From the IMG/VR virus record IMGVR_UViG_3300020045_009036, positions 1-44,619 of that record: a DNA stretch of 44,619 nt. One strand, written 5' to 3'. The stretch comes from a virus (taxonomy: Duplodnaviria; Caudoviricetes). Below are positions 1 to 44,619 of the stretch, in pieces. A model generated the notes under the pieces. It was not told the origin of the DNA and searched no databases. It saw nothing but the letters and a program-made list of their open reading frames with translations. Every line of letters begins with the position of its first letter. Positions within the stretch are counted from its first letter, which is position 1. Made by a program: the position numbers and the translations under genes.

Positions 1-63
1 GATTGTTGAATATTGTTCTTCCTTTTGAAAAAACACGCTTTGTTTTAAAATAATTTACCATAA

Positions 64-309
64 TCAAACCACCTTTTTACTTTCTAATTCTTTATAACCT
101 ACACTATGGTAAATTGCACCATCATTACAATCTTTAAATTCTAAATCATAAGTCCAAATTAAATAATTACTATTCTTCATCAAGTTACAAGTAACTCCAT
201 TTTCTAAAACAAAATTACCTTCTTCAAAAGGAAGAACAATATTCAACAATCCAACAAGCAACATTCCAATCATTAACCCAATAATAACCATTCCAAAACT
301 TTCACCCAT
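64..309 (-). CDS. small membrane-anchored hypothetical protein
   Basis: N-terminal hydrophobic helix; AAAGGTGG RBS upstream. Confidence 0.7.
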   Translation of the reverse strand: MGESFGMVIIGLMIGMLLVGLLNIVLPFEEGNFVLENGVTCNLMKNSNYLIWTYDLEFKDCNDGAIYHSVGYKELESKKVV

Positions 310-312
310 AAT

Positions 313-489
313 TCAAACCACCTTTTTACTTTTCTTTTCTACTTGATATTGTTTAAAATTATACCCTGCTATAAAAGATGTTACCCAAATTACACCTGTT
401 ATTATAACATCTATTCCATGTTCAGGTTTAAACCAAAAAAACAAATAAGATATCACAAAACAAATTAAAACAATATACTTTGAATCCAT
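313..489 (-). CDS. small two-TM hypothetical protein
   Basis: ATG at 489 after the AAAGGTGG motif; two hydrophobic segments. Confidence 0.7.
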   Translation of the reverse strand: MDSKYIVLICFVISYLFFWFKPEHGIDVIITGVIWVTSFIAGYNFKQYQVEKKSKKVV

Positions 490-504
490 AATCAAACCAC
501 CTTT

Positions 505-633
505 CTACTTTATTAATCTAAACTCCTCTAATTTTAACTCAATTCTATAATCAATATACCAATCAATAGCCATCAACAAAACAAATGTTATAACTCCACC
601 AATAACACTACCAATAATAAACTCAAAACCCAT
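505..633 (-). CDS. 42-aa single-TM protein (not in ORF track)
   Basis: MGFEFIIGSVIGGVITFVLLMAIDWYIDYRIELKLEEFRLIK*, preceded by AAAGGTGGTTT. Confidence 0.6.
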   Translation of the reverse strand: MGFEFIIGSVIGGVITFVLLMAIDWYIDYRIELKLEEFRLIK

Positions 634-653
634 AATTTAAACCACCTTTTTTT

Positions 654-971
654 TTATCCTAATATTCCTTTTTTAACTTTTATAGTATAAGCACAACTTC
701 CTTTTCCTTTAGCATAAATACAATCTTTACCAATATCTGAATAACACTCTTGTACTTTGCCCCTATAATCACTAATTTCTATTCCAGTAGTACAAACTAT
801 ATCTTTAGCTTCAAAAGGAATAACACTTATAATATTAAAACTTTTAACTTCAATTATTTCCTTTTCACCAAAATCATTAAATGAACTATATAAAAATAAA
901 GTTGAAATAATAATTGTAAACAAAATTATTATAACTTTAAACCAACTCAAACCATTATCATTCTTATTCAT
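654..971 (-). CDS. membrane-anchored hypothetical protein with Cys-containing ectodomain
   Basis: Start MNKNDN overlaps the upstream stop; N-terminal TM helix. Confidence 0.65.
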   Translation of the reverse strand: MNKNDNGLSWFKVIIILFTIIISTLFLYSSFNDFGEKEIIEVKSFNIISVIPFEAKDIVCTTGIEISDYRGKVQECYSDIGKDCIYAKGKGSCAYTIKVKKGILG

Positions 972-1078
972 TATTTCACCATCTTTTTGTTTTTGCACAA
1001 ATCACAAACCTTCCTACCCTGCTCAGTAGAATACTTAACCTTCCTACACTTCTCACAACGAAAACAAAAAACCCTCAT
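971..1078 (-). CDS. 35-aa zinc-ribbon peptide (not in ORF track)
   Basis: MRVFCFRCEKCRKVKYSTEQGRKVCDLCKNKKMVK*; CxxC pairs; fills the gap with overlapping start and stop. Confidence 0.55.
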   Translation of the reverse strand: MRVFCFRCEKCRKVKYSTEQGRKVCDLCKNKKMVK

Positions 1079-1275
1079 GGTAACCAACCCCAACTAAAAA
1101 TACTAAAATCTAAAGTAGATAACATAATTCCAAACATAACTAAAAAACCCAAAATAATTAATATTAAACCCATCTTCCTTAATTCACTTGGAAAAAATAA
1201 ATACTGCAACACCATGCCTACTAAAGCAAGTATTAACCCAAAAATAAAAAATAACAAACCCAAATAAATAATCAC
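1075..1275 (-). CDS. small two-TM protein
   Basis: Two hydrophobic helices; GTGA overlap with the upstream gene. Confidence 0.65.
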   Translation of the reverse strand: MIIYLGLLFFIFGLILALVGMVLQYLFFPSELRKMGLILIILGFLVMFGIMLSTLDFSIFSWGWLP

Positions 1276-1406
1276 AGAAAATCGCCCCCAAACTCTTCAA
1301 CAAACTTATTCACAGCCTCACTCTTAACCTCCAACTTCCTCCTAACCATATAAACCCTAATCACATCATTAGACTTACCCGACAACTCAACCTGAACCTT
1401 AACCAT
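1272..1406 (-). CDS. 44-aa ribbon-helix-helix-like protein (resembles archaeal DUF2683-type proteins)
   Basis: MVKVQVELSGKSNDVIRVYMVRRKLEVKSEAVNKFVEEFGGDFL*; alternating beta strand then helices with KSEA; GGGTGG RBS. Confidence 0.5.
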   Translation of the reverse strand: MVKVQVELSGKSNDVIRVYMVRRKLEVKSEAVNKFVEEFGGDFL

Positions 1407-1579
1407 TACTTAACCACCCTTTTAATTGTACTTCTAACTTTCATGCACCCAAAACAAACCTGAGTCAAAGCATCATGAAACGTTGAATAAATTGCTTGTT
1501 GCGTATGCTTACCCTCACACTCTTGAATATGCTTTCTAACTTCTTCCTGCGTTTTACAAAACTCATACTCCAAATTCAT
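1406..1579 (-). CDS. 57-aa hypothetical protein (not in ORF track)
   Basis: MNLEYEFCKTQEEVRKHIQECEGKH...VCFGCMKVRSTIKRVVK*; overlaps both neighbours. Confidence 0.55.
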   Translation of the reverse strand: MNLEYEFCKTQEEVRKHIQECEGKHTQQAIYSTFHDALTQVCFGCMKVRSTIKRVVK

Positions 1580-2235
1580 AATCTCGCCTCAATCATTTTT
1601 TTACTAATTCCTGTTATACTCTGAAATATTTTATAATCAAAGTTTGGTAATTTGATTGTGTTTTGAATTTCGCTTTGACTTGCTGTTGCAAAACTATTTT
1701 TCCAACTCTTTTTATAATTTTTTTCTAATTCAAAATAAAAATATTGTGGAAAAACAATTTTATCATAATCTGTTTTCAAAATTTCTTTATCAAACAAATA
1801 AACCTTTTCAGCATCTTTTACATTAAAAGCACCAGCATGATATGAACCTGTGTTCCAGTCACCTGTGTTGCTGTCACCTGTGTTGCTGTAACCTGTGTTT
1901 CTGTAACCTGTGTTCAAATCATTTTTATAAACAGGAACAAACTCCTTAACAATCTTCAAACTAGAACAAACTGCTTTTTCACACACCCCTGCCAAAACCT
2001 CTTCCTCAATTAAATCTTTTACTTCAACTTCAAAAATCCTATTAGTAGAATCATTCACAAACATATTCCAATACCGAGTAACATGATAACCAGTTGAACA
2101 AATCTTTTTATCCTTAATCACAGGCGTCCAATTTTTTCCATCAACAAAAGGAACATAATCAAAACTACCCCCATCTTTTGCTTTCAAATCTTTACTTAAA
2201 ACTTTAAACCACTTATCCACTATTTCAACTCCCAT
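1576..2235 (-). CDS. viral protein with NTGxx pentapeptide repeats
   Basis: CSTGYH N-terminal motif, NTGYRNTGYSNTGDSNTGDWNTG (15-bp DNA repeats at about 1846-1915), C-terminal LPNFD..IF..ITGI; an architecture common in phage proteins. Confidence 0.75.
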   Translation of the reverse strand: MGVEIVDKWFKVLSKDLKAKDGGSFDYVPFVDGKNWTPVIKDKKICSTGYHVTRYWNMFVNDSTNRIFEVEVKDLIEEEVLAGVCEKAVCSSLKIVKEFVPVYKNDLNTGYRNTGYSNTGDSNTGDWNTGSYHAGAFNVKDAEKVYLFDKEILKTDYDKIVFPQYFYFELEKNYKKSWKNSFATASQSEIQNTIKLPNFDYKIFQSITGISKKMIEARL

Positions 2236-2366
2236 TTTTCTTCTAACAAAACTTCCAAAGCCAACAACTCTATACCAGAATACTTAGGCTCTGATCTAAC
2301 TTCTCTATCTTCCATTTCACCAAACCAAGCCGCTGATGATTTAGCTGGGGGTCACACTTTTTGTTC

Positions 2367-2594
2367 TTATGACACATCAACACTTGATATACCTGACGAC
2401 ATTGGCGAATGGGATTGCTTGAGATAATCCATAATCGTTTCTGCCAAATGGTTAGCACTTTCAGAATTCAACGCAAGGCGAATGACATTACCGTCATCTA
2501 AGTTAAAGCCCACGCCGATGGTGTCATCTTCCACGTTATAGCGTGTGGTGTTTCGCCACGATGCTTTTGCAAAACTTGCTGGTAATGTCACCAC
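2367..2594 (-). CDS. hypothetical phage protein downstream of cro
   Basis: 75-aa ORF in the cro operon direction. Confidence 0.55.
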   Translation of the reverse strand: MVTLPASFAKASWRNTTRYNVEDDTIGVGFNLDDGNVIRLALNSESANHLAETIMDYLKQSHSPMSSGISSVDVS

Positions 2595-2627
2595 TTCAAC
2601 TCCTACTCAAAAACCTGTGCAATCAAT

Positions 2628-2840
2628 TCAATTTTTTTCAAAAGCTAAGGCACAAAACTCTAGCGGACTAAGTCCTAATGCTTCAGCCGCTTTTGGTACA
2701 AGCCCAAAAGGCATATCAACGCCGTTATTGTTGTTAATCCAAAACCAAACGTTTTGTGGCTTCTTACCCAATACAGCCGCAGCTTTTGATTGATTGCCAT
2801 TTATTTCAGGGTGATTAACTAAAACTTCTATCGCTTTCAT
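2628..2840 (-). CDS. cro: Cro-like HTH protein
   Basis: GNQSKAAAVLGKKPQNVWFWIN HTH; divergent from the repressor; likely start MKAIEV. Confidence 0.8.
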   Translation of the reverse strand: MKAIEVLVNHPEINGNQSKAAAVLGKKPQNVWFWINNNNGVDMPFGLVPKAAEALGLSPLEFCALAFEKN

Positions 2841-2869
2841 ATTGCCTCTATAACAAAGTGGCGCAATTC

Positions 2870-2941
2870 TACAAAACAATTTTAATTGCCGTCAAAATAT
2901 ATTTGTATAAGTTATTGTAATAACTACAAATATATTTGTAG
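2870..2941. promoter_or_regulatory. OR-like operator region
   Basis: Perfect 18-bp palindrome CTACAAATATATTTGTAG (2924-2941) plus degenerate copies (CAAAATATATTTGTA, CTACAAAACAATTT) between the divergent HTH genes. Confidence 0.75.
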
Positions 2942-2994
2942 ATTGCACATAAAAGAGTGTATAAATGCCATGAAACCTACAAAGAGGGGGCGTT

Positions 2995-3387
2995 ATGAAT
3001 ACATTTAAAGATAGATTAAATATAGCGATTGAATACGCAGAGACTGACCAAAGCAAACTTGCTAAGGCAATCGGCGTTACACCGCAAAGCATTCAATACT
3101 TATGCAAAAAGGGTTCTGCATCTAAGCACTTGAATCAAATTGCTAATGTATTGAAGGTAAATCCTGATTGGTTAGCAGAAGGTGTTGGCGATATGCCAGC
3201 CCGTGACAAGCAAGCACCGCCGATTATCGACTTGAAAGAATGGCAAGGATTGAATCCTAAGTTGCGAGCGTTTGTTGAAGATACGATTGATAAATATAAA
3301 AGCAATAAAATCACAACTAATGACATAACATTTTTGCATTTAATGGCAGATAAATTTAGCGCAAGCAACGAACACGCTCACGCATAA
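2995..3387 (+). CDS. cI: CI-like XRE repressor lacking a recognisable S24 peptidase domain
   Basis: DRLNIA...QSKLAKAIGVTPQSIQ...IANVLKVNPDWLAEGVG, a typical HTH_3 domain; only 130 aa. Confidence 0.85.
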   Translation: MNTFKDRLNIAIEYAETDQSKLAKAIGVTPQSIQYLCKKGSASKHLNQIANVLKVNPDWLAEGVGDMPARDKQAPPIIDLKEWQGLNPKLRAFVEDTIDKYKSNKITTNDITFLHLMADKFSASNEHAHA

Positions 3388-3410
3388 AAGAATCCGCAAT
3401 CAATACAAAT

Positions 3411-3436
3411 AACCCACCTAAGACGTGGGTTTTTTT
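3411..3436 (+). terminator. intrinsic terminator after cI
   Basis: AACCCAC-ctaagac-GTGGGTT followed by a T run. Confidence 0.75.
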
Positions 3437-3446
3437 ATGCTTGTTA

Positions 3447-3486
3447 CTACAAATTATTTTGTAGACATTGTTTAAATAGTTTTGTA
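3447..3486. promoter_or_regulatory. OL-like operators and pL-like promoter
   Basis: CTACAAATTATTTTGTAG (3447-3464) and TTTAAATAGTTTTGTA match the OR palindrome; TAGACA...TATTAT promoter-like boxes overlap them. Confidence 0.7.
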
Positions 3487-3590
3487 TTATCCGCCCCGAC
3501 TTGCAAACTTGCAGGCGTAAAACACCCAGCGTAAATTCATCACACTTGTCATTGCGCTGGGACTTTTAAGTTTAAAAGGGGGATAAGACA

Positions 3591-3770
3591 ATGCCACTTC
3601 AAAAATTCGCGGTTCAAATTCATCCAGCACAACAACCCATCCGTGTTGATGCTTCAACTATCGAAAAAGCGCGAGAAATTGCACAAGATTTTTTCGGTTC
3701 AATTCACGATGCGTACCAGTTATTCGACTGGGTTGAATCGCCTGCCATGCTTTCTGAAGTGAACGGGTGA
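3591..3770 (+). CDS. 59-aa hypothetical protein (not in ORF track)
   Basis: MPLQKFAVQIHPAQQPIRVDAST...; GGGGGA RBS. Confidence 0.65.
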   Translation: MPLQKFAVQIHPAQQPIRVDASTIEKAREIAQDFFGSIHDAYQLFDWVESPAMLSEVNG

Positions 3771-3773
3771 TTT

Positions 3774-3992
3774 ATGAACAAAACAGATAAAGGTTTCTTA
3801 ATGGACATCGTTATGAATATGGACGAGCCATTTACCGCAGAAGAAGTCAAACAAACCGCGCTTGATAATTACGGGCTGTATTACGACGTGCGTGAAGTTG
3901 AAAGCGTGATTGCTGAATTGACAGCGTTGGAATGTGTTGAATTTGACCGTTGCGACAAAACGGCTGATTTATTTGCTGGGGTGGCGGCATGA
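3774..3992 (+). CDS. small acidic hypothetical protein, possibly winged-helix
   Basis: Operon position; ATGA overlap with the next gene. Confidence 0.65.
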   Translation: MNKTDKGFLMDIVMNMDEPFTAEEVKQTALDNYGLYYDVREVESVIAELTALECVEFDRCDKTADLFAGVAA

Positions 3993-4318
3993 ACGAATTG
4001 GAAAATTTAAGGCAGGAAAACGAAATCTTGCGTGGAATTTTAAACATTCCAAAAGTTGATAACGATGCTACTGCATTTCCATTTTGGCTAATCATAATTC
4101 CTAAACAAATCATGAAGAAGGATATTGATGCACTTGCATATTGCATCGTGGGGTTGTTTTTTAGCCGTGAATCAGCACAACAACATCTTGATGCTAGACG
4201 TTATGAATATGGTGATGATGCCCGTGTTTATTGCCACAGCGGTCACTATTCAAATGAATATAAGCAACTTGTGAAAAATGCTAACTCATATCATGGGGAT
4301 AATTCTAATGTGCTTTAA
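3989..4318 (+). CDS. hypothetical phage protein
   Basis: F(F)SRESAQQHLDARRYEYG..ARVYCHSGH motif typical of phage early genes. Confidence 0.65.
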   Translation: MNELENLRQENEILRGILNIPKVDNDATAFPFWLIIIPKQIMKKDIDALAYCIVGLFFSRESAQQHLDARRYEYGDDARVYCHSGHYSNEYKQLVKNANSYHGDNSNVL

Positions 4319-5084
4319 CTCAACAAAATGGGCAATCGCTCAAAAAATACCCGCAATGCAAAAAATGGTGTTAGTCGTTTTGGCTGACCATGAAAACACC
4401 GACACGGGTTTATGTTTTCCTTCGGTTCGTTTGCTTGCCGAAGAATGCGGAATGTCAGAACGCAGTGTTTCAAATCAAATTGCTAGATTATCGGCGGCAG
4501 GTTTGATTTCAATCGAGCGTTTCAACCACACAACCAACCGTTACATTCTCAACAAACCAGATGCACCTGTTGCAAAAGCAGATGCACGTCGTTCCGAACC
4601 CGATGCAAATCGTGCATCTAAACCAATAAATAACCAACAAATTAACCAAAAAGAATTTATTACTACCGCACGAGAAGAAATTTTGAGTGATTTTGTAGCA
4701 GAGCCAAAACCCACTTTAACGATTGCTGATTTAACGATTGAGCAAAAAGAGTGCTACGACTGGGCGGCTAATCACAAAAATTACTGGTACACAGCAACGA
4801 CTTCAATCGAAACGTTTTTAGCGGTTTTAAACAAAAACACGCAACAAGGGTTAGCGTTCCAATACGCTGAACACAAAAAAGCCCGCGAAACTTGGACAGT
4901 CAACGGGCTTAATTCTGAAGATTCTTTTAACAAACAATCAGGTGGCAATTATGAAACACGCAAGCAATTTAATCAACCTTCAAAACTTTCAGCATCCGAC
5001 GCAATCAACGAAGGTTGCCAACAATACCTTGATGACTGGAAATCAAGAGCAAACATCAACAATGGATTCACAACAATTATGTGA
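4308..5084 (+). CDS. O-like replication initiator with N-terminal HTH_36-type domain
   Basis: KMVLVVLAD...CFPSVRLLAEECGMSERSV...L...GLI...TNRYIL; internal iteron-like repeats. Confidence 0.75.
   Translation: MCFNSTKWAIAQKIPAMQKMVLVVLADHENTDTGLCFPSVRLLAEECGMSERSVSNQIARLSAAGLISIERFNHTTNRYILNKPDAPVAKADARRSEPDANRASKPINNQQINQKEFITTAREEILSDFVAEPKPTLTIADLTIEQKECYDWAANHKNYWYTATTSIETFLAVLNKNTQQGLAFQYAEHKKARETWTVNGLNSEDSFNKQSGGNYETRKQFNQPSKLSASDAINEGCQQYLDDWKSRANINNGFTTIM
4558..4620 (+). repeat. iteron-like GATGCA repeats inside the initiator gene (candidate lambda-type ori)
   Basis: CAGATGCACC, CAGATGCACG, CGATGCAAAT and an inverted GTGCATCT, followed by an A-rich tract. Confidence 0.5.
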
Positions 5085-5436
5085 CCCAACCAATGCAGTT
5101 TTTGTTTGGGTGAAAATGGGGGAAATCTTTGGTAGCACATGGAAGGCTTCATTCGGTACAACACCAAATTCAATGTGGGTTGAACAGCTATCAAAACTTA
5201 CTGATGTCGATATTAGGCGTGGATTCAACAAAATGTTTCGTGATGATTCAGATTATCCACCCAATTTGAAAAAGTTTTTAGATTTTTGTAAGCCTGATGT
5301 TGTTGAAGATTTTAAAAAACAAGAACGCGATACGCAGTTATATCTCGAAAAATGCAGAACTGTTAAAAATTCAGATTCAGTAAAAAAAGAACACTTAAGA
5401 ATTATGCACGCATTGGTTGGAATTAAGGAGAAGTGA
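5062..5436 (+). CDS. replication protein P-like (helicase loader-like)
   Basis: W.KM..IFGSTW...FG....MW...L..LT...IRRG......YPPNL..F...C pattern directly after the initiator. Confidence 0.6.
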   Translation: MDSQQLCDPTNAVFVWVKMGEIFGSTWKASFGTTPNSMWVEQLSKLTDVDIRRGFNKMFRDDSDYPPNLKKFLDFCKPDVVEDFKKQERDTQLYLEKCRTVKNSDSVKKEHLRIMHALVGIKEK

Positions 5437-5437
5437 A

Positions 5438-5737
5438 ATGTACGAAAATTTTGATGTTGAAGAAATAGTAAAAAATTACAACGGTTGGACAATCCGTAGA
5501 GCTTTTAAAGTATGGATATTTTTCGTTGAAGCCTTTGGAAAATCATTTGCTAAAACTTACGGCGTTGAGTCATACAGAGAATGGCTGAAAGTTATCGATA
5601 AATTAAGTGATGATGAGGTTTCTTATGGTCTTGACCGTATTTTAAATGCTAATACGCCACACGTCCCAACGATTCAAGAATTTACATCTTATTGCAAAGA
5701 AGATGGTAATCCTGAATTGGTTTGGAAACGTCACTAG
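5438..5737 (+). CDS. second P-like paralogue
   Basis: W....EAFGKSF...YG....EW...LSDDEVSYGL......PTIQEF..YC aligns by eye with the upstream ORF. Confidence 0.55.
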   Translation: MYENFDVEEIVKNYNGWTIRRAFKVWIFFVEAFGKSFAKTYGVESYREWLKVIDKLSDDEVSYGLDRILNANTPHVPTIQEFTSYCKEDGNPELVWKRH

Positions 5738-5745
5738 GAGGAATC

Positions 5746-6771
5746 ATGAGCAATCAATTAAGCATTATTCAAACACAAAGCAGTTTTTTCATTCCAACGT
5801 TGCAAACGTTTTCAAACATGATTGTGGCGAGTGCCGATGACGGCGTGGAAGTTTCACTGGTTGACTTTGAAACCGTTGAAAACATCGACAACGCTTTAGT
5901 TGCCGCACACGGTTTAAGCCGTTCATGTTTGTATTGGATGCGTGAGAAAAAAGGCTATTTGATTTTAGGTTTTGAAAGTTTTGAAAAGTACGGTGAAGCG
6001 CGATTCGGATTTTCACGCCAACACTTGAACCGTTTAGCAGATGCCCACGCAATTCAAAATGTAATTGAACCAATTGGTGCAAACTCAAAAGAAATCAAAG
6101 AATCGGTATTGCGCCCACTAACAACTGTTTCAGACGATGTGAAAAAACAAATTTGGGACGAAGCCACTGCCAAAGCCGAATCTGAAAATAAAAAAGTGAC
6201 CGCGAAAATGATTGAAGAAGCCGTGGCTCGTCACAAACTCGAAAATGAAACTTTGCAGCACGAATTGATTTGCGCGAATAAAAAACTCGCCAGCGTTCAA
6301 TCGATTGATGTTGAATCAATTATCGAATCAAAAGTGAAAGAAGTCGAATCCGAAATGCAAGCGCGATTCGATTCTGTTCAAGACAAATTGTCGAAAGCGA
6401 TTAACGATAAAGTGAAACTTGAAAACCAAATCAAAGACGCTGGCACAAGCGACGTTGAAGCAGCAAAAGCAGAGCTTGAAAAATTGAATCGTGAAATCGA
6501 AGCCCAACAAGCACGAAAAGACGAATTGAATTACCAACTCGAACAAACTTATAACGATCGTAATGCAAATGAAGAAATTAACACCAACTGCGAAACCTTG
6601 CGTGAACAAATGGCGTTGGTCATGGCGCAACTTCACGGCGTGAAAGGCGTGGCTAAAAACTTATACGAAGAAACCAACGCGCAAATTCACGGCACAGCAG
6701 AAATGCTTGAACAATTCGCGGAACAGTTACGGCATTTTGCGACTGACAACGCAGAATTTTCAATGATTTAA
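5746..6771 (+). CDS. HTH DNA-binding protein (DUF3102/KorB-like region) with long C-terminal coiled coil
   Basis: AGGAGG RBS; GFESFEKYGEARFGFSRQHLNRL HTH, KESVLRPL, VTAKMIEEAV, then heptad-rich E/K/Q region. Confidence 0.65.
   Translation: MSNQLSIIQTQSSFFIPTLQTFSNMIVASADDGVEVSLVDFETVENIDNALVAAHGLSRSCLYWMREKKGYLILGFESFEKYGEARFGFSRQHLNRLADAHAIQNVIEPIGANSKEIKESVLRPLTTVSDDVKKQIWDEATAKAESENKKVTAKMIEEAVARHKLENETLQHELICANKKLASVQSIDVESIIESKVKEVESEMQARFDSVQDKLSKAINDKVKLENQIKDAGTSDVEAAKAELEKLNREIEAQQARKDELNYQLEQTYNDRNANEEINTNCETLREQMALVMAQLHGVKGVAKNLYEETNAQIHGTAEMLEQFAEQLRHFATDNAEFSMI
6066..6081 (+). repeat. 16-bp quasi-palindrome copy 1 (TGAACCAATTGGTGCA)
   Basis: Exact match to the copies at 37141, 38849 and 40976; encodes EPIGA. 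Confidence 0.9.
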
Positions 6772-6780
6772 AAAAATCCG

Positions 6781-6807
6781 CTGCGAGCATTTTTGCTCGC
6801 AGTTTTT
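6781..6807 (+). terminator. intrinsic terminator
   Basis: CTGCGAGCA-tttt-TGCTCGCAG followed by TTTTT. Confidence 0.7.
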
Positions 6808-6827
6808 CAACACAAAGCGAGATAAAA

Positions 6828-7499
6828 ATGAGTAATCAAACAGGTATCAAAAAACAGATTTTAAAAGAATTGGCAAAAAACAAATCAGGATTAACCAATT
6901 TTGAGCTTTCTGAAAAATTAGGTTTAACGCGGGGGCAGGTTAGTGATTCGTTGCGTGAATCATCCGTCACCAATTATGTGACCAAGGGCGAAAATTTAGG
7001 GGCGGAAGGAATCAATTACACTATTTCAAATTCGGGTTTAGCGTACTTAAAAAGAAACGGTGAAAAAAGTCCTTTAGCACAAGCTGAAAAAACACCTGTT
7101 GAAACGGTTGAAGCCGCGCCGATTGTGGTAGAAAGCGTTTTACCTCAAATCGAAAATGAACCAGTTATTAAAGAATCTTTAACAACTGAAATTGAAAATG
7201 TTGCAAGTCGTATGAATCCAATTCAAGAAAGCGCGTTGCATGATTTTGAAAAGCATCTTGATGTTAAAAATAACGTCCCAGGAAACGTTTTGTTGAATCC
7301 TGAATTGTTTGAATTAGTAAAAACAATCGATGAAAACAACGCGAGAATTTATGAATTATTCACTAAAAAACCAAAGAAAATTATTTTTAATCGTGAAAAC
7401 AAAATCAATGAATTGCATAAACTTTGCGGGTCAGGGGTTTTGAATAACAGCACGGTTGTGATTTTGAATGAAATTATTGGCGATTTACAGGTGGCATGA
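6828..7499 (+). CDS. protein with N-terminal winged-helix domain
   Basis: ILKELAKNKSGLTNFELSEKLGLTRGQVSDSL...YTISNSGLAYL. Confidence 0.6.
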   Translation: MSNQTGIKKQILKELAKNKSGLTNFELSEKLGLTRGQVSDSLRESSVTNYVTKGENLGAEGINYTISNSGLAYLKRNGEKSPLAQAEKTPVETVEAAPIVVESVLPQIENEPVIKESLTTEIENVASRMNPIQESALHDFEKHLDVKNNVPGNVLLNPELFELVKTIDENNARIYELFTKKPKKIIFNRENKINELHKLCGSGVLNNSTVVILNEIIGDLQVA

Positions 7500-7738
7500 T
7501 GAACACAGCCGAAGACTTAAAAAAAGAATTCGGCAGGTTTCCAAAACTTGCCGATGTTGCGAAAGTGTTTTTGGGGATTGAAGATGCAGTTACCCTTTCG
7601 CGTTTAGCAGGAAGTGGAAAATTGCCCTTCCCTGCTTTTCGTGTCGGAAGTGAAAAATCACCGTGGATTGTTGATGTGAAATACTTAGCGGAATTTATCG
7701 ACAAAAGGTCGATTGAAGCAAAACAATCGACAAGGTAA
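7496..7738 (+). CDS. PrtN-family DNA-binding protein, candidate excisionase/RDF
   Basis: MNTAEDL..EFG..PKL.DV...FLG......GKLPFPAFR.GSEKSPW.V....LAEFIDKR. Confidence 0.75.
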   Translation: MMNTAEDLKKEFGRFPKLADVAKVFLGIEDAVTLSRLAGSGKLPFPAFRVGSEKSPWIVDVKYLAEFIDKRSIEAKQSTR

Positions 7739-7794
7739 AAAATAATTTTCATAATTACAGCCCGCGCTGTACCTATGTTCTATGTGTTATTTTG

Positions 7795-7854
7795 TTTGTA
7801 TATACAAATATATTTTTATGATTGTATTTACAAACACAAAATAACCATTATAAT
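7795..7854 (+). promoter_or_regulatory. sigma70-like promoter of the moron, with an operator-like site
   Basis: TTTACA (7827)-16 bp-TATAAT (7849); TACAAATATATTTTTA (7803-7818); palindromes TTTGTATATACAAA and TTGTATTTACAA. Confidence 0.55.
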
Positions 7855-7912
7855 AGCCACAACTTCAAAAGAAGTTGCCGCCCGCTGAGGTTACAGCGAA
7901 GAGGATAAGAAA

Positions 7913-8362
7913 ATGTCACAATTCACGTTTAGTCATTCTAAAAACCCAGTTTTAGAATCAAATACATTCACCACCTTCCCACAAACATCTTTCTTAGATG
8001 CAAAAGAAAACGCTAAAAAAGCTGTTGATGCTTTTTTGAATGGCGAGTATTTCTGCACAGAAAGCAAAAACATTTCTGCATCAAGCGGTTATTACGGATT
8101 CCGTACATTAAGCATTCGCGGCGAAACATTTGCATCTTTAAACACAAGCACAAACGCGATTTTGGTTTATGGTGCAGGCTCTTATGCTAATCCTTTTTCA
8201 ACAGAAATTTTAAAAGAACTTAAAAAAGTCGTTGCACCAGTGAAAGTTGACCGTGCAAAAGTGATGCGTCGCGCTTGGGAAATTGCAAAAGCAAACGAAT
8301 TAAAATGGGGAAATAAATATTTTTCACAGTCTTTAAAGCAAGCATGGGCTGAATTGAGATAA
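7913..8362 (+). CDS. hypothetical protein (moron)
   Basis: GAGGATAAGAAAATG start; C-terminal VMRRAWEIAK...FSQSLKQAWAE motif common in phage ORFs. Confidence 0.7.
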   Translation: MSQFTFSHSKNPVLESNTFTTFPQTSFLDAKENAKKAVDAFLNGEYFCTESKNISASSGYYGFRTLSIRGETFASLNTSTNAILVYGAGSYANPFSTEILKELKKVVAPVKVDRAKVMRRAWEIAKANELKWGNKYFSQSLKQAWAELR

Positions 8363-8421
8363 AAATTTCAAGAGTTCCCGTAAGGTCTCTTGAAAACCTT
8401 GCATCTTTTGAGGATAAGAAA

Positions 8422-8748
8422 ATGAGTGGGAAAATTGAGGTGGTTGCTTATTATAAGGAGCAACAGGTTGGCACAAAAGAAGTTGAAGAGTATGACTTTA
8501 TCAGCGAAGAGTTTGTAAAAGTAACTGCTCCACCTTGGAAAATGGAACGCTTTGAAGTGGGTAATGCGCCCGAATTACCTTGTCAGGTAATATGCAAAAT
8601 TGAAGAAAAAGGGTATTTTTCTTGCACACTTGGCAAAGATTATCGCTATACAAGACCAAGCCGCGAAGGCTTTACAGTATCAAGCCAAGACTTAGATTAT
8701 CTTGCGATTGGCGTTGTAACTCATGCGATAGAAAAGGCGGCTTTATGA
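8422..8748 (+). CDS. hypothetical protein (moron)
   Basis: Identical GAGGATAAGAAAATG start context. Confidence 0.7.
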   Translation: MSGKIEVVAYYKEQQVGTKEVEEYDFISEEFVKVTAPPWKMERFEVGNAPELPCQVICKIEEKGYFSCTLGKDYRYTRPSREGFTVSSQDLDYLAIGVVTHAIEKAAL

Positions 8749-9173
8749 GTGTTGATTTGGATGCTTACATCAAAGAATGGCTAGACGAAAATTCGCGCTA
8801 TGGAAACTCAAAAGTTTGGTTGCACTATAAAGACGGGCGCACTATGTCAGGCGGTATGATACGCGAGCTTGAAAAGGCAAAGGCTTATGCGTATGGAATT
8901 ATTGGCGTTCCCGATGTGGAATTTGTTAATTCACTGAACAAAGATTCTGAATTTTCACAGCGTAAGCAATTTTTACAACCTTTTATCGAAGGTAAAAATC
9001 GGGCAGAATCGATGCTTGATAATAAAATCGCCGTCAAAAGGGGGTCAGTTTTGGATTCTGTTTTGCAAGTAAGAGTGAGTAAGGATGAAAAAGCGGCTTT
9101 TTTCAAAGCGGCAAATGGGCGTAAATTATCGGAATGGATAATCGAGACACTAAAAAAAGAAGCGAAAATATAA
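8745..9173 (+). CDS. protein with C-terminal ribbon-helix-helix domain
   Basis: Likely start MSVDLDAY (ATGA overlap); LQVRVSKDEKAAFFKAANGRKLSEWIIETL. Confidence 0.65.
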   Translation: MSVDLDAYIKEWLDENSRYGNSKVWLHYKDGRTMSGGMIRELEKAKAYAYGIIGVPDVEFVNSLNKDSEFSQRKQFLQPFIEGKNRAESMLDNKIAVKRGSVLDSVLQVRVSKDEKAAFFKAANGRKLSEWIIETLKKEAKI

Positions 9174-9176
9174 ACT

Positions 9177-9202
9177 AAAGCCGCCTAATCAGCGGCTTTT
9201 TT
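9177..9202 (+). terminator. intrinsic terminator
   Basis: AAAGCCGC-ctaatca-GCGGCTTT plus T run. Confidence 0.8.
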
Positions 9203-9210
9203 ATTGCAAT

Positions 9211-9404
9211 TTTGGACAGATGAAACGCGCTAAACCTTTTAGATTATATAATTTCGCTCCAATCTAGCATCGGTGCAACGCAAAAGCGGTGAGATAGTTT
9301 TTCTTTGTTTATCATGGGTTAAGTTTGTTTGAATTTGTGCGAATTTGTCTATATTTGAAAGTTTTGGACGGATATAATTCCGATAGTTTTATCATCTGTC
9401 CAAA
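9211..9404. other. attP of DusA-associated integrase, with arm-type repeats
   Basis: Contains a dusA 5' homology core; TTTGGACAGATGA (9211-9223) is inverted at 9392-9404; related TTTGGACGGAT at 9363-9373. Confidence 0.8.
9244..9315 (-). pseudogene. dusA: replacement 5' end of tRNA-dihydrouridine synthase A carried in attP
   Basis: Translates MINKEKLSHRFCVAPMLDWSEII*; RFxVAPMLDW is the conserved DusA N-terminal motif. Confidence 0.85.
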
Positions 9405-9415
9405 GAGAGTAAAAA

Positions 9416-10423
9416 ATGGCATCTATTATCAAGCGTACCAAAGCAAACGGCGACATTGTTTTCGATTGCGTGATTAAAATGCGACATAACGGAATTTTAC
9501 ACCGTGAATCAAAAACCTTCTTAAAAGAAAAACTCGCTAAAGATTACGCCATGCGCCGTGAGTTGGAATTGCAAGAAAATAGCGTCTACAAAACTCGCGT
9601 ATTTTTATCCGTTGGGGACGTGATTCAAAAGTATATTGACGAATTCAAACCCGAAGGACGTAGCAAAATAAACGACCTCAAGCAACTATTGCGGCGCGAA
9701 ATTTCAAAATTTAACGTCCATAAACTCACCGCGAAAGATTTAATCGCCCACATTCGCCAACGCAACACCGAATGCCAACCGCAAACCGCTCAGAACGATT
9801 TGATTTGGTTGAATACCGTCATTTCGACAATGAAAGGCGTGATTGATTTGGATACCGACTTAACCATTTTTCAATCAGCTCGTGAAGTTTTGCGACGAGA
9901 AGGTTTAATTGCGAGTTCAACGCAACGTGAACGCCGACCAACGGCAAAAGAATGTTGGCAATTATCGCGGTATTTTCATGCTAACAATTACAAGATGTTG
10001 CATTTGATTTGGTTTGCGATTTATTCCGCACGCCGTCAAAGTGAAATCATGAAATTGCGCTGGGAAGATTTGAACCACGATGACCGCACGATTTGGGTGC
10101 GTGATTTGAAAGACCCACGCAAAAAAGGCGTGAAGCGAAAATGTAAATTGCCGCGTGGTGCTTATAAAATCATCATGAAACAACCCCAAAACGGCGCGTT
10201 GATTTTCCCTTTTAATGGCAAATCAATCGGCGCAAATTTTACTCGCGCCTGTAAATTTTTGGGGATTGAGGATTTACATTTTCACGATCTAAGGCATCAT
10301 GCAACATCAAGCCTGTTTGAGCGTGGCTTATCAATCCAACAAGTTCAGCTCGTTACGTTACATTCAAGTTGGCAAACATTACAGCGTTATTGCAATATGT
10401 CAGCAGGTGACTTGGATATTTAA
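9416..10423 (+). CDS. int: tyrosine integrase, DusA-associated (Rci-related) family
   Basis: R(RQSEI), K(DP), HDLRH, H, Y catalytic residues; N-terminal ESKTF..AKDY; adjacent dusA att core. Confidence 0.92.
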   Translation: MASIIKRTKANGDIVFDCVIKMRHNGILHRESKTFLKEKLAKDYAMRRELELQENSVYKTRVFLSVGDVIQKYIDEFKPEGRSKINDLKQLLRREISKFNVHKLTAKDLIAHIRQRNTECQPQTAQNDLIWLNTVISTMKGVIDLDTDLTIFQSAREVLRREGLIASSTQRERRPTAKECWQLSRYFHANNYKMLHLIWFAIYSARRQSEIMKLRWEDLNHDDRTIWVRDLKDPRKKGVKRKCKLPRGAYKIIMKQPQNGALIFPFNGKSIGANFTRACKFLGIEDLHFHDLRHHATSSLFERGLSIQQVQLVTLHSSWQTLQRYCNMSAGDLDI

Positions 10424-10432
10424 GAGAGAGAA

Positions 10433-10966
10433 ATGGCAAAGAAAAAGAAAAGTTTTATCGGTGTTTTATTTATGTTTCTGATAAGTGTTGCAGGAATTTT
10501 CTCTCTTGTCCTGATTGCGTATGTTTTTTTCCATACATTTCCCGCAATGTTTAAGTTTTTTATATTGGGAATCGTTGCGCTGGCAGCGTGGTTTTTTTAT
10601 AAAAAAAGACGGGTGGAAACACCAGAAGAAATACGGACAAGATTTGGTTACACATCTGATGTCCAGCAAAATTATTCGCCAACACAATATACTCCACCAG
10701 TCACAACGCCAACACGAAGAACGCGCAAACCTTCTAAAAAATTACATTTGCAAATTGACTATATCGACAACGATGGTATTGAAACATCGCGCGAGATTGT
10801 GATTTCAGGAAAAACAAAAGTTGATAATTATTACATTCATGCAAAATGCTTACTTAGAAATGAACAGCGTATGTTTAAAATTCACATGGTTCAACATTGT
10901 TTTAATCCAGAAACAGGCGAATTCGTATCTGATATAAAAAAATATGTTGACGATTTTTATAGTTAA
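10433..10966 (+). CDS. two-TM membrane protein with C-terminal WYL-like domain
   Basis: Two N-terminal TM helices, P/T-rich linker, LQIDYID.DG..T.REI...YIHAKCLLRNEQRMFK. Confidence 0.65.
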   Translation: MAKKKKSFIGVLFMFLISVAGIFSLVLIAYVFFHTFPAMFKFFILGIVALAAWFFYKKRRVETPEEIRTRFGYTSDVQQNYSPTQYTPPVTTPTRRTRKPSKKLHLQIDYIDNDGIETSREIVISGKTKVDNYYIHAKCLLRNEQRMFKIHMVQHCFNPETGEFVSDIKKYVDDFYS

Positions 10967-10980
10967 GGCTTAACCTATTT

Positions 10981-11050
10981 GCGAGCTTCAAACTCATTCA
11001 ATAGCGTTACCCACACACGAAAGCCATGTGGTTTTTTTATGCCTATCAGT
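10981..11050 (+). ncRNA. c4-like antisense RNA (cassette 1)
   Basis: TTGACG (10947)..TAACCT (10971) promoter; GAGCTTCAAAC and TTCAATAG are complementary to CTATTGAA and GTTTGAAGCTC at 11124-11144; CCACA..TGTGG stem plus TTTTTTTATGCC as in P1/P7 c4-type leaders. Confidence 0.65.
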
Positions 11051-11194
11051 TTAGTAATTCGCCATTCATGGTAGAATTACATCGTGATTAGGAGTGCCAA
11101 TCTGGTAACACTTGGCGCAGTATCTATTGAACTGTTTGAAGCTCCTAATCGCTCCCTCGGGAGTAACTTCAAAAAAACAATAGGAAAATTCATC

Positions 11195-12085
11195 ATGTAT
11201 ACAATGTCACTCGCCATTTCTGGCACTTCAATTCGTCAAGATTCAAACGGTCGTTTTTGCTTAAACGATTTACACAAATCCGCTGGTGGTGAAAAACTAC
11301 ATCAACCTTCAAACTGGTTAAGAATGCAGCAAACCATTGATTTAATTTCAGTCCTCGAATCTGAGGAGTGCAAAACAAAACCACTTGAAGTAATAAATGG
11401 CGGTAATAATCGCGGCACATTCGTTGTTAAAGAGTTGGTTTATGCTTATGCAACTTGGATTAGTGCAAAATTCTTTTTGTCAGTCATTCGCGCTTACGAT
11501 TCGTTAGTTTCAAAACCTGCTTACGCCTTGATTGATTTGGCATCAATCAACACAGCCCAACGCGGCGTATTAAGTGCAATCGTTTCTGAAATCGCCACAT
11601 CAAGCGGCAAAGAAGGCACAACCAAAGTGGCGTTATGGTCGCGTTTTTCAACGCATTTCAAATTGAATGGTTTCAAAGAATTACCTGCCATCAAATTCGA
11701 TGAAGCAAAAAGTTATCTTGAAAATTTACGCGCTGAATACGATAGAGGTTTTACGCTTGCGGTGGTAAAAAAGGACGATTTACAAACATTGGGGTATGAC
11801 AACGAAACGAAAATGTTTGCGCTTCGTGCATTACCCAATGAGAAACAGCCAACATCAACATGGCAAAATCACGCGACGATGATTTTAACCAGCCATGAAG
11901 ATGCGACTTACACAATTCAATATCACAAAGGCATTTCAGTGATTATGAAGCAACCTGAAAACGTGATGATTGGCACGCCTGAAAATATCATCCGTGATTT
12001 AACTGCAATGGGTTATCACGTTGTGAAAGATAACCCTGAAAACAAACTCGAAACGATTGTGAAAATTGCAGGTTTTGTGGCTTAA
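11195..12085 (+). CDS. antirepressor-like protein: KilA-N + ORF6C-like + extra C-terminal domain
   Basis: IRQDSNGRFCLNDLHKSAG...PSNWLR...GTFVVKELVYAYATWISAKF (KilA-N); LWSRFSTHFK...ELPAIKFDEAKSYL (ORF6C-like); AGGA RBS before ATG 11195. Confidence 0.85.
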   Translation: MYTMSLAISGTSIRQDSNGRFCLNDLHKSAGGEKLHQPSNWLRMQQTIDLISVLESEECKTKPLEVINGGNNRGTFVVKELVYAYATWISAKFFLSVIRAYDSLVSKPAYALIDLASINTAQRGVLSAIVSEIATSSGKEGTTKVALWSRFSTHFKLNGFKELPAIKFDEAKSYLENLRAEYDRGFTLAVVKKDDLQTLGYDNETKMFALRALPNEKQPTSTWQNHATMILTSHEDATYTIQYHKGISVIMKQPENVMIGTPENIIRDLTAMGYHVVKDNPENKLETIVKIAGFVA

Positions 12086-14514
12086 ATCACAATTTCAGAA
12101 AGCGTCAACGATGGGGCTTTGCTTTCTAAAGCTCCATTGCGAATATACCACTTTTCAGCAACACCACCCACGCCACGACACCGAATAACCCCGCCATCAA
12201 TCAAGGTCATCAAAGATGTTTGACCATCCACACTTGCCACCGTGCCAACTAACAAGGGCGACGACGGCAACATTTCTTTAAAAGCCGTCCACACATTTGT
12301 CGATTCATTTCCGATTTGAATGGTTTGCGTAATCTTATCCAGTGACGCATCAATTGAAACCGAATTCACTACCCCACGCACTTGACCACCATCAATGTTA
12401 ATTCTGACAAAAACACCGACATTCACCAGTGGATAATCACCACCCAACGACATCGAAACCGATTGAATGGCAGGCTGTTCATAATTATCAGCAAGGATTT
12501 TTTCGCCTAATTGCCGCGTACCAACCACGTCAGTCATGAGCGCGTTGGTTTGTGTTGCGGATAACTTATCGCCTGCTGTACCCGTCAATCGACAACGCGA
12601 CAAGATTCCGCCCTGTTCACTGCCGTGAATATAAACGGCGTTAGCTTGCGTTGGCACAATGTTTCGATACGACAATGAAATAATCGCAGCATCAGGAATA
12701 ATCAAATCGGGCGTTGTCGCATCAAAATTCCAAGGCAAAACAGAATAATGCGCTAAAACAGTTAGCACTTTTGCGTTACGCGACGGCACAACGATAGCCC
12801 CGACACTTGCCGCAATTTCGCTAATCACCTGTATCGGTGTTTTTGACGTGTAAGAAAATGCCCCGCTGGGAACGTTCCAGTCTTGACAATTCCAATTCAA
12901 AGTCCAGCCGACAGGCAACTCCAGCGCGGCGATTTGTTGAACCGTCATTAAACTGGATTGCGTCGCACTTCGCGGTTGTTCATAAGGACTTGAAAGCAAC
13001 GCTGATAAACTTCGTCCGCTTAATGAAATGGAATTTTTAGCAAAAGAACGATTGCGCGTAATCTTTTCAACCAGCATTTTGAATTGCGTGCCGTCAATCG
13101 TAATCACCAACGTGACAGGCGGTGCATTAGTAGGTTGTTTCACTAAATCGAGTTGTGTTAAATCTAGTAAATTCGCGCTAAATGACCACGCAAACGAGTT
13201 GTTATCAAGCGACAATTTCACGCCGTCCACTTGAATCGGTGTTAAGTCTTCGAGCGTAACGGTGATGGTATGTTGCATTTGATAAACCTGTTTTGTGGGG
13301 ATTGTGACGGTAACGTGGTCGGGTGGAATGTATGGCGGTGGTCGCGGAATATCGACGATTTCGCCGATTAAATGCGCGGGTGTATTCCAAATAGGACGCG
13401 CCTTTTGGTCACGCTCGATTAACTGACGAATGCGCGGAATTGAAACAGTGATTTTTGTTAATGCAACGCGCTCGATTGGCTTTGCAGTTCGCGCCGAAAC
13501 AATCACTGTTTCTTCAAACGGCTTCGATTTTGACAACGTGGTGATATAGGTTTTTTCATACGGAATGGAATCCACGCAATCACTCGCATAACGTGCTTCA
13601 ATGTTATTGGCTTCTTCTGCGACAACGTGCGAAATGACACGCAATCCTGCTCGCTCTGTTGAATAATTGAAAAGCAAATTGTCGTTTGCCCACGCTGCAA
13701 AAAATATCGGTTCACTGGTATAAATCGACGTGTTATCAAAAATGGTGCGATTCGGTGCGATGACAAACTCAAATTCATCAATTAAATTGAAATTATTTCC
13801 ACCCGTGTGATTCGATTCGATTAAATCAAAATGAACTGGCGTTTGATGATTAAAATGGATTTTTTCATTATCTGAAAAAGGGCGACTGTTTAGCGTGATG
13901 CCAAAATCAAACGTCGTCGTTGGCGTGTAACGGTATTGAGTGGGCGGCTCTTTGAATAATGCCGTGCTGAATCGGTGTTGAGCCAAGTGGCAATCTTGCG
14001 TGATAGCGTTTGAATAATGACGAACTACGTCACACTGTTGCGCGACAACAGATAATGAATCAATGACGTTATTTGTCGATTCGGTGACTGATTGCATCGT
14101 GCTTGATGCTGAAATGCTCGATTTTAAACCAACGATTTTAGTGTCAATTATTGCCGCTGATTTCGCCACACCAAACATAATACCCGTCGAAACGTGCGGA
14201 ATAGTTTTGACAATCGCGTTTGAAAAACTGCCCGTTGCGTCGTCAGTCGTGGATGACAAAATTCCACGATAAACAATTGGATTATTTACTAAAAACAACC
14301 CAACAGCGTCATCCGTTGTCGCGCTAAAAAACCCAACAGGCTCATTGAATCCAACAAACGCCCCTGCTGAATCGTCAGTTGTCGCGCTAATGATGCCGCT
14401 TGTGACGCTTGGTTCAACACCTAAATCAAACTGAACAGATAAGCCAGCGGGCGCAACATAAACGCCTAAAAAGTCAAAATTAACTGATGAACTATTTGGC
14501 GGCGTATAGGACAT
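12082..14514 (-). CDS. tail tip/hub-type structural protein, multi-domain fusion
   Basis: Last gene of the tail operon; N-terminal YTPP..VNFDF and three ATTDD-type repeats; C-terminal hub-like region (SFAWSFSA, DWNVPSGAFS) like D3112/B3-type tail genes. Confidence 0.7.
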   Translation of the reverse strand: MSYTPPNSSSVNFDFLGVYVAPAGLSVQFDLGVEPSVTSGIISATTDDSAGAFVGFNEPVGFFSATTDDAVGLFLVNNPIVYRGILSSTTDDATGSFSNAIVKTIPHVSTGIMFGVAKSAAIIDTKIVGLKSSISASSTMQSVTESTNNVIDSLSVVAQQCDVVRHYSNAITQDCHLAQHRFSTALFKEPPTQYRYTPTTTFDFGITLNSRPFSDNEKIHFNHQTPVHFDLIESNHTGGNNFNLIDEFEFVIAPNRTIFDNTSIYTSEPIFFAAWANDNLLFNYSTERAGLRVISHVVAEEANNIEARYASDCVDSIPYEKTYITTLSKSKPFEETVIVSARTAKPIERVALTKITVSIPRIRQLIERDQKARPIWNTPAHLIGEIVDIPRPPPYIPPDHVTVTIPTKQVYQMQHTITVTLEDLTPIQVDGVKLSLDNNSFAWSFSANLLDLTQLDLVKQPTNAPPVTLVITIDGTQFKMLVEKITRNRSFAKNSISLSGRSLSALLSSPYEQPRSATQSSLMTVQQIAALELPVGWTLNWNCQDWNVPSGAFSYTSKTPIQVISEIAASVGAIVVPSRNAKVLTVLAHYSVLPWNFDATTPDLIIPDAAIISLSYRNIVPTQANAVYIHGSEQGGILSRCRLTGTAGDKLSATQTNALMTDVVGTRQLGEKILADNYEQPAIQSVSMSLGGDYPLVNVGVFVRINIDGGQVRGVVNSVSIDASLDKITQTIQIGNESTNVWTAFKEMLPSSPLLVGTVASVDGQTSLMTLIDGGVIRCRGVGGVAEKWYIRNGALESKAPSLTLSEIVI

Positions 14515-14927
14515 TATGCGGGTGTCAATTTATCAAAAACTTGCGCGTTGAACGGCTGTTCAGTAATCGCAACCGCATAATAATCCGCGACGTTTCGATT
14601 CAAACCACACGCAAACGAAAACACGCCATCCGCATTTGTGAACGTTGATTGAATCAAATTCCCAGATTTTCTGTGATACAAATTCACCCGTGCTTTATTT
14701 TGTAGCACGCCTAACACTTTTACCGTACCTGCAATGATGCCGTGTCTATCTTCCGTTAAGAAGACAGCATTTTCGGCAGCCGTTCCATTGGACAACCAAA
14801 ACGGCATTGGCGTTGTTAATTCACGCGCGGACTCAAGCACAACACCGACCGCAGGATTAAAACCCGCAATCAAAACAAGTTGCTCAATTCCTTTATCGAG
14901 AACTATGTCAACCGTGATATTCGCCAT
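14514..14927 (-). CDS. tail accessory protein with carboxypeptidase-regulatory-like beta sandwich
   Basis: IAGTVKV.G....ARVNLYHRKSGNLIQSTFTNADGVFSF. Confidence 0.6.
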   Translation of the reverse strand: MANITVDIVLDKGIEQLVLIAGFNPAVGVVLESARELTTPMPFWLSNGTAAENAVFLTEDRHGIIAGTVKVLGVLQNKARVNLYHRKSGNLIQSTFTNADGVFSFACGLNRNVADYYAVAITEQPFNAQVFDKLTPA

Positions 14928-16060
14928 CAGCTATACCATGTATTGCTAATTTCGATTAAAGCTTGCATGGTTGTTCCCGTTTGATTTGACATTAACTGCG
15001 CTAAAAATTTACGCCCCGAATTTACGCCCGTTCCAGTGATAATATCGCCATTTTGGAACGGAATATTGTGTATTGGGTTCCATAAACCTGGCACTTTTCC
15101 GCGTAATCCAGCGGTCATCTCAGCTGCTAAAATAGGTGAGATGTGCAAACTGTTATCTATTGGGCATGGATAAGGCATTGCGCCAGATTGTTGACCAAGT
15201 GAATTCTGACCTGAATTTCTATCCGACATAAACGCACATTGTAACGACTGTCCAACTTGTGTGTGAGGGCGTGCGATGTAGTGACCTACAGTAACCGCGC
15301 CCGCTGATAATGATGTAGCTAATGCCAATGTTTGATAGCTCCCGCCAGCCCCCGTAGTTCCTCCGAAATCAATCACGGTATTAAAAGCATCTCCCGATTT
15401 ATTGGAAATAATATCACCAAAAAAATAATATTCTCTTTGAGTTCCATCTTCGCCAATAAAAATATGTAGAGCTTTTTCATCTGCAATAATGTCCCAGACT
15501 CTAGCCGTTGTAGAATTTGACTTACCTGCATACAACCCACCAGCAAATTGCGTCTCCGTCGGAAAATCGCCTGTCCCAGTGCTGATGTCGGTCATTGCTT
15601 CAAAGGCTTTAACACGCGCGAAAGCTGTCGTTGTGTCGCTAACCCGCAAATACATTCCATTTGAACCCGCGCCTTGTTTATACGCCGCCAGGTTTGTTCC
15701 TGAAAATGGCTTTGTCCAATCAGCGGGCGCGACTTTCGACGTGATTGTGCCTGTCGCGGGTGTAACTGGTGAGTTTGCGACTTGGTAAGTAAATGTTGTT
15801 GCGCCAGTGACCGTGATTGCAAAATCGCCGTTGTAATCGGATTGACCTGCGCCACTGATACGCATGAACGTCCCGTCTTTTAGCAAATGCGCTGATGGCG
15901 TTGTAACAGTTGCAGTCGTGCCTGTTCGTGTAATCGACGTGACAGTTTGCGACCCGTAACCATTGACTAAACAGGCATCTAAAATGGCTATCAATGCGCC
16001 CGCCGCGTTGGTGTTTGCGGGTGCGCCGAAATCGGTACTTCTAAAAACTTTTACGGTCAT
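14927..16060 (-). CDS. tail fibre/receptor-binding-like protein
   Basis: GAP.....GALIAILDACLVNGYG N-terminus and LRG.VPGLW C-terminus typical of D3112/B3-like virion proteins. Confidence 0.7.
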   Translation of the reverse strand: MTVKVFRSTDFGAPANTNAAGALIAILDACLVNGYGSQTVTSITRTGTTATVTTPSAHLLKDGTFMRISGAGQSDYNGDFAITVTGATTFTYQVANSPVTPATGTITSKVAPADWTKPFSGTNLAAYKQGAGSNGMYLRVSDTTTAFARVKAFEAMTDISTGTGDFPTETQFAGGLYAGKSNSTTARVWDIIADEKALHIFIGEDGTQREYYFFGDIISNKSGDAFNTVIDFGGTTGAGGSYQTLALATSLSAGAVTVGHYIARPHTQVGQSLQCAFMSDRNSGQNSLGQQSGAMPYPCPIDNSLHISPILAAEMTAGLRGKVPGLWNPIHNIPFQNGDIITGTGVNSGRKFLAQLMSNQTGTTMQALIEISNTWYS

Positions 16061-16791
16061 AATTTTCTCGTTGGAATAATTGGATATTGTGTGATGGGTT
16101 GATTAAATCGCTCAATGAGTTCCCAAACACAGCCGCCGTCATGCGTCAAAATTTCGGGGTTCGTTGACCATGTTGGTTCAGAATTGCCCGATAACATGGT
16201 TTTGCGATTGCGGTAATAATAGGGCGTTGCAGTGGTATCCGTTGGAAATACAAAGTCATCGATAAAATAGGTTTTTGATGCCTCCCATACTGTGCCGCAT
16301 TCTTGAGTAACGGTGACGCTGACAGGTTGTGCATCAGCCATTAAGATTGCAGTTGTGCCGTTGAAAACTTGCTTGCTTAAAATCAATTCGCCGCGTGAAT
16401 TATGGATAAAAGCATTAAACCATCGTGCCACATTTGAACCATTAAGCGACAAACTCAATTCAAACAATTCAACGACAAAATGGCGTGTTTCATTTATCCA
16501 GTCACGTTGCGCGTATTCGATGTGGGAAATTGTCCAGTGCTGATTGTCGTCACTGTATTCAATGACAAACGACTTCGGTGCTGACAACCCGTTTGCGGCG
16601 AACGAATACGCGCCGACAACTTGCGGGTCGGTAAATTCATAATGAAATAGCGTATTTGAAATCGTGCTAACGGTTGCAAGCAGAATAAGGTTTGCAGTAT
16701 GCGGATAATTGCTAAATTCCAAGCCTGTCAACGCGCTGTCGTTTCCGTTTGTTTCTAAGATTCGCAACTGCCAGTAGCGAGCCGAAATCAT
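16057..16791 (-). CDS. tail-associated protein with discoidin-like and short carbohydrate-binding-like motifs
   Basis: ARYWQLRI...APKSFVIEYSDDNQHW; WEASKTY..DFVFP...SGNSEPTW...DGGCVW. Confidence 0.55.
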   Translation of the reverse strand: MISARYWQLRILETNGNDSALTGLEFSNYPHTANLILLATVSTISNTLFHYEFTDPQVVGAYSFAANGLSAPKSFVIEYSDDNQHWTISHIEYAQRDWINETRHFVVELFELSLSLNGSNVARWFNAFIHNSRGELILSKQVFNGTTAILMADAQPVSVTVTQECGTVWEASKTYFIDDFVFPTDTTATPYYYRNRKTMLSGNSEPTWSTNPEILTHDGGCVWELIERFNQPITQYPIIPTRKL

Positions 16792-17198
16792 TACACATTA
16801 CCTTCTGTAATTTGTGCTGACAAGATGCTGAAATTGCCACCGACTAGCACATCAAGATTATTGAAAATAACCGTTGCGCCACTGCCAGACAATCCACAAT
16901 CACAATCCATAATAAATGCGCCTGTGCTGTCTGCGATACGCGCCCAACTAATCGTTCCGTCAGCTAAAACAGGCGTGTTATTGGTCGCGCTAAACGTCAA
17001 AACGCCCGTTGTGGCTGTACCACTTACGTTTTGAAATAACACAGTGCCTAACAGTGTTTGTGTCGTAATTGCTGCACCTGTTGTGGGTTTGGTGGCGGTG
17101 TAAAATTTGATTGTTCCCGCTGACGAACCCGCGTCAATTGCATCAATAATCGCTTGCGCCCGTGCGGTTCGTAGTGCTGTTGACATATTAAGCGGCAT
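16791..17198 (-). CDS. virion structural (tail) protein
   Basis: LRTARAQAI...GTIKFYT..KP...DGTISWARI.DS.G. Confidence 0.7.
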   Translation of the reverse strand: MPLNMSTALRTARAQAIIDAIDAGSSAGTIKFYTATKPTTGAAITTQTLLGTVLFQNVSGTATTGVLTFSATNNTPVLADGTISWARIADSTGAFIMDCDCGLSGSGATVIFNNLDVLVGGNFSILSAQITEGNV

Positions 17199-19344
17199 CA
17201 ATATCACCTCTGCACTCGATGGCAAAATTAAAATCAGGGTCAGTCGCTGTGCCTTGTGAAATTGTTTGAACGCACCAAAATGGAGCTGACGCGCTGTAAG
17301 TGTTGAAGCGAATCACGTTACCCGCTGACCAGCCACCACCGAAACCATTAGCCGCAATCGTAAAATAGGGCTGTGCCGTATGCGGATTGATAGGCGCAAG
17401 GTTAATCGAAACACTTTGATTCGTTGCAATCGCACCTAAGTGTTCGCCAATTACGTCAAACGTGGTGGCGGTTTTGAACAGTAAAATCCAACGGTCGGTC
17501 GGTGTATCGTGATTTGATACCACAATCGGATAGTCGATTTGGTTGAATTGCGCGGTCGTGCTTGACCCAATAAGCGTATCACTCCAAACATTTGTCCAAG
17601 TCTGCTGGTCAAAAGGTGTGCTTGCGGTGGCTTGTAAATCACCGTGATACATACAGTTTGAAACAACCGTATTTAGAATGGGAAAATCATGCGTGACAGG
17701 TTTGTAAAGCGACAGGACGTTATCCACAACAGACTGAACCAAGCCAAAATCTTCAATTCTGTCGATGATAGTTAGCGGCTGTGATAAACCTGAAACGCTT
17801 GTAAATGTAATTGTGCCAGCGGTTAAATCAGTCGTAAATTTTGATTCATCAATCAGATTTTTAGCCGCATCACGAACTGATATTTTGGCTAAATGGGTGC
17901 GTGTCAACGTGACGGTTTGCGCGGCGGAATATGTTCCGACGGTTTCTTTGTCGTTGATGATTGCCACGATGTCACCACTCAAAAACGCTTTGCGTGGCTG
18001 TTTGACGCGGTATGTGATTCGGATGTCTTTCCCTGCCGTCAAGGATTGCACTACTGACGATGTGGCAAGTACCAACGTACCTAGTTTTTCATCTTTTGAA
18101 TAATATGTTGGGCTGGTAAGAACCGACCAAACACCATCAAATTTATACTCAACCTTGATGCTGATTAAGTCGATTTCTGGCAATTGAATGGTTACGCCTG
18201 TTGCATATCTACCAATTATTTCTTTGTCGATGTAACCATCTTCTGCGAATTCCGCCGTGTTAATGCCTAAAATTGAATAGCTTAAAATGATGCCGTCAAC
18301 GGTTGGAATAACCACATTACTATTGCTTGCAACGGTGATTGATGCGGCATTATTTGAAATTGCAGAGGTGATTTTTTTAGCTGTGTATAACTGTTTTGAT
18401 GTAACTGTGCTGTATGTTGTATAGGCAGGGATTACGGTTGTGCTACCGTCTGCGCTAATCGCCCAAAAATGCGTGGAATCCATGCTCGAAAGCCACGTTG
18501 ATTTTGTTGCTGCGGTTGCGCCGCTGTATGTGTGCGTCAATGCGCTTGAAAGCGTCAGTGTGGCAAAGTATTTCTTTTTTGGTGACTTTACAATTGTTCC
18601 AGAACCAGTTTCGTTAATTAGGTAATCTGGGCTGTTTGATGCCGTTGAATAGCTTGTTGTATCAATATCTGGATCAACATAATTGGTAATTTGTACGTTC
18701 GTGACCGTGACAACTTCATTGTTTCCAGACGTAACATCTTTTAGATAAAATTTGTTTTTGAAAAAGTAGGTTAATCCATCAATCCCATAAACCGCCTCGT
18801 CGTAACATCCATCAAAACCAAATACTTTTAAGGTCGTTGCGCCCGCTGTTTGTGTCCCATCAAGAAACGCATCAAATGATGAATTTGTAAGGCTTAAATG
18901 ATATTCGGTCGGGAACAATGTACTCGCACTATCCAGATTGAACTTTTTAAAATCGGCAGATACAACCGTTGGCGGTGTGACGACAGTTGTTGAATCGTGC
19001 AAAGTGCTAACCGCTGATGTTTTGGTATCAATCACACGCGCATTAACTGTATCAAAATAACCTTGCGTTTTGACTAAATTGACGTTGATTTTTTCGTCGG
19101 GCGGCAATTTGCTAATGTAAGTTAATGCCGCAAACAGCTTGTCATTATTGGGTGACTTGCACGCCATAAACATTTTGCGTTGGTTCACTTTCCCATAAGC
19201 GCGGTCGGGTTCGCTCACATCGTCAAAAATGTTATTGCTTGCGCCGTCGATGATTGCGTTTGTCGTCATGCCACCGCCGCCATTTGCAGCGTTTGACATG
19301 ACTTCGGATTCGTAGATTTTTAAGTCATTGATTGTAATTGACAT
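17188..19344 (-). CDS. large tail structural protein
   Basis: MSITINDLKIYESEVM....GGG.M...NNIFDDVSE.DRAYG.V..RK N-terminus; GGGWSAGNVIRFNT...RGDID C-terminus. Confidence 0.75.
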   Translation of the reverse strand: MSITINDLKIYESEVMSNAANGGGGMTTNAIIDGASNNIFDDVSEPDRAYGKVNQRKMFMACKSPNNDKLFAALTYISKLPPDEKINVNLVKTQGYFDTVNARVIDTKTSAVSTLHDSTTVVTPPTVVSADFKKFNLDSASTLFPTEYHLSLTNSSFDAFLDGTQTAGATTLKVFGFDGCYDEAVYGIDGLTYFFKNKFYLKDVTSGNNEVVTVTNVQITNYVDPDIDTTSYSTASNSPDYLINETGSGTIVKSPKKKYFATLTLSSALTHTYSGATAATKSTWLSSMDSTHFWAISADGSTTVIPAYTTYSTVTSKQLYTAKKITSAISNNAASITVASNSNVVIPTVDGIILSYSILGINTAEFAEDGYIDKEIIGRYATGVTIQLPEIDLISIKVEYKFDGVWSVLTSPTYYSKDEKLGTLVLATSSVVQSLTAGKDIRITYRVKQPRKAFLSGDIVAIINDKETVGTYSAAQTVTLTRTHLAKISVRDAAKNLIDESKFTTDLTAGTITFTSVSGLSQPLTIIDRIEDFGLVQSVVDNVLSLYKPVTHDFPILNTVVSNCMYHGDLQATASTPFDQQTWTNVWSDTLIGSSTTAQFNQIDYPIVVSNHDTPTDRWILLFKTATTFDVIGEHLGAIATNQSVSINLAPINPHTAQPYFTIAANGFGGGWSAGNVIRFNTYSASAPFWCVQTISQGTATDPDFNFAIECRGDIDAA

Positions 19345-19358
19345 GGTTTTCCGTGTGT

Positions 19359-22300
19359 TTAGCTGCTTAAAGAGGCTTGTTTAATCATTTCAACGATACT
19401 TTTTGCATCGTTTTTGCTCGATTGCGCGGTGGCTTGTGTGCCGTTTGCGGCAATGAATCGGATGATGATTTCTTCTGTAATTGTGGGTTTTGATGGTTGT
19501 GTAGGTGTATCGCCTACACCGCCGCCTGTTGAAAACCCCTGCGGCTTTTCACCGTTGTTGATTTTGTCGAGCGTATTCACGCCGATTTTATCAACCGCAT
19601 CTGCTTTGATGACATATTCGCCATTGGATAGCATTGCGGGGATTTCGTCTGATGTGCCAGTGCCTTCGCCTTCGATATATCCGCCGTTGGCTTTGAAGAA
19701 TGGCTGAGTTTGCTTTGTGCTACCAACCTGTCTTGACTTGCGTTTATGAACATTTCCGCTGCTTATCGCTTCATTCAGTTCTGCGATTTTTGCCATGTTG
19801 TCGTTGTAATTTTGCAGTGACATCGGCACGTTGATAGTCGCAGCCTTTAATTTGTCGCGGTTAAATTCTTCAATGCTTATTTTTCCGTTTTCATACTCGA
19901 CCGCATCCCAGGCAAGGGTGATGTTCTTTGTAGATTCCGTTATATCAACAGGGTTCGAGCGTCCTTTTACAACTCTGTCTGTAAAGTCCCAAATTTCGCG
20001 AATAAAATCGGATTCATTTCTCGATGTACGCCCACCACGACTGCTGTTAATTTCTTTTTTTAAGTCAATTGAGTTTTTTTGATACGTTGTTAGAAATTTG
20101 TTTAAATTATCTGTAGCCGCTGTTGCATCTTGATTTAAGCGGCTAGTGTCATCGCGCAATTCGCGCATAAAAATAGCGTTTAAATTGTCGGATTTTGCAG
20201 ACTGTATTTGATAGCCATCATCAGCATTACTAACTCTGGATTGTGAAATATATCGCGCATCGCCAGTAATAACATTGCCACCCGTCGCGAATTTCGGCAC
20301 ATTATCAATCTGCCCCGCGTTCAGTTTCGCCATGAAACCATCGCCGTATTTAGCGACCGATTCTTTTTTGATAATCCATTCACCAGGTTCAAGCATGGCA
20401 GGAATAGTATCGCCGCCGCCATAACCACCCAAACCACCTTCGCGGCGTTGGAAGTTATAGTTAATGTCGGGCGAACCGCCTTTTGAGAAGTATTGGATTT
20501 GACCTCCCGCGCTGTTTTCTTGCACGCTTCTAACGTGAACGGTTGTGTACACGTCGCGGGGGATTTGCCCCAATGCGTTTAAAACGTCTTGCGTACCTTC
20601 TTCATTTACTTTGGCGGTGGTTTTGGTTTCAGCGGGGATTTCAGCAATTTTAGCCTTTACATTTTCAACGTCTGTATTAGCCGTTGTGGTATTTGCTGTG
20701 ATTTTGGATTCTTTGTCTGGAATTGCATCAACTGATTTTGACAGTTCACCAGTTTTTGTAACGGCTATTTCAGTGTTTTCGGCTAGTTTTTGATGTGAAT
20801 ATGTAACCCTACCAAGCGCATCAATGGATTTATATATTCTGTCAGTTTGTGTTGCAGTTGCAGTTGAATTGCTATCAATGCTTTTTGTGGTGGCATTGAC
20901 TTCTTTTGGCATATCTTTAAACCACTGATATGTTTTATCATTCCCTTTTGATTGATTCGTTTGAACATAGCTCGCATTTCCTAACGCATCGGTGTATCTG
21001 CGCCATGTGTATAAGCTATTATCAATGTTATTTTTTACGTCATTTGTTTTTAGTGACGTGTATTCCATTCCTTTTGCAACTTCGCCCGTGGTGTAATTTA
21101 CATGGTCTGACTGGTCAATATATCTTTTCCATGTCTTTTCGGATTCGGTGGTAGCCTTATTTAAACTATCCTGCGCTGATGTTGCTTGCCCCGTTTTCCC
21201 GATTAGTGATTCTGCTGCATCGCGTGCCATTTTTTGAGCTTCTGCCAAACTAAGCATTGATCCAGCGGTTTTATTACTGGCATTTTCAGACCCATTAAAT
21301 GCAGTGGTAACGGTATCGGAAACCTTCCAAATATCATCAAATGATTTTGTGGTTTTTCCTGTTCTTTCAGCCAAATCAACAAAAGCCTTACTTGTTTTTT
21401 CTGCCGATTTTGTAGCTTCGTCAAGTTGTACGCCTGCTTCTTTTTTTAAGTCATCCGCAAATCCCAAAAGCAGGTCGCCTGATGTTTTTAGCTTTTCGCC
21501 TAGCGTTTTGAATCCGTCGCCAACTTTTGAAAGACCTGGTATTTTTTCTAAAAATTCGCTAATTCCAACTGATGTTTCACCAATTGCCTTTCTAATTGCG
21601 CCAAAACTTCCAACAAATCCCGATTCTAAAATCGCGGCGACGGATTGAATGGTATTGAATCCAGTTTTTAAATCGCCAAATACTAATGAAAATACATTAC
21701 CCATATCTTTGGCGTTTGAACCAATCAACTCAAACGTCTGCGAAACTCTATCAGCAAATAATTTTGTTTCTTGTCCAGCTTTTGTGAAGTTAATTTTACT
21801 TAAAAATTCCTCAACTGCCTTTGTGCCAGATTCAAAAGACCTAGCTAATGAGTCTCCAATAGCCTTTGCGACACCGCTGTTTTTAAAAAGGTTAAACTTC
21901 TCTGATAATTTGTCGAATGATTCTATGAGTGGCTTTAAAATCGGCGCACCAATAGCCTCTTTTAAATTGTCGAATGTAGCTGATAATTTTCCCTGTGCGC
22001 CTTTGAAGTTTTCCGCCATTGTCGTGGCGGTATCACCCGCCGCATCGCCAGCACCTCGAATCTTATCAGCAAATCCACCAATCGCAGTGCCGCCAATATC
22101 GACCAAACCTTTAATTGCTGTGGCTGCTTCCGTGCCAAATGCACGCATAGCCTCTTTTGAGTTATCACCGCGTGATTTTAACTCAGTCATCACAGTGGCT
22201 AAATCACGCGACGAAATACCCAGTTTATCTAATTCTTTTGATGCTTTCGATGCTGGGTCGTCTAATTGTAATAAGATACTTCTTAATGCTGTACCAGCCT

Positions 22301-22925
22301 CACCTCCCTTTACGCCTTTTGATGCAAGCGCATCCATCACACCAGCAAGTTCTTCGAGTGATAATTTCGAGCCGCTTGCGATTGATGCTGAGTATTTAAA
22401 CGCCTCGCCTAAATCTTTTGCAGATACAGTTGAAAGGTTGGCAGCCTTAACAAATGTCCCTGCAATCCGCGCGGTATCATCAAAACTCAATCCCATTGTA
22501 GAAACGGTATTGCTGACAATCGTGGCGGATTCCTCCATGCTCATGTTTTCGGCTTTCGCCAATTTCATAACATTCGGCAATGCAGAAATAGCCTCACTGG
22601 ACTTTAAACCCGCTGCCGCCAATACTTCTAAACCTTCGGCGGCTTTTGTGCCACTCACGCCAAACGTCGCGCCTATATCTTGTGCAGATACGCGCATTTT
22701 ATCCATTTCTGTGGCGGTATAACCACCTTTTGCCGCTACTTTATCAAGTGCCAATTCAAAATCGGCGGCACTATCTACAGCACCTTTGAAGAAATCAACT
22801 GCAAAATAAGCAACTAAAGCCGATGCTAATCTACCTGCATTGTCTTGAATTGTTCTAAATGCACTCGACGCATTATCTTGAGCATTGATAATAATTCGTG
22901 CGACTAAATTTTGATTGCTTGCCAT
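19359..22925 (-). CDS. tape measure protein
   Basis: 1188 aa, Ala/Gly-rich TP901-like core (GVKGGEAGTALRS); FxxGG and IPAML.GE motifs at the C-terminus. Confidence 0.92.
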   Translation of the reverse strand: MASNQNLVARIIINAQDNASSAFRTIQDNAGRLASALVAYFAVDFFKGAVDSAADFELALDKVAAKGGYTATEMDKMRVSAQDIGATFGVSGTKAAEGLEVLAAAGLKSSEAISALPNVMKLAKAENMSMEESATIVSNTVSTMGLSFDDTARIAGTFVKAANLSTVSAKDLGEAFKYSASIASGSKLSLEELAGVMDALASKGVKGGEAGTALRSILLQLDDPASKASKELDKLGISSRDLATVMTELKSRGDNSKEAMRAFGTEAATAIKGLVDIGGTAIGGFADKIRGAGDAAGDTATTMAENFKGAQGKLSATFDNLKEAIGAPILKPLIESFDKLSEKFNLFKNSGVAKAIGDSLARSFESGTKAVEEFLSKINFTKAGQETKLFADRVSQTFELIGSNAKDMGNVFSLVFGDLKTGFNTIQSVAAILESGFVGSFGAIRKAIGETSVGISEFLEKIPGLSKVGDGFKTLGEKLKTSGDLLLGFADDLKKEAGVQLDEATKSAEKTSKAFVDLAERTGKTTKSFDDIWKVSDTVTTAFNGSENASNKTAGSMLSLAEAQKMARDAAESLIGKTGQATSAQDSLNKATTESEKTWKRYIDQSDHVNYTTGEVAKGMEYTSLKTNDVKNNIDNSLYTWRRYTDALGNASYVQTNQSKGNDKTYQWFKDMPKEVNATTKSIDSNSTATATQTDRIYKSIDALGRVTYSHQKLAENTEIAVTKTGELSKSVDAIPDKESKITANTTTANTDVENVKAKIAEIPAETKTTAKVNEEGTQDVLNALGQIPRDVYTTVHVRSVQENSAGGQIQYFSKGGSPDINYNFQRREGGLGGYGGGDTIPAMLEPGEWIIKKESVAKYGDGFMAKLNAGQIDNVPKFATGGNVITGDARYISQSRVSNADDGYQIQSAKSDNLNAIFMRELRDDTSRLNQDATAATDNLNKFLTTYQKNSIDLKKEINSSRGGRTSRNESDFIREIWDFTDRVVKGRSNPVDITESTKNITLAWDAVEYENGKISIEEFNRDKLKAATINVPMSLQNYNDNMAKIAELNEAISSGNVHKRKSRQVGSTKQTQPFFKANGGYIEGEGTGTSDEIPAMLSNGEYVIKADAVDKIGVNTLDKINNGEKPQGFSTGGGVGDTPTQPSKPTITEEIIIRFIAANGTQATAQSSKNDAKSIVEMIKQASLSS

Positions 22926-22927
22926 GA

Positions 22928-23302
22928 TTAAACCGCCAACAAGTTAATTTTTAAAGTGTAAAAATCCGCATCAATTGGATCGGAATAATCAATCCAAGGC
23001 TTTGCTTCGATAGGTGTTTTGGAATGGTCAAAAATGACATTAAAAACGCGCCCGTCATTAAGCGTGAGAACTGCAGGAGAGTTAGCAGTTAGCTTTGCAC
23101 TTAGTGACGTTAAAGTAGCGCGAGTGATTACGCCGTAATCATTACCGCCCGACAGCGTAATGGGTCGCCCCGCTTGTTTTGTGCCTGTTTCGATAATCAA
23201 CGCCCCCGTAATGCTTCGGGTTTGGGTTTGTTGGACAGGTGTCCAATCGAATTCATCAATCCAAATCAAATCTGTTGGAAGCGTTAAATTATCGAATTGC
23301 AT
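22928..23302 (-). CDS. distal-tail-like protein
   Basis: LPTDLIWIDEFDWTPVQQ...SITGALII..G...GRPITL. Confidence 0.65.
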   Translation of the reverse strand: MQFDNLTLPTDLIWIDEFDWTPVQQTQTRSITGALIIETGTKQAGRPITLSGGNDYGVITRATLTSLSAKLTANSPAVLTLNDGRVFNVIFDHSKTPIEAKPWIDYSDPIDADFYTLKINLLAV

Positions 23303-23306
23303 AGCG

Positions 23307-24059
23307 TTACGCGAAGTTGGTTAAAATTTCAACGGGTTCAGGACGACCTTCTGGGACAAGCATTCGACCTTTCAATTTAATGTCGATAGTCTTATCAGAC
23401 AGCCAATCAATAGAGGAATCTGAGGTTAAAACGGCATCCCAGACTTTGATTTCAATCGGGCTGTCGCCATCAAACACGTTTTGCCCTTTCATGTGAATGA
23501 TGCCGCGAATCGATGATTGTGTACCGACTTTAATCGCATCCGCTGTCACGGCGGAATAGGTGTAAGAAACCTTTAACGATTGCCCGTCTGTGATAGCACC
23601 TGCTGGCAAAATGTAGATTTGCCCTGCGGCATAATCAATTGTGTAATCGGTGTCTTTGACATACGTTGTTGAACCTGCGCTGTTTTTTACAGTGAAAGCC
23701 ACCGCTGACAGATTTCGGAAAACTAGATTTACCCAGCCACCTTTAATTGCTGTCGCTACTTCATCCGCTACACTACCCGATGCTTGCGTGAAAGATTCAA
23801 CCGTCCCTTGCAATCCCATCGCCAACGCTTTTGGCGAGCATTTGTTAAACGACAACGTTAAATCTGCAGGTTCTGGCAAAATAGCTGATGCGCGGGGCAT
23901 TCCGTAATTTGCCCGCCCTTTTGAAATGACATCGAGCTGTTTGGAATTGAGTTTCATGCTCAATTCACCCGCGTTCAAATCTACAAAACCTTGATACGTT
24001 GAACCGATTAAGCGATTAAAAAGCACGTCGCCTTTTAATAAAATACCTTCAGATGCCAT
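23307..24059 (-). CDS. major tail tube protein
   Basis: Position after the neck genes; Ig-like insertion (TYVKDTDYTIDYAAGQIYIL). Confidence 0.75.
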   Translation of the reverse strand: MASEGILLKGDVLFNRLIGSTYQGFVDLNAGELSMKLNSKQLDVISKGRANYGMPRASAILPEPADLTLSFNKCSPKALAMGLQGTVESFTQASGSVADEVATAIKGGWVNLVFRNLSAVAFTVKNSAGSTTYVKDTDYTIDYAAGQIYILPAGAITDGQSLKVSYTYSAVTADAIKVGTQSSIRGIIHMKGQNVFDGDSPIEIKVWDAVLTSDSSIDWLSDKTIDIKLKGRMLVPEGRPEPVEILTNFA

Positions 24060-24093
24060 GTGTGTTACTCCAATTAAGTAAAGACTGAATCGA

Positions 24094-24522
24094 CTAAATG
24101 CCGACTATTTTTTTCACTTTAAAACTCATCACGAATTCTGCGAAAGTGGGCGCGTAATTCGCGTTTTCAGGTCGTCCGTTGTAAGTCATTGGACGCACAA
24201 AGCCTTTGCCTAAATCGAAATTCGATAAGGCTTTAATCACGTTAGTCATCAAACGACTTGCCAATGTTTCTGTTCCGCTATCACCTGTTTGATGCGAAAC
24301 CATAATGACAACATCCCAAAATTGTTCTTCGACAGCGATGTTGCCGCGCATTTCGTGACTATCGATAACGCTTTTTCCTGGCGCAATAATGCACGCGGGT
24401 AAAATCCCCGCGAAACTGGTTAATCCTGAAATGGCTGACGGATTAGCCACCGTTACAAAATCAGTGGTTTGCGTTTTAATACGATCAATTAAAAGTTGTT
24501 GTGCTGAAAATAATGCACTCAT
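24094..24522 (-). CDS. tail terminator-like protein
   Basis: Synteny; PACIIAP...EQFWDVVI motif. Confidence 0.65.
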   Translation of the reverse strand: MSALFSAQQLLIDRIKTQTTDFVTVANPSAISGLTSFAGILPACIIAPGKSVIDSHEMRGNIAVEEQFWDVVIMVSHQTGDSGTETLASRLMTNVIKALSNFDLGKGFVRPMTYNGRPENANYAPTFAEFVMSFKVKKIVGI

Positions 24523-25040
24523 GCGGCGGATTCTCTTTTTTCAATGTAAGCGTTTAGTTTTTTGTTGAATCGGGAGAGGAGTTCTTGCTGTGCTTCTTGT
24601 GCAACCGTCGCTGTCATGCTTTCTGCTGATGGTAACTTGGCGGTTTGCGCTTGAATGGGCAGACGTGATTTTCCTTTTCGAGCAAAAATGGATGTATTCC
24701 CATTTCGCATTCGTGCAATAAATCCGCCTTGAAAAAAATACGAACCTGCTGTTGCGCCTGTTCCTGTTTCTTCCATTTTGCCGAGATATTTCGCTTGAAT
24801 CGGATTAAATCCAAAAAACACCGAGCCAAATTCATCGCTGGCACGGCTTTTCACGCGATACACTTTGAAGGCTTTCAAAGGGATTTGTGTTGCATCCGCC
24901 ATGCGTTTTTCGAGTTCTTTTTTTGCCCATGTTGTCGTGGTGCGAATCGCAGAACGTTGTGCATTGAAAATCTCACGCGGCATTGCACGGGCAAAATTCT
25001 CTACTTCCGTGATGTCTAAATTTGCGCTGAAATCGGTCAT
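24519..25040 (-). CDS. minor tail/neck protein (lambda gpZ-like)
   Basis: Basic protein; GFIARMRNG..SIFARKGKSRLPI. Confidence 0.65.
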   Translation of the reverse strand: MTDFSANLDITEVENFARAMPREIFNAQRSAIRTTTTWAKKELEKRMADATQIPLKAFKVYRVKSRASDEFGSVFFGFNPIQAKYLGKMEETGTGATAGSYFFQGGFIARMRNGNTSIFARKGKSRLPIQAQTAKLPSAESMTATVAQEAQQELLSRFNKKLNAYIEKRESAA

Positions 25041-25336
25041 TACGTTCTACTCGCGCGAATCACAGCCAAACCATTCATGTCGTTACCGATTTCAATAATG
25101 GAATAGGTCAACCCGCGCACAACAATTTCTTGATAGCGTTCAACGCTCTTATTTTTTAAACTCGTTTCGTCTATATAAATAAGGAGTGATTGATGGTTGA
25201 TTTGGACTTGTTGCAAATGTTCGATATTCGTATCGGGTTCAACGATTGCTTTTAATTTCAGCACGCGCGAGGGTGTCGTGATTTTGATTTCTTCACCAAA
25301 CGTGTTGAGTTGAATGGCATTAAAGCCTCTCATCAC
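25040..25336 (-). CDS. head-tail joining (head closure) protein
   Basis: FGE.I...IVVRG.TY.I....DMNG..VI; synteny. Confidence 0.65.
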   Translation of the reverse strand: MMRGFNAIQLNTFGEEIKITTPSRVLKLKAIVEPDTNIEHLQQVQINHQSLLIYIDETSLKNKSVERYQEIVVRGLTYSIIEIGNDMNGLAVIRASRT

Positions 25337-25509
25337 TAAACCGCCAACTCAGCCAATGCTTCAACAGGTTCAACTGTCCCCAGAACTGCCACGCCGTTAA
25401 TTTCGGTTAGATAATGCTCGACGGTCAAGGCTTCTACCTGTTCAGGCGTGAAGTCGATATAAACGTAGTTAGCATTGGGTAAAACATTCTTAATTTCGCT
25501 GTATTTCAT
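25336..25509 (-). CDS. 57-aa hypothetical protein
   Basis: Likely start MKYSEIKN with GGAG RBS, not the upstream start inside the repeat. Confidence 0.55.
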   Translation of the reverse strand: MKYSEIKNVLPNANYVYIDFTPEQVEALTVEHYLTEINGVAVLGTVEPVEALAELAV

Positions 25510-25511
25510 GA

Positions 25512-26072
25512 TTAACTCCAAAATTGAATAAGTTGTGATTGGGTTGTTGTGGTTAGTGAGTTGCCGAAGAAGTGCGAGGATGTACCAGTAACAGGCACAC
25601 TGGTTTTCCAATTGTAAAAACCTAATGTCAGTTTTGGGACAAAGTTATCCCCTGGGATGACGATGCCCTGTCCTGTCGTAGGGGTTTTCAAAGAACTTCC
25701 CACTACAGGCACACTGGTTTTCCAATTGTAAAAACCTAATGTCAGTTTTGGGACAAAGTTATCCCCTGGGATGACGATGCCCTGTCCTGTCGTAGGGGTT
25801 TTCAAAGAACTTCCCACTGCAGGCACACTGGTTTTCCAATTGTAAAAACCTAATGTCAGTTTTGGGACAAAGTTATCCCCTGGGATAACGATGCCCTGTC
25901 CTGTCGTAGGGGTTTTCAAAGAACTTCCCACTGCAGGCACACTGGTTTTCCAATTGTAAAAACCTAATGTCAGTTTTGGGACAAAGTTATCCCCTGGGAT
26001 GACGATGCCCTGTCCTGTCGTAGGGGTAGCAGGACTTGCATAAACTGTTGAGAGTAAAACAGGCGTAATCAT
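25512..26072 (-). CDS. protein made of about four tandem 38-aa repeats
   Basis: TPTTGQGIVIPGDNFVPKLTLGFYNWKTSVP(A/V)VGSSLK x3.8. Confidence 0.7.
   Translation of the reverse strand: MITPVLLSTVYASPATPTTGQGIVIPGDNFVPKLTLGFYNWKTSVPAVGSSLKTPTTGQGIVIPGDNFVPKLTLGFYNWKTSVPAVGSSLKTPTTGQGIVIPGDNFVPKLTLGFYNWKTSVPVVGSSLKTPTTGQGIVIPGDNFVPKLTLGFYNWKTSVPVTGTSSHFFGNSLTTTTQSQLIQFWS
25591..26027. repeat. 114-bp tandem direct repeat, about 3.8 copies
   Basis: Units start at 25591, 25705, 25819 and 25933; only two variable positions seen. Confidence 0.95.
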
Positions 26073-28120
26073 GACGGAATACAGAACTGCCCAAGCGTAA
26101 CCCCACTTTGCACATAAGTGTTGTTGATGCCCGTGATTATCTTGATACCTGTCACTGTTCCCATGATGATTTTTGTGCCATCGAAACAGATAGGTGTGCC
26201 GTTACCTGAGTTGGTTTCAGTAATATTTGTGGTATTTATCGTCTGCGCTCCAGTAATGGAGGACGCATTGACTCCATCACCACAAGGTTTGGTGTTGACG
26301 TGTTTAGCTGTGCCTGAATAACGCGGCATAAACATATTCACACCCCCCAATTTAAACGACGGAGAACCGAATGAATAGCTAGCGGCATAAGGAGAGGTAG
26401 TCGCTAATGCGTCATTGTTAATAACAACACCATTTGATAAGTTGAAGTGTGTGCAATATGTTCCACTTGCTGTAGTAGAGGCACGCCACAACAAACCGAT
26501 TGTCGAAGTAAGGATTTGCAAAGATGCGTCGTTATAAACAACGGTACTGCTAGTTTGAGGATAAGTTACTGCCCCTGCTGCCGAAATCATGACTAACTTG
26601 GCATTAGTCGCTAGTCCGATATAGCTCGGATAAACAAAGAAGTTACCGTTCGGCGCAACGGTAATCGTTCCTAGATAAACATTTTCAGCAAAAGTGGTTA
26701 AAGCTGCAAGCGTCCCTGCGGTCACGTTAGCAGCATCAAACGCAGACGCTCTGCTTAATCTGACAAGAATCGGAGTTGGTGAAGATGAATATGGTGTACA
26801 AAGAATATGCGTATCTGAGATAGCAATCGCTAATACCCCGCCCGCGCAGCACGTTAAGATAATACAAGAATCATCCACCGTATCCAGTCTAACCAAACCT
26901 GCACTAGAACCAACATAGAGATACCGTTCCCCGTCATACGCTAGATGACGATTACAACCTGTTCCCGCCGCCGTGATTTCAGTGACAGTTAGCGTAAGCG
27001 TATCGACTTTGTAGAGCTTCCCACTTGCTGTAGTCATGTAGTACGACAAACCTGTCGAAACTATATCAATTGGTTGCTGGCTGACACCTATTGTCAGCGA
27101 GAGAGCTGACCAAGCTGTATTTCCAAACCATGCCGAATCTATATAGGTAATCGGTTTATAAGCCGTATTCAATAACCAGTGATTGTTAGTTGTACCCTCG
27201 TTTGAATAGTTACCGTCCGAATCTACCTTCAATGCGATTTTATTCATACTACTACTACCACTGTTTCCAGTTACTTTTAACCCAAACATCGTGCCGTAGT
27301 TAGTGGCATACGTTTGGTCGTAGTTGTGAATCGGCTTAATGGGTAGGGTTAACTTACCTGTGATATTCCATTGATTCGCTATGAATTTATTGACTTGATT
27401 GCCTAGCGAAAACATAAACGACTGTGCGGCGGTAATCAGCCAATTCGGAAAGCTGACAGTGCCATAATCCGCCGCAAATCGTTTAGCCGCATTCACACCT
27501 GTTGAGCCATCTCTAGTTCTTGGCATTGAGCAAAGTGTGTAGTCATTGCCATTCAGACCTTTAGCAGAAGTAGAAACTGTTTGTTGCCCCAACATGGGTA
27601 AAGTCGCTGACATCCACGCCCAACACGGATAACCTGCTGCTGCCGTATCGTTGGGGTCTTCACGTCCCATCTCAAATACACCTGACCATAAACCTTGTTC
27701 GTTATTGATAAAGGAAGTAAAGGCAAGCCAGCGCGGAGATACCATCACAATCATGTCGCAGTTTTGAGTGGCAAAACCAACAGGACTGCAGTCAAAGAAA
27801 GTATGCGCTTCATTTGTTGCAACATGAGTAGTTGCATTCCATGATTCGCAAGTTGTGGTATTAAGTTCTTCTCTACCCAAATCCCATCGAGCAATTAAGT
27901 ATTTGAAGCTAATGCCGTCTTTATTTTGGGCTTTGAAAACTTGCGTTCTAAGTAAAGCGACCGTGACATCATCGTGTAATGTCCAACCCGTTGTCGCCAC
28001 GGGGGCTACCCCAATGACCGCATCGCGCACCGCGTCGATTAAACTGGCAAAGGTGTTGTTTGTACCGCTTGCGGTAACTTGTACTGTATTCGTCGCAAGA
28101 CTTGTTGCTGTGATTGTCAT
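26069..28120 (-). CDS. large T/S/G-rich fibre-like protein with probable beta-propeller region
   Basis: TGWTLHD N-terminal domain; repeated beta blades (LAYDGERYLYVGSSAGLVRLD). Confidence 0.6.
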   Translation of the reverse strand: MTITATSLATNTVQVTASGTNNTFASLIDAVRDAVIGVAPVATTGWTLHDDVTVALLRTQVFKAQNKDGISFKYLIARWDLGREELNTTTCESWNATTHVATNEAHTFFDCSPVGFATQNCDMIVMVSPRWLAFTSFINNEQGLWSGVFEMGREDPNDTAAAGYPCWAWMSATLPMLGQQTVSTSAKGLNGNDYTLCSMPRTRDGSTGVNAAKRFAADYGTVSFPNWLITAAQSFMFSLGNQVNKFIANQWNITGKLTLPIKPIHNYDQTYATNYGTMFGLKVTGNSGSSSMNKIALKVDSDGNYSNEGTTNNHWLLNTAYKPITYIDSAWFGNTAWSALSLTIGVSQQPIDIVSTGLSYYMTTASGKLYKVDTLTLTVTEITAAGTGCNRHLAYDGERYLYVGSSAGLVRLDTVDDSCIILTCCAGGVLAIAISDTHILCTPYSSSPTPILVRLSRASAFDAANVTAGTLAALTTFAENVYLGTITVAPNGNFFVYPSYIGLATNAKLVMISAAGAVTYPQTSSTVVYNDASLQILTSTIGLLWRASTTASGTYCTHFNLSNGVVINNDALATTSPYAASYSFGSPSFKLGGVNMFMPRYSGTAKHVNTKPCGDGVNASSITGAQTINTTNITETNSGNGTPICFDGTKIIMGTVTGIKIITGINNTYVQSGVTLGQFCIPS

Positions 28121-28464
28121 GTATATACCAAAGTTAGTGAGAGGTTTTCACCGCCTGACGTGGTTAAATCAGCAGTCAGATAATCGGTTGATAAGACAGG
28201 GATTGAAACAGCTTGCGGCGTGGACTTGCTGGCATTCGCCGAAATCGTTACCGCACCCACCGACACACCATTTTTCTTTAATGTCGCTGAAATCGGCGAG
28301 GCAGATTGCACACCAACGGCGGCATAAAGTGACGTAATCGCAATGTCCTGCGGTGGGTAAAATTTCGCATTCCCTGTCGTTGGCACTAACACGCCGAAAA
28401 AGTTAAACAACCGAGTTTGCGAGCCGCTAACAGATTCGATTTGTTTAGCCTTAATCTTGTTCAC
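28117..28464 (-). CDS. small beta-sandwich structural-like protein
   Basis: KIKAKQI N-terminal tag; DYLTADL...GENLSLTL C-terminus. Confidence 0.55.
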   Translation of the reverse strand: MNKIKAKQIESVSGSQTRLFNFFGVLVPTTGNAKFYPPQDIAITSLYAAVGVQSASPISATLKKNGVSVGAVTISANASKSTPQAVSIPVLSTDYLTADLTTSGGENLSLTLVYT

Positions 28465-28466
28465 GA

Positions 28467-29171
28467 TTAACCCGCATACGCATAAGTAGCGACAATTTTA
28501 TCGGTCGTTTCTAAGTCAAATCCGCCTGTTGCGGCGGTTGCTGTCCAAGTCACGGTCGTCCCTGAAACGGTAAAAGATTCGGGCTGGTTGTAGGTCGCTG
28601 TGTTGATAATCAGCACCACGTCATTGCCGTCTTTTGGCGTTTGAGCGAGCGTTAATGCAGTTTGACCGTTTGTCGTAATCGTAATCGGGTCGTTAATGTG
28701 CAAATGTGCCGAGGCGGAACTAGCGTCATATTCATCAATACCTTCCCCTGCATAAACAATCGAGGTAGCTTTGTAATTCGCAGCTTGAACGACTTCACAC
28801 CAACGGAAATTGATGTTAGACCCAACCAGCGGATGACCCGTAAAGTCGAAAGGAACTTCCGTGCCGTTCACCAGTGAGAAATAACTTAACGTCCATGCGC
28901 CCGATGTTTCAGTTAATCGTGCAAACACCGATGTGCCGTGTGCATCGTCAGTAATTTGATGACCCGAACCCGCGACACGCAAGAAAACCTTATTATGCGG
29001 CGTTGAAGCAATAACCCCCGCTGTCGTATCGTTACCGCCCGACGCTAAACCTGTGAAGAAGGTTGTGACCGCTTGCGAATCGGCTGCACTTAACACTAAA
29101 TTGGTTGACCAGTGAACTTGTCCGACCAATAAATCAAACTGTTTTGCCGCTATTTTCTTTTGAGTTGCCAT
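28467..29171 (-). CDS. structural-like protein
   Basis: KIAAKQF tag; NGQTALTL...FTVSGTTVTW...FDLETTDKIVATY domain. Confidence 0.55.
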   Translation of the reverse strand: MATQKKIAAKQFDLLVGQVHWSTNLVLSAADSQAVTTFFTGLASGGNDTTAGVIASTPHNKVFLRVAGSGHQITDDAHGTSVFARLTETSGAWTLSYFSLVNGTEVPFDFTGHPLVGSNINFRWCEVVQAANYKATSIVYAGEGIDEYDASSASAHLHINDPITITTNGQTALTLAQTPKDGNDVVLIINTATYNQPESFTVSGTTVTWTATAATGGFDLETTDKIVATYAYAG

Positions 29172-29183
29172 GATTTTTCCTGA

Positions 29184-29507
29184 TTAGTAATAAACTCGTA
29201 ATTCGTCGGTGTCGTCAATCTCGCCTGCTGTGTAGCCTGTAATGGTTAGATTAACGCCACTTACTGAATGTGAAGCGTGAATACCATTTATATAAACAGA
29301 CGTTCCTTTTGATGGTGGAATATCAGGTAATGAATAGGTTAAAACCCCTGCGGTCATTAACGTTTCAAGTTGTAAAACCGCCCCTGCGCCTGCTGTCCCT
29401 TTTTCACCTTTCAACCCTGGCAATCCCGTGACTTTTACAGATTGCATTGACTGTGAAACTTTCACAGTTTGCGGGGCTGTTGTGACTTTGATAACGTTTT
29501 CAGCCAT
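29184..29507 (-). CDS. small structural-like protein with short collagen motif
   Basis: GLPGLKGEKGTAG; VYING...DELRVYY. Confidence 0.55.
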   Translation of the reverse strand: MAENVIKVTTAPQTVKVSQSMQSVKVTGLPGLKGEKGTAGAGAVLQLETLMTAGVLTYSLPDIPPSKGTSVYINGIHASHSVSGVNLTITGYTAGEIDDTDELRVYY

Positions 29508-29512
29508 GATGG

Positions 29513-29920
29513 TTAGGCAATCGCTTGAGTAACTTGTGGATAAACGATAATCGGATCAATCGGGTCGTAAATAGGTGGCAAAATCGTTGTAATGCCTTCG
29601 CCATTTGCGCCAGGACGTTTCATTTGCAAATCATAAAAATAGCTTCCAGGTAGCACGTTTGCTAATGCTGATGACGACAATGTTAAAAATACAATTCCTT
29701 CAGCTGGCGTATCATTTGCGCTATCACCTGCTACCTTTGAAACCTGTAATGCCGCATTCACGTCTAAATCTAAAATGTCTTTTTTGAGCGTAAACCAAAA
29801 TTTGTAATCAGTTAAATCGGTTGTTGGGGCAATACGAACCCCTTTTTCATCTAACCCCGACATATCAATTTTTAAAACTCGCTCGTCACCTTGTCGCAAG
29901 TCATCACAATAATTTGCCAT
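29513..29920 (-). CDS. BppU-N-like adaptor protein
   Basis: RQGD....DLTDY...FTLK...G.V.LTLS.......PGSYFYDLQ. Confidence 0.55.
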   Translation of the reverse strand: MANYCDDLRQGDERVLKIDMSGLDEKGVRIAPTTDLTDYKFWFTLKKDILDLDVNAALQVSKVAGDSANDTPAEGIVFLTLSSSALANVLPGSYFYDLQMKRPGANGEGITTILPPIYDPIDPIIVYPQVTQAIA

Positions 29921-30425
29921 GCTCAACCGCCAAAAATAATTTACATTCTGCTTCCCGACGCAACGTCAATCCTTTTAATACTTTGCCGTTGCATTTATTC
30001 CAACGAGCAAATTGAATCGCCGCATTTTTGTGGTCGCCTGCGTTAAGTAAGGATAAAAGCGTGGATTCTTTGAAATTTTCAGTGCCGATATTGAACATAA
30101 ACGACACCAATGCACCGCGTTTATTTTCGTTTAATGTCACTTTAACTAATTTATTTACTGATTTTTCAAAGCGTTCGATGTCTTCATCGAGCATTTTTTC
30201 TGCTTCTTCGATAGTCAAAGCGGGGTATAGTCGATAAGCCTCTGCTTTATCTTTATCACCCATCAAAAAACGGGTTCTATCCGCATTCATCAACGCGCGA
30301 CCAAAGCCCGCTGTCCAAATTGTGCGCGGACACATTTTGGGTTGCAGCCCAATTTGGGTTAAATCGCCATCATGCAAACTTTCAAAGTGCATGATGATTC
30401 CTTTTTTCGCTGCTTCACAAATCAT
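29904..30425 (-). CDS. endolysin, GH24 lysozyme
   Basis: FESL...WTAG(F)G...ALVSF.FNIG..NF..STLL...QFARWNK..GKVLKGL..RREAE; likely start MICEAAKK. Confidence 0.9.
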   Translation of the reverse strand: MICEAAKKGIIMHFESLHDGDLTQIGLQPKMCPRTIWTAGFGRALMNADRTRFLMGDKDKAEAYRLYPALTIEEAEKMLDEDIERFEKSVNKLVKVTLNENKRGALVSFMFNIGTENFKESTLLSLLNAGDHKNAAIQFARWNKCNGKVLKGLTLRREAECKLFLAVEHGKLL

Positions 30426-30429
30426 GTGT

Positions 30430-30579
30430 TTATCCTTTGCTAACAAAAATTGCAGTCGCTAACATTGTGACAGCGGCTTTTTGATCAGGCGTTAAATCTA
30501 AGCCAAAAAATGCCCCACCGACGGCGAATAATGCTGCCCACGTTGAGGGTTCGCGTAATCTTGAAAGTAGCCAATTCAT
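30430..30579 (-). CDS. holin-like 49-aa membrane protein (not in ORF track)
   Basis: MNWLLSRLREPSTWAALFAVGGAFFGLDLTPDQKAAVTMLATAIFVSKG*; directly upstream of the lysozyme. Confidence 0.65.
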   Translation of the reverse strand: MNWLLSRLREPSTWAALFAVGGAFFGLDLTPDQKAAVTMLATAIFVSKG

Positions 30580-30899
30580 TTGCTGCACCGCTCAAAACAA
30601 TCTGCTTTATCGGGTTTTGTCGAGAGTAAGTCCGTGATTGCGTCGAGCTTCCCCATTATTTTGTCTGTCACCCTGTCGAATCGTTCATTTGTGACATACG
30701 ATTCGCGTGTGTCTTGGACGCATTCACGCAAATCGTCTAGCTCTTTTTTTAGAGCATCATTGCCTTTTTGCAACATGTCACTGCGCTGTTCAGATATTTT
30801 GTTGTGCAGTGAAACTGAGCGCATCCAAACCGCATTAGCAATAACGCCGAGAAACCCTGCAATAACTAAAACGTTATCCGTGCTAAGTTCTAAAATCAC
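30576..30899 (-). CDS. TM plus coiled-coil protein of the lysis cassette
   Basis: N-terminal TM helix; YVT.ERF...KLD motif. Confidence 0.6.
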   Translation of the reverse strand: MILELSTDNVLVIAGFLGVIANAVWMRSVSLHNKISEQRSDMLQKGNDALKKELDDLRECVQDTRESYVTNERFDRVTDKIMGKLDAITDLLSTKPDKADCFERCSK

Positions 30900-30948
30900 A
30901 ATTCATTCCTAACAGTTGCCGCGCTACGTTTAAGGCGCGGCGGGTAAA

Positions 30949-31281
30949 TTAAACAGTGCCGTTCAAGCGCACACGCCCAACAGGCGACAGATTCGCCGCA
31001 GGTTCAATCGCACAACCAATTAACGTGTTAGATGTGGCAGTGGTGGTGCAGTGTTTGTTGGTATCATCCCAATAAATCTTTGCACCCACTGTCCACGCTT
31101 CCGCGCTGTTTTTTGCGAGTTCCCAGCAACCTTCTGTGTGACATGAGCCACTTTCACCAAGTGCTAAAGAGATGCTTGCCACTGCAAATAAGGTACCGAC
31201 TAACAAACCGCCACCACTTAGAACGGCGTAAGACGCGGTTAAATTGAGTACGTCACCATCTTGAATATAATTTTGTGCCAT
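30949..31281 (-). CDS. DUF2190-family capsid-associated protein
   Basis: MAQNYIQDG...G.KIYWD...IG.A......VRLNG directly after the capsid gene. Confidence 0.85.
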   Translation of the reverse strand: MAQNYIQDGDVLNLTASYAVLSGGGLLVGTLFAVASISLALGESGSCHTEGCWELAKNSAEAWTVGAKIYWDDTNKHCTTTATSNTLIGCAIEPAANLSPVGRVRLNGTV

Positions 31282-31284
31282 GAC

Positions 31285-33258
31285 TTACGCTCCTACGTTT
31301 TTCTGTGCGCCGCGATAATCCACCACGCCCACACCAAAATCTAAACGCACTTTGTATTTTGTGCCGTCGGTAGTGAAACCTTCTTCACTGTCAATAAACG
31401 GCTGTTCGTTACCGTCTAAAAACGCCACTTCTAAAGTCGGTGTATCATTTGGATTGGCGAACATATACCACGCATTGCCCGTTAATCGTGGTGTGTCTAC
31501 GATTTGCGAAACGACGTTGTAAGATTTGTTTTTGCGCTGTAATTTGTTCGGTGTGTCAGGGTCGAATTCTGAACCGACAACCACCCGCGCATCACCACCC
31601 ATTGAAGTAGGGCAAAGTAAAATGTCAGGGCGAATGTCTAGGAATTCTTCACCACCGATACTTTTTTGTTTCGCCATGCCAACGCGCAACGTGTCTAACG
31701 AATCAACTGAAATCACTGTGCCTGTTGAAACTAAGTTGCCGTGATCGGCATGGAATAAATTTTTACCGTCTGCCATGACAGGATTTGAAAGCAATAACGC
31801 ATAAACGGCTTTTTCAATTGTCAGTGCAGCGGCTTTGCCGAGTGACGCGGTCAAATCTAACCATGCACCTAAATCGTCATTGATAATCATCTTGCGACTT
31901 AGCGTCACGATGTTACCGAATGTGCCGATTTGCAACGATTCCAACTCACCGTCAGCGAGTTTTTTATGACGGTATTCGCCGTTTTCGTCTACTTCGTCAA
32001 GCGAGCTAAGTTCAGCAGTTCTAATACGATTCCATTTTCTGAAATCAGTAACAGAACCTGTTTTAGCAATCATTTTCCAAGTGTGTGCCGCTTCGGTGTA
32101 AGCACTAAGCAAAACAGAATTGGTGGTGTGATCTAAGATAATCGGGAAGTCACTGGTTGAAGAGGTAATTGCCCGTTTAACCATGTCGTTATCACTTAAA
32201 CCGTGTGTTTTTTCGCCACCACGTTCTAACGAATCACGAGCCAATTCACGCAATGAAAGCCCTGCATACGGATTGCCTTTTAACTTTTCAATCCGTTCAC
32301 TCGATTTTAAGAAACCGCCACGCGCTAAAATTGAGTTGACTGCCGCGTCACGTTTTAATTCGCTTTCGTCTGCGCCCATCACAATGTGCGAGGTGTGTGT
32401 GGGTGTGGCTTTGGCACGTTCAATCATTTCATCGAGTGCCATTTTGCGTGCCATATCTGCTGACACGTTTTCAGTGATTAGCTTTTGTGCAAATTCATCA
32501 TCTAAACTTGCGGCGCGAACGGCGTGTTGAATGTCAGAAACGCGCTGACGTTCATCTTCAACTGCTTTTTTGCGCTCTGCTTCAATGTTAATCGGTGCTG
32601 TAGCAGGTGGATTTTCTGCCGAGCGTTCTTTGTCTTTTTCGGCTAATTTAGCCAACGCGGCTCTTTCTTCGGGGGTCATAGGTTTCTCTTTTTCATTAGT
32701 AATTTCAATGGAACGCACTTGCGCTCCAACGTCTGCGGGAATGGTCACAAGAGATATTTCTTGCGGTGTCCAGCGTGTTGCGGTGTAAATGGGTAAATCG
32801 TTTTGACGTTCTTCAATCGTGACGGTTTCAATCGAATAACCGACGCTAATTGAACGTAAAATGCCTGCTTTCACATCGGCTAAAATCGGGGCAACGCTTT
32901 CGCGTTCTGAAAAACGCACGATTGCTTTGCCGATTCCTTTGTCAATCCAAGCGCGTTCCACTACGCCGATAACGTCTTCAAGGCTGTAGCGTGAATGGTT
33001 GGCAAGTAACGGCGCACCACTTTCAAGGCGTGATAAATCGACCGATTCTTTGTCTACTTTCAAACGCTCAATGAAATAGCGGTCACGTTGCCAGTCATAA
33101 CGTCTGTAATCTGCACCCGTTGAAAAAATCAGTTCAACGGTGCGTTTTTCTTCATTAAAAGTAGTCGGTTCAAATGCCGCGCGAATTCTTAACTCGTCGG
33201 GCTTTTCTGGTTTGGCAGAGCGCGTAAAAAACGCGGCTTGATTATTTGGTGGCTGCAT
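31285..33258 (-). CDS. prohead protease - major capsid protein fusion
   Basis: PLLANH...SISVGY...W.P.EISLV.IPAD protease; TSDFP.IL...IINDDL...KVRLDFG capsid. Confidence 0.9.
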   Translation of the reverse strand: MQPPNNQAAFFTRSAKPEKPDELRIRAAFEPTTFNEEKRTVELIFSTGADYRRYDWQRDRYFIERLKVDKESVDLSRLESGAPLLANHSRYSLEDVIGVVERAWIDKGIGKAIVRFSERESVAPILADVKAGILRSISVGYSIETVTIEERQNDLPIYTATRWTPQEISLVTIPADVGAQVRSIEITNEKEKPMTPEERAALAKLAEKDKERSAENPPATAPINIEAERKKAVEDERQRVSDIQHAVRAASLDDEFAQKLITENVSADMARKMALDEMIERAKATPTHTSHIVMGADESELKRDAAVNSILARGGFLKSSERIEKLKGNPYAGLSLRELARDSLERGGEKTHGLSDNDMVKRAITSSTSDFPIILDHTTNSVLLSAYTEAAHTWKMIAKTGSVTDFRKWNRIRTAELSSLDEVDENGEYRHKKLADGELESLQIGTFGNIVTLSRKMIINDDLGAWLDLTASLGKAAALTIEKAVYALLLSNPVMADGKNLFHADHGNLVSTGTVISVDSLDTLRVGMAKQKSIGGEEFLDIRPDILLCPTSMGGDARVVVGSEFDPDTPNKLQRKNKSYNVVSQIVDTPRLTGNAWYMFANPNDTPTLEVAFLDGNEQPFIDSEEGFTTDGTKYKVRLDFGVGVVDYRGAQKNVGA

Positions 33259-34657
33259 TGTCTACCTGTGAGTTTTGTTTAAGTTGTACACGCGGGTCAG
33301 TGTCGAGCGTGATGTTTAAGCTATCGAGTAATGCGTTAGTGTCTGCGATTTCTTTCAACACTTTTTTCGCGTTAAAACCTAATTCGCGCATCGCTTCAGG
33401 ATAGGATTTGAAACCCGCTCGCACGGCTTTTGCCATTGCAGGGATTTCGCGTGTTGGATCAGTGAGTGTTTTCGCTGGCGGTGTCCAAGTGAATTTGGCG
33501 TTGTTCGTGTTGGCACTTGCTAACATCGCGGCATTCAAAAAGGCTTTACCGACACTTTCACAAAAAGTTGGAATCATCATTTGCCATTGCCATTGCTCAA
33601 CATTCAAAAACATTGAACTGCGGCTCATGCGTGCTGACGAAAAATTGACTTGCGACATATCGCCTGTTAATTCTTCGTAAGTGATACCGCTACCCGTCGC
33701 AATATCACGCAAAGTCTCGCGTACAAAATCGCCCGAAGTGGCGGCAGGTGGTTCACTAAATTCGATACGGCGACCTGTTTTGAGGGCGAAAATCGTTCCT
33801 GGTGACAAATCGGGGATTTCTTCACTGATTTCTTCAGCGGCTTCTTGCGGGTGTTCGTCATACAAAAAGCCTGCAAAAAGGTTTGAAAGCTGTTGACGTT
33901 TTAATTGTGCGTCTTGAAAAATATCGAGTTCGCGCAATTTGACCATTACCGTTGAAAGCCAAGGCGTGCCACGCGCTTGACCTGTTCTATCAACGCGAAA
34001 AACGTGAATGATGTCGCTGGCAGGTACGCGAGTAGATTTGAGTTTTAAACCAAATGCGTTGCCTGAATGGGCGTTGAAAAGGTGATACGCCACTAAAACG
34101 CCGTTTGCATCGAATTCAATGCCACGCACAATCAAGCCGCCTGTTTTTAAAACGCCGTGTTTGCCGTCGTCTAAATAATCAGGTTCAAGCACTTTAAGTT
34201 TCAAAGGAATTGAAACGCCTTTGTCGGTGCGAATGATTTTTGCAGGAACTTTGCGGATTAAACATTCGCCCGATTCCACCACGCAACGCATGACTAAACG
34301 TTGCAAGCCGTAAAAATCGTGACGACCGTCAGCATCGCAATCGGTGCTTTCTGCCCACGCTTGCCAAAGTTGTTCAAGTTTTTCGTTGTCTTGGATTTCG
34401 CCGACGATTCCCGTGCCGATGGTGTGAGCGGTAATCGCTTGCACAATTCGGGCGGCGTGTGGATTGTTGCGAACTAAATCACGCGAACGGTCGCGCATAA
34501 GTGGCAATGACAATGCCATTGCAGCAGTCGCGTCGCTGGGTTTGGTTTTCCAACCTGAAAGGCGATTTGATTTGCTACCCGCTTCGTAATTACGAGTTTG
34601 AATGTCGCCGTTGTAACGGTTCGTTTTTTTCGCTTTGCGATTCCAAAACCACGCCAT
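33242..34657 (-). CDS. lambda-family portal protein
   Basis: RSRDLVRNN, GQARG.PWL, YEELTGD.SQVNFSSAR. Confidence 0.92.
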   Translation of the reverse strand: MAWFWNRKAKKTNRYNGDIQTRNYEAGSKSNRLSGWKTKPSDATAAMALSLPLMRDRSRDLVRNNPHAARIVQAITAHTIGTGIVGEIQDNEKLEQLWQAWAESTDCDADGRHDFYGLQRLVMRCVVESGECLIRKVPAKIIRTDKGVSIPLKLKVLEPDYLDDGKHGVLKTGGLIVRGIEFDANGVLVAYHLFNAHSGNAFGLKLKSTRVPASDIIHVFRVDRTGQARGTPWLSTVMVKLRELDIFQDAQLKRQQLSNLFAGFLYDEHPQEAAEEISEEIPDLSPGTIFALKTGRRIEFSEPPAATSGDFVRETLRDIATGSGITYEELTGDMSQVNFSSARMSRSSMFLNVEQWQWQMMIPTFCESVGKAFLNAAMLASANTNNAKFTWTPPAKTLTDPTREIPAMAKAVRAGFKSYPEAMRELGFNAKKVLKEIADTNALLDSLNITLDTDPRVQLKQNSQVDNAATK

Positions 34658-34659
34658 GA

Positions 34660-34875
34660 CTACAGCCCCTTACTCGTGACGAAATTTATCGCACGGCTAC
34701 GGGTGCGCGTGTCGGTTTGAGCAACCCCTAAATCGGCGCGAATAAGGTCACGCGCTTTTATCATGTCATTGGTTGACTGATAGCGCACACTGCGGTCACG
34801 GAATCGGACTTCAAGTTGTCCCGATGCAATTGCCGTGTTTATTATAGTTAGGTCGTCTGTCGTAAATTCACTCAT
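34660..34875 (-). CDS. gpW-like head completion protein
   Basis: AIASG...V...DRSV.Y.S; immediately upstream of the portal. Confidence 0.8.
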   Translation of the reverse strand: MSEFTTDDLTIINTAIASGQLEVRFRDRSVRYQSTNDMIKARDLIRADLGVAQTDTRTRSRAINFVTSKGL

Positions 34876-34884
34876 AGTGGCGAC

Positions 34885-34930
34885 AGATTACAGAAGGGCT
34901 TGTGTAATTTTCTACCCTAGTTTTTACACA
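34885..34930 (-). promoter_or_regulatory. candidate activator-dependent late promoter
   Basis: Inverted TGTGTAA...TTACACA (34901-34930) upstream of a TAATCT -10 box with no -35; a Mor/C-like gene is present. Confidence 0.45.
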
Positions 34931-34950
34931 AAATGATTTTTTATAGGCAC

Positions 34951-34990
34951 AAAAAAAGCCCTCGAACCAGTGACGGCGCGAGGGCTTTTT
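34951..34990 (-). terminator. intrinsic, possibly bidirectional, terminator
   Basis: AAAAAAAGCCCTCG...CGAGGGCTTTTT. Confidence 0.75.
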
Positions 34991-35001
34991 GTTGTTTTTC
35001 T

Positions 35002-35106
35002 TTACTTCAAAAGAATCATCACAATGGCAAAAGCAATCATTGCTTTTATACAAAATAGGTCAATGTCAATTTTAATCAGCCTTTTTTCAATTTCATAGTC
35101 GCTCAT
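35002..35106 (-). CDS. 34-aa peptide with hydrophobic C-terminus (not in ORF track)
   Basis: MSDYEIEKRLIKIDIDLFCIKAMIAFAIVMILLK*; ATGA overlap with the HNH gene. Confidence 0.4.
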   Translation of the reverse strand: MSDYEIEKRLIKIDIDLFCIKAMIAFAIVMILLK

Positions 35107-35945
35107 TTCATCACCTCATAATCAAAAATCGATTGTTGTTTTAACTTCATGTGAACACCTGCCAGTTTTGCGTGATTGCGTTTCACGCGCTGTTGAATTT
35201 GCACAGGTGGCATTTTGTCACGCTTCAACAAATTATCCTTAGCCCACAACGGTTGCAAATTGCTGTAATGATTCAAGCGCAAAACATCTTCTTCGGTTTT
35301 GGCTGATGCTATTGGAATAATGTGGTCAATGTGCCACTTATCACGATTATCCCAATTCATGCCGTCCACAAATTGCGCCTCAAGATGCGCGGCAAAGGTT
35401 TCATAATCACAACCCAAAATTTTATGCGTGCGAGATTTTTTGGTGTATTTTTTTCTTTTTAGTGACTCTCTAATAGAGTGGGTAATCCGATTTTTTAGCA
35501 CATAAATAGGATTATTTTTTCTTTCTTTTTTCTTCCAAGCGCGAGATGCTTCCCTTACTTTTTCAAGATTCCTTTTATGCCAAGCGCGTAATGTTTCCCT
35601 TATTTTTTCAGGATTCGCTTTACGATAAGCGCGATGACGTTCACTAATTTTTTCAAAATTTTCTATATAGTAATTGAGTTGATATTCCCTTACTTTTTCA
35701 TGATTCGCTTTACGATAAGCACGATTACGTTCCCTTACTTTTTCAGGATTCGCTTTACGATAAGCACGATCACGTTCACTAATTTTTTCAGGATTCGCTT
35801 CACAATAAGCGCGTTGACGCTCTTTATGGCATTTTTTACAAATGCTAATAAATCCGAATTTGTATCTACTGTTTTTATAAAAACAACTAAACTCTAATTC
35901 CAGTTTGCATTTTGAACAGACTTTTGTTTTTATTTCTTTTGCCAT
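35103..35945 (-). CDS. HNH homing-type endonuclease with 15-aa repeats
   Basis: CSKC..CKKC zinc finger, AYRKANPEK(I/V).ER.R repeats (45-bp period), GMNWDN..WHIDHIIP...HYSNLQPLWA.DN. Confidence 0.85.
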   Translation of the reverse strand: MAKEIKTKVCSKCKLELEFSCFYKNSRYKFGFISICKKCHKERQRAYCEANPEKISERDRAYRKANPEKVRERNRAYRKANHEKVREYQLNYYIENFEKISERHRAYRKANPEKIRETLRAWHKRNLEKVREASRAWKKKERKNNPIYVLKNRITHSIRESLKRKKYTKKSRTHKILGCDYETFAAHLEAQFVDGMNWDNRDKWHIDHIIPIASAKTEEDVLRLNHYSNLQPLWAKDNLLKRDKMPPVQIQQRVKRNHAKLAGVHMKLKQQSIFDYEVMK

Positions 35946-36008
35946 TCCAACCTCCAAAACTTTCACAAACCACCACGCCACAATCAACGCGGTGGCATTC
36001 GTCAAACG

Positions 36009-36716
36009 TTACGCAACAAATTTCGCCGAAACGATTTTACCAATCGTATCCAATTTATTTTGCGGGTCATCTTTGATGACGTGATAACCCAAAATTTTCA
36101 ATTCACGAATGACGTGTTCAGGCGTTCCGACTAACACATCGGGTTCAATTGAATTGATGACCGTTGTACCCGCATGATTTGTCATCATCCAACGCAATCG
36201 TTGGTCGGCTGGCAACGCTAACATCATCGTCGCATATTCACCCCATGCAAGTGGTTTAGGTGGAACTTTTCGTAAACGCTCCAATTCACGTTTTGAAATT
36301 AGCGTCATGCGGTCATCAGTTGGAAGGTCACGCAAGGCGTTTGGAACGTGCTGATTTTTCGTAAAATAGAAATCCTCCAAACGGTCTTGAACTGCCCAAG
36401 CGTTGTCGGTGTCCAAAATTTTAGCGTGGCGAACTGTGCCGCGTTCTGTCCAAAGGTATAAACTTTTCGTGAATTTATTGATTATTAGCTGACCAACTTT
36501 CAGTTGGTTAGCTTTGAAAGCTCTTAAATCTGCGCCTTTCAGTAAAAAATAATGCACACCTTCGATAAATCGACTGGCATTTCTAGCGAAGTTCATTTGA
36601 ATGTTATCAATTGCTGTACCGTAAATTTCAGCAAGCAATTCGGTTGTGATGACAGGTTGATTTTGCCACATGATGGCGGGGAGTGTTTCTGGAGTTACTG
36701 CAATTGAATTAGTCAT
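36009..36716 (-). CDS. ORF6N-domain antirepressor-like protein
   Basis: QPVITTELLAEIYG...NF.RN..RFIEGVHYF.L...LYLWTERG..RHAKILDTD.AW.V...LED.YF. Confidence 0.88.
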   Translation of the reverse strand: MTNSIAVTPETLPAIMWQNQPVITTELLAEIYGTAIDNIQMNFARNASRFIEGVHYFLLKGADLRAFKANQLKVGQLIINKFTKSLYLWTERGTVRHAKILDTDNAWAVQDRLEDFYFTKNQHVPNALRDLPTDDRMTLISKRELERLRKVPPKPLAWGEYATMMLALPADQRLRWMMTNHAGTTVINSIEPDVLVGTPEHVIRELKILGYHVIKDDPQNKLDTIGKIVSAKFVA

Positions 36717-36872
36717 TTCTGACTCCTATTTGTTTTTACTAAATTAAGCCACCGAAGTGGCGGTTAGGAGCTTAGTAACAGTCAAAAAGGATACTGCGAC
36801 AGATATTCAATATATTCTCTGCCACTCCTAACGCGCTGGCGCAATTTTACCATTAAATAGCGAATTGCAAAA

Positions 36873-36947
36873 ACTGGTAGGTACAAAAAAACCGCGTGAT
36901 TATCGTATGCGGGTAACGCCTTTTAGACTGGTTACTAAGCCAGTGCT
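36873..36947 (-). ncRNA. c4-like antisense RNA (cassette 2)
   Basis: TTGACA-17 bp-TAACAT promoter (36995-36967); GCTTAGTAACCAGTCTAAAAGG is near-complementary to the downstream CCTTTTTGACTGTTACTAAGC (36790-36770); GCGGTTTTTTTGTACC tail. Confidence 0.65.
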
Positions 36948-36999
36948 TTCACTTGAAAGCGGGGGGATGTTAAACCCGCATGATGAGCTTGTCAAACTG

Positions 37000-37167
37000 T
37001 TACATTAGCTTTCTTTTTTCAGCTTCCGCGATTAGCTCTGTAAGTCGCAATTGTAATTCTTGTGAATTCATAATTTTTGCATCATGCGTGAGCTGGTAAA
37101 TTTCACGGATTAAATCCGTATCGTGTTGCGTGATTTGTTTTGCACCAATTGGTTCAGATTGTTCCAT
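37000..37167 (-). CDS. 55-aa hypothetical protein (not in ORF track)
   Basis: MEQSEPIGAKQITQHDTDLIREIYQL...KRKLM*; fills the gap in the operon. Confidence 0.55.
   Translation of the reverse strand: MEQSEPIGAKQITQHDTDLIREIYQLTHDAKIMNSQELQLRLTELIAEAEKRKLM
37141..37156 (-). repeat. 16-bp quasi-palindrome copy 2
   Basis: TGCACCAATTGGTTCA on the plus strand. Confidence 0.9.
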
Positions 37168-37357
37168 TTTGGAGTTCCCGTCGAATGTGCATCATTTTTT
37201 CTAAATACACACAAAAATCCATGGCTTCGTCTTGGGCGTGTTGTAACCGTTCATCAAAAATTAAATCTTCGCGTTCCATTGAAACGCCGTATTTATTCAA
37301 GCCAAATTCAGCGCGTTCTTTTATTTTTTCGCAAACTACATCTTCAATTTTGCTCAT
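37154..37357 (-). CDS. small all-alpha protein, MazG/nucleotide pyrophosphohydrolase-like
   Basis: Start MSKIED with AGGAG RBS; R...G..KYG...R.DL....LQHAQDEAMD..VYLEK. Confidence 0.5.
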   Translation of the reverse strand: MSKIEDVVCEKIKERAEFGLNKYGVSMEREDLIFDERLQHAQDEAMDFCVYLEKMMHIRRELQNGTI

Positions 37358-37370
37358 GTGGGTTTTCTCC

Positions 37371-37862
37371 TTAATACGGAACATCATCGTTATAACGTGG
37401 TGGCGTACCATTTCTTGCGGCTTGATACGCCGCGCCGCTTTGTTGTGGCGGTGGCTGTTGATATTGTGGCGCAGGTTGTGGTGCATAAGCCGCTGGCGGA
37501 TACGGGTCTGCTTGGTGACTTTCATAAGCGGATTGTTGATTTTCAGAACGTTTACCGCCGACTAAATCCAAAATATCAGCGTTCACTTCGAGTTGAAAAC
37601 CTTTTGTACCATCGTTTTTCGTATATTCATTGACGTTTAACTCACCAGAAATAAATACAGCTTGTCCTTTCTTGAGATATTCAGCCAATGAACCTTCTGC
37701 GCGTTTTCCCCATAAGACAACACGAAGCCAGTTTGTTTTTTGTTTATCACCAAAGCCCGTATTGTTGGCAACCGATACATTTAAAACGGCTTGACCACTG
37801 GGTGTGTATTTGACGGTTGCATCTTGACTGACGTTACAGACAGCGGAAAAAACATTACTCAT
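37371..37862 (-). CDS. ssb: single-stranded DNA-binding protein
   Basis: WLRVVLWGKRAE...YLKKGQAVFISGEL; acidic tail DDVPY. Confidence 0.92.
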   Translation of the reverse strand: MSNVFSAVCNVSQDATVKYTPSGQAVLNVSVANNTGFGDKQKTNWLRVVLWGKRAEGSLAEYLKKGQAVFISGELNVNEYTKNDGTKGFQLEVNADILDLVGGKRSENQQSAYESHQADPYPPAAYAPQPAPQYQQPPPQQSGAAYQAARNGTPPRYNDDVPY

Positions 37863-38293
37863 GCGCTAACACCCGTTGAACCAAAGCCACCCGTGTCACG
37901 GTCTGTTTTATTGAGTGCATCGACCTCAATAAAACTAACTAATTCCACTTTGCTAATCACCATTTGCGCGATTTTGTCACCACGTTTAAAACTGTGTGGT
38001 TCGTTGTCAAAATTCTTTAAAATCACACCGATTTCGCCACGGTAACTGCTATCAATTGTGCCTGGTGAATTTAAAACCGTGATGCCTTGCTTTAAAGCTA
38101 AACCAGAACGCGGGCGGATTTGCATTTCGTAACCTGTTGGTATTTCGATTGCAATGCCTGTTTTAATCAGCGCGTGTTCACCAACCAATAAGGTAAAATC
38201 GTCAATGCAATGCAAATCCATTCCTGAATCAGTTGCATAAGCGCGTTGTGGAATAATCGCGTTTTCTTGAAGTTTTTGAATTTTAAAAATCAT
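37859..38293 (-). CDS. dut: trimeric dUTPase
   Basis: GMDL, RPRSGLA, GTIDSSYRGE, GDKIAQ, R..GGFGSTG motifs. Confidence 0.95.
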   Translation of the reverse strand: MIFKIQKLQENAIIPQRAYATDSGMDLHCIDDFTLLVGEHALIKTGIAIEIPTGYEMQIRPRSGLALKQGITVLNSPGTIDSSYRGEIGVILKNFDNEPHSFKRGDKIAQMVISKVELVSFIEVDALNKTDRDTGGFGSTGVSA

Positions 38294-38305
38294 ATTTAAA
38301 GCCTC

Positions 38306-38515
38306 TTATCGTTGATGTTGTGGGTAATGCGTGCTTTCAAGTGATTCGGTTAAACCACAATCGACACATTTTTTTTCTTTTGTCGATTCGTAGCGTGCAA
38401 AGTTTGGATGTTCACATTCATCATCTTTATCGTGTCTGACAACATAATTAACAAACCAAAAGATGATAAATATGAAAACAACTGCAAACCAAAAAGCTGC
38501 TGATAAACTCATTAT
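38306..38515 (-). CDS. small TM protein with Cys/His motif
   Basis: Hydrophobic N-terminus, then CEH...CVDCG. Confidence 0.55.
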   Translation of the reverse strand: MMSLSAAFWFAVVFIFIIFWFVNYVVRHDKDDECEHPNFARYESTKEKKCVDCGLTESLESTHYPQHQR

Positions 38516-38525
38516 TACGTCCTCG

Positions 38526-38777
38526 TTATCTAAAATTTTTAACAATTTTGTACACGCTATTGACCGTTAAACTGAATTCACGCGCAATTCGTGCTGGCGC
38601 AACGCCCTGGGTGTGAAGTTTTGAAATCTGAGCATTACGTTCTTCAAACGGGATCGCAACATAAACACTACTGCCGCCAAACGGATTTAGTAATTCACAG
38701 GTAATTTTATTTATCATGTCGTTATCGTCGGTGTATTGGCTAACCACTTTTTTAACGTGTTCATTAAATTCACTCAT
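38526..38777 (-). CDS. Mor/C-like transcription activator
   Basis: FGGSSVYV...ERNAQI......IAREFSLT..SVYKIV. Confidence 0.7.
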   Translation of the reverse strand: MSEFNEHVKKVVSQYTDDNDMINKITCELLNPFGGSSVYVAIPFEERNAQISKLHTQGVAPARIAREFSLTVNSVYKIVKNFR

Positions 38778-40660
38778 TTAAGATAGCTCGATTGTTTTTT
38801 GATGATGGTTTTTTTAGGCGGTGCAACAGGTGACAAATTTTCACCCGTTGCACCAATTGGTTCAGATTTGGTAATTTCACCGACTAATTCTGCCCATTTT
38901 GCTTTCGTGTAATGATGCAAACGCAATTCGTGATGATGCGCGGCGGCATAAGCGTAGACGTAAGTATCAAGCGGTTCATTTCGCGCCCCGCGTTTGTTCA
39001 CAAAACGCCCTGTTTTTGGGTCGAATGTTTCAGAGGTGAAACCTGCGAAAAATTCACGCTCTAATTGTTCGCTGAAATGCAAGGCGCGTTCATCCGTTTC
39101 TTTGTCGGCATCGGCAGATAAACGAGCAAAGATTTTGTGTTTGATTTGAATCGTGCCGACGTGTTGAATGTGAACGCCAAACTTGTTGAGTTGTCCGCGA
39201 AAATTTACGTCGGTGGCTTTGGGTTTTGAAAGCACAGGCGCGGTGGTTGACGTTGCACCAAAAATAGCTAACGGGCGTTTGATTTGTTTGCGGCGCACAT
39301 AATCCTTGACGGCTTCGGTTCGATGTCCACCTGCGTCAATAGCCGTTGCAATAATTGCTAGTTTTTTGCCGTTTTCACATTCGATGGGCGTGTTGAGTAA
39401 TTTGGTGAGTTCATTCCAAACATGATCCTCAGCAGGGTCGCCGAGTAATTCAACGTAATCCAACACCCACGATTTCATGCCAACGCCCCAGCCAACAATT
39501 TGTACGGCAATGCGGTTGTCTTGGGTATCTACGCCACACGTTATTGCGCCAACGCCATACGGTGCAATGCGTAGCGGATAGTTTTCAGCGCGTTCAGCAA
39601 TCACATTCATTTTGATTGAACGCATGAGCGGGTCTTCAAAGGCTTCCGCTAAATAATCATTGATAAAGGTTTTTAATCGCGCGGTATCGCCTTGGCAATC
39701 AAGCCACATTTCAACCAATTCAACCCAGCGAATACCTAAACCAATCGGGTAATAAAGACAATTTGCCGTGTAACCGCGTAATTTACCATTGGGATTTTCA
39801 GCAACCCAACGACCGCGTGCGATTAAATCTGTTTTTTGATGTTCGTAAATTTCGCCTTCGCATTCACGGCAAACATAACGCACATTGGTTGCGCCTTTTT
39901 CCCATTTCAGATTTTGCCAAACTAACGGTTGTTCATGGTTGCAGTGTGGACAAGCAATGTAATAGCGGCGTTGGTCAGATTTTTCATAGAGTTGTTCCGT
40001 GCGGCTTAAACCTTTGATTTGTGGCGTGGACGCAAACAACACTTTGTATGTTGATCGGTAAGAGGTTGTGCGACCAAGTAACATATCAACAGGATCATCC
40101 GCGCCCGATAAGTTTTGCGCGAAAGTGTCTAATTCATCCACTAACAGAATTTTGACTGCCGTGGATTTGAGACGGGCGGGTGAGCCTGCGTGTTCTAAAT
40201 ACAGTTGCCCACCGTTGAAGTCTTTGAACCACTTGGTATTTGCACTTTCGCGACTGGCGTTGGTGGTGAGAATTTCAGTAACGAGCGGGGTTTCTTCAAT
40301 CAACGGTTTTAATTTTTGATTGTTGAATTTGGTCATCGACACTTCGGACGGGAAACACAGCATCATCGGCGCGGGAGCTTCAACCATCGTGTACGCCATG
40401 ATGTTGCTGAGTATTTCTGATTTTCCGATTTGAATCGGCAGCATTAAAACTACTTGCTGCACATTTGAGCGCGACGAAAAGCAATCCATGATTTCGCGTT
40501 GAATTGGATTGCTATCGGTTCGCCATGCACCCGCTTTGCCCGACGTTTTATTCGACAACACGCGATACAAATCCGCCCATTCGCTCACGCTGATATGTTT
40601 GCGTGGGGCGAATGCACGCGAAAGCGCGTTGTAGATTTTTTCTTTGGCGTTTAAGTACAT
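38774..40660 (-). CDS. terL: terminase large subunit, lambda GpA family
   Basis: SVSEWAD, QIGKSE Walker A, LLVDELD, STP, CPHC, GVDTQD, RNEPLD. Confidence 0.95.
   Translation of the reverse strand: MYLNAKEKIYNALSRAFAPRKHISVSEWADLYRVLSNKTSGKAGAWRTDSNPIQREIMDCFSSRSNVQQVVLMLPIQIGKSEILSNIMAYTMVEAPAPMMLCFPSEVSMTKFNNQKLKPLIEETPLVTEILTTNASRESANTKWFKDFNGGQLYLEHAGSPARLKSTAVKILLVDELDTFAQNLSGADDPVDMLLGRTTSYRSTYKVLFASTPQIKGLSRTEQLYEKSDQRRYYIACPHCNHEQPLVWQNLKWEKGATNVRYVCRECEGEIYEHQKTDLIARGRWVAENPNGKLRGYTANCLYYPIGLGIRWVELVEMWLDCQGDTARLKTFINDYLAEAFEDPLMRSIKMNVIAERAENYPLRIAPYGVGAITCGVDTQDNRIAVQIVGWGVGMKSWVLDYVELLGDPAEDHVWNELTKLLNTPIECENGKKLAIIATAIDAGGHRTEAVKDYVRRKQIKRPLAIFGATSTTAPVLSKPKATDVNFRGQLNKFGVHIQHVGTIQIKHKIFARLSADADKETDERALHFSEQLEREFFAGFTSETFDPKTGRFVNKRGARNEPLDTYVYAYAAAHHHELRLHHYTKAKWAELVGEITKSEPIGATGENLSPVAPPKKTIIKKQSSYLK
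38849..38864 (-). repeat. 16-bp quasi-palindrome copy 3
   Basis: TGCACCAATTGGTTCA in the disordered C-terminal tail of TerL. Confidence 0.9.
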
Positions 40661-41239
40661 TTACGCCGCCCCCAATTTCTTAAACAGTTGTGAAAGTTCA
40701 GTTAAAAAACTTTCGTTGTAATCGCGCATCATGGATTTAATGCGGCTTGCATCCGATTCAACAGCAAGTTGTTCGGCTAAAATGTCGGGCTGTGCTTCAA
40801 AACGTGTGCGAATGATTGCCGCCGCACCTGTGATGGCTTTTAAAACATCCTCTGCAACCAGTAACAAACCTGTCGATTGTTCAAATTCTTGTTTGGCTTT
40901 TGCTGCTTTGAATTTTTCATGTTGCGTTTTGTAATCGTGATACGAGCCTTCAACAATGTCAGTGGTGTTATCGAATGCACCAATTGGTTCAACGTCGTCA
41001 TCGTTTTCGGCTTCAATTTTTGAGGCTTTTGCGGCGCGGGCTTTTTCGTGTCGTTCAACAACACCCGCTTTTGATAAATCCGCGCTTTCTGCCATCAACT
41101 TGAGCGACGCATCCACGACAATCTTTTTGCCGCTTTCGTCATAAACTAATCGTCCTAATTTGCCCAAATACGTCACATAAGACGGTTTTTTGTTTAACAG
41201 ACGTGCGAATTCGCTTTTTGTGACGATGTTTTCAGTCAT
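40661..41239 (-). CDS. terS: terminase small subunit (Nu1-like)
   Basis: N-terminal wHTH (TKSEFARLL..KPSYVT.L...GRL), coiled coil; abuts terL. Confidence 0.8.
   Translation of the reverse strand: MTENIVTKSEFARLLNKKPSYVTYLGKLGRLVYDESGKKIVVDASLKLMAESADLSKAGVVERHEKARAAKASKIEAENDDDVEPIGAFDNTTDIVEGSYHDYKTQHEKFKAAKAKQEFEQSTGLLLVAEDVLKAITGAAAIIRTRFEAQPDILAEQLAVESDASRIKSMMRDYNESFLTELSQLFKKLGAA
40976..40991 (-). repeat. 16-bp quasi-palindrome copy 4
   Basis: TGCACCAATTGGTTCA in the acidic linker of TerS. Confidence 0.9.
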
Positions 41240-41411
41240 TGTTTATTTTCTGCGTATTCACGAAGAAGTTTTAATGCGATAAGCGCGTGCATTTGCGCCT
41301 GACTTTTTTCTGAGTGCATATCATTTTTCATTTCTGGCTTAAATGTTATTTTTACATTTATGTTTTCGCCGTCTTCGTGATCTGTGAATGTAATTATTGC
41401 TGTTGCCATTT

Positions 41412-41648
41412 TTACCCCCCGTTCGAGCGAATAGTTTTCATAATTTCACGCACAGGCGTGATTTCATATTCAATAGCAAGTTCTAAATCTTTTATTGATT
41501 CAGCCAAATTGACTGCTAATTGTTTGGCTACTGAATGTGAACAAACAATTACTGTTTCTTCATTTGTTCCATTGCTTGTTGCTGTACCAATCTTGATTTG
41601 AATATCACTGGCGGTCAGGTTTATTGCTATTTCGTTAAAGTAAATCAT
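41412..41648 (-). CDS. hypothetical protein
   Basis: Operon packing with ATGA overlaps. Confidence 0.55.
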   Translation of the reverse strand: MIYFNEIAINLTASDIQIKIGTATSNGTNEETVIVCSHSVAKQLAVNLAESIKDLELAIEYEITPVREIMKTIRSNGG

Positions 41649-41833
41649 TCTGCAATATCGCTATCTGTTCTGTAGCTTGTTAATTTTTCGTAATCTTTGC
41701 GGTTCAAAATAATGTCTACTTTTGCTGGTCTTGAATGTCTAACACTTACTCGATTCACAAAGCGACGTATAAAAACAATTGTTTTATAAGCATCTTTCTT
41801 TGCATGATTGAGTTTTTTAAATCCTATACTCAT
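41645..41833 (-). CDS. hypothetical protein
   Basis: Operon packing. Confidence 0.5.
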   Translation of the reverse strand: MSIGFKKLNHAKKDAYKTIVFIRRFVNRVSVRHSRPAKVDIILNRKDYEKLTSYRTDSDIAE

Positions 41834-42120
41834 TCCGCAATCTCCCCATCAGTCATAAACCCATATTTCGCTTCAAATTCGCTTTTAGTCAGTTTGCAAA
41901 CATCGATGTACGCCTCACACTCCCCCAGCGTTTTGCAATAGATTTCGCTGTCATCATCATCACAAGTCACAACAAAACCAGCGAAAGGAGTGACTTTCAT
42001 TCTTAGTGAAGCGGCTTGTTTGTCTAATTCTCTTTTAAACATCTTTAAAAATGTTTTGGGATAGTCCGCAACAAAATCAGCTAGTGGATATTCTTTTTGC
42101 AGCTTTTCTTTAATGTTCAT
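41830..42120 (-). CDS. hypothetical protein
   Basis: First ORF after the iteron array. Confidence 0.55.
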   Translation of the reverse strand: MNIKEKLQKEYPLADFVADYPKTFLKMFKRELDKQAASLRMKVTPFAGFVVTCDDDDSEIYCKTLGECEAYIDVCKLTKSEFEAKYGFMTDGEIAE

Positions 42121-42156
42121 TTTTCTTTTTTTGTTTAAAAAATATAAAAATAATAA

Positions 42157-42401
42157 TGTGTCGAGTGTGTGTCAGGTCTGTGTCAGGTCTGTGTCGAGTA
42201 CGAAACATAGCAACTGCGGGGTCTGTGTCGAGTGTGTCGAGTGAAATGCAAACTACGCGCATGAGAATGTTTTGTGGCTTGATTAAATCGCTTACACACA
42301 TACGCGCACGCGATAACCCGACACACTCGACACAATCCAGTAATAACGCGGGTTTTCAACCCGACACATACTCGACACAACCCCGACACATACTCGACAC
42401 A
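42157..42401. repeat. mirror-symmetric iteron array, probable replication origin
   Basis: Six TGTGTC (42157, 42168, 42179, 42190, 42224, 42233) face six GACACA (42320, 42329, 42363, 42374, 42385, 42396); adjacent AT-rich tract; directly downstream of the primase. Confidence 0.8.
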
Positions 42402-42402
42402 A

Positions 42403-44618
42403 TTAGTCATAAGTACCACCTTTGTAGGCTTTTACGGCTAATTTGAAATTGGCAACGCATTTACCCAACCATGCTGATTCTGATTCTGACGGCGGCAATT
42501 CAATTCCATTTGGCGGATAAAGTAGTTTTTGTGGGTTTTTAGTCATGCCTACGCCTTCGATGTAACGCTTGCATTTCTTTTCAACGCCGCATGACTTAAC
42601 CAATTGCGCGACCACTTTTGAAATATCGGTGCTGTGAAAACCATTTTTTAAACACCAGGCGCGATAGAGTTCATAAACATCTGTTGAAAGGGCTGGCTGT
42701 ACTTGGACATCATCCAATTCGCCGCCCACCCATGAAAAAAAAAACGCTGAATTGGATTGCGGTTTAAGTCGATAAGCTCTTTTTTATCGTCGGTATCAAC
42801 GGGCTTTGTGTGTTCGTTAAAATCGCCACAATCCAAATGCAATAGGTAATGATAAAAAGCCGACACGCCGCCGTTTTTGATTTCAGCGGCAACGGACCTG
42901 TAAAAATCGTCATCCTGCTTGCCCTTAATCCAAAACACCGAATGACGGCGGTCATCTTGTTCTAGCACGACGGGTTGAATTTCGTTTGATAGATAAACCA
43001 TGTTGAACTGATTTTTTTCAAAATAATCAGGCAGGTTTTTTGGATTGATGCGAATGGTATCGCCCGTGATAATCGCTTTGAGTTTGTTTTTGAGTTGGAA
43101 TAAATCGTGTCGGGCAATCACTTCGTCAGCGATTAAAAACAATTTTCCCGATACCCAAGTGTTGAATTTGTCTTCGATTGCCGATTGATCAATCACTTTT
43201 GCGTATCGCCCATAAATGGCGGCATACGCTTCAAAAAATAGATTTTTACCCGTGCCTTGACCACCGTGAAACACCAGTGACGTTTTCAATTTTGCGCCTG
43301 GGTGTTGCAACGGATACGCGAGCCATTTCAAAACATATTGATAATGCGCCAAGTTTTCATTGACCAAAAAGAACAACAAATCTTTGATTAAATCGCATTG
43401 CCCTTGAATCGGTTGCGTAGGCATACCGTTCCAAATGTTGTACTTAATCGACGTGTCGGTGTCGGAAGCGTCAAACCCAAATTCTTCAATTTTACCCACC
43501 ACTCTATCGCCACGTTCACGCCACCGACCCATCAATTCACGCGAGCGGCACAAGTCCTCAATGTCTTTTTTGAGAATCAACTTGCGCTCTTTATGGTCAA
43601 AGAACGTGCTTTTTTGCCCTTCGAGCAATGTAAATCGCTGCAAAATGTCATTCACTGACGATAGCAATGTAGCGAAACCATCACTTTCCCCCGCCCCCTC
43701 GCTGTGACGCGCCCCGCCTTGAACACGCCAGCCTTTCGCGGCAATCGCTTGTTCGACTTGAAAACGCACCGTGGCAAGGGACTCGACGTGCATTAAGTCG
43801 TTGAAGTCGGTTAATTTGCCTTGATTTTTCTGATATGACAGGAAACGGGCGGCATTATCAGCAAAAACGGGATAAACCACGCCGCAAGCGTGTGTCATGG
43901 CGGCTAAATTTGCTCGTTCGATACCTGTATTTTTCTTGGTATGTGGCTTGCCACATTGGTGACAAAAGGTAGGATTGATTTCTAAATCAATTAACGTCTT
44001 GCACTCGCGGCACGTTGCCAGTGAATCGTTGTCAGCGCAGATAAGAAAATGGATGTTGCGGTAATGTTTTTTGAGAGCCGCAATCACAGGTTCAATGTTG
44101 TTGGCATCAAACGCACAAGCAACGGGAAAACCTGTTGCTTCGTGAAGTGTGGCTGCGGTCGCGTAACCTTCGGCGACCAAGACGATATTGGTAGGTGATC
44201 CGATTAAGTGAAAATGTCCTTTTTTCGCCATGCCTGACGGATAAAATTCTTTATCCCGTCCAAGTTTTTCAATGCGATCCTTGCTGACCTTTGAATCCAA
44301 TATGATTTGTAGCCCGTGAACTTTGCCGCGTGTGTCAGTGACGGGAATGATAAGCGAGTTTTTTTCACTGAATTTTACGCCGTAAGCACCAATGCCTTTT
44401 TTGTGTAAATAATCACAATCGCCGTCAACGGACATTTTACCCAATAAGTGTTCAGCGGCTTGGGCGCAACGTTCAGCACGTTGTTTTTGTTCGGCTTCAA
44501 TGCGTTTTCTGTCATCGGCAGCACGCTTACGCATGGCTTCTTGTTGTTCGGCTGTGAAAACGTAGCCGTCTTTGTCAAGTTCAACTTTTTGAGTATTTTT
44601 TTCAGCACCTAACCATTC
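42403..44618 (-). CDS. Toprim primase - SF3 (D5/P4-alpha-like) helicase, 5'-truncated by the window, frameshifted at an A10 run
   Basis: AEGYATA, ICADND and TDFNDL Toprim motifs; GGQGTGKN Walker A, LIADE Walker B; frame open to the window end; C-terminal wHTH (VYELYRAWC) lies in another frame after 42735-42744. Confidence 0.88.
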
Positions 44619-44619
44619 A

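Follow-up and report, generated by a model that had tools for sequence, protein, structure and literature searches.

A recurrent 16-bp near-palindrome as the likely DNA target of a helix-turn-helix protein encoded by a lambdoid phage

The 16-bp near-palindrome TGAACCAATTGGTGCA recurs exactly four times in a phage genome and lies once within the gene for a 341-aa helix-turn-helix (HTH) and coiled-coil protein (5746..6771, plus strand), by which it is very likely bound directly. This assignment rests on a palindrome at the same place across the protein family, on a three-residue code that links the predicted recognition helix to the site, on conservation of the copy in the terminase large subunit gene, and on the finding that the 16-mer is not a host-wide repeat.

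Four copies of a 16-mer in a temperate phage

Judged by gene content, the window (the whole stretch of 44,619 nucleotides that was analysed) is a lambdoid temperate phage that would integrate, since it carries an excisionase (7496-7738) and an integrase (9416-10423), both downstream of 5746-6771 and on the same, plus strand. Other genes of the phage are O/P-like or encode a primase-helicase. No terminal repeat occurs in the record, one end of which falls within the primase frame, and for this reason the earlier suggestion that the sites flank the origin on a circular map was not established.

Copy 1 (6066..6081, plus strand) encodes E108-A112, the first part of the loop that follows the predicted recognition helix. 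The other copies are on the minus strand and cluster at the start of the packaging operon, within 3.9 kb: copy 2 (37141..37156) in a 55-aa ORF (37000..37167, minus strand) that is a real conserved gene, copy 3 (38849..38864) in the C-terminal tail of the terminase large subunit (TerL; 38774..40660, minus strand; phrog_15) and copy 4 (40976..40991) in the linker of the terminase small subunit (TerS; 40661..41239, minus strand; phrog_57). The four exact copies described in a sequence-only reading of this DNA were thereby confirmed, and the window held no further match at three or fewer mismatches. None of 100 dinucleotide shuffles matched the observed copy count, Markov models predicted ~1e-4 copies, and in 200 synonymous-codon shuffles not one 16-mer attained three dispersed copies. 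EPIGA, encoded by all four copies in the ORFs named by that reading, was seen four times against 0.01 expected in 13,241 codons. Recurrence of the identical five codons in three further copies has a chance probability of 1.2e-5. The proposal that selection acts on the DNA is supported. The recurrence is far above chance, and chance is excluded.

The observation that the copies are always in the sense orientation and always read as EPIGA is correct as to the peptide but weak as evidence. The 16-mer has 53 matches in IMG/VR, which are single, lie in unrelated genes and are therefore ascribed to chance; 38 of the 44 distinct chance matches are in the PIG frame (13 EPIGA and 25 APIGS). In addition, the orientation of copy 2 is forced because ORF 37154-37525 uses the first TGA of this copy as its stop codon. 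The pattern is thus not significant (P about 0.1-0.25 by our estimate), and orientation and reading frame were rejected as evidence. Likeness of the 16-mer to a type I restriction pattern was also rejected, with nine other such sites lying within the window.

The terL copy is retained 16/16 and in the same asymmetric form in the related prophage G372, amid flanks that match at only 4/20 and 4/20, a result that favours selection. The corresponding site in the relatives L208-L210 is a symmetric 14/16 form, and their terS site is an 11/16 version of equal length. The G372 homologue of the 55-aa ORF is without the site and five codons shorter at that place, and copy 2 resembles a 15-nt gain. The residues KQ after copy 2 were considered as a trace of copying from the HTH gene and rejected, being native to the 55-aa gene.

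The putative binder family and its helix-site code

The gene at 5746-6771 had been called an orphan; its product instead has 755 relatives (clusters at 50% identity) at E<=0.001 and by sequence is a member of a large uncharacterised HTH/coiled-coil family. The closest protein, P0001, is 64% identical with the same helix and no longer has the in-gene peptide. Neither it nor the window protein retrieved a relative from viral contigs in single-protein locus searches, tblastn of 50,697 phage records found nothing, and tblastn against plasmids gave 14 weak matches. The predicted model of residues 41-185 (pLDDT 95.5), which spans the N-terminal HTH domain, consists entirely of helices with zero beta strands. 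Structure alignment over this domain placed the DNA-binding domains of SopB, ParB-parS, KorB, P1 ParB and Spo0J at Z 5.0-6.5, scores that are middling for a helical domain and are outranked by Raf1 (Z 7.3), while Foldseek found no match to the model at E<=0.001. The fold lead is toward the ParB DNA-binding domain and not the MerR-type winged helix of pSK1 Par. A long coiled coil is predicted from composition at about residues 150-295 (6193..6630, plus strand; one Pro/Gly in 145 aa), for which a sequence search of solved structures returned only weak matches to unrelated coiled coils, taken as noise; it is probably a dimerisation or bridging arm. The absence of ParA and of a ParB CTPase domain, as earlier stated, was borne out by ORF scan, Pfam and motif searches: no ParA was found among 67 ORFs scanned in this record, which is incomplete at one end, nor a ParA-type Walker motif in six frames of the window, and only ~45 residues precede the helical domain, too few for the ParB N-terminal CTPase domain to be recognised there, with no arginine-patch motif and no Pfam hit.

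The position of copy 1 directly after the predicted recognition helix of its likely binder (residues 90-107, starting SRQHLNRL; 6013..6066, plus strand) proved to be a family-wide feature, and the check for a palindrome at the same place in homologous genes was run. With 31 partial alignments dropped and 24 duplicates removed (83 to 59), a linker palindrome with at least seven of eight pairs was present in 53 of 59 distinct members, 37 of them perfect and the window included, against 7 of 1,218 control windows in the same genes. A palindrome with a 6-bp centre in G285 was excluded from the counts. One codon phase accounts for 51 of the 53 linker palindromes, and the 53 genes carry 30 different arms. 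A second set, comprised of proteins only, had a linker able to encode a palindrome in 88 of 136 members versus 14 of 744 windows.

The site also co-varies with recognition-helix residues, as the sequence-only reading had anticipated, with Q92, N95 and R96 of the window protein corresponding to site bases 3, 2 and 5. In the DNA set, from which six weak-palindrome members were left out, Y or H at 95 was accompanied by T at base 2 (32/32), R at 96 by C at base 5 (25/27) and R at 92 by G at base 3 (12/12); Q at 92 went with A or C, exactly the asymmetric position of the window site. The second set gave T with Y/H in 45/45, G with N in 25/28 and C with R96 in 61/64. These results suggest that the arms follow a three-residue helix code (92/95/96), a relation drawn from aligned sequences that held in the second protein set. 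Helix and site also travel together: 70 pairs agreed by at least 80% outside the helix and linker, and of these, 9 of 10 with an identical triad also had an identical arm, as did 3 of 60 whose triads differed. For distant pairs, below 60% identity, the arm is not set by the triad (3/16). Tree-independent contrasts were in the right direction throughout (4.4:0, 4:0, 4:0 and 2.9:0.3) at p>=0.125 each.

Extra sites and known systems

The idea that the site is planted elsewhere in the genome holds for the four copies here and is not general. When each genome was examined for enrichment of its own variant, an extra own-site copy at two or fewer mismatches was found in 4 of 21 relative records and in none of four near-complete ones, and one of 68 loci had an extra copy within 10 kb (seven partial alignments dropped). 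Sites of family type are found more widely: six of 28 relative records hold 17 extra ones versus one control hit, eight with own arms and nine with foreign arms. The portal gene holds extra sites in a second lineage, and at one portal-linker position different sites replace each other. Some of the foreign sites are one base off the own arms and may be cross-read or be relics.

In ParB-parS and Noc-NBS, passages of PMC7383237 describe a palindrome of ~16 bp read by two HTH domains, with a few residues that switch specificity and lie partly outside the helix, whereas here the co-varying residues are in the helix. The model aligned with 6s6h, the DNA-binding domain of ParB-parS, at Z 6.2 (rmsd 4.3, 111 aligned). 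In contrast to ParB and Noc, there is neither a CTPase domain nor ParA, specificity is hypervariable and not conserved across the family, and the site is fixed in the likely binder's gene. KorB-OB of RK2 (8qa8, Z 5.3) may be similar in its ParB-superfamily-like binder and has dispersed palindromes on a mobile element; several dispersed palindromic sites were found here also, although extras occur in only 4 of 21 relative records. According to PMC11790492 and PMC5016525, KorB has a CTP clamp, a KorA partner and a site read outside the HTH, whereas here the clamp domain is absent and it is in the recognition helix that the code residues lie. The temperate phage N15 has a few dispersed palindromic sites, one in a gene, and its SopB DNA-binding domain (3mkw, Z 6.5) was the best ParB-family fold match; N15, however, exists as a linear plasmid prophage, encodes SopA and has a centromere site within repA (passages of PMC2847241), whereas this phage integrates, has no SopA and carries the site in the likely binder's gene. 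The proteins pSK1 Par, RocS and RacA resemble the window protein as single proteins with an N-terminal DNA-binding domain, a coiled coil (predicted in the window protein) and no ATPase. Passages of PMC11500499 assign a MerR-type winged helix to all three and a C-terminal membrane helix to Par and RocS; the 5746-6771 model has no strands, and a crude test, which asked for two or more F/W and an overall positive charge among the final 14 residues, found a RocS/Par-type tail in 0 of 46 members.

Language-model features (0.95) point to DUF3102-containing clusters, relatives match phrog_464, and a 7-8/8 palindrome lies in or near the post-helix region in four of five true DUF3102 (PF11300) matches. 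The window protein itself had no hit to PF11300 at E<=1, two of 93 aligned members had one, and hhalign of the HTH with DUF3102 (E 0.11, five-sequence profile) was not significant. The lambda O protein is a phage DNA-binding protein and initiator with its site, the iterons of ori-lambda, in its own gene, both of which swap together; this phage has a separate O-like gene. Our literature search found no paper describing such a self-encoded docking site system.

Alternative readings and a proposed docking function

A transcriptional role, possible though on balance unlikely, would have the protein act as a roadblock or repressor, throttling the operon it belongs to and keeping the packaging operon down until late, with specificities diversifying against cross-talk of co-resident prophages and foreign sites left as relics. 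The protein is encoded upstream of xis/int in this phage and upstream of int in G003 and G004, a Mor-family late transcriptional activator gene (38526..38777, minus strand) starts ~70 bp downstream of copy 3, as also in L208 and apparently in G372, and most relatives make do with one in-gene site; yet by a crude scan no copy overlaps a predicted sigma-70 promoter, and nine undecayed foreign-type sites would be hard to keep if binding were repressive. KorB represses from dispersed operators (PMC11790492), but its long-range repression needs the CTPase clamp, absent here. Partition by one protein without ParA, in the manner of pSK1 Par or RocS and with parS-like sites on a plasmid-state prophage, was the version given by the sequence-only reading and is quite improbable. 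The HTH and coiled-coil architecture and the ParB-like domain lead fit it, as do a single centromere copy usually being sufficient (passages of PMC5016525), a site inside a gene as in N15, and the dispersed sites of N15, RK2 and pMF1 (passages of PMC3235114). It is opposed by the integrase and excisionase, the missing tail, the strand-free model, the doubtful origin flanking and the scarcity of extra own copies.

Replication initiation from an element inside the initiator's gene, by analogy with ori-lambda, would agree with relatives lying among primase, helicase, O-like and recombination genes and with one in-gene site as the family norm, but is highly unlikely in a phage that already has O/P-like and primase-helicase genes, a single palindrome without iterons, and extra copies in packaging genes. 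Equally doubtful is a main role in recombination or conversion, in which the palindrome would be copied from one locus to another and the specificity cassette exchanged, binding then favouring exchange over tagging. Homology does break directly after the in-gene site (joint at 6083 in three of four runs, two studies) and after the terL site versus L208-L210 and G372, one asymmetric base is common to all four copies, and the gain-like copy 2 and the portal-linker replacements are as expected. However, past the site lies a linker or tail under low constraint, in which homology is expected to fade, the alignment of run X6 continues across the 6083 joint, the terS copy differs from relatives by substitutions with no indel, the G372 form points to selection, and the protein has no nuclease or recombinase domain. 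A host-factor site, or chance or protein-level convergence, is largely refuted. The host is not certain and the PIG frame is favoured by chance, but chance is excluded by the shuffles, Markov models and codon counts; of 401 genomes from the presumed host order only 19 contain the 14-bp core, once each (twice in one) and no more than the reversed control, in agreement with the 16-mer not being a host-wide repeat; and a host factor is unable to explain 30 different arms tracking a phage helix. Recurrent antisense matches in a conserved host gene, among these genomes, were rejected.

The explanation preferred here, which we judge to have an even chance of being right as a whole, is a diversifying docking protein that tags its own DNA as self. 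A dimer would dock on the 16-mer with one HTH per arm and the 4-bp centre unread. Helix and site lie within ~70 bp, so that one mutation cluster or recombination could alter both and specificities may diversify quickly, giving each element a private tag. That being bound benefits the DNA carrying the site is proposed tentatively, at slightly under even confidence: through its coiled coil the protein would hold tagged sites together or bring in a partner for the genome while this is free and replicating, and the benefit may lie in positioning, in protection or in passing the DNA on to packaging. A single site in the gene would be enough, with three added by this phage at the packaging operon head, and foreign tags would be collected by other elements. 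More speculative, and unlikely in its full extent, is a widespread undescribed system of self/non-self tagging in phages and satellites, in which a ~70-bp helix-palindrome cassette has its bound protein license tagged DNA for a benefit in cis (packaging hand-over or protection), foreign tags steal that benefit, and the resulting arms race gives rise to dozens of orthogonal specificities that can be read through a three-residue code.

A large phage and satellite family without described function would thereby gain a predictable DNA target, readable from each gene. Its natural matched helix-site pairs allow switches of specificity to be tested directly, outside the ParB/Noc pair too, and may supply many orthogonal DNA labels. 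If arrays of foreign sites do represent exploitation, they would reveal phages and satellites to be in conflict at a new level.

The repeated palindrome in its phage setting

The window, which comprises the entire virus record, is that of a lambdoid temperate phage, with genes for a repressor (2995), O- and P-like proteins (4278/4942), Xis (7496), integrase (9416), terL (38774), terS (40661) and primase (42648), together with tail and head genes. The terL gene is 88% identical in DNA to that of a prophage in genome G372, from an order that holds a Methylococcaceae bin, a relationship suggesting a methanotroph as the likely host. Two replication modules lie on opposite arms: the lambda O/P-like genes (4278-5436), encoded on the integrase-side strand, and, preceding the terminase genes, a primase-helicase (42648-44534). 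The repressor gene is flanked by a second palindrome family (TACAAATATATTTGTA and variants at 2892, 2925, 3448 and 7803), which adjoins promoters predicted at 3462 and 7827 and probably represents CI operators. A 114-bp tandem repeat (25591-26027; 3.8 copies, 99% alike) was found within ORF 25512-26072, and six internal 45-bp repeats in an Endonuclease VII/HNH-like gene (35103-36005) that adjoins an anti-repressor gene and is inserted between the terminase and portal genes.

Exact matches to TGAACCAATTGGTGCA were located at 6066 (+), 37141 (-), 38849 (-) and 40976 (-), confirming the four copies described in the sequence-only reading, with no additional match in the window at up to three mismatches. 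This is the sole 16-mer family in the window with at least three dispersed copies. Markov models predicted approximately 1e-4 copies, the EPIGA peptide was expected 0.01 times, the probability of the same codons in three further copies was 1.2e-5, and none of 200 synonymous-codon shuffles contained any 16-mer three dispersed times. The constant sense orientation and EPIGA reading, also pointed out there, do not serve as evidence: chance hits of the 16-mer in IMG/VR fell in the PIG frame in 38 of 44 distinct contexts (13 EPIGA, 25 APIGS), and copy 2 could run in no other direction, its TGA being the stop codon of ORF 37154-37525. One asymmetric base is common to all four copies and is also present in G372. 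The 14-bp core was detected in 19 of 401 genomes of the presumed host order, essentially as single matches and not above the control, and is not a host repeat; a host factor or chance is a negligible explanation.

The gene product and its predicted DNA-binding domain

The gene at 5746-6771 had been regarded as an orphan; 755 relatives of its product were found. The protein itself gave no PHROG match and no meaningful Pfam match, and none to PF11300 at E<=1; 2 of 93 aligned members did match PF11300, and a profile comparison with it was not significant (E 0.11). Some relatives match phrog_464, and language-model features resemble those of DUF3102-containing clusters. None of the papers found to mention DUF3102 concerned DNA binding as judged by title or the start of the abstract. 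Fusions to DNA methyltransferases occur in part of the family (alignment rows 83 and 93, tentatively P0107 and P0147; also plasmid match H14).

The model of residues 41-185 is all-helical (pLDDT 95.5), and a long coiled coil is predicted after the domain. The helix that opens with SRQHLNRL extends to residue 107, and the first part of the loop beyond it is encoded by the site, in agreement with the site's proposed location directly after the recognition helix. The DNA-binding domains of SopB, ParB-parS, KorB, P1 ParB and Spo0J aligned to the model at Z 5.0-6.5, Raf1 aligned at a higher 7.3, and Foldseek returned no significant match; a ParB-type fold is taken as a lead, not proof. The comparison covered ParB-parS and Noc-NBS (PMC7383237), KorB-OB (PMC5016525, PMC11790492), the dispersed centromere sites of phage N15 (PMC2847241, PMC3235114) and Par/RocS (PMC11500499). 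The likeness to ParB-parS, Noc-NBS and KorB-OB lies in the predicted mode of recognition, whereas the defining CTPase/ParA features of those systems are absent here; the earlier statement that no ParA or ParB CTPase domain is visible was upheld. No description of such a site-in-gene system was found in a literature search restricted largely to openly accessible papers.

Co-variation of the predicted recognition helix and the site

The family was sampled through 73 relative loci and 29 genome loci; once 31 partial rows had been removed, 83 could be aligned across helix and linker, and these yielded 59 distinct helix-site pairs, the window included. A 16-bp linker palindrome with at least 7 of 8 pairs matched was present in 53 of the 59, 37 of them perfect, versus 7 of 1,218 windows of equal size from other parts of the same genes. 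Thirty distinct arms are represented among the 53 palindromes; the 4-bp centre between the arms, in most cases self-complementary, shows no co-variation with the helix. As anticipated, site and helix change together: residues 95, 92 and 96 (window numbering) track bases 2, 3 and 5 (z 13.9, 11.4 and 10.4). Y/H95 is paired with T in 32/32, R96 with C in 25/27, R92 with G in 12/12 and S92 with C in 15/16; Q92, which tolerates the asymmetric base, occurs with A or C at the position that is asymmetric in the window's site. A second set of 136 further proteins, related to the first and not independent lineages, was read through codons only; linkers able to encode a palindrome were found in 88, versus 14 of 744 control windows, with Y/H to T in 45/45, N to G in 25/28 and R96 to C in 61/64.

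Among 70 close pairs the triad differs in 60; the arm is the same in 9 of the 10 with the same triad and in 3 of the 60 with a different triad. Tree-independent contrasts agree in direction but are underpowered (each p 0.125 or more); two control pairings disagree. The triad alone is insufficient for distant pairs (3/16), and the nearest protein, P0001, has an identical helix without the in-gene peptide. Two different palindromes occur inside the lengthened linker of one relative (L166 in G019, 18987-19056), and in Allochromatium humboldtianum (L305 in G024:C30, 9159-9635) the stretch just upstream of the intact gene holds a disrupted DUF3102-like frame and another three perfect palindromes. 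Comparative evidence makes it highly probable that the site is directly recognised by the product of its own gene, since this is the sole reading that explains symmetric change in both arms, the fixed codon phase and the residue-base tracking.

Extra copies and candidate functions

Enrichment of each genome for its own variant is not general: extra copies were found at 1 of 68 loci within 10 kb, in 4 of 21 whole records and in 0 of 4 near-complete records. Where present, the extra sites are not random. Seventeen family-type sites (8 with own arms, 9 with foreign arms) were found in 6 of 28 records versus one reversed-arm control match, in-gene matches being left out because the arm list derives from the same genes. 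Three related phages (G002, G003, G004) have 2-4 different family-type palindromes, all in frame, stacked in the portal gene's C-terminal linker (L128 500-650; L131 4600-4720; L133 17370-17500); at a position that G002 and G004 fill with their own type, G003 carries a site belonging to another phage. Two own copies and two foreign ones are present in G022:C113, an integrase-primase-helicase element. The terL copy matches G372 at 16/16 positions between flanks matching at 4/20 and 4/20, is 14/16 (symmetric) in L208-L210 and is half-lost in L212/L213. In L208-L210 the terS copy matches at 11/16 positions with no indel, and the 55-aa gene of G372 lacks both the site and five codons. This pattern marks the terL copy as old and selected and the other two as lineage-specific. 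An HNH gene lies between terS and terL at L208 3578-5335, with an insertion of approximately 1.1 kb early in terL, and the terL of G285 has an apparent intein-like insert.

In both 5746-6771 and terL, homology to relatives is lost immediately beyond the site, a break that may reflect exchange or simply a free linker; function as a recombination point is considered very improbable. In 3/4 runs, related strains have 67 other letters in place of the 70 bp directly following copy 1 (6084-6153), a possible allele-exchange boundary. An origin function, of the kind known from lambda O/ori, is equally improbable; the proposed placing of the sites around the origin on a circular map is conjectural, since the record has no terminal repeat and is cut in the primase frame. 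Classical ParA-less partition is somewhat less remote, and no CTPase domain, ParA or Par/RocS-like tail was found. The main rival, that the bound protein is a transcriptional roadblock, is less probable than the favored reading. Where the packaging operon begins, a span of 3.9 kb around a Mor-family activator gene holds copies 2-4. None of the four copies overlaps a predicted promoter.

Overall, the observation is confirmed and its original interpretation partly supported. A self-tag is favored, since specificities change at a very high rate and perfect sites of foreign type have been retained. In its favor, too, sites keep clear of promoters, packaging genes have gained sites in two unrelated lineages, and the domain is succeeded by a long coiled coil; on this reading the tag would benefit the DNA that carries it.
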